Shown: piece by piece, positions 1-64,000 of the stretch
Layout: each line of letters starts with the position of its first letter
How positions within the stretch are numbered: position 1 is the stretch's first letter
DNA from: Ascidiella aspersa
Taxonomy: Eukaryota
Assembly: GCA_963924565.1 (NCBI GenBank)
Contig: OZ004611.1
Span: 24,428,001 to 24,492,000, forward strand
Reading direction: 5' to 3'
Length of the DNA stretch: 64,000 bases
Notes under the pieces: model-generated
What the model saw: only the letters and a program-made list of their open reading frames with translations
The model's database searches: none
Told to the model about the DNA's origin: nothing
Translations under genes and position numbers: made by a program

Positions 1-36
1 TGTTTTACGTTCAAATTGAAAACAAGTAAGTCTAAC

Positions 37-305
37 CTGACTACATTGGGATGATCAAGTTCTTTTAAAAGCGAAATTTCACGAATTGCTGTGCTTGGAA
101 CGCCTTCTGTTTCTCTAAAAAAAGAAGAAATTACGACATTATACATTCAGCTATAAACGCACTATTAAAAACAGTTATAATAAACTTACGTATCCAGGCG
201 AATCTTTTTTAGGGCAACCATTTTTCCGGTAAGTTTGTCATACGCTTTATAAACGATTCCATACGTTCCTTCGCCAATTTTCTCAATTTTATGAAATCCG
301 TCCAT
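37..305 (-). CDS. CDK2: Cyclin-dependent kinase 2 (CDK2/3 type), first two coding exons 305..190 and 114..37; gene continues off the left edge
   Basis: Manual translation: [64 protein letters not shown] (GEGTYG loop, VALKK, PSTAIRE). 75-nt GTAAGT...TTTTAG intron at 189..115; next donor GTTAGA at 36. Exon sizes of 116 and 78 nt match my recollection of vertebrate CDK2. Absent from the ORF track. Confidence 0.93.
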
Positions 306-932
306 GATTGCTAACCCTATGCTAATTTTCAGAAAACCTTAAGAATTTATTAAATAGGCCTTAGGCAAAAATAAACCAGATTAAATTTTTTTGCTTCTTC
401 AACAGTAAACGTAAACAACACAACAAAAAAGCCGCTCAAGGGCTCAACTTTCTAATCCAATTTCCTTCGCGCGCGGTAAAGCCGAAAAATCACCAACCGT
501 AACGAAAAAACTTGTCCAAATTGGTTGTAAGCATTACTTTTCAAGCCTTGAATTATAGCCAATGTTAATAAAAACTAATCAAAATAAGGTAAACATGTTA
601 TCGAAAACTTTGAAAATACAGATTTACAGTTAATTTGTAATATCTCTAAAATAACTTCGCAGCTAAAATTTAACTGTTAACGCATGATTGCTCAACAACA
701 ATTGATATCACCTTCGTGCAAGAAGCGCTGTCCTTAGCTTCAATTTATAGCGTTTTGTTAGAAATCGGCCTCCCGTTTTGAAGCTAATGTGTACAAACCT
801 GGACTTTACCATCCAGTTTGTATTTTTGTACACGGGTGTTATACGCCTATACCGTCTAACAATATAGTTAGTTAAAGGGAAGCTGTTATTTTGAGTAATA
901 TTCACTGTTTTAAAATATCAAGTCAAAAAGTG

Positions 933-1200
933 GGCGCTCTTTCACTATTGTACGTGAAAAGTTATGCAAAAAAAAAAATAATAATCCGCATACCATAACG
1001 CATATTGTTTGGGTTAGGGTGCGGGTTAGCGTTTGGGTGAGGGTGGGTCAAGTAATATTATGTTTATTATTAATAATAACTTGACCCACCCTCAACCAAA
1101 CGCTAACCCGCACCCTAACCCAAACAATGTGTTGTGGTATGCGGCATTTAAAGAAATTTTTTGTTTTATTAATTTTTAAGTACAATAGTGAAAGAGCGCC
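933..1200. mobile_element. Fold-back MITE, Merlin-like (GG-initiated TIRs, 8-bp TSD)
   Basis: Perfect 21-bp TIRs GGCGCTCTTTCACTATTGTAC (933-953) / GTACAATAGTGAAAGAGCGCC (1180-1200). Perfect TSD AAAAAGTG (925-932, 1201-1208). Internal ~70-bp inverted arms containing GGGTTAGGGTGCGGGTTAGCGTTTGGG. Confidence 0.85.
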
Positions 1201-1292
1201 AAAAAGTGTTGGTTAAACTGAAGAATAATGTTTTATGTTAATTAAAGTTTTGCATCGATCGATAACATTTATTTTGCAGGTAAAAATAAAAA

Positions 1293-1482
1293 GCCGCTGG
1301 TCTACAATCCTGCCAACAATAATAAATCAACACACAATATTTGGGTTAGGGTGTCGTTTAGCGTTTGTTTAAGGGTGGGTCAAGTATTATAATTTAATAA
1401 TATTACTTAACCTACCCAAACCAAACGCTAACATGTATCCTAACCCAAATAATGTTTGTTGTGGTAGTATTCCAGACCACCT
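1293..1482. mobile_element. Degenerate fold-back MITE, same family as 11572-11770 and 60854-61020
   Basis: Termini GCCGCTGGTCTACAATCC...GGTAGTATTCCAGACC with the same GGGTTAGGG / CCTAACCCAAA internal arms; TSD not clear. Confidence 0.7.
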
Positions 1483-1827
1483 GCACATAAAGTGCAAATG
1501 CACATCCTGTGAATATTTCACATTCACGCAATATGCACATTTGGTGCACAATTTGTTTAGTCAACCTCATACTTTTCATACTGGATGGAAAAGTTTACTA
1601 GCAATACTAACTAAATTATAATGTTAATACATATTCAAGTTGGGCATTTAAAAATTGTAAGAGGGTATTCCTTTGTTTGGTAACATGTTTTGGTTAAGTT
1701 TTAAAGGTGAAATGTTCCTCGTGGTGTAAACGTGTGGTTTGTGTTTTACATGGTGGAAAATGAAGATTGATACATGAATTTTAAACATGTTAACATAACT
1801 GTTATTTCAAAGGGCAATAATTAAATT

Positions 1828-2748
1828 ATGTCCAAACTGAACCTAAAGATAGGTTCAATACTGTGTTTTTCCACATTTCTTGTTATATTTCTTGGATTCT
1901 GGTGTAACGGAAGGTTTAATAAAGCTCACCCGGAATACCCTGCATCAAGCAAATCTACCCAATTTTTCACAAAAGTGATTTACAATCGAGTTGGAAAATG
2001 TGGCAGCCGCTCACTGAACAATGTTATATTGCAGCTTAAGGATGTGCATGGGTTTAACTTTTACACTTCAAAAGTGACCAATGTCACTAGACCCAAAGTT
2101 CTTCAACTAAAAGCCGAAGTTAAGTTTATCGAAAATCTTCCTTCCCCTTTTCTGTACTCAAGGCACATTCACTTCATAAATTTTGAGAAATTTGGAGTCA
2201 AACCTCTAGTGTATATTAACATGATAAGGGATCCAATTGAGCGATTTCAATCACAGTTTTATTTTAGACGCTATGGTGATAAGAAAAGGGCTGGTCCCCG
2301 TTCTGCTAAGCACATGTTGGAAGAACAAAAGGAAATGAACATCAATGAATGTGTTTTAAATAATCACTTTGAGTGTACTGGCCTAAAGTTGTGGTACATC
2401 ATCCCTTACTTTTGTGGTCAAAGTATGATTTGTCGTCAGCCAGGCAAGACAGCACTAGAAAGGGCAAAAAGGCATTTGCTTGACAATTATCTGGTTGTTG
2501 GAATACTGGAGGATTTCGAGGGGATGCTACAAGTCCTGGAAAAACTTATGCCAGAGTTTTTTGCTGGTTCAATAGACGTTTGGAGAAAAATGAGTGATTT
2601 AAAAGAAAGCACAAAGACATTACGTAAGCAATCGCTAAATCCGGAGGCATATGCCCATCTAAGAAATCAAATGCAACTGGAATATGAGTTTTATGAGTTT
2701 GCTGTTGAAATTTTTAAACAACTCAAAAATTTTCAACTCGGCCTGTAA
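1828..2748 (+). CDS. UST: Uronyl 2-O-sulfotransferase-like Golgi type II membrane protein (UST/HS2ST family), 306 aa, intronless CDS
   Basis: N-terminal TM anchor (ILCFSTFLVIFLGFW); 5'-PSB YNRVGKCGSRS (UST-type rather than HS2ST YNRVPKT); YINMIRDPIERFQSQFYFRRYGD 3'-PB; IIPYFCGQ; VVGILED; EYEFYEF. Confidence 0.88.
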   Translation: MSKLNLKIGSILCFSTFLVIFLGFWCNGRFNKAHPEYPASSKSTQFFTKVIYNRVGKCGSRSLNNVILQLKDVHGFNFYTSKVTNVTRPKVLQLKAEVKFIENLPSPFLYSRHIHFINFEKFGVKPLVYINMIRDPIERFQSQFYFRRYGDKKRAGPRSAKHMLEEQKEMNINECVLNNHFECTGLKLWYIIPYFCGQSMICRQPGKTALERAKRHLLDNYLVVGILEDFEGMLQVLEKLMPEFFAGSIDVWRKMSDLKESTKTLRKQSLNPEAYAHLRNQMQLEYEFYEFAVEIFKQLKNFQLGL

Positions 2749-2859
2749 CAGAAGATTTGTAATTACTAATTACTTTTATATTACTACATTATTTGATACC
2801 TCATTTGTTTAAACCGGACAGCCTTATGTCAACTAGTGTTTTTTATTACATGCAATATC

Positions 2860-3130
2860 AAGTGTTGAAACTATTTTTGTCATATATTGATCTGCAAGTC
2901 GAAGTGTTATATCTGATTTATACACATTTTTTGGTATTCATTCGTTATTCTTCAAATTACCTTAAAGAGTAATACTAGTTTTATGTCAAAACTACCTACT
3001 ATTTGTTGATCTTCAAGTCAAAGTGTTATATCTGTTATGCCTTTTACGGTAAATTTACAATGGCAAACTATAATGCTAAGATTTATACACATGTTTTGGT
3101 ATTTATTCGTTATTCTTCAAATAACCTTAA
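2860..3130. repeat. Imperfect direct duplication (~110-bp unit, second copy with an insertion) in the UST 3' region
   Basis: TTGATCT(G/T)CAAGTC(G/A)AAGTGTTATATCTG and ATTTATACACAT..TTTGGTATT.ATTCGTTATTCTTCAAAT.ACCTTAA each occur twice. Confidence 0.7.
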
Positions 3131-4578
3131 GTACTTTTACATCTATACTACGTAATGTAGAAACAAAGACCGTATTCTTCGCCATCATTATTTTGGGTTT
3201 ATAATAATAGCATATGGCACCTATAGCAATTTGTGTCGTTACTCGGTACTATTTGTTAACTATTACCCTGCCTCTAATCATGCTTTTTATATGAATTTGC
3301 TTGCCTTTTACAAACTCAGTATCCTTGAATCAATAAATAATTTTTTGTTTAATTTTTATTTGAATCATCTACTTTTTTAACTTTGTAACCTTTTTATATC
3401 AAATACCCTAATTGTGATAACTATGTGTGATTTTATGCAAAAATAAAATATGACAAGTTCTTTGTTTAAAAAAAATGTGCTTGTCTTATTTAAGTTTGTG
3501 TCTTAATTATCTATATATATTTGGTAACACGCTGCTGTGAAAAATAGGGAAATTTATGCGGGATTATTTTAATGTTCAAAACAATGAAAAATGTATAAGC
3601 AACTTCTCAAACTACAATTATTTCACATATTAATTGCTCTAATAAATCAATGGACAAATATCAGTGTTAAATGGTGCTATAGTGTCTGAAGCAAAAGTTT
3701 TACCGCTCATTAAAAAGCACAAACTGCCAACATATCCTTTATGTATAGGCCCTTGGCCCATCCGTTTATTGCATATAATTAGGTATTTGGGTATTTATTG
3801 TGCATGGTAAACAGGTTACAGCTTCTTCAGTGTTACTATAAGATTTCCTTAAACAATACACTGTACAATGAACAAATTACCACATGGATTGAACAGGTGA
3901 CTAGTTTAAACTCAATTGCATTAACGCACTTTCAGATTATATTCACTTTGAGCTTAAAGGCAATCCTGCAGAACAAAATTAGAAAACAATCCGTTAAAAG
4001 TATTTAGTTGAAATATTCAAGCTAGACGCTACCAGAGAGACTAAACTTTAAGCAAACATTTTAAAAACAGCACCAAATGAAAATACCATATGCAGAAATG
4101 AACTATAAAATAGCCTTTAAAAAAATCTGGTATGTAATGTATGTATAGCCATTAGTTATGCAAACAATAAAATTTATATAAAATTATAGATAAATTGAGG
4201 TGACAAAATATATCAAGACCATACCACATTAGCAATAATAATATGATATATATATATCAGTTATTTAATGATTTTAACAGAAATCTCATTAAACTGGCTA
4301 TTGCTCCAAGAAAAATAAAAAACAGTATGACAACAAAGTTATGAAAAATTGAAGGCATTTAATGCTGTCCTACCACAAACTACAGGTGGGCCTTTGTATT
4401 AACCAAAACACCGTACACTGTTATTTTTAGTATTTAATAAGTTGCTTAATTGTTTAAAAAAAAGGCCTGGCAGGAAAGAACACGTTTAAAAAACAAAATC
4501 TTTTGGGCATTTTTGTTGTTGTGAAAGTGTGTGCCTCATGAAATACCAATATTTAACTATTTGTGCCTTCAGGCCTAT

Positions 4579-7500
4579 TCAAAGTTGCTTAAAAAGCCAT
4601 ATGAGACCGTCCTCTAGCCCGTTTAAGTTGTCTACAGTAATGTCCTGGACATACCATGGCCGGTCTATGATGCTGGATAAATCAAGTGTGGCAACTAATT
4701 CTATGCAAGATATTCGAGGAGCGGCAGCATTTGCTGTACAAGATAAAACAAGAAGAGGTCTTCTGTTAATTCCGTACTGCTGGCTTGATAGGCCAGTTAA
4801 GTGCATAATAGAAGACAATGCAGATACATTGGCTTCTTGAGTTGGCTGGACTTCTTCATTGGCTACCTGGGGTTGTTCAATCTTTTGGGCTTCTAGAGAC
4901 CGTAGACCTTTTATTACCGCTTTCAATTCAAGCCTGTTGTAGGACAAGGTGTGAAGAGATTTATCTTTGGTCGCATCTACGACATAGATCAGTCTGCAAC
5001 TCTGATCCCTTTGTTTGAAAAAGTCAAGGACCGATTCGCGCAAGCGAAACTGTGGGTTACTCTCCTGTACAGGTTCGCTTGAAACTTCCTGTGTGCTGGG
5101 ATTCAAACTTTCTGCCATTGAAACTGCCTCTAAAATGTTGCTTTCTTGTAGACGTTCCAAACCCACTCTTCGTGCCCTGTCCCTACGGTTGCCAGAATAC
5201 AAAGCGATAAGATTAAAGCGCTTTTCACCTTTGAATTCCAACTCAACCCCTGAGCCAACCCCATCTTGACTACCCGGGAGAAGTCTAACAGTCATAAGAA
5301 GATCAGGCCTTGCCCATAAGAGGCGTCTGAATATTTTACTTGTATTCTGTGATTCCATTCCAGGACCAAGCATGATAACCTCGCCGTTTCCCGCACGTAA
5401 TCGCACCCAAAGGCTGCGAAGAAACCTTGGAAAGGTACGACTCTGCTGCATAATGTGACTTTCATCTGGTTCAAAATCACTGCTCGGAATAACCGGAGTA
5501 ACGCCGATTAAACCTATATTTTTCTGCCTCTGATAAGCGCAGTGAAAATACAGGGCTTTGTAGTTTACATTCTCGCGGTTGCTTAACTGCTGGTGAAAGT
5601 TCAAGATGCCATCCTGGTCAATTTTCTCATTGCTTTCCGACAGTTCAGGACTAGGCAACAGTGGGTTGCTGTTGCTGCCAATGCTGTTCCATTTGTTCAT
5701 GTCCCTGTAGAGCAATTCCCTCCACAAAAAGTCATCTCTACACACTTCACACCAGTGGCGGCTTGTCATTGACAGGTGACAGATGTCGGTTGTCTCCAAC
5801 AGCGACAGAATGATGAGCTTACAGTAAAAAGGGAGGTCATCCAAGGCAACTTCAGTGTTTTGATTTTCTGGGCCAGCTGATTCTTCTGTCGTCTGTGATT
5901 GTGAACTCTGATCGTTATTTTGTTCTGTATCTGTAAAGGCACAAAAGCAAATTTGTTTCATAAACGAATTAACTTTATTTATTGCAGACTGTGTAAGTAA
6001 TTATAAATACCGATATATCGGTTCGCCAATATTAGGCTTTTACCGATATATCTCTATTGGTAAATGTAGGCCAATATTTTAGTTAGAGAATATGATATAA
6101 TTTCTTCTACAATAAACAACTTGCCCATTTTTTAATCAAAAAAATTGGGTTTAGCATCACGCCAAGTTAATATGAAAAACAATAGTTAATGAAGGTATAT
6201 AAACTTAAAAGTTATTTGGATTTTAATTTCCAAAAAGTTGATATAATAAAAAACAATTAAAACACTGACAGAGGACTTAACAAATAGTGTATACAAGAAT
6301 AACACATGTCTAATTCTTTATCAGCAGATAAATGTTCAGGTTTCATAAGTTAGGTTATTCATCATTTAACTAACCATGAGTGGTTCATAACAAAAGCAAT
6401 AAAAGTATAAACAAGATGATTGGATACTGCCGAACACCACGATTGATTTCTGTAGAACAGGCATATTACAATTTTTAATTTCGGACACAAAAAGAATATA
6501 TTAAATCAACAGTTAATGGGCAAAATTAAGTGTAAAACAGAAAAGTTACAATATAGACACCGGTGTTGCAATGATTTAAGTCATTTGACTTGAAGTCACT
6601 TTTTTAAAATGGCTTGACTTTAGTCTTTCTATCAAAATGACTTCACTGACTCAGTCTTTTTGGACTTTGTCAAATAACTTGAAATTTAATTAGGTGTTTT
6701 CTATTGAAATTTATCCAAAGTTTTGCACATTCAACACTTTTATTGTTGTTTATTGCAGTGCTTTTCAACCCGTGGGATGGTACGCACTTGTGCAGATAAA
6801 AAAAATTGTAATGCGGATGACAAACGTCGTGCTGATGAAAATGATGTTGTAATACAGTAATCAAATAAGCTAAAGCGCCCACTTATGCGTTACAGCTACA
6901 GTAATATAGTCTCGTATAGTGGATCATTGCAGCTGAAGCTATATCGGTCAAGGCTTAGCCACACAGTTTTAATACATAAACCTTTCATTGTTGTTTCACA
7001 AATAAAACTAAAACAGGGTTGTTCCTAAGAAAAAATTACACTCGCCAGGCGGGCGAGCGGCTATCAATCAGCACTCGCCAGGACGAAATAACACTCGCCA
7101 AATTTGTTGGCATGCAGTCTGCAAATTACCGTCCTAGCGCGGTCATTTCTTGGGTTATTGTTAACCTGTTGTATGGTTTCTATACGTAAACCTTAGTTTT
7201 TATGAAAGTCTTGTCGTTTATTTCTATGCATGGATGAACAAATTAATTCCCCATAAATCAGTTTAAGCTTGAAACAATGTTTTTTAGCCGAGATATTTTT
7301 TACAATCTTTAGTGAAAAAATAACAATTTAGTAGCCACGGCCTGCCTGTTTTCCAATTTTTTTAAATGCTCGCGCTCTTTTTTATCGTATTCTGGTTTTT
7401 CTGTGCTTGAAGGACGTTTCACCGCAGGTTGCTTCGCGCTAGAAACAAAACGCCACATTTCGCCTAACACTATAGTTACTGGTTGAACAGCAACGCAAAA

Positions 7501-8580
7501 TAATTATGAATTTACAACTAAACCATTCTTTCACAGTTAACAACCATATGCCAGAGATTCTGTGCTGTACGACGCCCTATAGTGGCTCGTTTCAATTTTC
7601 CAAGGGCGTCCGCAATGGTTTCGATTCGTATCTTAACATAATTGCGATATGTAATATTCACAGACAGTTATTTTTTCAGCTTTGGCTCGGTTGAACGCTA
7701 TGAGCTTAAAAGATCGCAACAACATACTTGACTCATTATTAATTCTCAGCTACAGAGACTCATTATTAATTCTCAGCTACAGTTACACAAGTAGGCGATA
7801 TTTTAAAATACCGTAGTGTTCAGTGGGCCAAACGATTTTTAAAACGGGACAAAGAGTGTTTATTAAGAGCTTCAAACGTGACTTCGATTAAGCTTATTAT
7901 TTGTGTAGTGTTAAATATACTTGGGCCTTAGTGTTTAACGAAATAACTGGCGCTAAGTAATATTTCGCTTAGTAGTGTTGCTTAACACAAGTTGAAAATT
8001 TCTCGCCGAAGCCACTCGCCAGTGGGGCGAGTGGGTGTCAATCAGCACTCGCCAGGAGCGATTTGCACTCGCATTGGCGAGCGGGCGAGTGCTTAAGCCC
8101 AACCCTGTAAAAGTTGCAAACTTTCTGGGCTTGTTTCGTGCGGATGGAAATTTTAAAGGTTTAAAAACTGGTATATTGCTTTTGAGTTATTTTTTAGTTG
8201 AATGGTTTCTCATAATCATACAAATTTTATTAGTTTAACAAGCTAATTTATGTCAATGACTTGACTTGAAATTGACTTGCTCTCATATTGACTTGACTGG
8301 AACTTGAATCTTTTCAAAATGACTTGTTTTCCACACTGATAGACACGCACTGCGATGGCTTTTTGGTGTAGCAAATTTACAAGTAATTACCTGTGGCTTC
8401 AGCTTGAGGATTCGGGTTCCGACTTGGGCTTTTTGTCATGCCACTGTTCCATTTTGTAATACACTGCTCCTTGAAATGCCGAAATGCTTCAAAGATTGTC
8501 TTTTCATTATTTCTAAGGCTTTGATAATTGTTTTGGTGCAGGCCCATTGATCCTTGACAATTTTCATTTTGAGTTGTCAT
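4579..8580 (-). CDS. FBXO4: F-box only protein 4-like (SCF substrate receptor), exons 8580..8391 and 5930..4579, ~513 aa
   Basis: F-box LDDLPFYCKLIILSLLETTDICHLSMTSRHWCEVCRDDFLWRELL. FBXO4-type GTPase-like C-terminus: GPGMES, GVGSGV, IYVVDA, RPLLVLSC, PWYVQD, GLIWL. Donor ACAG|GTAATT (8391) and acceptor TTTACAG| (5930) join in phase 1 (G+AT=Asp). The track ATG at 5961 is intronic. Confidence 0.88.
6561..8338 (-). mobile_element. Non-autonomous hAT-like element (CAAGT-repeat family) in the FBXO4 intron, carrying a nested insertion
   Basis: Termini CGGTGTTGCAA...TTCCACACTG; perfect 8-bp TSD ATAGACAC (6553-6560, 8339-8346); subterminal GACTT arrays shared with copies at 17262 and 22868. Confidence 0.85.
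7014..8107. mobile_element. Nested non-autonomous DNA transposon with CAGGGTTG TIRs and 5-bp TSD
   Basis: CAGGGTTGttCcTAAG / CTTAAGcccAACCCTG termini; TAAAA on both sides (7009-7013, 8108-8112); subterminal CACTCGCCA repeats at both ends; internal 27-bp tandem duplication at ~7730-7782. Confidence 0.75.
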
Positions 8581-11062
8581 TACAAAATTTATAAAAGGCA
8601 GCAAACAATAAGTTTAAAATGGCAAAAAGTCCAAACTGAAACAAAATCAAAGTTAAGAATATCAAAGCCCATACAGAAGTAGGTTGGGCTTTGATATTCT
8701 TATTACGTCTTACTACAACCTCCAACCAATATGCTCGAAAATCAAAGTTGTTTAGTATTGTTCATCATTCAATATTTGCTATTTGAAGGCCTTTCTTGCA
8801 TTTGCTCTGTACTGTTCTATAACTTATTAGATTTTAACATTTGGGTCACACCTGTAGAGCCCTAAAATTTAGTTACAAAACATATTTATTTAAACTTCAT
8901 AAATTAAATTTGCCTCATAGTTGCATAATACTCAAAGAACTAAGTCAAAAAATAAAAATTAAAACTCGAACACAATTATGTTTCATACTTTTTGTGATTT
9001 GGCTGCTGTGAATCTTCACAGCATACCAGCTAAGAAGTGTTGTATTACATAAATAGATTTTTTACAATACTTGTGTGAGGTAGGAAAAAAGAAATAAAAT
9101 GAGAAAGTGCATATTGAACAAAATACATTTACTAGTAGCTTCTATGATAAAATAATATCCTAAACAAAACAATTGAAGGGTTACAACAAGATCTGCATTC
9201 TCTCGCAGGTGAATACAAACAAGATTTTTTCAAAAGCAAATTGTGCGCACAACTTCATTTTTTTGACAAATTCTATAACTGCAAACCAAAGATCTATATG
9301 AATATATTATTATTCAGTTCTAACATCCTAAAATTACTGCTCAATTAACAAATATATAATATATATTTTTTACATTTTAAAATAAAATAAAGACTGAAAA
9401 ACAAATACAAGTATTTATACACGCCAACTGGCTATAGCACAAAAGTCGTTATCGCTTCACGAAAACATACATTCCAGTAGTTGTGACTCGCCTTTTGCAA
9501 CGAAACCTTAAACACGTCACAGCAAACAACAGCCTCATTGTGAAACCAAATTCCTTTCAGTAAACAGAGACCAAGGCACGTTAGTCCAGTCGCGACGTCT
9601 GTCAGTTAATGGCTAATGCAATTTCTGTTTATTACATATGTTAGAGAATACCAAGTGATGTACTAAAATGTGTTTTACTCATGCTAGGCTTCAATGAACT
9701 TACTTAAAGGGATTGAACCTAGGCTTGAACTCACGAACTGACAAACCCAGAAACCTACCTCTTTCCGCGTGGCCAACTTGGTTGCTCTAGTGCCCCACTT
9801 AGCGGTAGTTCAACAATTGTTTATCCTAACACTAAATTTGCTAAAGAGTATAATAACTCACTTTCAGCATTACGAATCAAAAGTTTCAGTTGCTTAAAAA
9901 CGGCATCCAAATTTTATAAAAATATCACTGTTAAACATTCGTTATATTACGCTGGGCAGCTTCCTGAAAAACATCGTTATTTTAAAGATTTAAAGATAAT
10001 ATAAACATTTTTTCCTGTCATTTTAGCACTAAAAAAATATAAAATCGTAGGTGCCTTCAAAAAACTAAATAATTACAATGTAGAAGTAAAAACGAGAAAC
10101 AACGCAGTTTACATTTATAAAATCGTGGTAATTAATTTCTAAATAGTTTAAAAGAGCACCCATTGTATCTGATTAATATCTTTTATTGAATAAAGTAAAG
10201 AAATATTTCATGTTTTTGGACATATTGGTGGTTAGCGTAAAACATTCTCAATCAAAAAGTGAAGTCAATGGACTCTAAAGCAAAATCACAATAAAAACGG
10301 TTATTATAGGTGTGTTTATTAGACGCCAAAAGGTGATCTGCGTGCCTACCTAAGGAATAAATGATTTTTAACAGGCCGATAAAACGGAATTAGCATACAG
10401 CAAAGCACATGAAACCAGGGTTCCTCAGCGAAAAACCAGAGTAGCGATGGATTACAGTCACGCGTGCAACAAGTCAATAAAACTTCGCTCAAAAAAAGTC
10501 CAGGTACTTCCCCTGGTGGTAGCGGCGGGGCAGCCAGCGCAGAGCGCCAGAATCGCTGCTCTTGAAAAGTGATTTTGACGAACTGAGCGGGCGTGGCCAG
10601 CCTTTTGCCTCTGCTGACACGTCACCCTTATTGGCGTCATTCGATAACGGCAAATGTCGTTTGTCGATTGTTATATTTAATCGAATCACGGTGCGCCGTG
10701 GTTAACACAATTGACTGGCAATAAAGTTTTATCTTTTAACGGCTTTGCTTGTTAACTGCAAGTTGTGCGTTGACCAGGCGAACTTTGGCGAACCGTTAAT
10801 GAAAATCGAGGTTTGTTATGATTCTGCAAAAACTCACAATCGTATCAAAATTTCCAGACGCCAGCTGATCCATAAGTGCTGGTGCTGACTTGCTTTGTTA
10901 TTCCTGCTCTGAACACGTGAAGGCAAGTCAAGGCTTGTCCGCTTCCGAGAGTAAAGAGAAACAAAGGAGGAGGAGCTCCCACGCGAGAGGAGCGCGGAGC
11001 AAAACAGTCCGAGGGGAAGCACCTACACGTGAATCTCTTTTTTCCTTCTATTTCGGTTGGCT

Positions 11063-11100
11063 TTATAACGTTACGCAATGGCGCTGAAACATTTAGTCTG
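11063..11100 (+). promoter_or_regulatory. Putative distal core promoter (P1) of bZIP gene A
   Basis: TATA-like TTATAAC (~11063), TTACGCAA C/EBP-PAR site (11071-11078), Inr-like TTAGT ~30 nt downstream; CACGTG E-boxes upstream at ~10914 and ~11026. Confidence 0.5.
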
Positions 11101-11192
11101 CGATAAGTTTGAAACGTTCAGCTACGCTCGGATTATTGTAACACGTTTACCTACGATTTAAAAGCGATCTGCTTTTTTGCAAACTGCACAGC

Positions 11193-14100
11193 ATGGTGCA
11201 TATGATGCATTTCTTTGTCGACGATCAACGTTCCGATAAACAACGTAAGTTTAAGTTTAAAATAAAAACTTATATCGCAAGTATGATTTAAGCATTTTAC
11301 AGACGTAATTTCGCAGTTTTTCCTGATTGAAATTAGTGGACGAGCGAAATGTGCTTTTTTATTAGGATGTTAAAGTTTACGGTTAGAATTTTATAAAGTG
11401 TTGTATGTAAGGTTGATGGCCTTAAGGTTTTACGTATACCAAGCAGCGACGTAATATATCCAGCTCAGCCGTCTTTGACACGATAATATGTATTAAGCAC
11501 AGGCGCCCAGCAAACTTGCAAGTTCATGTTTTACTTAACTTTTAAAAAAGTTGATTAAAGTTAACAAATTTGGCACTGGTCTAGAATCCTAGCACAGCGT
11601 TAAAACAACAATTATTACACAAATGCATATTATTGGTGTCGGTTAGTGTTTGTGTGAGGGTAAGTCAAGTTTTATTATTTAATAATATTGCTTAACCTAC
11701 CCAAACCCAAACAGTAACCCACACCCTAACCCAAATAATGTTCGTTGTGGTAGGATTCTAAACCAGCACTACAAATTTAAATGTGTTTTCACATGGTGGC
11801 TGGTAAGATTACTATGGCCAGCTCACGTATTGCCCTACGAGTCAGCAGTCAAACGCTGCACCGCTAATTGTTTTAACAATGCAACAATGTCACGTGTAAC
11901 TTTAAACAGAAGTGCGTCGTTAGCACTCGGACCGCCCACGCGGGCTTTTTATTAGCAATTGATGGCGCGCGCCGATCTCGTGGTTCGGAGTGCAACCGAG
12001 CCTCAATAAGTATAAATCAACACGCCAGTCGTATAATTGCGGGACAATATACAGACTACTGTGTGTTGTACTTGCCTTAGCAGACCAGCGAAGACGGGCA
12101 GGCTTAAGACTGTTACGTAAGCAGCTGTGGAGGCCGTTGTTGGGTTTTTAATCGATACGCTTGACTCATGTCGTTTGATTTTAATTAATCGGCCAGCGAC
12201 GTCTTTGATGTAGCTGTTCCGCGCTTGCGATTTTTTTAAATAGTTGTCGCATTCAAGTATTTTGTATTTTGTGAAAGTTAGAAATTACCGGAAAATACCC
12301 AGTTATCCGAATTAATTCTCACTGCTTGTTTGACGTGGTACTAACTGTGGTTTTCCTTAAATACGGTTACAGTTTATTTGTGTCTCTTGTCAGAATAAAA
12401 AAGCGGGAAACTACTTCTATCGAAATTCGGCAACACTATCTGTATTCCGGGCTTAAAACTAAATATCAAACTTTCTTTATACGTTTCCGTTTCCGTTTTG
12501 CCTGACATTGGCGATGATTGCAAATCTTTTATTTTTGTCTTACAGGCCGCGAAACCACGCCACAGGTTCAGATCGACCAGTTTATCCAGGAGCTTTCGGG
12601 CGAACGGCATGACGCCGAGGCTCCGCTCTTTTCCATGACCAGCAACGAAGACACCTGCTCGACCCTGATGCAGCCCGAGATTCCACCGACCAACTGCAAC
12701 GGCGACTTTGCCTTCCCCAGCACAACCGTACAAGAACCAGTCGCGAACGGCGGCGACGTTCAGACCCTGCTCTTCGGCCCGCCAATCTTGCAGCGCCAGT
12801 ACTCCATTTCAACAGTCCTGGAAATGATAGAGGACCACACGATTTCGGATCGCACGCGCGAAAACCAGAACACTCCAAGCCCTGCCGTAAATATACCCGA
12901 ATCCCAGAATCGCTACAGCAACTTCAGAGCCCTTCCCGCCGACTGCAAAGCTTCCTACGCTCAGCCGTCCTCCGACCGCTACGGTAATTCCCCGGCGCGC
13001 AGCGGGGTCTCCTGCAGCCCGCTGCCCCCGACCCCCTTCGCCAACTACCAGGACCTTTCCGACACCCCCAACTCATCACAGTTCGACCTCAATGAAGCCC
13101 CAAATGCCATCCTGGGTAAGTGTTTTTTTGCATATTAAAAAATTCGCTTTCAAATTATTTTTTGTTTTGATAAATTAATGCTAAATGTTATTTTCTGGTT
13201 GACTTGTGAGACGTTTTAAACAGGTCCATTTCGTAGAATTATGTCACATTTTATCCTCACTAGTCCTTTTTACCGCTTGTAAAATTGATTAGTCATTTAC
13301 ACCTTTGCCGGACAACGAACGACATCATAACTCAAAGGTTTCGATAAAACCGCCGCCGATTTCGATAAACCGCCGTTCCACCATATACAAAACAATTCAA
13401 ACGAAAAAAATAAAAATTGGCCTGAAAAATCACGCCGCCATTTTGATTTTCGTGCCGCCTTTTACGATCTCCTGCAGCAGCAGCAGTTGGCAAAAAGTAC
13501 GCCCACTCACAAAGGAACACGTGACGCTGATCAGAGCGACTGGCCTGCCTCGGCACGCCTACGCATTTGGCGCGCGCCCGTACTGTGCTGCTTCTGATAG
13601 CGGCAGGTGACATGTACAGTCGACTAATTGTTTCTCACGGGTTCGCCTGATCGTCGGCCCGCGCTTATTTACATTCGCCCTAACTCCCCGAAAACGGCCC
13701 TAGTCGGATCACGTTACGCGGGCCCGGGCCGCGGGCCGCTTTAAAATGGCCCAGACTGCCTTTTAAGCACGGATTTTTGCCCCGTTTGGCAAGTTTTTGT
13801 GGCCGCTTAGTGGCCACACTTTTTTCAGCACTGATTTGGCGAAAGCGGGTTGCAACAAAAAAACAAAAAAGCTGGAAACAGTCGCTTTTAAAGTGGCCCC
13901 GCAAAAACGACCATGTAATCGGGTTTAAAGCTCGCTTTTCGCGCCCGACGCTGCTTGCCCGGGCACGCCCTTGAGATTAGGCGCGTCCGGTTGTGAGTTG
14001 CATCATCACTCGTTATTGTTCCATAGGCCGATCGATTATTTTAGAGTAATCGCGCGGAAAGCGAAACACTTCAAAGAAACGCAATAACACGTGCCAAGCC

Positions 14101-14826
14101 AACGACGGCGGCCAAGTCCCTTTCATCTCTAATCGAATAACTGTTTACCCATTAGGAGCACGAACGTTTGTTTTGAACTTAAAAATAGCAAAGGTTATTT
14201 AAACGCTTCTTTTGTATTTTACAGAGGTCGACACGACGATTTTCGAAACAACGTGCACAGGAATCCAGGAGACAAGCCATACGCCGCCGCCTCCGTTCAC
14301 ATTCAACAGTAACAACAACCTCCAACAAAAACAGCACTGCGATTCTCCGGTATTCGGTTCGGCACCGCTCCAGTACGTCGAATTATCCCGTCACCAGGAA
14401 CCAGCACAATCCGACAACCACCACCGACTGCTCACGAACGCAAGCTCGTGCCCGAACTTCGAGCCGATCAGCTCGCCGGAGACTGTTTTCGACATGGACC
14501 TGGACTCGAGTCCGGGCGTGTCGCGGCGCACCGTGTCCTGCTCGTCGTACAGCCCCTACAGTCCGATCTCGTTGGAGCTGGAGGAGATCGCCAGCATCCC
14601 GGAGGAGGAGTTCAACAAGCTGGACCGCACCGATCAGCGTCGCATCCGAAACAACATCGCATGTCGCCACTCGCGCATGAGACGCAAGCAGAAGAAGATT
14701 GAGAATGAGCGGAAGGCTGTTGGCCTCGAAAACGAGAATATCGAGCTGCGCAAACAGATCAGGCGTCTCGAGCTCGAGTGCAGCCGCACCAAGGCCACGC
14801 TGCTGCGTCGTATGAGCGAAACGTAG
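11193..14826 (+). CDS. DDIT3-like: bZIP transcription factor A, DDIT3/CHOP-like with intact basic region; exons 11193..11244, 12546..13115, 14225..14826; ~407 aa
   Basis: All joins are GT-AG phase 1 and keep frame (CAAC|GTAAGT; TTACAG|GC; CTGG|GTAAGT; TTTACAG|AG). C-terminal RRIRNNIACRHSRMRRKQKKIENERKAVGLENENIELRKQIRRLELECSRTKATLLRRM. bZIP call is certain; first exon and CHOP orthology are less so. Confidence 0.85.
11572..11770. mobile_element. Merlin-like fold-back MITE in intron 1 of bZIP gene A
   Basis: GGCACTGGTCTAGAATCCTAGCACA...TGTGGTAGGATTCTAAACCAGCACT; perfect TSD ACAAATTT (11564-11571, 11771-11778); CCCTAACCC internal arm. Confidence 0.85.
12011..12122 (+). promoter_or_regulatory. 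Putative proximal promoter (P2) and ATG-less alternative first exon (~12040..12116) of bZIP gene A
   Basis: TATAAAT at 12011-12017; donor TTAC|GTAAGC at 12116/12117 overlapping a TTACGTAA palindrome; sequence similarity to the TATA and leader of gene B. Confidence 0.55.
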
Positions 14827-15900
14827 CTCTGCTCCAGCGCGAGAAAAACTCTTTTCGGCATCTGCTGCTGTGCGAGAAACTGAGACAGTTTTGCCTGCGT
14901 CCATGTACAAAGGACAAGTGCTGTAATTTTTCTTCCATCGCTATTAAGACCTAGAACCTGTTCTTCGGCATAGATGAGCAGTGTTCGCATGAAAGCACAT
15001 ATTTGCTTTTCCTGTTGTTTTCTATTTAAAACAAACGAATGACTTATTTTGTAAATCGCAGTAATCCTTTAACTTAACGAACACGCTGTTCTGAATTCAT
15101 ATTCATCTGTACAGATGCTCTATTTTCCCTATTTAAAATTTTCCCGCCTTTGATACTGTTTTTTGCTGTTTTGTTCTTTTTTTCATTCTTTCTTTTGTTT
15201 TGTTCCTGTTTGTTTTATGTCGGTATCAATCATTGTGAGTCCTGAGAACGAATTGGTAAGCGTAACAATCTCTATTCCACTGCGGCCTATCCAACTCCAA
15301 TCCAAAAATTAAGCCTATTAATTTTGTCGCAAACCTATAAAGTTGCGACCGACGAAATTCCATCCATCGATTTCAATCTATTTATATTTATACCTAGAAA
15401 ATGCGGAAAAATGAAGAAGGAGGGTTGTTTAGCGGATTTCGTAGTATTTTGTTGTCTTTCAGTTCCTTGAGGTGCCATATTGTGAATGTCGGGTGGTGGT
15501 GTTCTTGCCAAACTATATTCCTGTGATCGTTTTGTGTATGAATGAGAAACTTGCGCCAGTTTCCTCTGTAATTTTGGCCATTGCCTTGCAAGTTCCCTGT
15601 TTAATGTTTTTGTTTCTTTTTTGTTTTGTTTCTTTTTCGTGGTCTGTCAGCTGCTTGCAAAGGTTTGAATCTGGAGTGCCTTTTACCGATCACTGATTTA
15701 GAACGCTGGCGTTTCGATATCCCTGTGTCTGCTTGCTCTGCTACGGTCGTGCTGGCTGCGGCCGCTGGTTAGAGGGAAATTGTTTGTTTGTTTGTTTCTG
15801 TGTTTTTTGTATGTGTTTCTCCAAACGACGTGAGGCTGACACTTCCACTTCTTTTTCCTTTTCTTTTTCTTGTACTTATTTTTGTGAAAAAATAAACATA
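14827..15900 (+). other. Probable long U-rich 3' UTR of bZIP gene A
   Basis: T-rich tracts after the stop; AATAAA at ~15890 followed by a TG/T-rich region. Confidence 0.5.
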
Positions 15901-16284
15901 TAAAAACTCAAAACTTTATGTGCGAATTTTGATGTGTAAATTAAAAACAACAGGTTAGATGTCTGTAGGAAGGCATAAAGTTAACGAATGATAAGATAAT
16001 AAAGATTATTGAGATGCCTCTTAAAGACAATTTGCGTATTAACAAACATTACTAAAATAAATTGATACAAGTTGGTAAATTTGCCAAAATACTTTGTTTA
16101 TTGCGACGACAAACAGAAATTTGTTTTCTCTGCTTGTCTTGTATTGTATTATAGGTAAGCTCTCACGTGAAAGTTATAGGAGGGTGATTATAGTCAGCAG
16201 AAACTCAAACTATGAAATTGAGTTTGGCACAAAACTGTGAAATCATAAATGTTGTACTCCACGTTTTATAAATAGCCTTTGAGA

Positions 16285-16756
16285 CAGGGATGTCCAACAG
16301 GCGGCACGCGTGCCACATTTGGTAAAAAAAAATAATAAAAAATGAAAAAAATAAAATAAAAAATGGTACGCAAGCCCTTCCCAAAAAATACTAAGTTTGT
16401 TATACAGCCAATTGCCATTATTTGTTCACGATATAAAACAATCGCGGCACTCACGACAACCAACAATTACTTTTGATATAATAACATTATACTGTGTGGC
16501 ATTCACTATAGCATTCACATAATATTATATAGCTTGGTGTGAACAAACAAAAGTCAGCTCAACGAGAGACACTTTGATGTAGTGATGCGCATTTCTACTA
16601 GACAGTTTTTTTTTCAAGTTTAAATAAACGTTCTTATTTTTGGTAAAAAAGCGCTTTTATGATTAAAAAGAATTGGTTCGGTTACGAAACTTTGGCACGG
16701 GAAGAAGTTATAAGATAAAAATTGGCACGCCGGCATGGTTGAATTGGATACCCCTG
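16285..16756. mobile_element. Non-autonomous hAT-like MITE
   Basis: TIRs CAGGGATGTCCAA / TTGGATACCCCTG; TSD CTTTGAGA / CTTTAAGA (7/8); subterminal TGGCACG motifs. Confidence 0.8.
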
Positions 16757-17261
16757 CTTTAAGACAATTGAGAAGAAACGCTTGTGGATGATTTCCATGT
16801 AAAACAACAGGCATTGTAACATGACTGTACACTAAGATATTCTCACTGGAATACAGTTTTGCAGCATACAGGCGAATTCAAAATGGACGACGGGACCATC
16901 AGAGCAGATTGCAGGAGCGATAAGGCAGCTCGGCCTTAAAAGTACGTAATTACACATAATTTGCAGCACGCAGCGTCGGACGGTTAATAAGCGGGGCCAG
17001 TTGTGTCACCAACACGTCGCAACCCCGCTATTATTTGCCCATGTGTGTGTGTGTGTATTATTTGCTTCTTGTCGAATAGAGGGCACCTGTTGACCCGCCG
17101 CGAAAACATTAACGCCCGGCAAACAATGGAGACCCCGTGATGAGAAGCTCTGAGACCGAGCTGTTTTCGGCTTAAGCGCCTAATAAACCGACAAACTTAT
17201 ATCGCTTCTGTTGTCGGAACTTGCTTGACTGCTATTGATTGGCAGCGTGCTGACGATTGGT

Positions 17262-17669
17262 TATTGTTGTGAACAAGTTATTTTGAAATGAGTTGGGTCC
17301 AAGTCATGTCATTCGCAAAAAAACTTAAGTCCAAGTCTTTTTCAATACATAACAAGTCAAGTCCCAGTCCAACTCATAATTGGAGCCCAACTTCACGTCA
17401 AGTCCTTGTCATAAAAATAAAACTTAAACTATTACAACTGGTAAACTCGCCCGATTATGAGCAATAATTGAAGTAAAAAACATAAACGCAACTTAGTATC
17501 CAAATTGTTTTATGTGCAAAAATCAAATCCAATTTAATAAATAAATGCCTAATAAAAACATATATTTTAACCCACGTCATTTGTCCAAATGACTTAAATC
17601 AAGTCAAGTAATTTGAAATCAGTGACTTAAGTGCACTTAAATCAAGTCATTGACTTAATTACAACACTT
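17262..17669 (+). mobile_element. hAT-like CAAGT-repeat MITE copy
   Basis: TATTGTTGTGAACAAG...TTACAACACTT termini; TSD CGATTGGT / CAATTGGT (7/8); colinear with 22868-23269. Confidence 0.8.
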
Positions 17670-18732
17670 CAATTGGTAAGAAACACGAAAAAGTTTAGTA
17701 CAGCAATATTTTCCAAACTTTTTGGTTCCCGGGACGTTGCGAGCTTTTGTTAATTGCAGTCATTTAAGCACAGCAGCGTTTCTGTTTGCTTTAGACTTAT
17801 GCCCTTACTGCCATATGAAGCCATTTGGCACATATTGCGTAACAATTAAACACGAAACACGCTTTGGGGATTGAAACATATCTGGCCAGTAATGTTTTAC
17901 ACTGTTTGTTTTTTGTGATAAGTTAGCATGCCGAGAAAGTTACTCCTTGAACTTCATTCCCACTAACATTTGTTTTGGCGAACAATAAATGGATAATCTT
18001 CATTTAAGGAAAAAAAGGTCAATCACCAAACCGCCAGCATAAAATCGCCTCTCGTAAACCACTTTTTCACCAAAGTCAAGCTCAAGCATCAAGGGCGCGA
18101 GGGTTGGTGTTCTTTTACGCTTTAAGCTGCATTCAACAAAGGATTGAGACAAAGCACCTCGCTAAGTTGCAGCAAATGGTGCAAAGCTGCCAAAATAATC
18201 GCCCGGCGGGGTTTCACAATCAGCAGCCCTCCCCCCTATCTGGGTCGCGCAGGTTAAGTGTATTTCTGGACTCGAGTTACCGTTCGCCTTATCGCTCTGT
18301 CGAAGAACCGTAGCGCGGCAATAGAACCAGAAACCGTTTAGCTGTAAACAAACCGAGGGCGGCGGGGACAATGCGATATAAGTCCACGGCACTCGACTGA
18401 AATAGAAACGAGGCTACTTGTGCGCGAACCCGCCTCTGTAACGACTGTGACTCATCCCCAGCCGACAGAACCCTTTCATTGTGTGGCGAAGGTGAATTAA
18501 ATCGGGAGAATATGGTTGGAAGCTTTCGGCCCGCTGGATGTCTAGACTTTTTGCAGCTTTAGACAAAAACTGGGGAAATTCGGCAATCTTGCAAAAAAAT
18601 CTGCTGGAAACTCGGCAATTCTGCAAAGTTTGTATAAATAATATTTTTTTAGGTTTTCATTACTTCATGTTTTATTTCTATATATGTTGGCTTCGAACTC
18701 ATTTGCTTATTTCCGTCGTATTTATCTAAAAG

Positions 18733-19042
18733 CAAGGGTGGGCAACCTTTTAAACTTGTCGCGGCTGAAAACCAACCTCGGAAAAGTCTCTGTGGGCCGT
18801 CATAAATTTTAATTGACAATTATGCATTCAGATACAATGAGTTGGCGAAACTTCCGTTGTCGATAGTTCCCAGGGTAGACATTACGCTTTAGGGCTGAAA
18901 ATTTGTTGCATTTACCTATAGTAGAAATAGCCAAGCAACATCAGGAATAGCCTCTTACCCATTTAGTAAAGGAGGTGGTGGGTCGGATGATATTCATTGG
19001 CGGCCCGGATTTGAACCGCGGGCCGTAGGTTGCCCGACCCTG
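18733..19042. mobile_element. hAT (Charlie/Buster-like) MITE
   Basis: CAAGGGTGGGCAACC...GGTTGCCCGACCCTG termini with GGCCCG/CGGGCC subterminal motifs; degenerate TA-centred target site. Confidence 0.7.
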
Positions 19043-22000
19043 ATTTAAAGAAATCAAAACGCGATGTCGAAACAATGTAGCGTTTCAAATTGTTACATTA
19101 TGTCATGTGTTGATGCAGTGTGTGCCAACATATAATTATAAACAAATTCAATTTCAAAACATAAACAACAGCATACAATCACTCGTCTTAGGTTTTGGTG
19201 CTTTATAAAAGTGCAGCAAAATATAGAACTTAATGCGTTATTATATTCTCGTTAAACTAATCTGCCGTGCGTCCGAAAAATTACCTTTTCCTTGTGCTCC
19301 TAAGTAAAGATCTATGGCGATTTAAAACTCGTCAGGGCTTCTATGTAAACACGGCCGCAACAAATTTCGTAGTTAATCCGATGATTACACGACGCAAGTT
19401 GTCGCCGCCGTGTTTATTTGTACAAGTTCGTTTTACATAGAGTTCGACGAACGTTCGAGAAAGCGCTTTCAGCGGGCCCGGATAATTTTAGGGCGTTATC
19501 GACGGTGTCAAGTTCGCATGATTTGCAACTTGCAAAACTATACACGCTTGCGGCAGATTTGGCCAAATCCTTGCGATAATAAACAAAGGGGTTTTCCGAC
19601 AAGGAAATGCAACGCCACCACGTAGAAAGGGGAAAAGTGCCTTAAGCCAGTTAACGCAGTAAAAACTAAATCAGTCTTTTTTAGTGATATTAGTCACTAG
19701 GTCCAAAAAACACACACACAATATTTGGGCGAAAAAGGTGGACCCGACGATTTCGGTGCTTATCTGTGTAATCTGTCATAGAGGACGAAATCTAACTCTA
19801 TGAACAACACATATGGAAAAATATCATTTTATTTTTGTATTCTACTCGAACACAAAAAGTTTTATCTAGATTAGACAGTAGCCAATAGAGCAAAAATCAG
19901 ATTCATAAAGATCCTCAAATACCCATATAGCAAACAAATAGAAGCTGCACCCTTGTTGGGAACCACTGCCTTAACACAACGCTAATAAGGCCAAAGTCGC
20001 ATAAGGTTAAAAAAATAATATATAACAAATTAATAACGCAAAATGTCAAAAAGGCTCGGTTTTAACAGGTGTCCGGGCGACGGGCGGGTTTATAGCGGCC
20101 ATAAACGCGAGACTATTATGTCTCGGCAAAATCGAGAAAAGGGATTAAGTCTTCGGGTTTCACTCGGGCCGTAGGACGGGAATCCTATGGCGTTTTATCT
20201 CGATCGGATAATCATCTGTATATTGTCCCGTCGCGACGGGGCAATTGGCTTGCGCAGATATCGCGAACTTAAAATGTTAGGGTGGCGACGTGTCGCACAC
20301 TTGTAGATAAGTTTTAAGCGGCACCCGTTCAGGTGACCTTGGAGATGTATAAGAATAACCAAAAAAGGGAGTCGTTTCGACCTTGGCTCAGACCTGACAA
20401 GGCGTACAACATATTTTCGCTGCTTAGTTTTGTTATACCTTCACTACAAAAATACTACTGTAAATGCGTATAATAATCTATATCAGCTAATTCGATCTTT
20501 GGCTATTTAAGGATCGTAGCTTGTACGAAACACTGGGAAGGTAAGATTTTTGCCTTCGTACAACCTAAGTAAGCGTACAACCGTTTCCAATGTTTAACGT
20601 TTTTTTTTAACTTCACTATACAAATATGTTAACAGTAGGTTTTTGCATCCATGGTAAATATAAAAAATAATAATCCGAACACTCCTTTGCGCAAGTAACA
20701 ATTTTAGCGTCGGTTGTGTTGTACCATGCGGTTGATGTGAACTCCCTAAGTGTTCAAAACTAAATCTATCGCTTCGGCGATATGCAAATGAGAGTCGGGC
20801 GCCGCGTTCAGGGCGTAGTCTTTATGTTGCTTGCGGAGCCGAGTAATGGTGTATTGCTTTAAAACGCGCATGGTAAAGCTGAATGTTGCCCTTCAAATTT
20901 CAAACAAGGGTTGGCGCCACAATTCATTACAAAGCCGCCTCGTCGATAAAGCGTATAGACGGTACAAGCGCGCCCTGTGAAAGCTTTTCTCCTTTTAGCT
21001 CGTGTTTCCAAAGGCTTCCAAATAAGGATGTTGGATACACCTGTTTATGGCGATGCGTCAGTCCAATTAAGCTAACACTACTATTTGGCAACATGGCACT
21101 TTAAATGTGGCAAAACTGACGTGATGCGACAGATTGCGAAGCAAATCACCCAAATATCGCAAAATATTGGCTTAGAAGTAAAACAAGAAAAATTCAACTT
21201 TAATTCCTATCACTATATTCCTAAATGTATGGTATTTGGAAGCTTTAAAATGTCGAATTAGCTGTCAATTCGAAAGGTTTGAAACTGCTTGGGCCTCTAC
21301 TGCGAAACGTGCATAGACAAACTTTTCGATCCCTGTTAATAACCCGAATTAGCTGTATTACAATTAAAAAATCTCACAAACATAAAAAAAAATGATAAGA
21401 ATGTTTGCAAAAGAAAACTTCGCGTTAATAGTAAAGAGTAATTATTGTATGGACTAGCGTTTTTACGCATTATAATCTCCTTTCTCACTCAAGCAATAAC
21501 AACGATTCGCCATCCCTGATATGTTATGTGCCAGGGGTGACCAACACTCTTTAACCAGTTTTATGCAGCTCTTATGTTTGAGTTGCCACATTTTGAAAAA
21601 CTAAAAATCGCTAAATGTAGACAAACGTTGCCTTACATTTAAAAGCAATCCGCCAATTTCCTGGATCCCCGGTTTAGAAAGCACTGGTTTACGGCATAAA
21701 CCATCGCAAAGCGGCCGCGTAGGCGCCAGCATGTACCTTTGTGAGAATATCCATTGCCACCCTCATATTTGCCGAGCGGCGGTCGGTCGCGTGTAAGTTT
21801 GGAGTCGCTCTTTGGCACACTCCCTCCTGTTTTCGCGACGGCGCCAATTCAAAGGTCGTCATCGCGCAGTGACGTCACGAATTGTTGTTCGGCCTTCGAA
21901 AAGGCCCTCTTTCTCTTTGTTTCCCGCTTGTCGCGTGCGCCGGCCTAGTTTGGGGCGAAGGCGCGCTCGCCCCAAATCGCTACCTTTGGTAAAGAGTCTT

Positions 22001-22867
22001 GCGGTTGCGCTGCAAGTCTGTTTTCCTTAATATTGTTCTACGGCGCACCACTGCTAAATTCGATTTCAAAACATTAAGGTCTTTAACTCCATGCGATAAT
22101 ATTTTCCATTCATTTTTGTCTGATTGTTTTAGAGCGATAGACGCTTGCGCTTCACTTTATAAAATTCCTTACCTTAAACCAGTAATTTTCAAGTGTGCCT
22201 TGGTACATTTTGTAAATCAAAAAAAAAACTATTCGTGTTACATAAAGGCATTCGAGCAATCACAAGTGGACACCTACTTTCAATACGATAACCGGAAACG
22301 GTATTATTTGGAAGTTGTTAGGTGTTGTGATGTGTTAACGCGATTTTTTTATATGATTAGTGCGCTGCGAGATAAAATTATGCACCGGAAAATCACACGT
22401 TAAACCCCATCGCCGAAGAGTTCCGCTTACGACACGTGGATGATAAGTTGTACGAACTACCCTACTATCGCAACCCTTACAAAGCATATATATATTTCCC
22501 GAACGCCGAATTAAGAGAGTGGAGCCCCTCGTTTACTTAACAACCCGCTACATCGGAGTAGCGCTTCCAAACAAAAAGCCAAACACGGCCTTGGCGACGG
22601 TTCGAACAATAGATCGCTCGTGACTGGAAATTGCCGCTTTCGCTCTAAGCCTCCAGATCTAATTTCCCCTTTACGCCAATCACTGCCCAACGAAACGGAA
22701 CACTTCTATGGCCGCTATTAAATTGGCCGACATTGTGCCGTTATGGGGAAATTGCCGATTCGAGACAGGCTGGATATTAGATTTTTGCTCTTTTACAAAG
22801 GTCAAATCGCTTTTTGGACTTGAACTTATATATAACGTAAAACGAGGTATTTTTTGTGTACTTAAAG

Positions 22868-23269
22868 CAGTGTTGTAAACAAGTCATTTGAAATGACTTA
22901 ATTCCAGGTCAAGTCATTTGTAAATAACTAAAGTCGAAGTCAAGTCTTTTTGAATAAATATAATTAGAGAAAGTCAATTTCAAACCAAGTCCTTGCCATA
23001 AAACTTTACCTTAACATATTAAAATTGGGTAAATTGTCCGATTGTGAGCAATGCATCAAGTTAAAAAAACAAAAACGCAATATATAACAAACAAATTGTT
23101 GTGCAAAAACTTGGATGAACAGCCAAATTTTACAATAAAATGCTTATTGAAAACATTTTATTTCAACCCAAGTCATTTGTCTAAAAGACATAAGTCAAGT
23201 CAAGTCATTTGAAAACAGTCACCTAAGTGCACTTAAGTCAAATCATTAACTTAAGCCATTACAACACTT
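22868..23269 (+). mobile_element. hAT-like CAAGT-repeat MITE copy
   Basis: CAGTGTTGTAA...TTACAACACTT; TSD ACTTAAAG / ACTTTACG (6/8); CAAGTCA arrays at both ends. Confidence 0.8.
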
Positions 23270-23744
23270 ACTTTACGTCTAGAAAAAGTTTGTGGTCGCT
23301 GTTTCGATTTTACATTCTATTTGAGTGAAAGTTAAACGAACCCGAACGACGCTTTACTGTCTTGCGAACTACCAATGTAGCAGTACAATGCCAACAGGTT
23401 GTACGGTGGTGACATTGGATTAAACATTATTATCAGTGCGGAATAGTATAGACTCGCTATTGACACAGCTTGCGGCGTTACATATGTTCAAATAAAATTC
23501 GCGCAATACAGAATTAGCGCTCTTCCAGCTAAACAAATCCGACGTCGGCAACCTGAGAACCGCAGTGTTGTTAGATACCAGCTCGTGGCCCCGTGATATG
23601 ATCTCCTTGTAATCATATGGATAGTTTTACAATTTTTATTTTTACACAAATCTTCCGAAATTTCAGTTAAATGTTCCTTTCCAATAAGAACTTTGGTAAA
23701 ATTGTCTACCAACATATAACAATATCATCTTTAATTAAATATTC

Positions 23745-24195
23745 TTACGTTTTTAAACTGGGGGCCATGTACCCATGGGGTCAGTGAGAAAGTTTCAAGT
23801 GGTCTACACAACTTTTCACCTTTATGGACTGAAATTTATATAGGCCAAAAAAAACCTTTCTCATTGAATTGTAAAATAATAAAACGTTCGCCAGCCTTTC
23901 TAAATAGTTTCTGTTAGAGATGATTTGAAATTTAAACTAATGATTGTACAGTGCTGTTATAATTTTCCGCGTTAAAAAAATTGATGGTGTTCTTCCAATA
24001 TGGAAAAAAGAACAAAAGGGTCCACAACACCACATTATTAGAACCACTGGTTAATGATACGAAGTGTCGGATTGAATATACTTTTTAGTAAAATAATGGG
24101 TTCCTCTAATATTGAAAAAAAATAACGAAAGGGTCCACCACACAATAATATGACAACTACTGGTTAAAATTACGTGTCGAGTTGAAATATACTTT
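23745..24195. repeat. Decayed hAT-like MITE whose right end and flank are locally duplicated (~23990-24085 vs ~24100-24195)
   Basis: AAGGGTCCAC.AC...ACTGGTTAA...GTGTCG..TTGAA.TATACTTTT occurs twice ~110 bp apart; AGAACCACTG-type terminus. Confidence 0.55.
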
Positions 24196-24850
24196 TGGTC
24201 AACTAACGGCGCGCCAAACAGATTCGCTTTGTCCACTTTAACGTTCGATTCCAGTAAATGTCAAATATTATAGCGCGCGTTAATTCCCTTGTAAATCTTT
24301 AACAGAAGCCGTTTCGGGCGACGGCCGTGACGCCGCAGATAATAGACGCCTCTTGTGACGCCGAGCGCGAGTCATTGTTTGCGCAGGTTGGCTCGCTTCT
24401 TGACGCAATAATGAAGCGCACGCGCGTCTCTGGATGTACAGTACGCAGTCGCAGATGCTGCGGGGCTGGGCAGCTCTACGTGACTCATAGTTGGTTGCCC
24501 GCGCCAAGAAAACGCCCCTTTAACGCCAGTTGTGAACACCGATTTTCGCGAAGACCGTTTTTCCTTAGGTTGATTGAGTTTTTAGCTATTATTTGCTAAT
24601 AACTTCTGTATTGTTTAAATCAATACAACATTCTTTTACAAAGTCGGTTTAAAATATTTTTTTTATTTTTAGTTATTTAAAAAAGACTATTTTTTGTGAA
24701 AACGATGACTGATTTTTGCGAAATCTGATTTTAGCACACTCAATAATGGAACATATAGAAAGTTACGTTTTATTAACGGATGATTTCTTTCAATTGTTTG
24801 TCAACACGCTTATGAAATTTGGATTTTTATTTTTTTAGGAAAAGCACAAA

Positions 24851-27800
24851 ATGACTTTTCGGAGCGACAGTGGTAAGAAAAAGAAAAAATCTTTCTTTCT
24901 ATTTTTTACCCAAATTTATTCCTGAAGATTCTCAATCCGTTCTACTTGCGATTTTAAATATATGCTAACAAATTATTTTAAAGTGCGAAAGACGTTCATA
25001 AAATTAAAGAAAGGTCCTTTTTTTGCAGAGCCGGTGGGTAAAAGGGCAAAAAACACACAGGCGAGGTTAAAAAAAGTTTGGTGCTCTTCGAATTGGCCAC
25101 GAGACGTGACTCATGTTATGTAAGTACTCTTCAGTCGCACAAGTGCGCATATCACACAGGGAGAGAGAGTTGATTAACAGCTGCCAATTTAATTTTTTTA
25201 GCGATACAGTGTCTATTTGCAGCTGCACATGCAAGCACAGTCCCCATGCGGCAATGCAATAAGACCAGTTGGTACAGTAGCCTACTGTACGTGCCTTATC
25301 ATGTGATAGACTCTCAAAGGGACACTTCGATGTATTACAAACTCCGTCGGTTGAAGTCAAATGTCAATAAACACAGACAAACCCCGACGACGTTCATATT
25401 AAAAGGGCGTGTCCATTTATCGATTTCCTTAATCCGGACATCAGTATACCGCTTTGTTTTTAGAAAGTAGCGGCCAAAATAAATAAACCAGAGTACGTTT
25501 GTTTTAATATGTACTCAAAAACTGTTTTTTGTGCCAAAATTATTTCACTTCAAAGGACCCGAACTAAACTAGTGTCAGTTGTATAGTTATGTTTAGTCCT
25601 ACAATCGTGTAGAATTTCATTTTATACAAATACTATAAAATAATTACAGTTTCAGAACACACATACAAGAAAGTAAATGCTCCAATGTTGGCGCCGCTGC
25701 CATTACACATTCGCATACGTTTTATTTGACTGTGTGTCCAGCCACAACCTACACAACCAATTACAGTATGAGATAGCCAATCACGACTCACGAGTAAATC
25801 GTGCAGACTACAATAGAGGGCGTTTGTATATGTCTTGGACTCTGATACGCAGGATGGGGTTAAAATCCTTTTTTCTGTACTTGAGAAACGAAGTCTCTCC
25901 TTTTTCCGGATATTTTCGTTTTGGAAAACCAACAAGGATAAAAAATCGCGGACAACCCTTAAAACACGAGCTGCCCATTTTATTAGATTTAGGCGGCCGA
26001 AAAGGTTTTTGCCTATAGCATTTCAAACATCACTTTTCAATTGTCTATTTATTATACAGCGTATACTATTCGTTGTTTTCGGCAATTTTCTCATTCGAGC
26101 ACAACTGCAAAAAAGACTACTTCAGTGGTTTTCAAAGTTACTTTTTCTCGCGCCCTACTAAAATGTGTTAATCTTGCGACTCACCCAGCGTTATTTTTAT
26201 AATTTCTTTATTTGTGTGAAAAAACAGGACGATCAACTTTAATCCTACATTTGCGTTTTAGTTGCAACATTACTTTTCTCTTTTTATCTATATACACCCA
26301 GTGCCTATACACTATATTTTATAACGGAGCCAACGATATGTTGTGTCACGCCGAAAATCATTAAAAATATGATTGGTGCATATTAATCAACTGGTACAGT
26401 TTTCTAATAATGAGTTTTAATGCATATTATATAAAAGCATTACATTAGTATAGTTGATATACGAAACAGATATATTGTGCAACTCCCTTGGAAGATTAAA
26501 CCGGCGCACCAGGACGACGCTGACCACAGTTTGAGAACCTCTGAACTACATAATAATAGACATCCAACGCAGCTAATTGTTTTCGGCAACGGGTACAGGA
26601 GAGATGGCCAAGTGCCGCGCAAAAGGCAGCACTTTCAAGTATAGAGCGCGAACTCAGGATTTACGCGTGACCTTATGGCACTGGAGTTTGCGGCGGCGGA
26701 TCACCGCGCCAAAGAGCGCCAACAAACAAAGTCAGGTTTATTGGCGCGCCCGCCAGGTTTACGAGTTCAACCGTAAAAAAGAGAAGTTGCCAGGTCGCTT
26801 TCTGTGTGCATTGCGCGGCTCCACGTTTGAATCGTTCATTCACTCCCCCTTCCCGATCAACTTCACACCACGGATGTTATTTTGCTTTTTTTGTTAGTCT
26901 TGTCATAAGGCAAATGGTCGGTTAAACTTGGGTAAATAAACAAAGACTGGTCGTTTGAATATTGTGTTTTAAGTTTGAATGTAACCTTATAATAAGCAAG
27001 AAATTGAAATGACCACAAAATACAAGTATAGTCAAAAACATTTATTTAACCCTGACACATTAAGGTTGAAAGTACAGCGAGACAAACACCCCCACTGTCG
27101 CCTACCGTGGTAGTTATTACGAGTACCGAGGTAAGAAAGCCGATGTGTTTGCATTTCCACCTACAGCAATGCTTGACGCCTTATTTTGCTCCGCCCATGC
27201 ACTATTCCGTATCTGTTCGATTGACACCTGGTCCAATTCACTGTGGGCGAAACTCTTAGCTAGTCCGACGTAACAAACACCACCTTTGGACGCGCGGCGG
27301 TAGCGCGACTTAATGAATCACGCAGCGAATATACAACAGAGATTCCTACACATTGTCATTGTCGTCGTTAATATATACTGGAAATATGCACTGTATATGT
27401 AAAGGTCGAAAAACAAATTTTTCGAGTCAGCGTTTCGTGACCTTATTGTTTACAAGTGTCCATCAGGATTCCCATGTTTTCCTGCAATTAGTATAGTCCG
27501 CGTTTTTTTTGGATGAACTTACTGTTTAATTCAACTGTGTATGTATAGGCACGACCACAAGCATGCAAAAAAACAACAAGATTGCGTACGGACAAATTAA
27601 CAACATTTGCGAGTTTTCCAGTGTTTTAAATCCGCAATGCGTGTATCTCTTACCAACTTAATCTAAAGCTAAAATAATCTAAAGCTATTAGGCACGGCGA
27701 TTTTTTTTTTATTCGTATAGCTTGCGAAAATGAACGAATCATTCGACAGCTTGTATGCAGAAGTCCCGATATTGAATGATAGGGTCTTTGATATAGCGTT

Positions 27801-30273
27801 ATTTTAGATATCTTTTTTGATAAGTTTATGTGTCCCAACAATATTTTAAGGAGGCAAAACAGGCTCGTCAGGTGGAAAATTAAAAGGAACGTTAACATGT
27901 AGTATTTGAAAGCAGTTTTATGATTAATAAACCGCTGTCATTCGTAAGGTTTTTCAAAGGTGCCAGTCGACTGAAACCGTAGCAGATGAAAACGAAGTGT
28001 AGTTTGTAATATTTCTTGAACGTCTAATCTCAAGTTTGAAACCACGCGAAAGCGTCGTCCGTGGACCATTTTTGCTGCAAACACAAGTTGCAAGAGAAGC
28101 GGCATTTCGTGAAAAACTGGTTTGCGGCTTTGAGCGGCGGCGGCCGAAAAAAATAGGGCTGCTGACTCGTCGCTTTCGAAATGGCGCCATTTTCCAGATG
28201 GGAATCGCGAGTGGAAACTTACCGTGGGAGGTCCGGGACCCCTACGGCGAAAAACGAACGACAGCGCCGCAAGCTAAACGTGCAACGTACGCCCGAATCT
28301 CGCCACCGCCAACATAAAACGCTGCGCTTGCGATTTTTTGCAAGGCGTAGTAAAACGGCGTGTCAACAAAACAACACGATTTGTCTTGGATATGGCGCGA
28401 CGTTGAATTGTGACACGTCAGCTGCGCCAAACGCGCGCGTGTGTGTGTGATGCTCCCTCTTAAAGCGACGCAACGCCAAGTGTCGCAATCTTGAGTCCAT
28501 ATTAATTTCCGCAATAGCGTAACGCAATGTTTACAAAAAGCTACGGCTTGCTCATCGTAAAACTGGCGCTGCGTCGGGCTGAATTGCACGCGTGCGTTTG
28601 CGTATGAGTGTGCGCGCGTGAGTTTGCGTATGAGTGTGCGCGTGCGCGAGTGTGTACTTGAGTGTGAGCGTGTGCGCTGGGCAGTCTGGTTAGGGACGGT
28701 AATACTCGGTTTTAATCGGTTTATGGGAAAGTCTCTTGTTGCCAAAACGGATTTTCGCGCTCTGCCTCATTTTCTGCAAGTCATATCGTAAAGTTTAACA
28801 GTAGATTAACAAGCGTCATTAAATTTAATTAACATATATATAAAAAGTTGTATCTATGTTTATTGTTTAAATTGAATGAAAATACCACGATCAGATTCGA
28901 CTAAAAAATAAAAGTTTATTAGTGATTTCGGCAATTTCGAAATCGCGCTTGCAAAACCTGCACACCGACAGTTTTACAATATTGACCAAACCTACTCAAC
29001 GCGCCTAAAATAACAAACCCCACTCGTTCGAACTTCGGCGCACTTAATTCGGTGCAGCGACGGCCCTTTTAAAGTTTAGGAGAAAGCCTCTCGTAAAAGT
29101 TGGGCGATGGAAATTGGAAAGACCCCAATGGCCTTACCGCGCTTTTGTTGTCTCGTGTTTAATGATTGAAACGAAAGCGATGGCTCGTGCGAAGTCGGGT
29201 GTTTGTTTAACGTTTGAAAATGGTGGTTTAATTTTAACAAAAATACGGGGGTGGTAAGAACTGCGAGGGTTGAACGTTTAGCACGTTTGTTTACACAATT
29301 TCTTAAAAACAACAATACCAAAATTTTGCAAACGACTTTAGTACATCGCACAGCATCGGGTATATAAAAAAAAAATTCCTAATATACATTTATTTCTCGT
29401 ATGCTTGCCTGCATGCCTATGAAGATATTTATAGTTTATTTTTATTTTCATAAATTATAAAACGCTTCTGGACTCACTCAACAATATTATAAAATCTCTG
29501 CAATATAAAGTTGACATTTGTTACGAAAATGCTTATCAAGCCTTTACTTAAGGATAACTGTTGCACCGTTTCACGCAACCTGGGTCAACAAAAACAAAAA
29601 CATAAAAATTAGGCAACAAAAATGTGGTTTTCGAAATGATATCTATGTATAAGCCTAAAAGGCTTAAGAGACCGACAAATACAATATCAAAACCAGCAAA
29701 TTAATTCAAACTGATTAAAAACAAATACCTTAATATGGAAACGGGTCTGTATCGCAACTGTTTATCGTTGGTACACCTGTGACAATGATGTGCTTCTCAC
29801 ACGAAATTTTACAAGATTTCCAAACTCCATCCCAGAAGTTAGTGTATAAACGAGCTAAGTTAGGTAGGCAACGGTTTTTTTTTCAAATTCTTCAAAGCCA
29901 TGAAGATAGTATTTAGAAATTTTACAACACAAATTTGTTGTGGAAATGGGACAGTCATGTGTATCAGTATACGCTATTACCATAGTTAACCTTCAGACAG
30001 CCGTATAGGCATATCCTCCTACCAAGTCCCTTGGCATGCTTCGGTAAGCTACAGAACCGCCAATCCAAATACCGGGGGAAGCCCCCGACGGTGAATCGGA
30101 AATCACCAGGATTCGTAAACGGGGAAGCCGGCTTCGGAAGGTTCGAGAATGTTAATTCACTCCAGGCGCCATGGCCGCATTTTAACCTGCCAAAAGGAAC
30201 CAGCCCTCGCCCACGCGAGTTTCCAAGGCTACCTTCGCCTTACACACAACCCCAAAACAAAGAGGAGGCCTAA
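24851..30273 (+). CDS. Candidate orphan spliced ORF (24851..24872, 25029..25119, 29997..30273; 129 aa, basic/Pro-rich), or exons of a lncRNA
   Basis: Strong sites: T-rich TAG|24839, TG|GTAAGA 24872, TTTTTTGCAG|25029, AT|GTAAGT 25119. Phases 1 and 2 happen to join the track ORF 30031..30273 via CTTCAG|29997 (weak acceptor). AATAAA at 30547. No recognisable homology. Confidence 0.25.
28585..28678. repeat. Alternating purine-pyrimidine (GT/GC) low-complexity tract with a duplicated GTTTGCGTATGAGTGTGCGCG unit
   Basis: Seen directly in the sequence. Confidence 0.75.
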
Positions 30274-33200
30274 ACCACAGGCTGATGTCGGCTACTGTCT
30301 GGTTTCGGTTCATCCGCAGCACACACCTAACAACACCGCGTGACAGGATCTTCCCTGTGTTTCGTAATTCGTTAATACTTTTTCGAATATTTTCGGTCAG
30401 CTCTAGAAATCCTTTTTGTTTCAGATTTTCATTTCTACTTCTTTTCTGAAAGAAATACGAAATTCTGCTTGGTTTTAGGTTTCGTTCAATTTATTTTACT
30501 AACTCTCAATAACAGATACAGACTTGCTTCGATTTAGGACCTAACAAATAAAAACATTCAAGCTCCTTTGTCTGTGAGCCATTGTGTCCCTCAAACGATT
30601 TTAACCATTGGATGCATTCAACGCCGCATGAAAAAACAATGACATGTATAAACAATTCAGATTTTTACCAAAAAATTCATACAAAATTTTACTAAAAATT
30701 TACATCGTTTCATTAAAACGTATTGCAAAATTTAACCTATGCCAAGAAAACCTTTGTAAAAGTCGTTAAACGAAAATCAAATGTTGAATTGTGTTCTTGA
30801 TAAACACACATTAATGAACTAATTTGACCATTCCAGACTTGAAAAAAGGTTACTTTGAAAAGCAATAATATGTACTGTATACTTAAATACACGCTTGAAC
30901 AAAAAATCTCTTTTAACACTTTTGGGAACTTAAAATATATCAATACTGTAAAATAACACAACAGAACTAAAGCCTTTGTTCTGTCGCGTTATAGCTGAAG
31001 AAAATTGATGGGGATTTAATTGATCTAATTAAACTGAAGTGCAGCAATGCTAATTGATGTCGAAATAATTAATTTCACTACCATCGGGGTGTGTCTCCTC
31101 CGATTTAGCAACGCGGTGTATCAAGGCTATAACAGGGCAAAATAACGATGATCATTCGGGTTGTTGAACTTTGAAGTCAAACAATCGACTATCGTCGCGC
31201 ATTATTACTTGAAGGGTGCGCTGTCTGACAGGCGTGTTTGCAAGGTCAATATAGGGCCTTTGTTATTCCAAATGTAACCATCCCTATTCTACGTTCTTCT
31301 CACGAAGGCGGCCACTTCATTTTCCCCTGCGGATTGCGGTTTCCAGTGCAGCCGTGCATATTGGCACAGAGGCGGAGACAGAAAGCATCGAGGAGGTGCC
31401 GTGCTGATTAATGGCCCCCGGGTGGGATAGCGTTTGCACCGCGCAAGCAGCAAGCCTACTGTATATATGCGCCTTGCTGTAAACCTGCCAATCATCGGCC
31501 CACCCAGCAGCCAAAGTACACGTTACTGGCTTTAATGAAGCTTGAACTAGTGGTCGTTGGGCAGGCTTACGCGTCCTATTAAGAGAAGTGACGGAGCCTC
31601 CGTTTGAACCAGGGGGTTAAAAAGGTAAATGGTGTTTTGGGGGGATTTAATGCTCGTTTTTATTAGTTCCGACTTTTTCCACATAGGCTTGCTTGATCAT
31701 GTACACTTGTGTACTTCTGTATTGTTATTTTGTTCGTTAAAACTGATACGTTATAAATGGTGCCACTTCAATAGGCATTTTCTCAGCCGTCCTGATTGCG
31801 GGGTTCTGTTAATAAACTGGAGGGAGCCCTTTCAAATCACTCGATGTAAAACTGATCATAGGGGCAGAGATAGGAGTAAAACGAAAAAAAGTGATTTTTG
31901 AAACGTCGATAAAACTGGGCTTCAGGTGGTAAAATACAGAAAATGTTGCGAAAAATTAGAGCTTGTCTCCCGTTGCCGAATAAAAGTTATGTAAACTATC
32001 CTGTTGGTAAAAACAAGCGTCGTATAAAAAAACATATTTTGAAATTCATGCCTTTTCTATATAGCTGTACCGAAAAAAATATAATTTTGCGTAACTTTGA
32101 AACTACACACATTTGGATTTTTCCTAGCAGCAGCGGCCTTCAACTATCCTTGGCATTTAAAAACGAAATAAAAAATGGCCAGAAAAGAAGCCCTGGGCGT
32201 TTTCAAAGCGGCCCTGAAACCTGGCCTGTTGCTTCAGCAGCGAATCGAAATCGTTCGGGGAACACCTGGAATTAACTGCGGTGGTCTTCTTTGTTCTCAG
32301 AACAAACAGGGCGCGCGAAGGACCGCGGTCTCGGCTGCCGAGAAACGTCAGCGAGCGGTTCGGCAATAAAACTAATTCGCGCGAGCACGACGCTTTTTGA
32401 CTTGAGTTAATGACCTAGGTTGAAGTGCCAGCGGCGCGTTGCTCCCGTTATTGTAGGGGCGCTTGGTGGCCAGTATACGGTTCGGCATACACAAAGTCAC
32501 CGACCAACTTTTTCCAAAACCTTGTAAAATAGTTCGGCATATAGTGACATCACAAAACCTTGTACTGATTTCTCTGGAAATAAGAAAAAACGTTGCTCTG
32601 ACAAAACAAACAAATAGTTGACAAATGTGTTTTGTAATACTTTTTGTAGTTAGGTTGTTTAGAGCAGAAAAAGTCAGAAATGTAACTTATTATACAAATC
32701 AATGTAACAAATGTGGTAAAAAGTCTCAACCGGCTACTGATTTTTATTTTAAAAACGAAGCACATGTGGCGAACATAAATACCAATATATTTTATCATAG
32801 AATATTTTCTGAAAATTTCCATAAAATATTATGTGAAATTCTGTTTCAAGAACTGTTGATTGCTTCAGTTTAAAAGCATTAAAAAAAACACTTTCCCATA
32901 AGGCCAAAACTATATAGCAGCAGCAATGCAAATACGGTGGTGATGAAATATTGGAATATTAATTACATCACGGGTGGTTGCTCAGATAACAAAGTTGTCA
33001 TGCAATATTAACGGAGTTATTTTGCAAATGAGCAGGTGCTTCGTGTGCTAAAACGGCGATAGAAAGACTTAACACAAAAGGACAAAAAAAAAACTACTCG
33101 ACTGTTCAGCTGATGTTAAAAATGTTTATGACCGATCTTATGCAATAAAAAAGCCACGCTGTTGGGGCAGCTTCCTGTGTGTATTAGACCTGAAGTTAAA

Positions 33201-36200
33201 TTTAATAATGGGGGATAAAGATTTTTGAGAACAAAATAGAAATTGAATGCTTGGCCGTGGTCACGTAATGCGTAACGTCAATGTGTTGCCCCTGTCGAAA
33301 TTTGATCTTTAACGATTAACAATTTACACAAAGCACTATGAACTTGCAGTTTAAACTTTCCCTGTGGAACTTTTTCGCTGTTGTGTCTGCAGCCGACGCG
33401 TATAGGCTTTCTATAGAAAATTTTTGTTCTTGATGCGGTATCGGACATGATCGGGTGATGTTTGGGTATAGGAGGCAATAATTAAGTCTGAAACCCTATC
33501 ACAGCAATTTATGAGGTAACGCCCATCGATAGCATGTTATGGCGATATCTCGCGTATTTATACAGGTGGGTCGTGCGGCGTGCGCGGTAGTCCCGTATGT
33601 TTATTGACTGATGCGATTGATGGGAGCTTTGTTATTCTGCCAAACCGTAAGGCTTTAAGTTAAGAATAGGCGAAGTTTGAACATGTTTTAATGGATGGTA
33701 ATTCTATGAACTATAGGGCATTGTGACCTAGAGCTTAGTAAAACCACTGTAATAAACCCTATAATAGTTTGGCCTGCAATTGGTATAGCGTATTTACGCC
33801 ACTTTTGTTATATTAAAAGGTTTATTTTTATTATTAAAAGTATTATATTTTAGGTAAAATTGAGGCGAAAATTCCTCCAATGTGCTTTTCGCAGTGTAAA
33901 GGTATGAAACTTGAAAATCTTCATTTCAAGTACTTTTTTAGACTTTGGTTGAAAGCAAAATATAGTTTGATTCTTGTCAGTTGATTTCTGCAATTGTAAT
34001 AATTACCCAAGATAGTTGCATATAGAAAAATGGGGCCATAATCTGTTCGTGTCAAATGAATTTCTTTCTATTTTCACAAATATATCCCCATATTGTTTAA
34101 AATGGTCTTAATACGTTGCATTTGATTCATATATACCCTGCTTTAGACATATAAAAACCTCAAATCCGATGTCTAATAAAGTCGCCCGTGTATACTCTTT
34201 GTCGTCATATGTCACACACCCACATGACGAATCATCTCAGGATTATTTTGAATCGCTGGGTGCTCATTGTTCTCCTTTACAAAGAGAGTTTGACTCGTAA
34301 CAACAGGGATTTAATTTCATTGCATTGAATTTAACAAGGGGGAAAACAAACTGGTTTAATGTTAAACTTCTGCCCGTAAATAAAAACGTGACGTTGCTAT
34401 ATCGTTTGAGAGCATGAAGTATACTTATAGGCGGACTAAGCATTGTAACACTAATATGATGTTGTATCCGTGAACGCTGAAAATCAACTGGATAATAAGG
34501 CTATATTTTTTTAGATTGTTCAATGTTGAATAAAAAGCAATGATTTAGGTCATTCTAGCTAGTGTGTTTATGCATTCAATGATAACAAGTAATACCTTTA
34601 ATATTTTTTAAGGGGTATCAAAAATCCAACTGGTTCGTCTTGGCCTCCCAGCAGTAACAAACGTAAAACGGTTAAGAACTACTGATTTAAGAATACTCGC
34701 TATATACACATAAAAGAAACGCACAAAACGACTACCCTTTAATATTTAGACGCGTATTCGCAGTTCAACGAAATGGGAAAGTTTTTAGGGTTGCTGCTTA
34801 TACAGTTGGGTTATTTTACAAGTTTCGCCCCTTTAGCGTACACGATTACAAATCCGTCGGACCGAAACTGGACCCAGTAACAACGTGGTTGCTTTGTGCC
34901 GTCACTATGCAAATGTCTCGTCATGGAAAACTTCAGATGGAATTCCGATTGCAGCAATCACAATAGTTCCCTTGTAAAATAAACATAGGCAGGGGTGTAT
35001 AGCAGTATTTGACCAAGGCTATAGCTGTACAAAAGCTACAGATGTATTTGGCAAGTCGGGTTAAACTTAATATAACATTTAGGAGGGAATTGTGTTTATT
35101 TTATAATGACTTACAACAAGGTATGGACCCAGTTTCGGACTGTATCTCTGACAGAAGTATAACATTTTGATAACATACCAACTTTCTGACTCTTGTTTTA
35201 AGGGGCTTTAAATGATAATGTTTCACACAGGTTGCTTCGTGGTTCTTGAACACATACCATAAGCTCATTAAATATTTCCACCCACAAAGGAAACCGAAAC
35301 GAAACAGTCTTTTGGAAAAGCTAACTCAAGATAGACAAAAAAAAAAAAAAATTGACAAACGCGACAACACAGAAAGGTAATGCTTTGTACTAGAAAGGTC
35401 GTATTTGGTGCTGTGAACTGTAAAGAGTGCATTGCTTTGGACACGTGGGTTGTTCACCTTAGAAGGATTAATATTCATTAAAGCGTTACAACTTTGAAAA
35501 AAAACGATCAAAGTAAAGTGTAACTTTGGATCCATAGATACTATTCTCAGGTGATTCTTTCAAAAGTTTTGTTACAGATTGATGGTCTCGTCTATAGTAT
35601 AAATATTTCGCTTTAACTTTGATTCCGGGTCGATATCCATAAATTTTAAAGATAAACTGGGAATATTGTAGGATAGTTATTTATATTTTTTAAAGGCCAT
35701 ACCAACACAATTAATATGGAAAACTGTTTTTATGTTTCACAAGAAAAACCGAAAACGCGAAGAAAAACATTTCACAAATTATAAATATGATAGACTAAAA
35801 AACTCTAAATTAGCTTTATATGTTAGTGTGTCTGGTGAAACATTATACCATTATAATTTTGTTTGCATTTTTTTCATTATATTTAAAGACGAAAATAATC
35901 TACCCCTCTTAAGAATTATCAATACATATCAATTTCGTTTTCCTGAATAGTCCGAAGCATTGTCAGGCACATTCTGACGCAGGGAGTTCCGCTTTTCAGG
36001 CAAATACCGACCTCAATTACGGTCAACAAACACGTTCCAGACGTTTCTAAGTGACGTATACAAAACGAACCGAAAGTTGTGGCCAGCGCTACCGAGAGGG
36101 GATCTCCCCAACAAAATTTTTCGTTTTTTTTTGCGCGTTTTTGCAAACCGGACATTATACTCTAAGATTGAGGATACTGCTATTTATATTTGAATTGGTC

Positions 36201-36204
36201 CCAT

Positions 36205-36440
36205 AATAACACGTCAAGTCCCAGTCCAAGTCATCGGTTGCCCAAGTCATAATTAGAGCAAGTCAACTTCAAGTCAAGTCCCAGTCATAAAACTAAAACT
36301 TTAAACTATTAAACAGGTCAAATCGTCCGACTATGTGCAATAACTCAATTAACAATGACATGTGCAAAACCTAAATAACCTAATTACAAACTGCTGAATG
36401 AAAACGCTTAATTTTCATTTGTTTAAAAGACTTAAATAAA
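36205..36440 (+). mobile_element. Truncated CAAGT-repeat MITE copy
   Basis: CAAGTCCCAGTCCAAGTC...AAGTCAAGTCCCAGTCATAAAA...AAATCGTCCGACTATGTGCAATAA colinear with the 17262 and 22868 copies; termini missing. Confidence 0.65.
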
Positions 36441-38479
36441 CTAAAAGGCAAATGGCCGCAAGATATAAGAATATAAATAGTGACGACTATATATTTGGGC
36501 ATTTTGAAGATATAGCGCAAATGAAAGGTTGTTTGTTCTTAACGACCGCCAATTTGTGTTCTATTTTTGAAAGTTCATATCTAAAAATAGTAAAGAAAGT
36601 CTTGTAATATAGTATTAACGTCGATTTTGCACTTAGTGGGTAGGGTGGGATTATATAAATAGAAATAAGATACTGATTTAGGCCGTTCTGGCATTCTGGA
36701 GCAAATATAGCTCAAACCAACGACAACCGCTGAAAAAAGTTTTGTATTCATTTGATGGTTTGTTCTATTTTAATAAGTTTGGTATGTTGCAACATGAGCG
36801 TAATTGTGCAATGGCCAACATGGCTGGGTAATAAGTGACTTTCATTTGTTTTAAATTGATGGGGCTTACGTTAATTCGGAGAAAATATAGCGCAAACCTG
36901 TGAAGGTTGGTTCTAATTTTAGAATTATGCCAATATGAAATTGTGAACGGCAGTCTTGCCTTGGAGCCGCGTTTCTCAAACTTCTGTTTTACTTCCTTGA
37001 ATCAACGTAAGCCCTATCAATTTAAAAAAGAAAAGTTAAAAAAAAAATCAAGGTAAAATCATTACTCCGATTTTCCAATCAATACTAACAGCAATACTTG
37101 CTGTAATAAAACATGTAAAATTATATTTTCTAACTGAAATCAATGAAAAGAATGGGCTCCCGTTAATATAATTTCTCAGCAAAAAATGGAGAGATGTTCC
37201 TAACCTAAACCTTTGAAACATCGCAGCAGACAAATAGCGACAATGTGCTAATCCCAACATAATCGATTATTATGCTTGCAAACATAAACAGTATAAGAAC
37301 ATAGTTGTAGGTAGGCTTATTATATGAGGAAATACAGCGCCATCAATCAATAAAGACTGTACGAGTGTACATGGCACAACGTGGTTTTGTTGTAATCGGA
37401 GGTAGGGTGACATCTCAAAGGTGTGAACGGAAGTCTTGCGATGGAACCACTAACCGTGGACACAAATAACGTTGTTGTGCAACGCCCGTGATTCTAAACA
37501 GCAGCCACATTCTCTAATTGGGCAGGCTCGAAAGCGGATACACAAGACACGGTGTCCTGCACAAGACAACGCACCACCACGTCCGGTCAGCTCAGCACAC
37601 AACGACGAGGCCTTGCAAGCATCACGCGACCAACGCGTGCCCGCATTTGTGGTGACGTAATATGCAAAGCAAGCGCCTATAGCGACGCGAGACTCACTCA
37701 TGACCGTTAGTCATAACGGACGCAAAGGACATTAGCAGGCGCTTTCGACAATTCCAATATAGCATATAGTCGCTCGTGATTTATAGCGCTGACGACTCCT
37801 TGCATCATCCCGAATTTATTTAACCTTTAATTAAAAGAATGCCGCGCGCACGGGATTATCGCGCAAAAGGTCACCGGAAAATGGCCTTTCGTCGCTTGTG
37901 CAAAGTCCGGTGCCGTTTTCAGTGGGTAATGTCCCTCTCAGGTGGAAGCCTTGCGCGTAGAGCAGCGAACGGTGATTTACCTGGTGGGTGGTTTGTGCTG
38001 CTTGCAAAGGTGATCCGTTTTACGGCCCATAAAGGGAACCCATAGCGGCCTTGTACTGCTTGCACTAAGCGCCGCTGTTTTATGTTTCGTAATTTTGCCC
38101 TAAAATCCGCTGTGTAATATTTCGTGGGCAGTCGATGGGAAATTTTGAAAATTTTTTTGTAAAATATAATTTATTTTAAAAAGGGGTTGGTATCAATTAG
38201 TAACCTACTGTATATGACCTAATCATGCGATTTGATTGCCACAATGCCTAAAAATGTTCACATTTAAGAATTATTGGGACAGTCATAAGTGGTCATCTGG
38301 TGTATAATTTCTGTCAAACAAATACACTCTACGATCGCTGTTGATTGCATAAGTAACCCTTTTTTGGTCATTGCATTAGTAAAAGTGGGTTGAAAAGCCG
38401 AGTCGTGTGAGGCATAGCGCTAAAGTGTTAAGATTCCCCCCTCCCCCTCCCCCTCCCCCCTTTTCCATTTGTATATTGA

Positions 38480-38990
38480 GGAACGAACAAATTGCAAATG
38501 CCGTCTCCTATGCTTTGTAGTGTGAGAATTACATCTATCTAATTTTACCAAATATAAACCGTAGTTACCAGGGAAAATATTATGAATTAAACAACACATC
38601 TCGTCTTTGCCATAAGTTGTACTATGAACGTTCGACGTCATTCACTGTGAAGAAGGCGACTTGAATAGGTTGTGTTGGAGAAGAATTTAAAGCGTTGGAG
38701 TAGAGATATAATTGCCAGAGAAACTGTGGTTTTAATTATTACTTGACTAAGGCTATAAAGTATATAAAGTATAAATTAATATTTCCCGGTTTGTGATCGT
38801 AGGTAATAGTGACAAATGCAGTATGTGGTTCTTCTAACAACACACGCATATTGATAAACGAACAAATTGTTTCCTTACGCTGCAAATTCCGTCTCCTATG
38901 CTTTGCAGTGTGAAGGGAATTACTTCTATCTCATTTTACTTAATATAAGCTGTTGTTACCAGGCATAATATTAATCAAACAACACAGTGA
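38480..38990. repeat. Direct repeat, ~120-bp unit (38480-38600 vs 38857-38987)
   Basis: AACGAACAAATTG...CCGTCTCCTATGCTTTG.AGTGTGA...GTTACCAGG...AAACAACACA twice. Confidence 0.75.
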
Positions 38991-41900
38991 CTCGACCATC
39001 TCTGTTCTATTTGCTTACTGTTGTTCTCGGTATTGTCATTGTTGTTGCTGCTGCAATACTTGAAGTGATACCAGGAAATCACGTTGCGGAATTTACCCGC
39101 AAATGCGAAAGTCACATACCGGTCGATGACCAAAGAAACGGTGCGTTGAGTGTATACGTCCCTGACCTGCCATAACCCGCATTTATAAAAGTCATCGCAC
39201 ACGCAGAAGCACTAGTTTATAGTCTATCTCAATTGCTGACTACGCGCTCAACGCTAAAACAATCGCGTGACGGGTTCAGTTTAATCAAACACAGGTTCTT
39301 TATGCACAGAAAGCTATCTCTGACGTAGAAGGGTTAATTGCCTTCATTGTCTCGCACAAGTGCATTGACGAAAGTCATTAATATCGTGAAGCCGCTTTCA
39401 AGAGGTCATCAGAAGGACGTGCTAATATAATACCAGGAAGTCGTATTACAGTTTTCGATGGACCGTTTGCTCGGTACGGAGAAACGCAGACCTAAGAAGC
39501 AAGACGTACTAATTTAAAACTCTGTACCTACTTTGCCATGTATTTTTGTTAAACTATAATGTTACACGCCAAACCAAAAACGTTACGATAATGGCTTGTT
39601 AATACAAAACAGGATCCCTCTATTTTCTGCAATAGCGGTGGCAAATGAATTTGGGCTAAAAAGGTGCGGGGAGTTCTGAAGGGTCCATCCAGTGGTCTGT
39701 TGTTCCCCGGCCATCCCTCTATTTTCTTGAATATATGTTATGACTAAACTGTGTTACGTAATCTCTGAAAATTGTCGTGCGTTCCTGTAAAAAATAATTT
39801 TATCGATCGAAGAAGAAATTGATTCTACTTTCACCCTTGTGTCAATCGTTCAACAATTTTCCTTAGGAGGGCAACCTTTTCTCAATACTTGAAGGGTTAA
39901 ATCCTTGAACTATTTGCAAACTTGTCACGGTTAAACATATAACCTTGGATTTTTATAAAATTTCACAACAAATTTAACTTTTGTTCAATTTAATTGAGGG
40001 TTACAGGTTGATAAAAGTGGATTACCCCTATATTGAAATTATGGCGACCTTTTACAGCGCTTCCCGACTCAAGTTTACTCTCCAATAAAAGTTTTGCGTG
40101 CACACTTGCACGTTCAGGCCTTGGCGAACAAACAAAACAAGCAAAGCCAATATTGCAAACGACAAAACTGACGTCCTTAACTGCTCCAGAGCCCACGCAG
40201 TCACAATCATCGCACGATTTGCAAATGTTTAGAGTAGCGAGCGGATTTGTTTCTCTTTTGTGTCCAAGCACCTTTAGACAATACACACACTCACAAAGCA
40301 CTCCCTATAGTTGTCGTTCCATGTAAAACAAAGAAAGTGTTTTTTTAAACTGGCGCTTTGCCTCCCCAGTGTTTTTTATTTGGAAGTGGTTAGTGCGTGG
40401 GCCCAAAGCACACTTCTCCCAAAGCGCAAAGTTTCACCTGGGTGTTAAGGGCGGCGACCTACAGCTCGTAGCTAAATGGGTCGACAAGCGCAAACATTGT
40501 GGAAATAAAATTAATGTGCGAAATCATAGAGTGGTCTCGTAATAGTGTGTCAAGAACACATTTAAATTTCCTCCCCGTCTTTACGCAGTACCTGATATAA
40601 TGATGCATTGTTATTTTTTGGAGTGGTGTGTATTAATGTAATGCAAAACTACACATTTGACTTGCTTTATCTCACTTTCTCTTGTTTTGCTTAATTATCT
40701 TCACTTCACTTTATTTGTCTTGATGACTTTGCATTTGCGTTTTCCACTTATGACAACTAATGGTTTCCCGCCTTTGTTTTAATGTAAAGCACAATTCTTT
40801 AGTTTTTGCAACTGCTAAAAGTAAACAACTCCGCAGGCTAGTTGTTGGCGTTCTGTAATATAGTGCAGTTGGGAACGCTAGCTCCCTGTGCTACAGAATC
40901 AGTCTGGTGTTGGCGTCCGCGCCACACGGCCATACTGATAATAAACACATATGTTCTATTGGAGTGCGACATCCGGTCAGTGACAGATCGTCAAGCAGAG
41001 AATAATGAAAAGTCTAATTCTCCCTATATTGTACAGATTCGAGTGGCGAATTTACTTTGAAAAGCGTCATCCGCACAAATGCTTAGTTTTGCCAATTAAA
41101 CTAGACTTTTGTTATTGGAATTGCAACGCCCACATACCAAGTGCACAAAAATTGTGTAAATAAAACCTAGTAGGCTATCAGGTGTGGCCTTTGCTTTATA
41201 TCCTATACGCAAAAGAGGTAGAATAAAACTATAGGCCACCTTATCGGCCTTTGCAGCAAGGTTCCAAAATAGGCTAAATTTACAGTAAGCGCAAAACGTT
41301 TGGTGTCGGCAAATGAGTGGGGATCGGACTTTAACCATGGCGCACTTTTAATTAATTTATAACGCTTTAACCACGAAAAGTGAACAGGAAGACAAAAAAC
41401 ATCTCAAGTGCTGACATTGCCGACACAGTGGCCGCGGCACAAAGCCCTTAATAGCAATACGACCATTTTACCTCACTGGAAACCTATTATGTAAACGTTC
41501 GTGTGCAACAACCAATCGCAATCGAATAACATTATGTCACGTGACCGGGAAGACAGCAGCGAAGAGCCACACACTGCCCACGCAGCAATATATTACGATT
41601 GTTTGCATGAACGGCTAGTGTAAGCAACACATGTGGCAGCCGATGCGATTCTGCTCGCACGCATGTTTTTCTCGTAGGTTTCAACCGCATCGGCGCTTGA
41701 ATAGGAGCATATAAAAGTTTATGGCGCTGATGGGGTGTGTAAATACAGAGGGCAGGTTTATGACACGACGGTTTCAAAAGCGACCGATTTCGAACTTTGA
41801 ACTTGCTTTTAAAACACATTTTTAACCTATTTTTTAAGTTAGGGTTGCCATACGTCCGAATTTACCCGGACATGATAGGGGCAGGGGCGAATTCAAAAGG

Positions 41901-44900
41901 GGAGGGGGGGGTATGACCAAAACTGTAATTTTTGCCTACTTTATAAGTAATTTCAAAAAAATGAATCTTTTTATGTATCTATGAAAAGTCTTAGATTTTT
42001 TTACTTTTAATAACCTCACGTTTATATGTAACTTTGTAAAGTCACATTTTGGTGCAACTTTGTGACGCCATGGTATGACGTAACAAGGTGACGTAAATTC
42101 TGTGAAGGAATACTAGACATTTCGAGCCCACGAGGGAATCTTTTCCTGGGCAAATAAAGTTGCAAAAAATGAAATATTGTGCTTGGGGTTTAATCAATAG
42201 AAGCAAAATATACATAGTACATTATTAGTGCCTCTACAGGTGGTTACTGGCTGTCCCATTTGTTATGAAATTGTCTGAAATTTTACCTTTTCAAAAATGA
42301 AATACTTTTTCTAAGTGACCATGTTATCTAATTAAGAAAGGAAAGTGTGGTAAATAAAAAGTCTGTTGCGATTTAAAACGAGCATGCAGACAGGCCTTAT
42401 GAGAGCGGTTATTCTCTATGATCTACAGATCATGCTTGCAATCGACAAAAACAAATTTCCATACTAGTCTCAGGCCATAATTTAAACAAGGTTTTCCTAC
42501 AAGTTATGAACCTTTGATTAGTTTAAATATTAAATTGCCCTAGGCCAGTGGGCTTATATTAGGCTTACAGTTTCCTACGTTGAAAGATTGAAAAATAAAC
42601 ATATATTTTTGTGATTAATTAGAACTATAGTTCGCATGTGCAATTAAGTGGCTGATAGTAGCTTGGAGATGCAAAAATAATTAATGTTGGTAAGGCTGTT
42701 TGCCTATGGGGAAATCAGGATGATCAAATAACTTCTATTACCCCGGTAAAATCATGCCAACTTTGAATTCCATAATAAATGCATTACTCTCTGTTTCGCA
42801 CAGACAGAAGTGGTAAAGCGTCAAAGAATACTCACACATTCCACCTCAACTCCTCCCACATATTTAGAGACCAATTTAAAACCAAAGTTTGCCCAACACC
42901 TACCTCTGAACCATTCAGTTATAGCGCAGGCGTGGCTGATGACCGAGTGACCCGTAAGTGTGCAACATCAGCAGTCACGTGATCCAATTGACCGCTATAG
43001 GCCTACGCAGTGAAAGCAACAACAGGCTTGTGAGAGTAGTGGCCTTAATATTGCTATCTTAAAACATAAAAAAGTCACTGATTTCCGAGTGATAATGATA
43101 ACAGGGTATAATAGCGTCTACTATATGCGCTTGCAATTTACACGACCACTCCAAAGAAACAGATTTACGCTTTGAACCATATTTCCAAAGATTGACAACT
43201 TATTGGTTTTGGAGTAACACTTAGATGACATGACAACCCTGTAACGGTAGACAAAAATATGTAACTATTGCACAAGTGGTTTAGCAGGGACTCTCAGCTG
43301 GATTGGAAGAAAAATCGAGTAAACATTAGCCGCAGGAAACAATGGGTGCTGATTTAAATACTTGTGATCATTACCCTAATCGCGCGCCTGATGCAAGGAC
43401 ATCCTTTGTCCAGCGGCACGTGTCAACTTTCTCGGGTGGCAACAATAACAACGACTATAGCGCGATAGGCTGATCAGGAGACTGCCATTCAAATAGTTGC
43501 AAATTGCCACGCTTGTAGCGCAACACCGAGCACGAGACTGTATTGTAAGTCACTGATTTTAGTTCCTTAGCGTGTGGATTGGATTAAATTAAAGCCTTCC
43601 GCACAACGCCACCAACAAAGGCCGGATGTTTTTGCCCACAGAAGCGTCCAGTTTATGAAGGCGAACTTTGGTGAAACACCACACGGATTCGTTAAGCGCT
43701 TGCAATCCGCGCCGTGACTGGGCAAAAAAAGGTTCCCAAAAAAATTCAGAGCTTTAGGGGAAAGCCTGGAGCAGAATTCCCTGAAAATTTTACTCAGCTT
43801 TCCACAACGGTCGGCTGCGAATATCGATTCGCATCGTTGAGGTGCTTAAAACGCTTTGGAATGGCGTAAATGTATGGCGGAACACGTTAATGGCGAACCG
43901 AGTATAGTACGCCTAAATTTCATGTATGGTTAAACATAATACGCGTAAAAATGTCACACATATCTTGATAAAGTTGATTTTTCAAAAGGATTCATTTAAT
44001 TATGATACTCGCAAATTGCAATGCCATATTAAAAAACGTAAACCTATAAAGAAGTACGTTTACCGCCTTACGTTTTAAGCTTTTAACGTTACCTACAGTC
44101 TCACGTCATCGTTAATGCGATATTTAGTTGGATGGAGGATATTAACAAAATAGAGAGTTTACGTCTCACAACTTCACAACTTCCGTCGATTATGTAACCG
44201 TAAAAGGCGAACTAAATAATATACAGCAACCGATGCGAAGTATGCAGGACCATTTTTTATTTGAATAAAGTCTAGGATAAAGCGATCTCATTATCCTACA
44301 GACTTGCACACAGGATTAAGACGTTTCGGTGAATTTTAAAAGCGATTAAACACCGGCTTTAGGTTTAGTTAAATTAGTTTTGGGAAACAATCAAGATTTT
44401 TGGATTGCTCTAAACATCCAGTAATTATGTTTAAAAGTAAATAATCGCTTTGTTGAGTTCTTGTTTTTTTTGTGATAAGTTCTCGTTTTTTGTGAAAGGA
44501 GAAACTAACGTAGCTTTCAGCGTAATGTCATTACCCTCCGGCAACGGAAAAATATGTCATTTATTTGCCAAAAAAGGTGTTTAAATAAATAACACCAAAC
44601 AAGCTCACGGTGCCGTATGGAAAACGCAGCGTATATTTTACCAGACTTTCGTAAATTCATAAAACGCGTGTTTCGTGTTTCACGTGACAATTACGCAACC
44701 GTTTTGCCGTGTTTAGGCATAACAACAAACATCAGGATTTAATTTGCGTAAACCGCTTCAAAGTTTTCTTGTGGTTTAAGCAGTGTGAAAATTTCACGGT
44801 CTCTTTTTGAATTTAACGTTTACCTAATATGGCCGTGCTTAGAGTGTTTGATTTCAAATACGTCTCGGCGATATTTTCAACAGTCACGAATCCGTATTTC

Positions 44901-47269
44901 CGGCGTGATAAAGCTGCAATTCCCCAGCGCAACATTCGCTTCTCTGGGACTCCGAAAACACACCAGAAGGCATTCCTTATTTAGCCGCCAAAACAGTATC
45001 AAAATTGTTACTGCGAAGAAGCGATACTGGGCGATAATCCAGTCGAGTTAAAGCGACGGTTTTAGATTTTGTCAATGCCTAATTTGGCGCTGGCCAAAGT
45101 CTCTCAAGAAAAAGGCGCATTCGGTTTATAGCCTCGTATATAAGCATTTTCGAGCATCGTGCTAAAAACGCGTGCTGCAAGCGTGCCGTACAGTCGTGGA
45201 GTAGGCGCCTTCGGTTCAAACAGCAATATGCACGGGGTTGTAATCACAGCAGCATACCCGGAAGCAAGAATTTGAACTCATCAATTTTAAACCGGATAAA
45301 TTAAACAAATATGTATATATATATATATATATTTATTAGATAAACTTTATTATTTTTTCCCCGTTATTTAACCTATCCAAGGCAACTTAGGCAGCCTGTA
45401 TAATTTTCTCCCGATTGTCTATTTCTGAAAGTAATGTGGTCATTCATTTGTGATTAATCACCGAACGTAATGATGGCACATGCATTTGGTTGACGAATCA
45501 CACGTCAATGAAGTTGTGAGCTTTGGGTATCTACATGACTTCACAGTTGAGTCACGTTTGTTCATATTAATAATTTTCATTTTTCACGACTAAGTATAAA
45601 TGATAACATGTTTAATATAGTGCGGAACACTGCAAAAGTGTTATCTTTTTGCGAAGTATATTTAGTTGTAGCCTATAGTGCCATTATTTTGTAGATTGGA
45701 TAGTTGAGGTAATTAAGTAACAAATAAGCTGAACCACTACTGCCAACTAGCGACACTTTTTAATTAAGTTATACTATTTTGTCTTGAACCTCTTCTGATA
45801 TTTAAAACATTGGGAATACATTTGCCAAAATTCATAATTTAAAATTTAAATCAATAAAATGTTAGCAATGGTAGATTAGAAAAAAAAATTAATATAGGAA
45901 TAAAGCATTATTTTTGCGCACAATTACTTGTATTGTAAAACAAAACACCAGAGATAGGAGAAAATCGCAAAAAGATTAGCCCACGCGTATAACATCACAC
46001 ACAAAAGGTAGAATTTAATCGAATGAGAAACGGCGCATTATTTATTCGTTTATGAGTATTTTGCGTCTCAATAGACCGCAATGTAAAGAGAAACCCGAAG
46101 TGGTGTGGAATTCGCACATCCCTCAGCCTCTTATGTAATCTTCATCATCTTCCTTGGTTTTAAAGCGCGTGTTACTATTAATAGCCATTTTCGAAAAGGA
46201 CGCGCGTGGCGAAAATAATTCGGATGTCAAAATGTAATTGACGTAATGAAGAGCAGCGTTCCCTCTTTTGGCGCAACGTGTAAGGACGCCTTGTGTTTAA
46301 AAGTCGAACAAGCGTCTGCACACTACTACACATGCCGCAAATAGAAAATTAGGCGAATAAATTGTGTGACAGCATCGATCAGGAATTGCCCCCACTCCCC
46401 TCTGAGACACGAGTGCCAATTGCAGTCGGCAATTCCTGCCAATGTAAACAATCACGCGGACAAACAAAGAGCGCTTCGAGGTGATTTCGCGAAACGAAAA
46501 AGCAATTGAGCGCTGCCAACAACAATGGTTTTGTTAGATTACCGAACGAACGCGCAATGTTCTCGCGTGTCGAGCGAAGTAGTAGGTACAATACATTCAC
46601 TCGGGGCCACGTAGCGTTAAGAGGGTCATCGCTTTGCCGCCTGCGGTTCTATTGTCACCAGTAGGCGGGCTACGTAATCCGCTATTTTTAGTAACCAAAC
46701 ATACTGCTAGCAAGTCGGACGCCCACCCCTTCGTACTGTGTACGCTGCGTCCGATAAGACGCATTTGCAAAGGCTTATATGGCCTTTTGAGTGTTTACCT
46801 TTGCGAGCGACGAATTCTTAAGGTGTCGCTGGGCTGGTGGTTTTTAAGACTTGGGTCGTATGCGCAATTTCTCTCGTGGAGTTAAGCTATTCTCCATTTG
46901 CGGTTTTGCGCGATACCGTTAAACAACCGATGGAAAGCCGGACTGGTTTGTTTAAGTCAGTTTAACCCCATATTTGGCTATGCAGCTCCGCTTTGCGTTA
47001 AAAAGACTAAATAATAATAACTTAAGTAACGAGACAAGATATGAAACGACTTACGGTCATATAATGATTGCCTATATATTAGTATGCCTAAGTCAGTCGT
47101 ATTTTGAAACTTCAAAATTTAAGTAGTTGAATGAAATTGTTTTTTTAAAACTTAATTTTGCTAAATCTGAAACTAGCTAAAAGGGGTGACTTATAAGGCA
47201 ATAAACCTGAAACACCTGCAAATGGGAGCAAAACAACATCGCGTGACAAAGCGATAATAAAACCGCAAA

Positions 47270-47561
47270 TGCCACGCCCAAGGAATTACGTAATTGTTAA
47301 ACCTTCTTCGCCAATTTAACAGCAGAAGCACGAACACAGTAGCACGTGAATATTAGGTAATCGCCAATTCCACGAGACGATTCTTACGTCAGCGGTATAA
47401 AGCCCTAATGCCAAACAGCTAGATTTAACAGAGACGCCGCCGAATTCTTTAGCAACAATAGTAGGCACAGTGAACGCCGCTTATTAGGCTTGCTGCTAGG
47501 ACTTCGTGTACTCGATATGGCTGGGGCGATGCCGGGGTTGACTGTAACAGAATTTCTGTTG
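47270..47561 (+). promoter_or_regulatory. Promoter-like motif cluster with TATA and a putative first exon; no long ORF downstream
   Basis: CCACGCCC (47272), TTACGTAA (47286), CACGTG (47343), TTACGTCA (47384), TATAAAG (47396), donor TTG|GTAAAT (47561). Confidence 0.45.
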
Positions 47562-49479
47562 GTAAATGGTTAATACCTAATTTGGAATTTTTACAAACAT
47601 TTTAGATCCATTGTGCTTTAGAAATGGTAACACGACGAGCATCTCTAGATTGTGGCATTGTTCACTAACAATGGATAGCGCTAAAGGGTTCGCTGTAGTT
47701 TACCCAACACATTAGGCTTGGTCCTATAGGGCGAATTTGATATCACCAGGGCTAAGCTGGGCCATGTTTGAACCAATAGTTACAAGTGAAACAAATAGCG
47801 CTCGTACTACTCACAAAATATTGCACATGTTTACATGTAATATGATAGCCTATCGGTATTTTTTTTACTTTAAAATGCGTTATTTTATCCAACAAATTTA
47901 CCGGATTTATTTAATATTGCTATAGTCCTGTTTTCGAATTTCCAAATAAGGCAATGTAGAAACGTGCTACGGAACCGACATAAATGACCTTTATACGACT
48001 TGTTTAGTCAAACCTGTATCAAAAATCTTTTTTCTTAGGGGTGATACTGAAAAAATCTACCCTAAATATGTATATTTATTTCATTTGTTATCAAACCTTT
48101 ATCCGTAAATGCGTGGATCAAGCTATACTGTTGTACATACTATCATTTCTTCCCCTCAATATAGAAATCTTGGTAATTGACCGTTCTGCCACCTTTAGGC
48201 GTTGGCCACTTTTTGTTGCTTTCCTGCTTTATTGTTTTGCTTGTCGCTTAATTACACGTAGTGTAGCGCTTGGCATACGACAGGCCGTAAGTATAGAGAT
48301 CCTGCAGTTTGGCGTAACAGTTGAACTAAAATTTTGCAAAATGGTACTTGTAAACCACATGGTCCAAGTGGCTTACATTTCTCCCATTGCGAAAGTTACC
48401 GCAATTCCAGTTTAACAACTTTTTGTGATTAAATTGCGTTGTTTTTGAATTTTTGCGACTGTAAACAGTTGGTTCGTGTAGAGGGGACTTTCCCTTAAGC
48501 GCTCGCTTTATGCTGTGCGAGAGAATGGATTTGCAAGTCAGACAAACAACAGCTGCTGAACATTCGGCGGATCTTAGATTGCGCAAAAGGGAAAATAAAT
48601 TCTAAAGTGGTGTAATGGACAACATCTAAAAATGTGCATTTATCTGTTTTAGGGGATTTTTTTGTACAGCTTCCAAACGAGTCACCAAACCACACAGCTG
48701 CTTGTAAATTTGTGTATAACAACTTTGGTAACTATTTAGGGAAACTAGTTTATTTTATCTTTAAATACGGTTTGTTCGGTGTGAACTTTGATTCAATAGA
48801 ATAATATGTCTCACACGTACTACTGACTAAGGTTAACTTTCGTAGAGCTTCCTATAATGTTAAAAAAAAGAAATAATTCGTATTTCAACGTCAAATGCAC
48901 TTTATAGCATAAGTTTTGAAACAAACAGGTTTATATACACCTTCAAAACGTAGTGATACATTTAAGTAATGTGTACTTTCCATGCATATAAATTATTTTT
49001 TTATTTTACAGGGTCTAAATGTACCGTACTCAGATTTGTAGTAAATATTTATTTTGCATGCACAAAAAATACAATCTTTTTAGCATTTAATTTGTCATAT
49101 GTAAATAAAAGGCTAGAAAGTCTGAACGCTTATCTATAGGCTAGTCAAGCGACCATAAATTGCACAACATTGTTATAATATAGAAAATCGCGTCGGCCTA
49201 GAGCAAACCAATCATCGCGATCTCAAAACTAATATCTCACTGACTGATATTTATCTAAAGAGGTCGCTTTTCAAACAACTTGCCATGTTTGGGTATTTTC
49301 TCAGTCCAAAGTTTTCGCCCGCAGGGTAGCGCTAGTGACCCTAATTTAAGACGCTTACTGGTTACGTAAGGGTGAAACGAGATTTTCGTTCGCCTGATTC
49401 GCGAGTGGCGCAATCTATGTTTGGGTTCGCTCGATTTGCTGAAACTAACGTTGGTAACCCGATACAGAGGGGCAGGCGG

Positions 49480-51990
49480 TAAAAGCGCTGCATTTGGTAT
49501 CGAGCGGCAAAGCGTTGGGTTTTGCAACATGGCTTGTGAAACTTTATTGTGTCGCAACGTATTTTTTCCTCAAACCTGAAGGCGTTGTAGGTTTGCCGTC
49601 CCAATGAAATTAACTCCGGGGACACGGTGGTGTTTCTATGGGTTAAAACTTTGAAGTCGGAATCCGGGTTTTAGATAAGAATTTAAATAAACTTCGTAAC
49701 CTTTAGCCTTTTACTCATAGGCGTTCAACAATTTAGCAATAGAATCATCAAGGCAGTCAATAGTATAGAAAATATATTCGGTCACAGTAATGCTACAACT
49801 GTATACTGTAGACCAAAGTAAAACTTAAAAAAGGAGGAAAACAATGGTAATTCGTACCGTGCAAACGCTTTAAACCACATGTTCACGTATTTTAAATATT
49901 CTTCCACGTCTCAATACAAACACTCCAGCCAAAACAGTACGTTATCCTCCATTCGAACAAAGTCCAGTAAATACCGAGGTTATACAAACAAACCTTAAAA
50001 AAGGTCGTATTGCTTTAAATCTCTTGCAAGGCACAGAGCCGGGTCGTTATCCAAACATAATCACTATATTATTGCTTCATTTAGGATGACGACATGTGGC
50101 AAAAGCCCCTATTCACCTTTCGCTTGAATCTCGTTCCGTTTAATCAATAACAACATTTTTTAGCAATAAATATGCAAAACGATCAATAAAAAGGCTTATT
50201 TTCGTAGGTCTATGGCAGGGCAACATACGGCCCGCGGCAACATTTTGCCACATTTCGCTACTAAAATCATTACACTTATGATACTTTTAATAGCGAAATG
50301 TTGCTATCTTATAACGTCAAATTCCAAACAAACTGATTTTCGGTTTACTAAGTTCTGCACCTAGTTTATTCTTTAAGTCGGGAAGTAATCAGTATGTTTA
50401 ATGTGCAATGAAAGTGTGGCCGTATTTAAAGAGTACCACATTAGCCGCCATTATGCGACAAAACATGCAAGATTTGGCAGTACTTAATCCGGCCCGCCAA
50501 GTACTCCATTTTCCCATATCTGGCCCGCCAACCGGGTTAAAAAACTCCAAAAACCCCAAATGCTTTTGAATTTTAACCCCATGCGAGCAAAGCGCTGCTA
50601 CAAAGCAAACGTTGTAGCGTTGTAGCTGACTAAGATATAGTTTCTGACAATATTGAATTGTGTAACAATTCGCAATTCCACCGAAAACAACAAAACATTT
50701 TATCGTGTTACATATGTCAGAAAAATATTGTGTATTGCTACCTGCCGTACTACATTCCTAGTTTAGTAAACCAAAATAACGAATGTTTTTGCAAAACGTT
50801 TTTATTTAGTGTCGACGAAATAGATGTAAAACGTCGGGCTGCATTCGGTATCCAGTGGCAAAGCATTAATTTTAAAATGACTGGTGAAACGTAATGGTGT
50901 CGCAACTTTTTTACCTGAAACCTGAAGACGTTATAGGTTCGCCGCATCTTAACTACGGGGACACGGTGGTTTTCTAGGTAAGAACGGAAAACAATATTGT
51001 CTTTTAGTCGGAAACCTGATTTATAGGTAAAAAGGATTCAAATATACCTTTTGGCGTCGGGAATTTGGAAAGCAGAAAACCATGATTAGTGCGAAAGATG
51101 TCAAACTATAGACTAATATTTTCATAATAAGCGTTCATTAATTTACCAGGATAAATAAAAAGACCTTCAATATCCCGGTCTAAAACGCCCGGATATTTAA
51201 TAGCAAATATATTGCGTTACGGTAATACTCTAAAATTGTAACTTGTTGTTACAACTATAAATAAGTGGGTAATAAAAATAATTTGAACCGTACAAACTAG
51301 ACCCCTGCATGTTTACGTATTTCCATCATTTATCTCAATACGAACACTCCAGCCAAAACAATACGCTATCCTCCATTCGAACAAAGTCCAGTAAATACCG
51401 CGGTTATATAAACAAACCTTTAAAAGGTCGTATTGCCTTATATCTTGCGCGAAGCACAGAGCCGGGTCATTGTCCAAACACAATCGTTATTTTATCACCG
51501 AATTTAGGATGACGACATGATGCATAACGCTGTTTTTACCTTTCGCCTGAATTTCGTTTAATCAATGACGAAAGAATTTAGCAAGAAAAATACACGACGA
51601 TCATTTGAGAGGCTGATTTTCGTCTATAGGCTTCTGGTTTACGTTACGTAATAAATTGAAGAGCCGAAAACCCAATATGCTTTCGAATTTGAAACTTAAA
51701 ACATACTTATCAAGTACATAAAAATGTACTGTTTTTGCTGCAAAGGTCACATTTTGTAATGATTCGCGATTCCACCTTAAGCAACAAAATTTATCGTGTA
51801 TTGCAAAAATTATCGTGTATTGTATTCTAGAAAAATATTGAGCATTGCTACTTGCCGTTCTATATGTTGAGTTTAGCAAACCTTACGAAAGCGAGCATAT
51901 ATTTACCGACGACGAAAGAGAATGTAAAACGTTTATATGCGTGAGAAATGTATAAAATCATAAAAATGTAAAACCTGAATGAAAAGCAAG
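49480..51990. repeat. Diverged tandem duplication, two full units and part of a third
   Basis: 49480-49650 ~ 50828-50975; 49876-50160 ~ 51306-51570 (includes a near-identical TCCTCCATTCGAACAAAGTCCAGTAAATACCG core); 50670-50830 ~ 51765-51890. Confidence 0.85.
50213..50535. mobile_element. Decayed hAT (Charlie/Buster-like) MITE present in only one duplication unit
   Basis: GGGCAACATACGGCCCGCGG start; CCGGCCCGCC and TGGCCCGCC subterminal motifs; absent from the second unit. Confidence 0.55.
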
Positions 51991-52538
51991 ATAAAGGCAC
52001 CAGAAGCGAGATAGAAAATAAGACCGAGGTTAATTTAAAAAAAAAATGAAAAACAAAATACAATCAACAAAAATAAACGAAGGTGTCACTCACAGAAGAC
52101 GTATACCCATTAACGGAAACGTTAAACTAGGATTTCTTAAACTTTTTAACACGGACCCTCTAACAACTTTATTTGGTTAAAAGCGTGGGGTCGACATGGA
52201 ATTTTCCGAAATGACGCCATAATATGACGTTATACAACAAGCAGACTTCGGAAAGCTGTTGTTTTCAGTCCAACAAATGTGAAAAAACTGAAATGAAGTC
52301 AAATTACATTTAACGAGAAGTCACCAATGCGTTTTGTTTATTTAAACTCTCTTTTTTTATGTTGAAAATAGATTTTAAATAGTCTTTCATTGACTTCTGG
52401 AACTAGTCAACGTACCCCAAAGGGTCCATGGACCTCTCAGTTTAAGAAATCCTGCGCTAAACAGGCAAAATTTATTTGCCAATAAATACTTGTCCAGTTC
52501 ACGCATCGAAATCGCGCTTTCGACAAAAGCTGTTAACG

Positions 52539-54297
52539 TCACTTCTTTCCTTTGTTCACACTCCGAAAGAAACTCTTTTTGGCCGCGTCCACCTTTACCT
52601 CAAGTTCCAAGACCAAGCGACGGAGGGATTCGTTTTCCTTGGTCAGTTGGTAGACTTGATCGTTCAGCCAGTCCCGCTTGCATTTCATCTTTTTCCTGGA
52701 CTCCTTACAGGCGGCGTTGTTTCGCGATCTTTTTAGCGCGTGCCACGGTGATTTTTCTGCTACGGGAGATTTTGATGTGGACGGAATGTCAGCTGTGAGG
52801 TCGACTATCTCGCTGCGAGGCGAAGCGACGTTTTGGGTTTGGATTTTGGCTGGTTGAGTCGCCGATGACGCGGCAGTGTACGGATTGTGTTCCGTATACA
52901 CCTAAATGCGGAAAGCTATTCATAATTTTAAAAGCTATTTCATAAGACTTTTTTTGATACTTAAGCAGTGAAGTGGCTGGGTAACTTGCTTGTTCGATTT
53001 AACGAATTCGCGACTTTTCCGGCAAAAAGTACGGCCGTCCGACCCGCTATAAAATATTTTTATTATCACAGTCAACTAAGATAAATTGATTTTCACGTAA
53101 TTTTGTCAAAATTTCCTAAAAGTTTTGAACGTTAAGCTACTACATCCAGTTGTTAGTTTACTATACTTAACAAATTTCCCAAGAAAGGAATAAATCACAT
53201 CGCAAAACTATGGTTCAAATGCCTATTCAGTATAGTATCAGATTACCATCAGTCAGACGAGCACCGATAGCTCCGCTCGGGTATTTTATTGCCAATATTG
53301 TGCGACATGACATCCCTATTTCCATGTTAGCATCCTATACAAAGGCTTTAAAAGCGTTTAAATTGTCAAGCAATAAAAATGTAGGAAAATGTTTTTGGGT
53401 CTGGCGGACAGTGCCACTGACAATGATCGACTCCGCAGATACGTAAACACGATAAAACATGATGTATTGTACTTTATACTATAAATGCCATTAAATTAAA
53501 TGATGAGAAACCGACAAAAGGTAAGGTTGACAAGCAATAAAAAGCAACAAGTGCTTGCCCTAAAGCCGTATTTTCTGTAATACCGCATGTGGCCTGTTAG
53601 TCATACACTCATAAATCATTATTTTTTAAATGATTTTTTGTAAATGCACTAGAGATACAGAATACCAATGAGCAGTAAACAACTAAACATAACAATAAAA
53701 AGTGCCAGATTACGAACCGTGGCTTAGCCTTAGCCTACCTGTGGCTGTGGAAAAAGGAAATCCTCTAAACAAAATTCAACAAACTGCGTGTTTTGATGCA
53801 TCGCGTCTGCGCAGCTCGATAAACCAGAAGTGGAAATTTTGCCTTGGTTAAGCTTAGCGTGATTTGATCTTTGGAATTGGTCAGTGGGTTTGCTGTTGTG
53901 CAAATCTTGAAACTCTGTATTAAAAAACTTTCGTAGCGTTTTTGCATATTATTAAAATACAGCAATATTTTGCTAAAAATATTTCGTATACAGCAATTCA
54001 GCAGCTACACATTATACCTTGTCTTAAGTATGCTGTACTTTCCATAAATTGCCCTTGCAGAGGTGCCTCCACTTCAATGTAACTGTTGGTCCCGGTTACT
54101 TGAGGTAATTCCCCGTGTAAAAACTCACTTCTAAGTCTTGTGGTCGAACAGCTTGCATCATCAAAAGTTTGCATTTGTTGGGGAGAAAATGCGCTGAAAT
54201 AACTCTCGGTAAACGGAGTTTGCATAGGGGAACTAAACTGATCGTCACATTTTAAGGCTTCAATTGCCTTTTGCAGCGATGATCTACGCCTTTTCAT
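52539..54297 (-). CDS. DDIT3-like: bZIP transcription factor C (short DDIT3/CHOP-like paralogue); exons 54297..54018, 53914..53739, 52901..52539; 272 aa
   Basis: CAAG|GTATAA (phase 1); AATACAG|AG; middle exon open (EFQDLHNSKP...FVEFCLEDFLFPQPQ); CAG|GTAGGC (phase 0); CATTTAG|GTG. bZIP KRSRNNAACKESRKKMKCKRDWLNDQVYQLTKENESLRRLVLELEVKV. Same intron phases as gene B. AATAAA (- strand) at 52471-52476. Confidence 0.85.
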
Positions 54298-54539
54298 AGT
54301 CTAATATTAGCAAAAGCAGATCTACAGTAACTTTTACAGACTTAAAACAAGTTAAACTTTTACAAACATATAACTGAAAAAGCAGTAATTGGTTTTAAAT
54401 TGATATCTCTATAATAGGAATAAAATATTGGAACCTATCTAAAAACTAATCTCTTTTTTTCAAGTAGTTAAATATACAGCATAGCTATCGATGTCTATTT
54501 GCAACTATCAAATGAAACACTATTCTGCCTCACGTTCAG

Positions 54540-55340
54540 AACTGTTGCATCATAAAGCGGATGGTATTGCTCAACAATTAACAAAAAACAAAGTTTTATT
54601 ACAACAGAGAAAACGGTTTTAACTTAGAGTTTCAATATTTTGTTAATATGAACCAACGTCGTTAAGGATACTAAACTAAACTTGATTTTCTAACTTCTGT
54701 CAAATCTTTTTTCGTTTTTTCGAAACTAGCACGTGGTAATTCCCGACATGTGGTTACGCTAAATACTACATTTAGGAGAAATAAAACGTTAAATGATGCA
54801 ATGGTCGTGGGACGCCGGAGCTATTACTGTACTTGCAACCAAAGTTTTAAGGCTAATCTCCTAGGCGTAAGCATATCAACAAACAAAAATCGCTATTCCT
54901 CAATAATTTCGCTTGAAGAACAAGCATGACACGATAGATTTAACTACGAGGCAACTTTTCCGCTGAGTTTTGTGGTTGGAAATTCTCGTTCTCAATACAG
55001 AATATAGAAAATTCGGTAATATCCAAAGTTAACCTATTGAGTCAGCACGTTTTCAAAAACAGGATGAGTGTTTGAGAATCCGGTCTAACGCTATAATGCC
55101 GATAGTTATTTCTGCAAAGCTGCGATAATCGTAGTTGCGAAACTTGTTTATTCTGTTTCGAAATTTAAAGTAGAATTTATTTCAATACCATATAGTTCTC
55201 TACGACTAGTCGACTACCTAACTTTTCTGTTGTGTATAACGTAATGCTAGCAGCAGATTCAACCAATCCGAAGGTATGGACGCCACAAATGATTCTGCAA
55301 AACATCTTTAGTTTCGCCAAATTCAAACATTACGTCATGT
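54540..55340 (-). promoter_or_regulatory. Upstream region of gene C with stress-response motifs
   Basis: TTGCATCA (54545), CACGTG (~54730), TGATGCAAT = ATTGCATCA on - (54794-54802), TGAGTCAGCA (~55038), TTACGTCA (~55330). Confidence 0.45.
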
Positions 55341-56575
55341 CAGAAACTTGTATGTGTTTAAGTGGCGATAGAGTGGCGCAATACATTTGTGCAGGTTTTA
55401 GCTTAGCGGGGTTTAAGCGGATTATGTACGGATATTGTTTTTTTACGGAGTGTACCCGGGGTGGCATAAAAAGTTACCTTGAATAAAAACTGGCCACAAA
55501 ACCACTACACCTATATGTTTTAACGATTCTGTGTTTTTGATTTAAAAGCGCCGATTTTAGTGCAGAGTTGGCAAATAGATAACCCATCACCCAAAAATAA
55601 AAATGCACCAAAATTATTGAATTGCTTAGGCTATAATACAATTCAGGCATTTTTTTCGATAGATGATAAATACAGAGGTAAATGTTTCCTAGGTAAGTTA
55701 GCGATTAACTAAGTTCGTAAATTTGTAACACTATTTTATAAAAAAAATCTTACTGAAAATCAAAAGCTCGTGTTTTTTGTACAGGCACTTATTTACTGTC
55801 ACGTTTTCCGTTATGATTTTTTTCAATTTTACGTGCAGGTCGTGATTGTTTTTTTTTTCTGTGGCTCTGTTTGCCATTTATCGGTACATGTGTCACGATT
55901 GTGAACATTTCGACGTTATTCACCCTAGATTTGTTTTCTGATCCCACGAATAGTAGCCAAAAAACCTCACTTTGAAGTACATTTTTTACAGTTTTATTTG
56001 AAACTTCGATTTTTGCCAAGTAGTACATCGCGAAAAGGCCATTGCAAGATTATGTACATAAACCACATACGAATAAAACGTGAAAGCAATGCTATATTAT
56101 GTTTATAGCAGGGTTTTCGTTTTTGTAATTTTTAGGACGTTTTTTTTTTGTTTTATAAAACTTGCAATGACACAAAAAACGCTGTACACACGCAAAACAA
56201 TCAATCGTTAGTTTGTTCCAACACAAAATTCCTGATAAAAACAGGACCAGCTTTTTGAGGCGTAAAGGCCAATGTTCGCACAGAAGCGAAAAAGAGAAGA
56301 AACGATCAGTTATCAATGCAAAGATATGAACTTCAGCAGAAAGATAGGGGAACGAAGAGATAAATAGCTATAAAAATTGAAACTTTACTACAATTTTACT
56401 AGTAATTGTCAAACAAACGTGCGTGTCAAATAACAGTAACCAACAATTGCCGTTGAAACGTTATTGAAATACCCAAAAATGCATGATACCAATTTATCAA
56501 GCAATCGCCGTGTGAAGAGTCGGAGCCAAGAGAAAAAACATAAGCAAAGTAGTTGCTTTTACTTTCTCCATAATC

Positions 56576-58749
56576 TTAATTTGCGGCGGGTTTCTTGCCG
56601 GTCATACGCTGGAGAAGGGTCTCCCGCGTCTTCTTGACTTCGACCTCGAGATTTGCAATCATCTTTCTCAGGTCAACGTTTTCGGTCGCGAGGCGCTCGA
56701 CTTTTTCCTCAGCTTCCATCTGTTGGGTCTTCTTCTTTTTACGCGACACTTTGCAGGCGGCGTTGTTGCGCGTTCGCTTACGCGTGTAAGAAGGGGTGCG
56801 GGTCATTTCCGGAAAGGTCATTGTTGAGGTGGACGGCGCCTCGCTGGTCAAGTCTATGGTTTCCGCTTGGGCCTCGTCGTTTAATTCTTCCTGGATGTCA
56901 GAAATTTCGACGGTGGACTCAACCACGATGCAGGTGACATTGTTGGATGTCAGTACCTGGATATGCAGAGGTTAATTAAAATACTGCTAGCCATCTTTAA
57001 TAAAAAAAACATAAAAATGCAGTTGCCTATACTAAAACATTCATACACATATCTGTATTTAAAACATATTGACTGTGACTTATTTTGTGTTAGTTGTTTC
57101 AAGTTTAACGTGTGTTGTACTAAATAATTTAAAATGTCCAATATATATTAAATCACTAATAAAAGTTGTTTGACAAAAATGGAATGCGAATAGTTACCTC
57201 TTGTTGTGGAACATGGAGGTTATTGAGCAGGGAATCAATGAGCAAGGTCTGCTGAGGCGCGGAGGTACTTTCTGATATTGTGTAGCTGTCAGAAACAGCG
57301 GCGGCGGTGGTGGTGGAGCAGGTCTCCTCGTTGGTGGTGCTCACAACACTGTTGTTGTTGCTGTTAGTGTTCGCTTCACTTTGCGATTCTAGAATGTAAG
57401 TAAAATGAGTTAGTAAAGGCTGACAACCTATCGCTAACAAAATCAAAACAGTTAACAGCATTCCAAGACAGCACATGCACACATATAATATCGGTATAGG
57501 TTTTTGTTATATTAAGGGTTATATTAACAATAATTTACCAGCTTCTGAGCATCCAACGGCGGCAAAGGTCTCCTGCAGCAGGGCTTCAATGTCGACTTCA
57601 TAGTTCTGATGAGCCGTAGCGTCTTCAGATGCAGATCTTGCCCGATTTGTGTCACTGTGCATTGCAGCCTGTGACAGATCGCTTGGCCAGGAAATGTTTC
57701 TATGTCTCGCCACAGAGGAACTGGGCCCTTCAAATTGGGAATAAGAAGGGGAGGGATGGAGTAGGTATTCACTACCGTCTGTGAACGGAGTCGAGATCGG
57801 GGAATCTTGAAGATCAGTGTCTTCTATTCCAGTGTTACCCAGAACTTCAATAGCCATGCTGAGAGAAGTCTGTCTTCCCATGCAGGGAGCAACGTCAAGG
57901 TTCTTGTTGATTGGGAAAGAGGAAAAGTTTTGCTGGGAAGCAGCAGGGAGGGGAGACATGTGGAGGTCCTCCAACTCACTGTAGGGAGATGGCGCCCAGG
58001 AGCCACTGTACATGCGGGTCCGGTCAGAGTCTGTTTTCTTTCTCTCCGATACAGAGTTCAGATCGTTAATGTTGCCATTGTTCGGGATAAAAGAGCAAGC
58101 CAGGTCGTCAGGGGTGTTCCAGTCCATGTCAGAGTTGTGAAAGTTATCATCTGTTAATATGCAAAAAATTCTTAAAATACATCGAACTTGTGTAACATCA
58201 TAAGTTAAAGTGAAATATCAAGACAAGTAAAATAAAAAAAGCAAACTGTCAAAACGATTAATTTGTTACACTTATTAGTTAATAGGCAACTCATTATTTA
58301 AAGATTGATTTCATGATTACCTGGCATGGCGTTACCCACAATACTGGGTAAAAAGGGGTAAGTGTCCCCCAAGGGGTCCATCCGGTCCTGGATGGGGGAA
58401 GTCGGGTTGAGGGGACTTCCCTGCCCCATAGCGACGTCGCTCTTCAACATTGTAGGTGTTGGCGTGACGCGAGATGCGCTGAGCATTGGATTTCGATGCA
58501 ACCATTCTGAAATGACAAGTGTGGATTATTATAAATAGGCGCATAAATTATGCAAACAGTAACAAGATGTATTCGATGTAAGTAGGGAGAAAGCAACAAA
58601 TTTAAAACCAAACAACGCAAACTCGTCACGTACCTCAAAAAATCAAAGAGGCTTAAACAACAACAGAGTCAGTCACGCGTGCCTAAGTCGTTATTTAAAG
58701 GAAAAAGAGATGTACCAGCAGCGGCGTGCGGTATCCTCTCGTCAATCAT
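56576..58749 (-). CDS. DDIT3-like: bZIP transcription factor B (DDIT3/CHOP-like, intact basic region); exons 58749..58716 (tentative), 58506..58321, 58150..57539, 57388..57198, 56956..56576; up to 467 aa
   Basis: GT-AG joins in phases 1,1,1,0 keep one frame. C-terminal YTRKRTRNNAACKVSRKKKKTQQMEAEEKVERLATENVDLRKMIANLEVEVKKTRETLLQRM. True start uncertain: ATG 58749 via weak donor GTACAT, or ATG 58486 or later if donor GAG|GTACGT at 58634 is used. Confidence 0.87.
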
Positions 58750-58829
58750 GTTTCGTATTTGTCGATTTTGCTACGCAAAGTGTCAGCGAGTCGCTTCCCT
58801 TTAGTCCGACTTCGCTGGTTCTCCACAGC

Positions 58830-59000
58830 AAGTGCCAACAATTAAGGACCCGCGTCCGTATTTATACACACGGGAATCGATCACGTGGGTTCTCTCGTTT
58901 CTTGGCACCCCCCCTTTTTTCTCGCCTGTTTCTCTCGCTTGCGATCCGGCCCGGGCATGCCCGCTGAAGCACGTGACTGTGACGTAAAAGGCGACAACGC
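58830..59000 (-). promoter_or_regulatory. Core promoter of bZIP gene B
   Basis: TATAAATA (- strand, 58866-58859); CACGTG at ~58882 and ~58970; TGACGTAA at ~58980; TTGCGCAA further upstream at ~59469. Confidence 0.6.
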
Positions 59001-60853
59001 GGCGCTTTTGGACAAAACAAGTCGGGAGAGTACCGAAAAGTAAAACACCACAACGCTTAAACACTTATTGCAACAAATTTCAGGATATTTCAAAGATTTC
59101 CAAAAACTTCGTTTTTAACAACCAAGCAAATGAGAAAATGTCTAGGAAAAGTGATTTGATTAGTAATCACATGATTCGATTTAAATTACTTCCCTAAATC
59201 ACATTTTTTTAAAATCATAATATTAATATAAAAATTCAACATTTTTTTACTTCACACAATTAACCAAAAATATCCAACCGAACTCAAAATAGCTTGTCAC
59301 TGCCAGTGCAAAAAAACAGCGCAAAAATTCTTTCTAAATGCCGACGGAAAGACTTGCCGGTTTGGACGGGAGAAACGGGTCGAAACCTGTTTGCGCAGGT
59401 TCAAACTCACACCCACGAAACGCCCCGGCCGGCGTCGCCGCTCCTGGTTACACCACAACAATCAAGTGTTGCGCAATAACCGGCGTATGACGCGCAATAT
59501 CAATCGCTCCTCAAAAGGCGGGAACCATTGGCGTTTGGCGCCTAAATACCACGCGATATGCACACGCAAAGCTTGCAGTCGGGGGTTTCTACGGAACCCT
59601 GGCGTTGCAGCGTCATTGCAAAAAAAACACAAAAATACATATGCGTGGTATGATTTAAGTTTTTTTCGATCTTAATTGTAAAATTTCAATCCTTTTTACT
59701 ACCACAACAAACAAATATACTGGGCTGTTTGTTAATACATCGACGATCACGGTACAACGTGTGCTATCGTACTGCACTCTTTAAAAATGTAGATTATAAA
59801 GTTTGCAGTGGTTGCGTGAAGGCAAAAAAGTATTATCTAGTTTTAAAAAATGTGCTTTATTTTCAGAGTTTAAATAGAATACTAAATCAAACCATCTAAA
59901 GTTTCCCGTCTACCCGCGCCTAAATTCATGACAAAACTACTTTTCAAAGGCTATAAGCATTTGCACGAGTCATTTAAACAACTACTGACATTTTTAATAT
60001 CCTTAAATTTAAATAACTTTATTAGAAAACCACCTTTAAATTGGGCTTTGTTGGCAGGTGGAACAAAGGAAACAAAAGTTCGATATTTAGAAAAAATAAA
60101 TTCTCGAATTTAAACCGGTTTACACTATGGGGTAACTGTAACAAGCAGTTCCTTTAAAATCGTTAAATGGAGAAGCGCATAATTGTACAAGTTACGAAAT
60201 GGACACTTAAAAAAAAAACGAGACCTGCTTTGTAGCCAACCAATGTTTGAAAAGCTCACCTGAATTAATTACTTAGCCTTTCGGCTGTTTAACGACCCGG
60301 TGAGGGAGGTTTGGTAAACTTCAGCGACGCCTAGGCGCACTGAAGTCTCATCATTTTCTTCGAATAGCAACAGCGATAATTACAGCAAATGTTTTGATGG
60401 GACTTAGGCTTAGTGTTATTCATACAGTGGCAGCGCCAACCCATCGAATAAAACCAAGATTTTGAGATTGAAACGTCGTCCGAAAAGTCGTTAATAGTTT
60501 TTGTAAAAATGGGCTCGTAAGTAAAACCGGAAATGGTGCTGGTTGAGACTGAAAACTGGTCAACGGTAGTGCAGCGAATCATCGAAAAACTGTCAAAAGC
60601 CTTGGGGAACCGTCTTTGGGAACACAGAGCTTAGCGACTTGGTAGGACTGGCCACGTAGGAATTTTGCGGCAAAGGGGACTTTCTCAGTACAACAACAAC
60701 AACAGCAAAGTCTAACAAGTTAATATACTCTTATGTAGCTGAAAAATCATTTAATGAGATGTATTAAAAGCCGTATAAAACACAAAGGCTGTGTACCTTG
60801 AAACCAACAAAGGGTAGTATAGCAATAACAAAACAGACCCTAGGTAACTTCTC

Positions 60854-61020
60854 GGCGCTGGTCTAGAATCCTACCACAGTTATGAAATCAACGCACAAAA
60901 TTGAGTTAGGTTGCCGGTTATTGGGTGTGGGTGGGTCAAGTATTATTATATTCTTTATTTAATAATAATACTTGACCCACCTTAACCCAAACGCTTGTGG
61001 TAGGATTCTAGACCAGGGCC
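60854..61020. mobile_element. Merlin-like fold-back MITE
   Basis: GGCGCTGGTCTAGAATCCTACCACA...TGTGGTAGGATTCTAGACCAGGGCC; TSD AACTTCTC / AACTTGTC (7/8); GGGTGGGTCAAGTATTATTA arm. Confidence 0.85.
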
Positions 61021-62864
61021 AACTTGTCGCCTATTGGCAATTATCAGCGTCTAGTTAAACATTAACTGTAACCGTAGCTTTGTAAAAATAGAATACCTCT
61101 GTTTGCTAGTACATTAAACTGCTAACTGTAAACTGCCAAGTGCTAACTACAACTTTTACTTTTGAAAACGTTACAATTCCAATTTCCTAGTAGCTTCGAC
61201 TGTTACCCACTCGCCGACAACCAGGCGCAATGTGACCTCACAAAAGACACGCCGGTTAAAGGGAAAGCAAATGGATGATGCAAGACTACGCAACGCGTGA
61301 CGTCACGAAATCACGAGACAGCGAGCAAAACGACTTTAAAACGACCGCTGCTACAAGGACACGTTTTAATAACCGTACAAATCACTATCTCTATTTTTAT
61401 TACAATACAGTGCTTCTGCAGTTAACGGAATTTAACAAATGCTTTACACAACATTTTAAATTAAAAAACGGAAGTGTGGTTTCTTTTCAGTTTCCACAAA
61501 AACGTTTTCTAATTTTAAAGACAACTGAGGCAATTTAAGAAACGCAGTTAACCCACCCGGGTGTGGAATTTGCTAAATATAAACAAACACAAATTATGTA
61601 GGAATTCATCGCTCAAATCCAAGAAATTAAATAAAACCGTACAACTTACTTAATGCGTAGACATACTATCAATTGCGGTTACAAAAACCCTCGCGCAACT
61701 ATTGTGTTATGCTCGACCCAAAACTACAAATCGTAAAACGTTAAGCAAACGTTTGTCGAACGAAGTGCTTCAGCGCTCGTGATGTCATGGAAAATTCCGC
61801 AGCAATAACAACAAGATGGCGGCACCGCTTCAAATGTGCAAGTCATGCTGCCGAATCGATAAACCACTGCGCGTAGCGAGTAACACGGTTCAATGAACAA
61901 AAAACGAAGCATACCGCAGCAATCAAAAATTAACATCGCTGTAAACCTGCTAAAACCAGTTTGAACAAGCAATTTTCAGCACAAGTCCAAATATGCTGCA
62001 ATAAAAGGCTCCGATAATTGAAATTGCTGCGTTCCAAAATACAGTCAAACCCTACAGATCGACCCAAAACTTAAAACAACAACTGACCATAACAACAACA
62101 ACAAATGGTAAAGCGTTAGCATTCCCAATTAAGTACCGCTAACATCAATAACAAAAATTATTGTTTTCAATGCAGTCAAATGATTGTGAAACAATATAAA
62201 TGTCAGCTGTAACCAAACGTTTTATTTGCAGCAAAAATACAACGCTTTGATATAGGCAAACTGTAAAGTTATGACATTAGCCCACAAACGCTGTAAATGC
62301 TAGAAGTGTTATTATTCCGTTGGAATCTAACATGCTTAAATAATAGGGGTACATGTAACTAGTGATAGCTATTTACCTGTTGTTGTGAAAGTTTCAACAC
62401 AGTCAAAATAAGAAATTTCGGATGAAGTCTGGTTCAATGAAGAATAAATTTCGTTCTCTGAAAAAGTGTTACAAACGTACATTGACAATGTATCCTGTTT
62501 GTAACTTACCATTAATTTAGATTTAGGCTAGATATAGAAAAGGTTAACTTACCACCGTTGATTTGCTGAGAAGAAATTGTTTTCCTTGTGTGAATCCTTT
62601 TGTAGAAATTCGGGATCACTTTGAAAGGTCTTTACACCTGATACAGTTGGCAAAGGTCACCAACTCTCTTGAGCTAGCAACCGAAGTAAACTTAAATACG
62701 TTTCGATCTGGGTTAGTACCGCAGATCGATGAAGCTTCAAAATCTTTTAACAGCTTTTTAGCTGATGTACCTCTATAGCAGTATTTTCGCATGTACTGGC
62801 AAATTCGCAATGAAGATCCGTAGCGTAAATTGTGGCAGGGTTTTCTAGCGTTGTGGTATTGCGC

Positions 62865-62990
62865 CACGGTTGCGCAACACTATTTAGCCGTCGGTTGGGG
62901 ATCTCCCTAGGTCAAAAGCTATTCCCCATTGGCCGGTTTTGTCACGTGGGGTGGCGAACCAATCGGAAGCCAGAAGGCTGAAAGAGCTCG
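62865..62990. promoter_or_regulatory. CCAAT/E-box promoter-like island
   Basis: TTGCGCAA (~62870), ATTGG (~62928), GTCACGTGG (62941), CCAAT (~62959); target transcript unknown. Confidence 0.4.
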
Positions 62991-63810
62991 GGGCTAAATG
63001 TTTTCCCAGTTCACGAATCGTGTTGGCAACGGTTACATCGAAACCAGACAAAGTACTGACCGTGCCTTTTTCGTGATACCGAATTCCGGCAAACGTTCTA
63101 TTTTTGACGCAAACGTGTACAAATGTGTGTGCGGTTACCGGGACACCATAGTACGATCTAACCTTTCGTTAAATTACGGCGTATACCGATCGCTATTTTA
63201 AGAATAAATCACATTCTTTTTATTAAAGACAAGGTACTAGCTGTAACCTGTAAATGTACTTTTCAAATTCCAATTATACTTTGCTTGACTAAATAGACTT
63301 CCAATTATACCTTATTTGACTCGACTTTCAATTATGCCTCCTTGACTAGCTAACCGTTTTAACTAATCAATATTTTTGTTGGGTACTGCAAAAAACTATT
63401 ACATCAAAACAAAAATATAAATAATTGATTGGCGTAGCTACACCAAAACTATGAGAATTTAACCATGTTTTCTTTATGTTTGATTCTGTTTGTCAAAAAA
63501 GTTAGAAATGGAAACTTTTAAAGGCCAACAAGAAACTACCTTGTTTTTTAAAATACGTCATTTCATGTTTGGTGAACGATAATGGTTAATTATCCCTGAC
63601 ATTTTGAAGTGTGGCCTAAAAATTATGCTCAGTCCCCAATTGATAATGTAGGAAAATACATCAAAACCAATAAGCCATTTTTAATAATTCACAACTTTTG
63701 TTGTAAGGAGTGATAGGTTTATCCTTCCTTTTTTAACCTCAACACAAACATATAATATGTACAACAACTTTTATGTTGGCAGAATGATGGCTGGTCTCGC
63801 ATTATATGTG

Positions 63811-64000
63811 AGTGTTGTAATGAATTAAGTCAGTGTCTCGGATTAAGTCAATGTTTTTAAATTGCCTTCCTAATACGTTGGGGAAAATGTGTGGCTAGTT
63901 TGGCAAATGACTTGGATTTGGTCTTAGGCAAAATACTTAACTTCTAAAAGTGTTTTTTTAATTGAAAACATGTTCTTTAATGAGTAATTAAACTCACTTT
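63811..64000 (-). mobile_element. CAAGT-repeat MITE copy truncated by the window end
   Basis: AGTGTTGTAATGAATTAAGTCA terminus and CAAATGACTTGG match the reverse complement of the 22868 copy. Confidence 0.55.

Follow-up and report, generated by a model that had tools for sequence, protein, structure and literature searches.

Central to the integrated stress response is the effector CHOP (DDIT3). Its basic region is disrupted by Pro and Gly, and with its partners the protein behaves in a dominant-negative or altered-specificity manner. Xrp1, the proposed fly counterpart of CHOP, was long regarded as Drosophila-specific. Drosophila has been said to have no recognisable orthologue of CHOP/DDIT3 (PMC6946401). 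The PAR-L subfamily of bZIP proteins, described by Jindrich & Degnan in 2016, takes in Drosophila Xrp1 and has been reported as lost in humans; it is defined by two Asn in the basic region without the extended basic region of the PAR type (PMC4736632).

We analyzed a window of 64,000 nucleotides on chromosome C5 of the ascidian Ascidiella aspersa, which contains three bZIP genes, A, B and C, and has a sulfotransferase and an F-box gene as neighbours. Gene A is separated from B and C by 37 kb and lies on the opposite strand. The basic-region motifs map to 14650-14676 on the plus strand (gene A) and to 56741-56767 and 52695-52721 on the minus strand (genes B and C, respectively). The open terminal exons matched the Pfam family PF07716 (bZIP_2) with E-values of 1.2e-10 for A, 7.8e-11 for B and 3.6e-8 for C, with scores of 33.8-42.3 bits where the cut-off is 22.3 bits. 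With the motifs located and the bZIP_2 matches significant, the claim of an earlier sequence-only reading, that these are three paralogous bZIP genes with an intact NNxAC[RK]xSR basic region, was borne out.

In all three proteins, N-x2-A-x3-[SC]-R is followed by a heptad Leu zipper in the same ungapped register as in C/EBP, and the second 'a' position of the zipper is Asn. The DNA-contact residues of the C/EBP/PAR type, R-x-R-N-N-x-A-C-[RK]-x-S-R, are kept without exception. The Cys of this signature occupies the site of Val in C/EBP, of Ala in PAR and of Ser in most PAR-L proteins. A, B and C would be expected to act as sequence-specific dimeric transcription factors at C/EBP/PAR-like half-sites, and may pair with themselves, as homodimers, or with proteins of the C/EBPγ or ATF4 class.

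Gene A (407 aa) consists of three exons on the plus strand with consensus splice sites and agreeing phases. Coding exon 1 (11193..11244) starts with the ATG at 11193 and ends in phase 1 at a GTAAGT donor at 11245; its N-terminus, MVHMMH, aligns from residue 1 of Phallusia Orphan bZip-2 (P0003), with 8 of 17 residues identical. Coding exon 2 (12546..13115), bounded by an acceptor and a donor in phase 1, matched no domain in the Pfam comparison. It encodes the motif RQYSIS..LEMI, common to ascidian A- and B-type proteins, and residues 110-242 of P0003 match it at 12707-13090 by tblastn. The last exon (14225..14826) carries the bZIP domain and the stop codon, and is matched at 14242-14823 by P0003 residues 270-460, again by tblastn. 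A further orthologue, P0001, is 41% identical and shares the RRMSET end. Gene A, colinear with P0003, is orthologous to Phallusia Orphan bZip-2 and to Ciona Q4H324.

Gene B (449 aa) lies on the minus strand, and its three introns (56957-57197, 57389-57538 and 58151-58320) were all confirmed by stranded RNA reads. The first coding exon (58321..58509) has its ATG at 58486, from which 55 aa align with residues 1-52 of Phallusia P0009. An in-frame stop lies upstream at 58526-58528, and the frame stays open across the junction with exon 2 (58321|58150, 10 reads). Coding exon 2 (57539..58150), with RNA junctions at both ends, contains the RQTSLSMAIEVLG motif. Coding exon 3 (57198..57388), the phases of which were checked, is joined at 57388|57539 (8 reads) and 56953|57195 (cut +3; 5 reads); P0009 residues 60-339 match 58130-57189 by tblastn. 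The last coding exon (56576..56956) carries the bZIP domain and the stop codon, and the 3' UTR reaches down to ~56000. RNA depth in one run was 8-23 across 56001-57000, in the minus-strand sense throughout. Gene B is orthologous to the second ascidian type, represented by Phallusia P0009 and Ciona Q4H323.

The 5' end of gene B is heterogeneous. Some transcripts extend upstream to at least 58749, and others are spliced in at ~58509. Sequence beyond the loose read ends at 58509/58511 matches positions 60269 and 62380 of the window, marking a region (60269..62409, minus strand) with two alternative upstream leader exons near these positions. The list of open reading frames includes a 70-codon uORF (58332..58544, minus strand) that runs out of frame across the start codon of gene B and is restricted to transcripts containing 58510-58749; RNA depth was 2-3.4 across 58401-58800.

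Gene C is represented by a two-exon model on the minus strand with consensus splice sites and a predicted product of 186 aa. The putative first coding exon (54100..54297) is an open reading frame with an ATG at 54297, the RRSSLQKAIEAL motif and a GTAAC donor, and the last exon (52539..52901) carries the bZIP domain and the stop codon. In one RNA run, depth over the gene was 0-1 with zero junction reads found; the last exon had a depth of 0.2 and the putative first exon zero coverage. In the maximum-likelihood (ML) tree, gene C is sister to B with support of 95/47 (ultrafast bootstrap/SH-aLRT here and below), on a long branch. Gene C is an apparently young, divergent, nearly silent tandem duplicate of B, and may be decaying. 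The spliced models of the sequence-only reading fared unevenly: that of B is upheld by RNA at three introns and that of A by colinearity with Phallusia, whereas that of C has consensus sites only. The lengths it gave, 272-467 aa, gave way to the re-derived values above, that for C coming from an unverified model.

When 1.84 billion representatives were searched exhaustively by profile, the best matches to the cluster were named ascidian proteins. These comprise CAB3224146.1 (Orphan bZip-2) and CAB3254096.1 ('transcription factor protein') of Phallusia mammillata, Q4H324 and Q4H323/Q4H322 of Ciona intestinalis, LOC143470842 and LOC143470492 of Clavelina, and LOC120341964 of Styela. Both A-type and B-type orthologues are present in Phallusia, Ciona, Clavelina and Styela, and the cluster thus adds new members to a known, unstudied 'orphan bZIP' family. 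The shared features include the basic signature NNxAC[RK]xSR, the zipper, the C-terminal end, the N-terminal start (MVHM.H in A, MLS. in B), an internal RQxS...EV[IL] motif and a length of about 350-490 aa. The internal motif was confined to the name-matched ascidian A- and B-type proteins and their cluster members, and the ascidian N-terminal motif was found in none of the Lingula, snail and Priapulus proteins. Outside the bZIP domain, identity to Phallusia is just 29-40%. Membership of A and B follows from colinear full-length similarity and the tree; that of C, whose likeness to the orphan bZIPs is confined to the motif and the last exon, follows from these and the tree.

A profile search of the 308-Mb genome returned A, B and C as the only members of the family. 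The next best hits were C/EBP (46.8 bits) and C/EBPγ (39.3 bits), the genome's own canonical pair, which lie on another chromosome. The A-type and B-type genes of Clavelina appear to adjoin each other, judging from consecutive accessions on one contig; unlike its ascidian relatives, Ascidiella has an extra B-like duplicate, gene C. The proposal that the family is expanded holds in part: the split between B and C looks recent, but that between A and B is old, being common to Ciona, Phallusia, Clavelina and Styela.

The ML tree, whose deep relationships depend on 64 columns, recovered an A-type clade (98/89), a B-type clade (95/86) and their union (99/76). Gene A grouped with P0003 and P0001 (95/81), and genes B and C fell within the B-type clade. 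All three lay outside both the C/EBP+C/EBPγ clade (98/89) and the PAR/NFIL3 clade (99/99), whereas grouping with PAR, NFIL3 or C/EBPγ was the outcome that the sequence-only reading had named as contrary to its proposal. The ascidian family was instead nested among PAR-L rows (94/90), which include Drosophila Xrp1 (protein FBpp0083114, labelled PAR-L); an amphioxus PAR-L-like row, P0080, fell outside the supported clade that holds the family and the PAR-L rows. Like PAR-L proteins, A, B and C have the two basic-region Asn without the PAR-type extension, and terminate shortly past the zipper. They differ from most PAR-L proteins in having Cys instead of Ser after Ala, and from Xrp1 in that an AT-hook was not apparent in the ascidian proteins on informal comparison. 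It is likely that the three genes of the window make up the full set of ascidian orphan bZIPs in this genome; PAR-L is the most fitting class for them, though the AU test described below does not secure this grouping.

The sequence-only reading had gone further and taken A, B and C for co-orthologues of DDIT3/CHOP that retain the ancestral DNA-binding basic region, vertebrate CHOP having been shortened and its basic region having decayed. We consider this quite possible, at somewhat less than an even chance; it fits the PAR-L placement if DDIT3 itself is a derived PAR-L/B-type gene. Tunicates and vertebrates are sister groups, and the whole-genome profile search found no other DDIT3-like candidate. 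The cluster resembles CHOP in zipper register, in the Asn at a2, in acidic 'g' and basic 'e' positions, and in a last exon that carries the bZIP domain at the extreme C-terminus. Two unusual core residues, Thr at d4 and Arg at d5, are common to A, B, P0001 and DDIT3, as are the Met that comes next and an early protein end. By contrast, the CHOP basic region (SGHSPARAGK) is without the Asn-Asn, Ala and Ser-Arg contacts that are intact in A, B and C, and CHOP is about 170 aa long, so that the products of A and B are 2.4 to 2.7 times its length.

DDIT3 was represented in all comparisons by one human sequence of 43 zipper residues. The peptide in Supplementary file 1A of PMC5349851 is identical to the CHOP zipper that the sequence-only reading had used, and its count of 19/43 ungapped identities is correct for both A and B (C has 12/43). 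This is only slightly above the C/EBPs, which attain up to 17/43, and pairwise scores against DDIT3 did not differ significantly between the ascidian family and the C/EBPs (p = 0.21). The likeness of the DDIT3 zipper to the family is position-specific. Its score was 45.6 bits with the family's zipper profile (46.9 bits with that of the B-type subset), and true family members, left out singly, had a median of 43.7 bits. On the other profiles it reached 23.4 bits for PAR-L and 28.6-32.1 bits for the C/EBP range (28.6 for C/EBP proper, 31.4 for the γ-like set); shuffled controls gave about 0-4 bits. Their own zipper profile was preferred by 28/28 C/EBPs and 52/54 ascidian family members, and the difference between family and C/EBP scores was +13.5 for DDIT3 but below -8 for every one of the 28 C/EBPs.

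The ML tree likewise placed the DDIT3 zipper within the B-type clade (95/86), but AU tests also accepted a position of DDIT3 beside C/EBP, where lnL was 0.29 higher (p = 0.50), or beside PAR/NFIL3 (p = 0.40). Zippers with identical partners may, moreover, converge. The Ser-Pro match to CHOP proposed for gene A (SYSPYSP) was not supported: it is missing in both A orthologues examined, P0001 and P0003. The stress-response role put forward in the sequence-only reading would parallel that of CHOP, which ER stress or amino-acid starvation induces through ATF4 and whose translation is under uORF control. CARE and ERSE motif counts were at the level of chance, and some B transcripts carry the 70-codon uORF described above. 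In human, DDIT3 adjoins MARS1 and DCTN2; in Ascidiella, C8 and C6 carry MARS-type tRNA-synt_1g genes and C1 carries dynamitin, away from the bZIP window on C5. This absence of synteny is weak evidence because tunicate genomes are heavily rearranged. Of the proposed CHOP-family identity, then, the position-specific likeness of the zipper stands, and the tree placement of DDIT3 and synteny do not secure it; true orthology of A, B and C to CHOP could not be shown. Among the profiles compared, that of the B-type zipper came closest to the vertebrate DDIT3 zipper, which makes the ascidian family a candidate pro-orthologue of DDIT3.

Alternatively, C/EBP may have given rise to the genes as a fast-evolving offshoot specific to tunicates, unrelated to PAR-L and Xrp1 and linked to DDIT3 only via a C/EBP origin. 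The best solved-structure matches were indeed C/EBPβ and C/EBPα (51 bits by profile vs 30 for NFIL3). The cluster also shares the basic region RxRNNxA.[RK]xSR with C/EBP and C/EBPγ. Full-block profile scores of B and C barely separate PAR-L from C/EBP (58.0 vs 57.3 for B), and the AU test accepted the ascidian family with C/EBP (p = 0.33), although the constrained tree was 8.6 lnL units worse and the free tree set the genes apart from C/EBP and among PAR-L rows. With the zipper alone, however, 42/54 family members score higher for PAR-L than for C/EBP. The Val that defines C/EBP (NN[IV]AV[RK]KSR) is replaced by Cys in A, B and C, and Cys follows Ala in a sea-urchin PAR-L basic region too (NNKAC). 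We regard a C/EBP offshoot as unlikely. A divergent PAR or NFIL3 identity is highly improbable: the two-Asn signature is common to PAR, NFIL3 and the cluster, but membership is contradicted by the 99/99 clade and the absent prefix KD.KYW (full form KD.KYW..R.KNN.AAKRSR), the cluster's profile scores are lowest for PAR/NFIL3, and A, B and C are without the intra-zipper intron of the genome's own PAR gene.

There is also a wider reading, which we hold to be possible rather than probable: ascidian orphan bZIPs, invertebrate PAR-L proteins including Xrp1, and vertebrate DDIT3/CHOP may form one ancient family. CHOP would then be a B-type member that was truncated and lost the integrity of its basic region once tunicates and vertebrates had diverged. 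If so, PAR-L was not lost in vertebrates, CHOP is no vertebrate invention, and Xrp1 and CHOP are not mere analogues but true relatives. It would also become possible to date the crippling of the CHOP basic region to the vertebrate stem. The sea-squirt genes would represent the ancestral DNA-binding state, a model to test the original function of CHOP and Xrp1, and Ciona and Phallusia would offer an experimental chordate system with the DNA-binding version. Should the link prove false, the cluster would still provide the correct annotation of an unstudied, tunicate-wide family of transcription factors.

The basic regions of genes A (+), B (-) and C (-), which follow the pattern NNxAC[RK]xSR, were found exactly where the sequence-only reading had placed them, and the open terminal exon around each matched Pfam bZIP_2 above threshold. 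In the Protein Data Bank, the closest solved-structure relatives were C/EBPα and C/EBPβ; no DDIT3 chain was found there. We built a HMMER profile from four bZIP domains and searched 1.84 billion representatives exhaustively, which yielded 1568 matches at E ≤ 0.001. The top tier contained two Phallusia mammillata proteins, annotated as 'Orphan bZip-2 transcription factor protein' and 'transcription factor protein', together with Ciona Q4H324 and Q4H323/Q4H322, two uncharacterised Clavelina genes and one Styela gene; these matches mark the genome as that of an ascidian.

These ascidian orphan bZIP proteins are of two types, distinguished by their ends: RRMSET or similar in the A-type (Orphan bZip-2) and ..MTGK.. 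in the B-type. An internal RQxS...EV[IL] motif is common to both types and occurred in none of the other matches. Ciona, Phallusia and Clavelina each carry both types, and Styela is represented among the matches by one named gene; the two Ciona proteins bear the ids ENSCINP00000002543 and ENSCINP00000002531. Since the accession numbers of the Clavelina A-type and B-type genes, which share a contig, follow directly on each other, the linkage of the two types seen in the window is probably old. The spliced models were searched as single exons rather than joined proteins. A word-indexed protein search with the last exon of gene A found one relative, and the same search with P0078, which has three 5-mers in common with the CHOP zipper, returned P0078 alone; the ESM Atlas gave generic bZIP_2 clusters only. 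In the literature searched, 'orphan bZIP' was nowhere mentioned together with Ciona, and the supplements of PMC4335062 contained no Ciona sequences on which to map interaction data.

Genes A, B and C are the only family members in the genome (308.6 Mb, 75 contigs; the window is G000:C5:24428001-24492000), as determined by a six-frame profile search of all 308.6 Mb. The next-best matches to the family profile were the animal's own C/EBP (46.8 bits) and C/EBPγ (39.3 bits), followed by PAR and Jun; XBP1, CREB, CREB3-like, Fos/ATF3-like and ATF4 genes are also present. The canonical C/EBP and C/EBPγ genes lie on the same strand 13 kb apart, at G000:C3:20247278-20247427 and G000:C3:20260146-20260301. 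In Ciona, the Ensembl protein ids of the two run consecutively, which makes it probable that this linkage is old too. The bZIP genes of the window are flanked by two single-exon ORFs, a Sulfotransfer_2 family sulfotransferase of 306 aa (1828-2745, +) and an F-box protein of 460 aa with a weakly Arf-like C-terminus (4582-5961, -). The roughly 37 kb that separate gene A from genes C and B (15000-52400) contain no convincing coding ORF, which is uncommon in an ascidian genome as compact as 308 Mb; this stretch may be a regulatory landscape or encode non-coding RNA.

The structure of gene B was examined with reads from a single RNA run carrying the same species label, aligned to window positions 52801-58800. 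Transcription of gene B is from the minus strand, with a read depth of 4-23, and the reads confirmed its introns at 56957-57197, 57389-57538 and 58151-58320. The frame opened by the ATG at 58486 runs through a read-confirmed junction into the main ORF, and the 55 residues encoded from this ATG match residues 1-52 of the B-type protein of Phallusia over their whole length. Gene B therefore encodes 449 aa in four coding exons, and its exon at 58321-58749 (-) is not leader alone, as it holds a start codon conserved with Phallusia. An upstream ORF of 70 codons (58544-58332, -) overlaps this ATG out of frame. It is limited to transcripts containing 58510-58749 and is skipped when the exon is spliced in at about 58509. 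Some reads break off at 58509/58511 and carry on with sequence located at about 60269 and about 62380 (-); gene B thus has alternative upstream leader exons, and these two sites are alternative leader exons, or promoters. In the RNA sample, 8 of 12 reads contained an additional in-frame GGG following 58041, and single-base differences were numerous along gene B; this is probably allelic variation between individuals.

Gene A was modelled with coding exons at 11193-11244, 12546-13115 and 14225-14826 (+), joined by consensus splice sites of matching phase. The 407-aa product aligns colinearly with Phallusia Orphan bZip-2, and the match extends to the initial residues, MVHM.H. The acceptor of the bZIP exon is in phase 1 in gene A and in phase 0 in gene B. 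Intron 1 of gene A (at 11567-11767) and the region upstream of gene B (at 60855-61025) have short repeats in common, in both orientations and with 80-95% identity across 22-41 bases, possibly copies of a small dispersed repeat. Elsewhere in the modelled intron, 12009-12116 had no significant match to the gene B leader. Gene C drew almost no RNA reads and has a two-exon model only, of 186 aa. Reads of minus-strand sense at a depth of about 1 fell at 53601-54000, inside its predicted intron, and may mark a missed gene C exon or an unrelated transcript.

The second tier of the profile search comprised invertebrate proteins with KNN[IV]AS, from a snail, Lingula, Priapulus and a firefly. This tier corresponds to the PAR-L subfamily, described as an ancient group that humans have lost (Jindrich & Degnan 2016, PMC4736632). 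The Ala-Cys of the ascidian genes recurs in its sea-urchin member, and its Drosophila member, FBpp0083114, is Xrp1, its bZIP string being the same as that given for D. melanogaster Xrp1 in PMC6946401. In the version consulted of Table S1 (Additional file 1) of PMC4736632, family labels and sequences are out of register in the 26 Ciona rows (the two orphan bZIPs, for example, appear as SMAF and LMAF, and one ATF4-like sequence as NFE2), which made the Ciona labels unusable; DDIT3 is absent from the human list of that table.

We computed a maximum-likelihood tree from 74 rows aligned over 64 columns without gaps (LG+C20+F+G4; supports are ultrafast bootstrap/SH-aLRT). The A-type (98/89) and the B-type (95/86; 16 family rows plus the DDIT3 zipper) each formed a clade, as did the two together (99/76). 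Gene A grouped with its Phallusia orthologue P0003 and the A-type protein P0001 (95/81), and gene B with gene C (95/47). The family was nested among PAR-L rows (94/90), the main PAR-L clade (98/86) consisting of unnamed matches together with Lingula and a snail. Canonical C/EBP membership was rejected, since C/EBP and C/EBPγ formed a separate clade (98/89); the deep nodes are weak, and an AU test does not reject a grouping of the family with C/EBP (p = 0.33). Membership of PAR/NFIL3 was likewise rejected, as that clade (99/99) stood apart from the family. Given these supports, the robust grouping with PAR, NFIL3 or C/EBPγ that the sequence-only reading had named as telling against a DDIT3/CHOP-like origin was not found.

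That reading had compared the genes with a CHOP zipper. The zipper that it gave was correct, being contained in the human DDIT3 peptide of 80 residues that appears in PMC5349851 (Supplementary file 1A). Computed comparisons used the 43-residue human zipper only, and its basic region and tail were inspected visually. Genes A and B each matched it at 19/43 residues, as claimed, and gene C at 12/43. Across the family the median was 15 (maximum, 21), and across C/EBPs 13 (maximum, 17). The clade P0127/P0034/P0029 reached 21/43, and P0048 has Gly in place of the first Asn. Raw identity discriminates poorly, and profiles do better. The DDIT3 zipper scored 45.6 bits on the whole-family zipper HMM, 46.9 on that of the B-type subset and 31.4 on the A-type, as opposed to 32.1 on C/EBP plus γ, 31.4 on γ-like, 28.6 on C/EBP proper, 23.4 on PAR-L and 17.0 on PAR-like HMMs. 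True family members, left out one by one, had a median of 43.7 on their own zipper profile; fully shuffled DDIT3 zippers scored about 0, and shuffles keeping the heptad register averaged 4 (maximum, 23). The family-minus-C/EBP score difference was positive for 52 of 54 members, negative for all 28 C/EBPs and +13.5 for DDIT3.

The DDIT3 zipper also fell in the B-type clade of the tree. With 43 columns of one sequence, the tree has no power to decide this placement: holding DDIT3 with C/EBP gave equal likelihood (AU p = 0.50), and holding it with PAR/NFIL3 cost only 2.3 lnL units (p = 0.40). DDIT3 was absent from the best 150 of the 1568 profile matches, and a genome search found no synteny with MARS and DCTN2. 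The proposed Ser-Pro similarity to CHOP upstream of the gene A basic region is absent from P0001 and P0003 and so looks like chance. True orthology to DDIT3 is a tentative proposition, somewhat more doubtful than probable.

The C/EBP/PAR-type basic region keeps every one of its DNA-contact positions, Asn occupies a2 of the zipper, and the g-e' pairs of gene B are attractive; because of these features, the three proteins would be expected to bind DNA as dimers. At the position where Val in C/EBP and Ala in PAR determine half-site preference, the family has Cys, which predicts a related but distinct DNA specificity, perhaps a redox-sensitive one. Window-wide, CARE (TGATGNAAY; 6 matches versus 5.5 expected) and ERSE (2 versus 2.8) were at chance level. 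Two C/EBP-ATF-type elements, TGATGCAAC (54544-54552) and TGATGCAAT (54794-54802), lie 250-500 bp upstream of the gene C ATG, their window-wide count being at chance. A function of these genes in stress may be proposed purely by analogy with Xrp1 and CHOP, and the 70-codon upstream ORF that overlaps the gene B start codon in the longer leader is suggestive in this respect.

Follow-up and report, generated by a model that had tools for sequence, protein, structure and literature searches.

The ATF4 leader carries a uORF1 of 4 codons followed by a uORF2 of 60 codons in the -1 frame, with delayed reinitiation under eIF2-alpha phosphorylation (PMC11058473). For Drosophila Xrp1, two accounts describe several isoforms, some with an overlapping inhibitory uORF2 and others with none, the uORFs being 124 and 288 aa long and the isoforms differing by inclusion of exon 4 (PMC8514241, PMC13268129); in the second, the leader repressed but was insufficient for induction (PMC13268129). 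IBTK-alpha has a conserved stem-loop 11 nt downstream of its uORF2 (PMC9971878).

Here we analysed a window of 64,000 nucleotides from Ascidiella aspersa (contig OZ004611.1, positions 24,428,001 to 24,492,000) that holds a bZIP gene, gene B, on the minus strand; all gene B features below are on that strand and are given in window coordinates. We consider it moderately probable that a conserved out-of-frame ATG of its exon 2 likely represses the main protein, with three alternative upstream exons likely setting the route of escape. The choice of first exon, not that of splice donor, would likely decide whether this repressor is bypassed or an ATF4-like uORF pair is exposed. As in ATF4 and ATF5, a short candidate uORF1 is followed by a uORF2 of about 60 codons that overlaps the bZIP ORF out of frame, in the -1 frame, as in an ATF4-type switch, and several in-frame AUGs lie around the main start. 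Unlike in ATF4 and ATF5, uORF2 opens at position +2 of an exon common to the transcripts, leaving only 19-49 nt to the first main ATG; the candidate uORF1 is confined to one of the alternative exons, and its stop lies under a hairpin; and another first exon gives an in-frame bypass start. Like Xrp1, which is termed a C/EBP-family protein in its literature, gene B is a lineage-restricted bZIP gene having isoforms with and without an overlapping uORF2. The likeness is one of leader design, no Xrp1 match having been identified among the gene B homologues, and unlike in Xrp1 it is the length and stop position of uORF2 that are conserved, not the whole peptide. The gene B leader also couples a conserved hairpin to a uORF as that of IBTK-alpha does, whereas here the uORF1 stop lies inside the hairpin loop, and ISR control would be putative. 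No account of the leader or function of the gene B family was found among the listed titles and abstract beginnings of the ascidian and Ciona bZIP, uORF and ISR literature.

Gene B encodes a C-terminal bZIP domain (PF07716, E = 7.8e-11 in Pfam). Its best PDB match is C/EBP-beta, with weak similarity (E = 6.8e-5); the ATF4 chain 1ci6_A is not among its 28 PDB matches (E <= 1), and a separate locus of the same genome (L023, C3:12.64 Mb) gives an ATF4 match with E = 1.6e-9. Gene B is therefore not ATF4, whose orthologue is the separate locus on C3; judged by homology, it is an ascidian C/EBP-like bZIP gene. Its closest named homologues (67 matches, 10 of them named) are Phallusia, Clavelina, Ciona and Styela proteins, which form an ascidian family annotated as ‘transcription factor protein’ (Ciona NP_001072035 and XP_018672755, Phallusia CAB3254096, Clavelina XP_076824775 and Styela XP_039266516). 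Homology to the Ciona NP_001072035 family extends over the N-terminal motifs and the bZIP domain, the exon layout matches, and the Ciona and Styela annotations of this family include both long and short N-terminal isoforms. In a tree whose backbone did not resolve, gene B grouped with the Phallusia protein with weak support (81/81), and two C/EBP-like rows formed their own clade (96/92), separate from gene B. An assignment as canonical C/EBP alpha, beta or gamma orthologue was rejected, as gene B lies outside the C/EBP-like clade and its similarity to C/EBP-beta is weak. Two adjacent C/EBP-like genes (L004 and L005) are located in G000 at C3:20.247-20.260 Mb, which by a motif look like canonical C/EBP; the C3 matches were rejected as members of the gene B family. 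The zipper of gene B and its putative inhibitory uORF may resemble those of CHOP/DDIT3. The homologue search with the bZIP exon as query returned no homologue among longer proteins, and an Atlas search with gene B gave generic bZIP_2 clusters only (0.86-0.90).

Downstream of the alternative first exons, gene B consists of a common exon 2 (58321..58506; 186 nt, phase 1-1, both ends RNA-supported), exon 3 (57539..58150; RNA joints and alignments), exon 4 (57198..57388; RNA joints) and exon 5, whose coding part (56576..56956; Pfam, PDB and RNA) holds the bZIP domain and is followed by a 3' UTR to about 56143. The first in-frame ATG of exon 2 (58484..58486) is in a weak context and would give a 449-aa protein; further in-frame ATGs follow at 58450, 58429, 58381, 58327 and 58127. 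The start of Phallusia CAB3254096 is the equivalent of ATG 58486 (0/5000 shuffles). Exon 3 carries several family motifs, among them R-Q-x-S-L-x-x-x-x-E-V-L-G, which as R-Q-x-S-L-x-x-x-x-x-V-L-G (57840-57875, minus strand) is largely invariant in 7 aligned family sequences. This R-Q-x-S-L motif has no Pfam match and may be a phosphorylation or degron site.

Four RNA runs were placed on positions 55600-59400, the upstream exons (60260, 62377 onward) lying outside the placed region. X4 is stranded raw RNA of low depth (189 reads placed, about 6% of the run read), X3 consists of contigs with spliced joints, and X1 and X2 are unspliced. Junctions were listed from 3 reads with 2 starts, so those with two reads or fewer could stay hidden. 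X4 reads back the introns 58321>58150 (10 reads), 57539>57388 (9) and 57198>56956 (5). Upstream, RNA connects the exon-2 acceptor with an exon ending at 62377 (4 X4 reads and an X3 contig) and with one ending at 60260 (3 X4 reads, plus an X3 contig of 594 nt and depth 544), and the loose ends at this acceptor match the two exons letter for letter. Together these joints make up about 95% of the exon-2 depth in X3 (615 + 544 of 1222), a share that takes contig depths as flat and in which the 615 of the 62377 joint comes from a contig absent from the listing. The gene model of the initial annotation thus stands for the three downstream introns, but it had missed the two dominant upstream exons. 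The same junctions bear on SL trans-splicing onto the exon-2 acceptor, which would strip the leaders and make uORF1 irrelevant. Many Ciona genes are trans-spliced, at varying rates (PMC4691747). Here, however, every loose end listed at the acceptor belongs to one of the two genomic exons, and uATG 58505 would survive the addition of a spliced leader at 58506; we regard this explanation as extremely improbable.

The element on which the preferred reading turns is the out-of-frame ATG at exon-2 position +2 (58505). The initial annotation had given it a 57-codon ORF that overlaps several in-frame ATGs, the first at 58486, and stops at 58332, and this is confirmed (uORF2, 58332..58505, -1 frame), the overlapped ATGs being 58486, 58450, 58429 and 58381; the ORF ends with Tyr-x-Gly-stop at 58332-58343. 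Splicing from the 62377, 60260 or 58634 donor gives the uATG an A at -3 and a G at +4, whereas splicing from the 58716 donor puts a T at -3. Relatives were obtained from a metagenome scan in which 3 of 18 pattern matches were confirmed as loci (L011, L012 and L013), representing two species, as L012 and L013 are 99.3% identical and were counted as one. In all three species with DNA (gene B, L011 and L012/L013) exon 2 opens with CAG|A-ATG and has a length divisible by 3 (186, 150 and 177 nt, the last in L012), the -1-frame ORF is 57, 46 and 55 codons long, and between the end of its stop and the exon-2 donor there are 11, 8 and 8 nt. Position, frame, extent and stop position of the uATG reading frame are therefore held in 3/3 species, and both this ATG and the in-frame isoform of the initial annotation proved to be conserved. 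The distance from the uATG to the first in-frame ATG is 19 nt in gene B and 43 and 49 nt in the relatives. ATG 58327 does follow the 58332 stop by 4 nt in Ascidiella, but restart there was rejected as a conserved feature, the next in-frame ATG after the stop being 19 nt away in L012 and 184 nt away in L011.

With the main protein held fixed, the probability that the -1 frame first meets a stop within the final 15 nt of exon 2 is 0.019 for gene B, 0.011 for L011 and 0.024 for L012, and the probability under synonymous resampling that the -1 frame stays open for so long is 0.06 (at least 57 codons), 0.017 and 0.046, respectively. The length of the overlapping ORF in Ascidiella gene B alone is thus not remarkable (P = 0.06); it is its conservation in two other species that places uORF2 beyond chance. 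As branch lengths exceed 1 change per column, this conservation is not a matter of recent shared ancestry. The Tyr-x-Gly-stop end is found in 3/3 species, the Tyr and Gly codons varying at their third positions. In a post hoc count, 4 of 10,000 trios drawn at random from 81 background ends had 2 columns in common within their last five (P ~4e-4). The Phallusia protein is incompatible with Tyr-x-Gly and, compared by hand, would allow Phe-x-Gly-stop at most; judged from protein only, the uATG could exist in Ciona (Gly-Cys) and in Styela (Arg-Trp). Conservation of the whole uORF2 peptide was rejected, as the similarity is not significant (1222/2000, 166/2000 and 516/2000 shuffles). The database search found no homologue for this peptide, only Tyr-x-Gly-stop being common to the three, and the Pfam search found no family for the uORFs, with one sub-threshold match in L011. 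As regards a conserved-peptide (arrest) uORF, what the species share is thus this short C-terminal end.

Such conservation could also be a by-product of the main-frame protein, of splicing signals at both exon-2 ends or of DNA or RNA elements, with the uORFs not being functionally translated. Indeed, holding the protein fixed still yields the ATG 70% of the time, the conserved motifs adjoin splice sites, and the stem of the hairpin described below accounts for the C-terminal residues of uORF1. The main-frame residues, however, differ at both motifs: the codon at the uATG varies as Trp/Trp/Cys across the three species, and at the Tyr-x-Gly-stop site the residues differ among them, with none shared at the stop. 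Moreover, three different stop codons occupy this site (TAA in gene B, TGA in L011 and TAG in L012/L013), and it is the third codon positions of the -1 frame that vary. A shared RNA fold in exon 2 was tried and rejected (z = -2.9 in one gene B window and -0.6 to -1.3 in the other four exon-2 windows), which also speaks against a by-product. We consider this explanation quite improbable.

Of the two dominant upstream exons, the middle one (60260..60826, at least 567 nt if colinear; RNA joints) has the donor CAG|GTGAGC and no in-frame ATG. It is homologous to the L011 exon ending at 6899 (1/500 shuffles), whereas in L012 no homologue of the middle exon or of the proximal promoter was found (24/200 and 55/200 shuffles). 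uORF1 (60331..60444) consists of nested ATGs at 60444, 60423, 60354 and 60351 with one common stop, which they share with a further ATG upstream at 60582. From 60354 the ORF runs for 7 codons; once the RNA is spliced, 72 nt separate the end of its stop from uATG 58505. Three of the uORF1 ATGs align with L011 ATGs at 6730, 6751 and 6805, in the same frame and with a common stop, and the last aligned one opens 7 codons 95 nt before exon 2 (offset -95) in gene B and L011 alike. The stop codon of uORF1 lies in the loop of a predicted hairpin (60316..60348; -19.0 kcal/mol by folding); the predicted L011 hairpin with the uORF1 stop in its loop has -13.2 kcal/mol, and regional folding around these hairpins gives z = -3.5 in gene B and -3.0 in L011. 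No counterpart of uORF1 or the hairpin was found in L012, so that they are present in one of the two relatives. Conservation of the uORF1 peptide was rejected (similarity not significant, 3375/5000 shuffles). Longer ORFs in the uORF1 frame, of 30-83 codons, begin further upstream in the middle exon. As far as sequence goes, the 7-codon ORF of the middle exon is a better candidate for uORF1 than the 26-codon ORF of the proximal exon that had been put forward for this role.

The middle exon also bears on a simpler account, in which the overlapping ORF serves as a constitutive dampener or NMD trigger, and promoter choice and leaky scanning set the output with no eIF2-alpha gating. The same uORF2 conservation data serve this account as well, as do the short distance from the uATG to the main ATG, the stop held close ahead of the exon-2 donor and followed by more introns, and the Xrp1 leader, which alone only repressed (PMC13268129). 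A constitutive dampener alone nevertheless leaves the conserved short uORF1, the fixed 72-nt spacing and the hairpin on the stop without explanation, and we think it unlikely, while still deserving consideration.

The third, proximal first exon is the one on which the initial annotation had centred; the ATGs, uORF lengths and donors named there are all present in the sequence. Via the donor CTG|GTACAT at 58716 (6/9 consensus matches), ATG 58749 is in frame with the main ORF and gives 467 aa, the coding part of the exon being 58716..58749. If that donor is skipped, either by use of the stronger donor GAG|GTACGT at 58634 (58628..58634; 7/9 consensus matches, putative use, no joint listed) or by retention of the intron, the same ATG opens a 26-codon uORF (58669..58749) whose stop ends at 58669. 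The in-frame N-terminus through 58716 aligns to Ciona XP_018672755 and Styela XP_039266516 X1 (5/5000 and 47/5000 shuffles), and L011 has a homologous short ATGATT exon with an in-frame G|GTACGT donor. Competition between the two donors had been taken as the main switch, giving either the in-frame N-terminus or a two-uORF leader. Both donors exist, with 58634 being nearer to the consensus, 3-4 sense X4 reads over 58643-58678 pass the 58716 donor, the in-frame form is conserved, and the choice of donor would also alter the -3 base of the uATG. But neither 58716>58506 nor 58634>58506 is listed in X4 or X3 (3-read threshold, low depth), where the two other upstream exons were, and L011 lacks an equivalent downstream donor. 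Its alternative donor GTTAGT keeps the frame, so there is no spliced uORF from its ATG exon, and the 31 codons that this exon can open arise by intron retention only. Furthermore, some X4 coverage continues beyond 58634 into the intron (163 base-reads in 58521-58647), and neither the restart ATG at 4 nt nor the read-through 26-codon peptide is conserved, the latter having been rejected beyond its first 5-6 residues (1855/5000 and 562/5000 shuffles). Donor choice as the main switch is thus very improbable.

X4 coverage is close to zero above about 58790, which, with the reads over 58643-58678, suggests a minor start at the proximal exon, most transcripts from which run beyond the 58716 donor. 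Over the first intron extends a 1657-nt X3 contig with depth 137 (58586-59400), the other introns having depths of 0-51, and this high depth may reflect slow splicing, retention or proximal transcripts. The proximal promoter has a TATA-like box (58860..58866), with a predicted start at about 58840-58790 and X4 coverage from about 58790, and a conserved block (58914..59038) identified by local alignment to L011 (0/1000 shuffles). An element within it, at 58953-58976 (minus strand), is conserved in L011 at 8029-8055. We take its decamer at 58953-58962 to be like a p53-type half-site, and the whole element, in both loci, to resemble paired p53 half-sites adjoining CRE-like and E-box motifs. This conserved p53-like element hints at stress- or damage-induced transcription.

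The distal mini-exon (62377..62457, the 5' boundary being putative; backed by 4 X4 reads plus an X3 contig) has no ATG, is open in the main frame and is joined to exon 2 by the donor CAG|GTAAAT. It is homologous to L012 7989-8068 (36/80 identical, 11/20000 shuffles), and no L011 homologue of the distal region (83/200 shuffles) or of the mini-exon was found. As the proximal and middle exons are matched in L011 and the distal one in L012, each upstream exon has a counterpart in one relative. A putative distal first exon, predicted from sequence, would carry a 58-codon uORF (62616..62792), and in-frame ATGs at 62512 and 62482 would come into use only on retention of 62552-62458. A symmetric arrangement, ATTGG-N9-CCACGTGA-N9-CCAAT, precedes the putative distal start at 62925-62962 (minus strand), together with a C/EBP-like palindrome near 62870. 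The distal CCAAT/CACGTG combination was rejected as an ERSE, as compared with the ERSE consensus its CCAAT box is in the wrong orientation.

Gene B has relatives within the window. A paralogous bZIP gene, gene A, lies at 10670-14826 (plus strand), and gene C, the third of the family, adjoins gene B on its downstream side at 52539-54300 (minus strand), with an R-x-x-S-L motif near its start and a bZIP exon. A predicted upstream exon of gene A (donor 11244) has in-frame ATGs and its proximal exon (donor 12116) has none; the first ATG of its shared exon, at 12609, opens a 9-codon out-of-frame ORF whose TGA overlaps the main ATG at 12635. From its predicted exons, gene A would follow a similar logic, with first exons with and without in-frame ATGs, and we count this in favour of the gene B model. 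The proximal exons of both genes carry one and the same 10-base motif downstream of a TATA-like box (12084-12093, plus strand, in gene A and 58810-58819, minus strand, in gene B), and it occurs nowhere else in the window. Short elements that are related and have inverted ends, recognised by eye, lie upstream of gene B and gene A exons (60860-61020 and 11575-11770) and are possibly MITE-like insertions. Two long single ORFs, at 1825-2748 (plus strand) and 4579-6000 (minus strand), appear by eye to be sulfotransferase-like and F-box-like, and were used for codon usage.

Under first-exon choice, the three transcript types would behave differently. After the 60260 and 62377 donors, uATG 58505 in its strong context would capture scanning ribosomes and lower translation of the main ORF. 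On the middle-exon mRNA, ribosomes would finish uORF1, rescan 72 nt and normally start at uATG 58505, whereby the main ATGs would be skipped and the mRNA probably exposed to NMD. When eIF2 ternary complex is scarce, some of them would pass 58505 and start at 58486-58327 or at 58127, as in ATF4. Proximal transcripts spliced at 58716 would start in frame upstream of the trap and so bypass it, while those skipping 58716 would fall back under uORF control, which is the switch of the initial annotation, here a minor route at most. Translation of, and repression by, either uORF would be expected under this model, as would induction by stress. Several points weigh against the model. The gap of 19 nt between the uATG and 58486 (43 and 49 nt in the relatives) would be a short window for delayed reinitiation, and the ORFs of 30-83 codons upstream of uORF1 in its frame would reinitiate poorly. 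There are also just two independent relatives with DNA, and uORF1 and the hairpin occur in one of them. The overall dissimilarity of the uORF2 peptides, the post hoc nature of the Tyr-x-Gly motif, the Xrp1 leader, which repressed but was insufficient for induction (PMC13268129), and the low RNA depth count against it as well. A more specific version is offered tentatively, as possible and on balance rather doubtful: an independent ascidian ATF4-like stress switch on a tunicate-specific bZIP, in which uORF1 would be hairpin-capped, the exon-long overlapping ORF would act at termination through Tyr-x-Gly-stop, and a promoter toggle would select between the stress-gated and the bypass form.

The leader design itself is already known; new as variants are its occurrence on this bZIP family, its exon-bound geometry, the bypass by a first exon and two small conserved elements. 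The switch is likely relocated from the choice of donor to the choice of first exon, and for annotation this means that the N-terminus of gene B depends on the first exon. Two compact elements lend themselves to mutation, namely the stop codon in the hairpin loop and the three-codon termination motif in the -1 frame of a coding exon. If translation data agree, gene B would show that the ATF4 leader design exists separately in a chordate bZIP family that is so far uncharacterised. If the reading is true, the sister group of the vertebrates would thereby have a candidate effector of the stress response, comparable to Xrp1 in flies.
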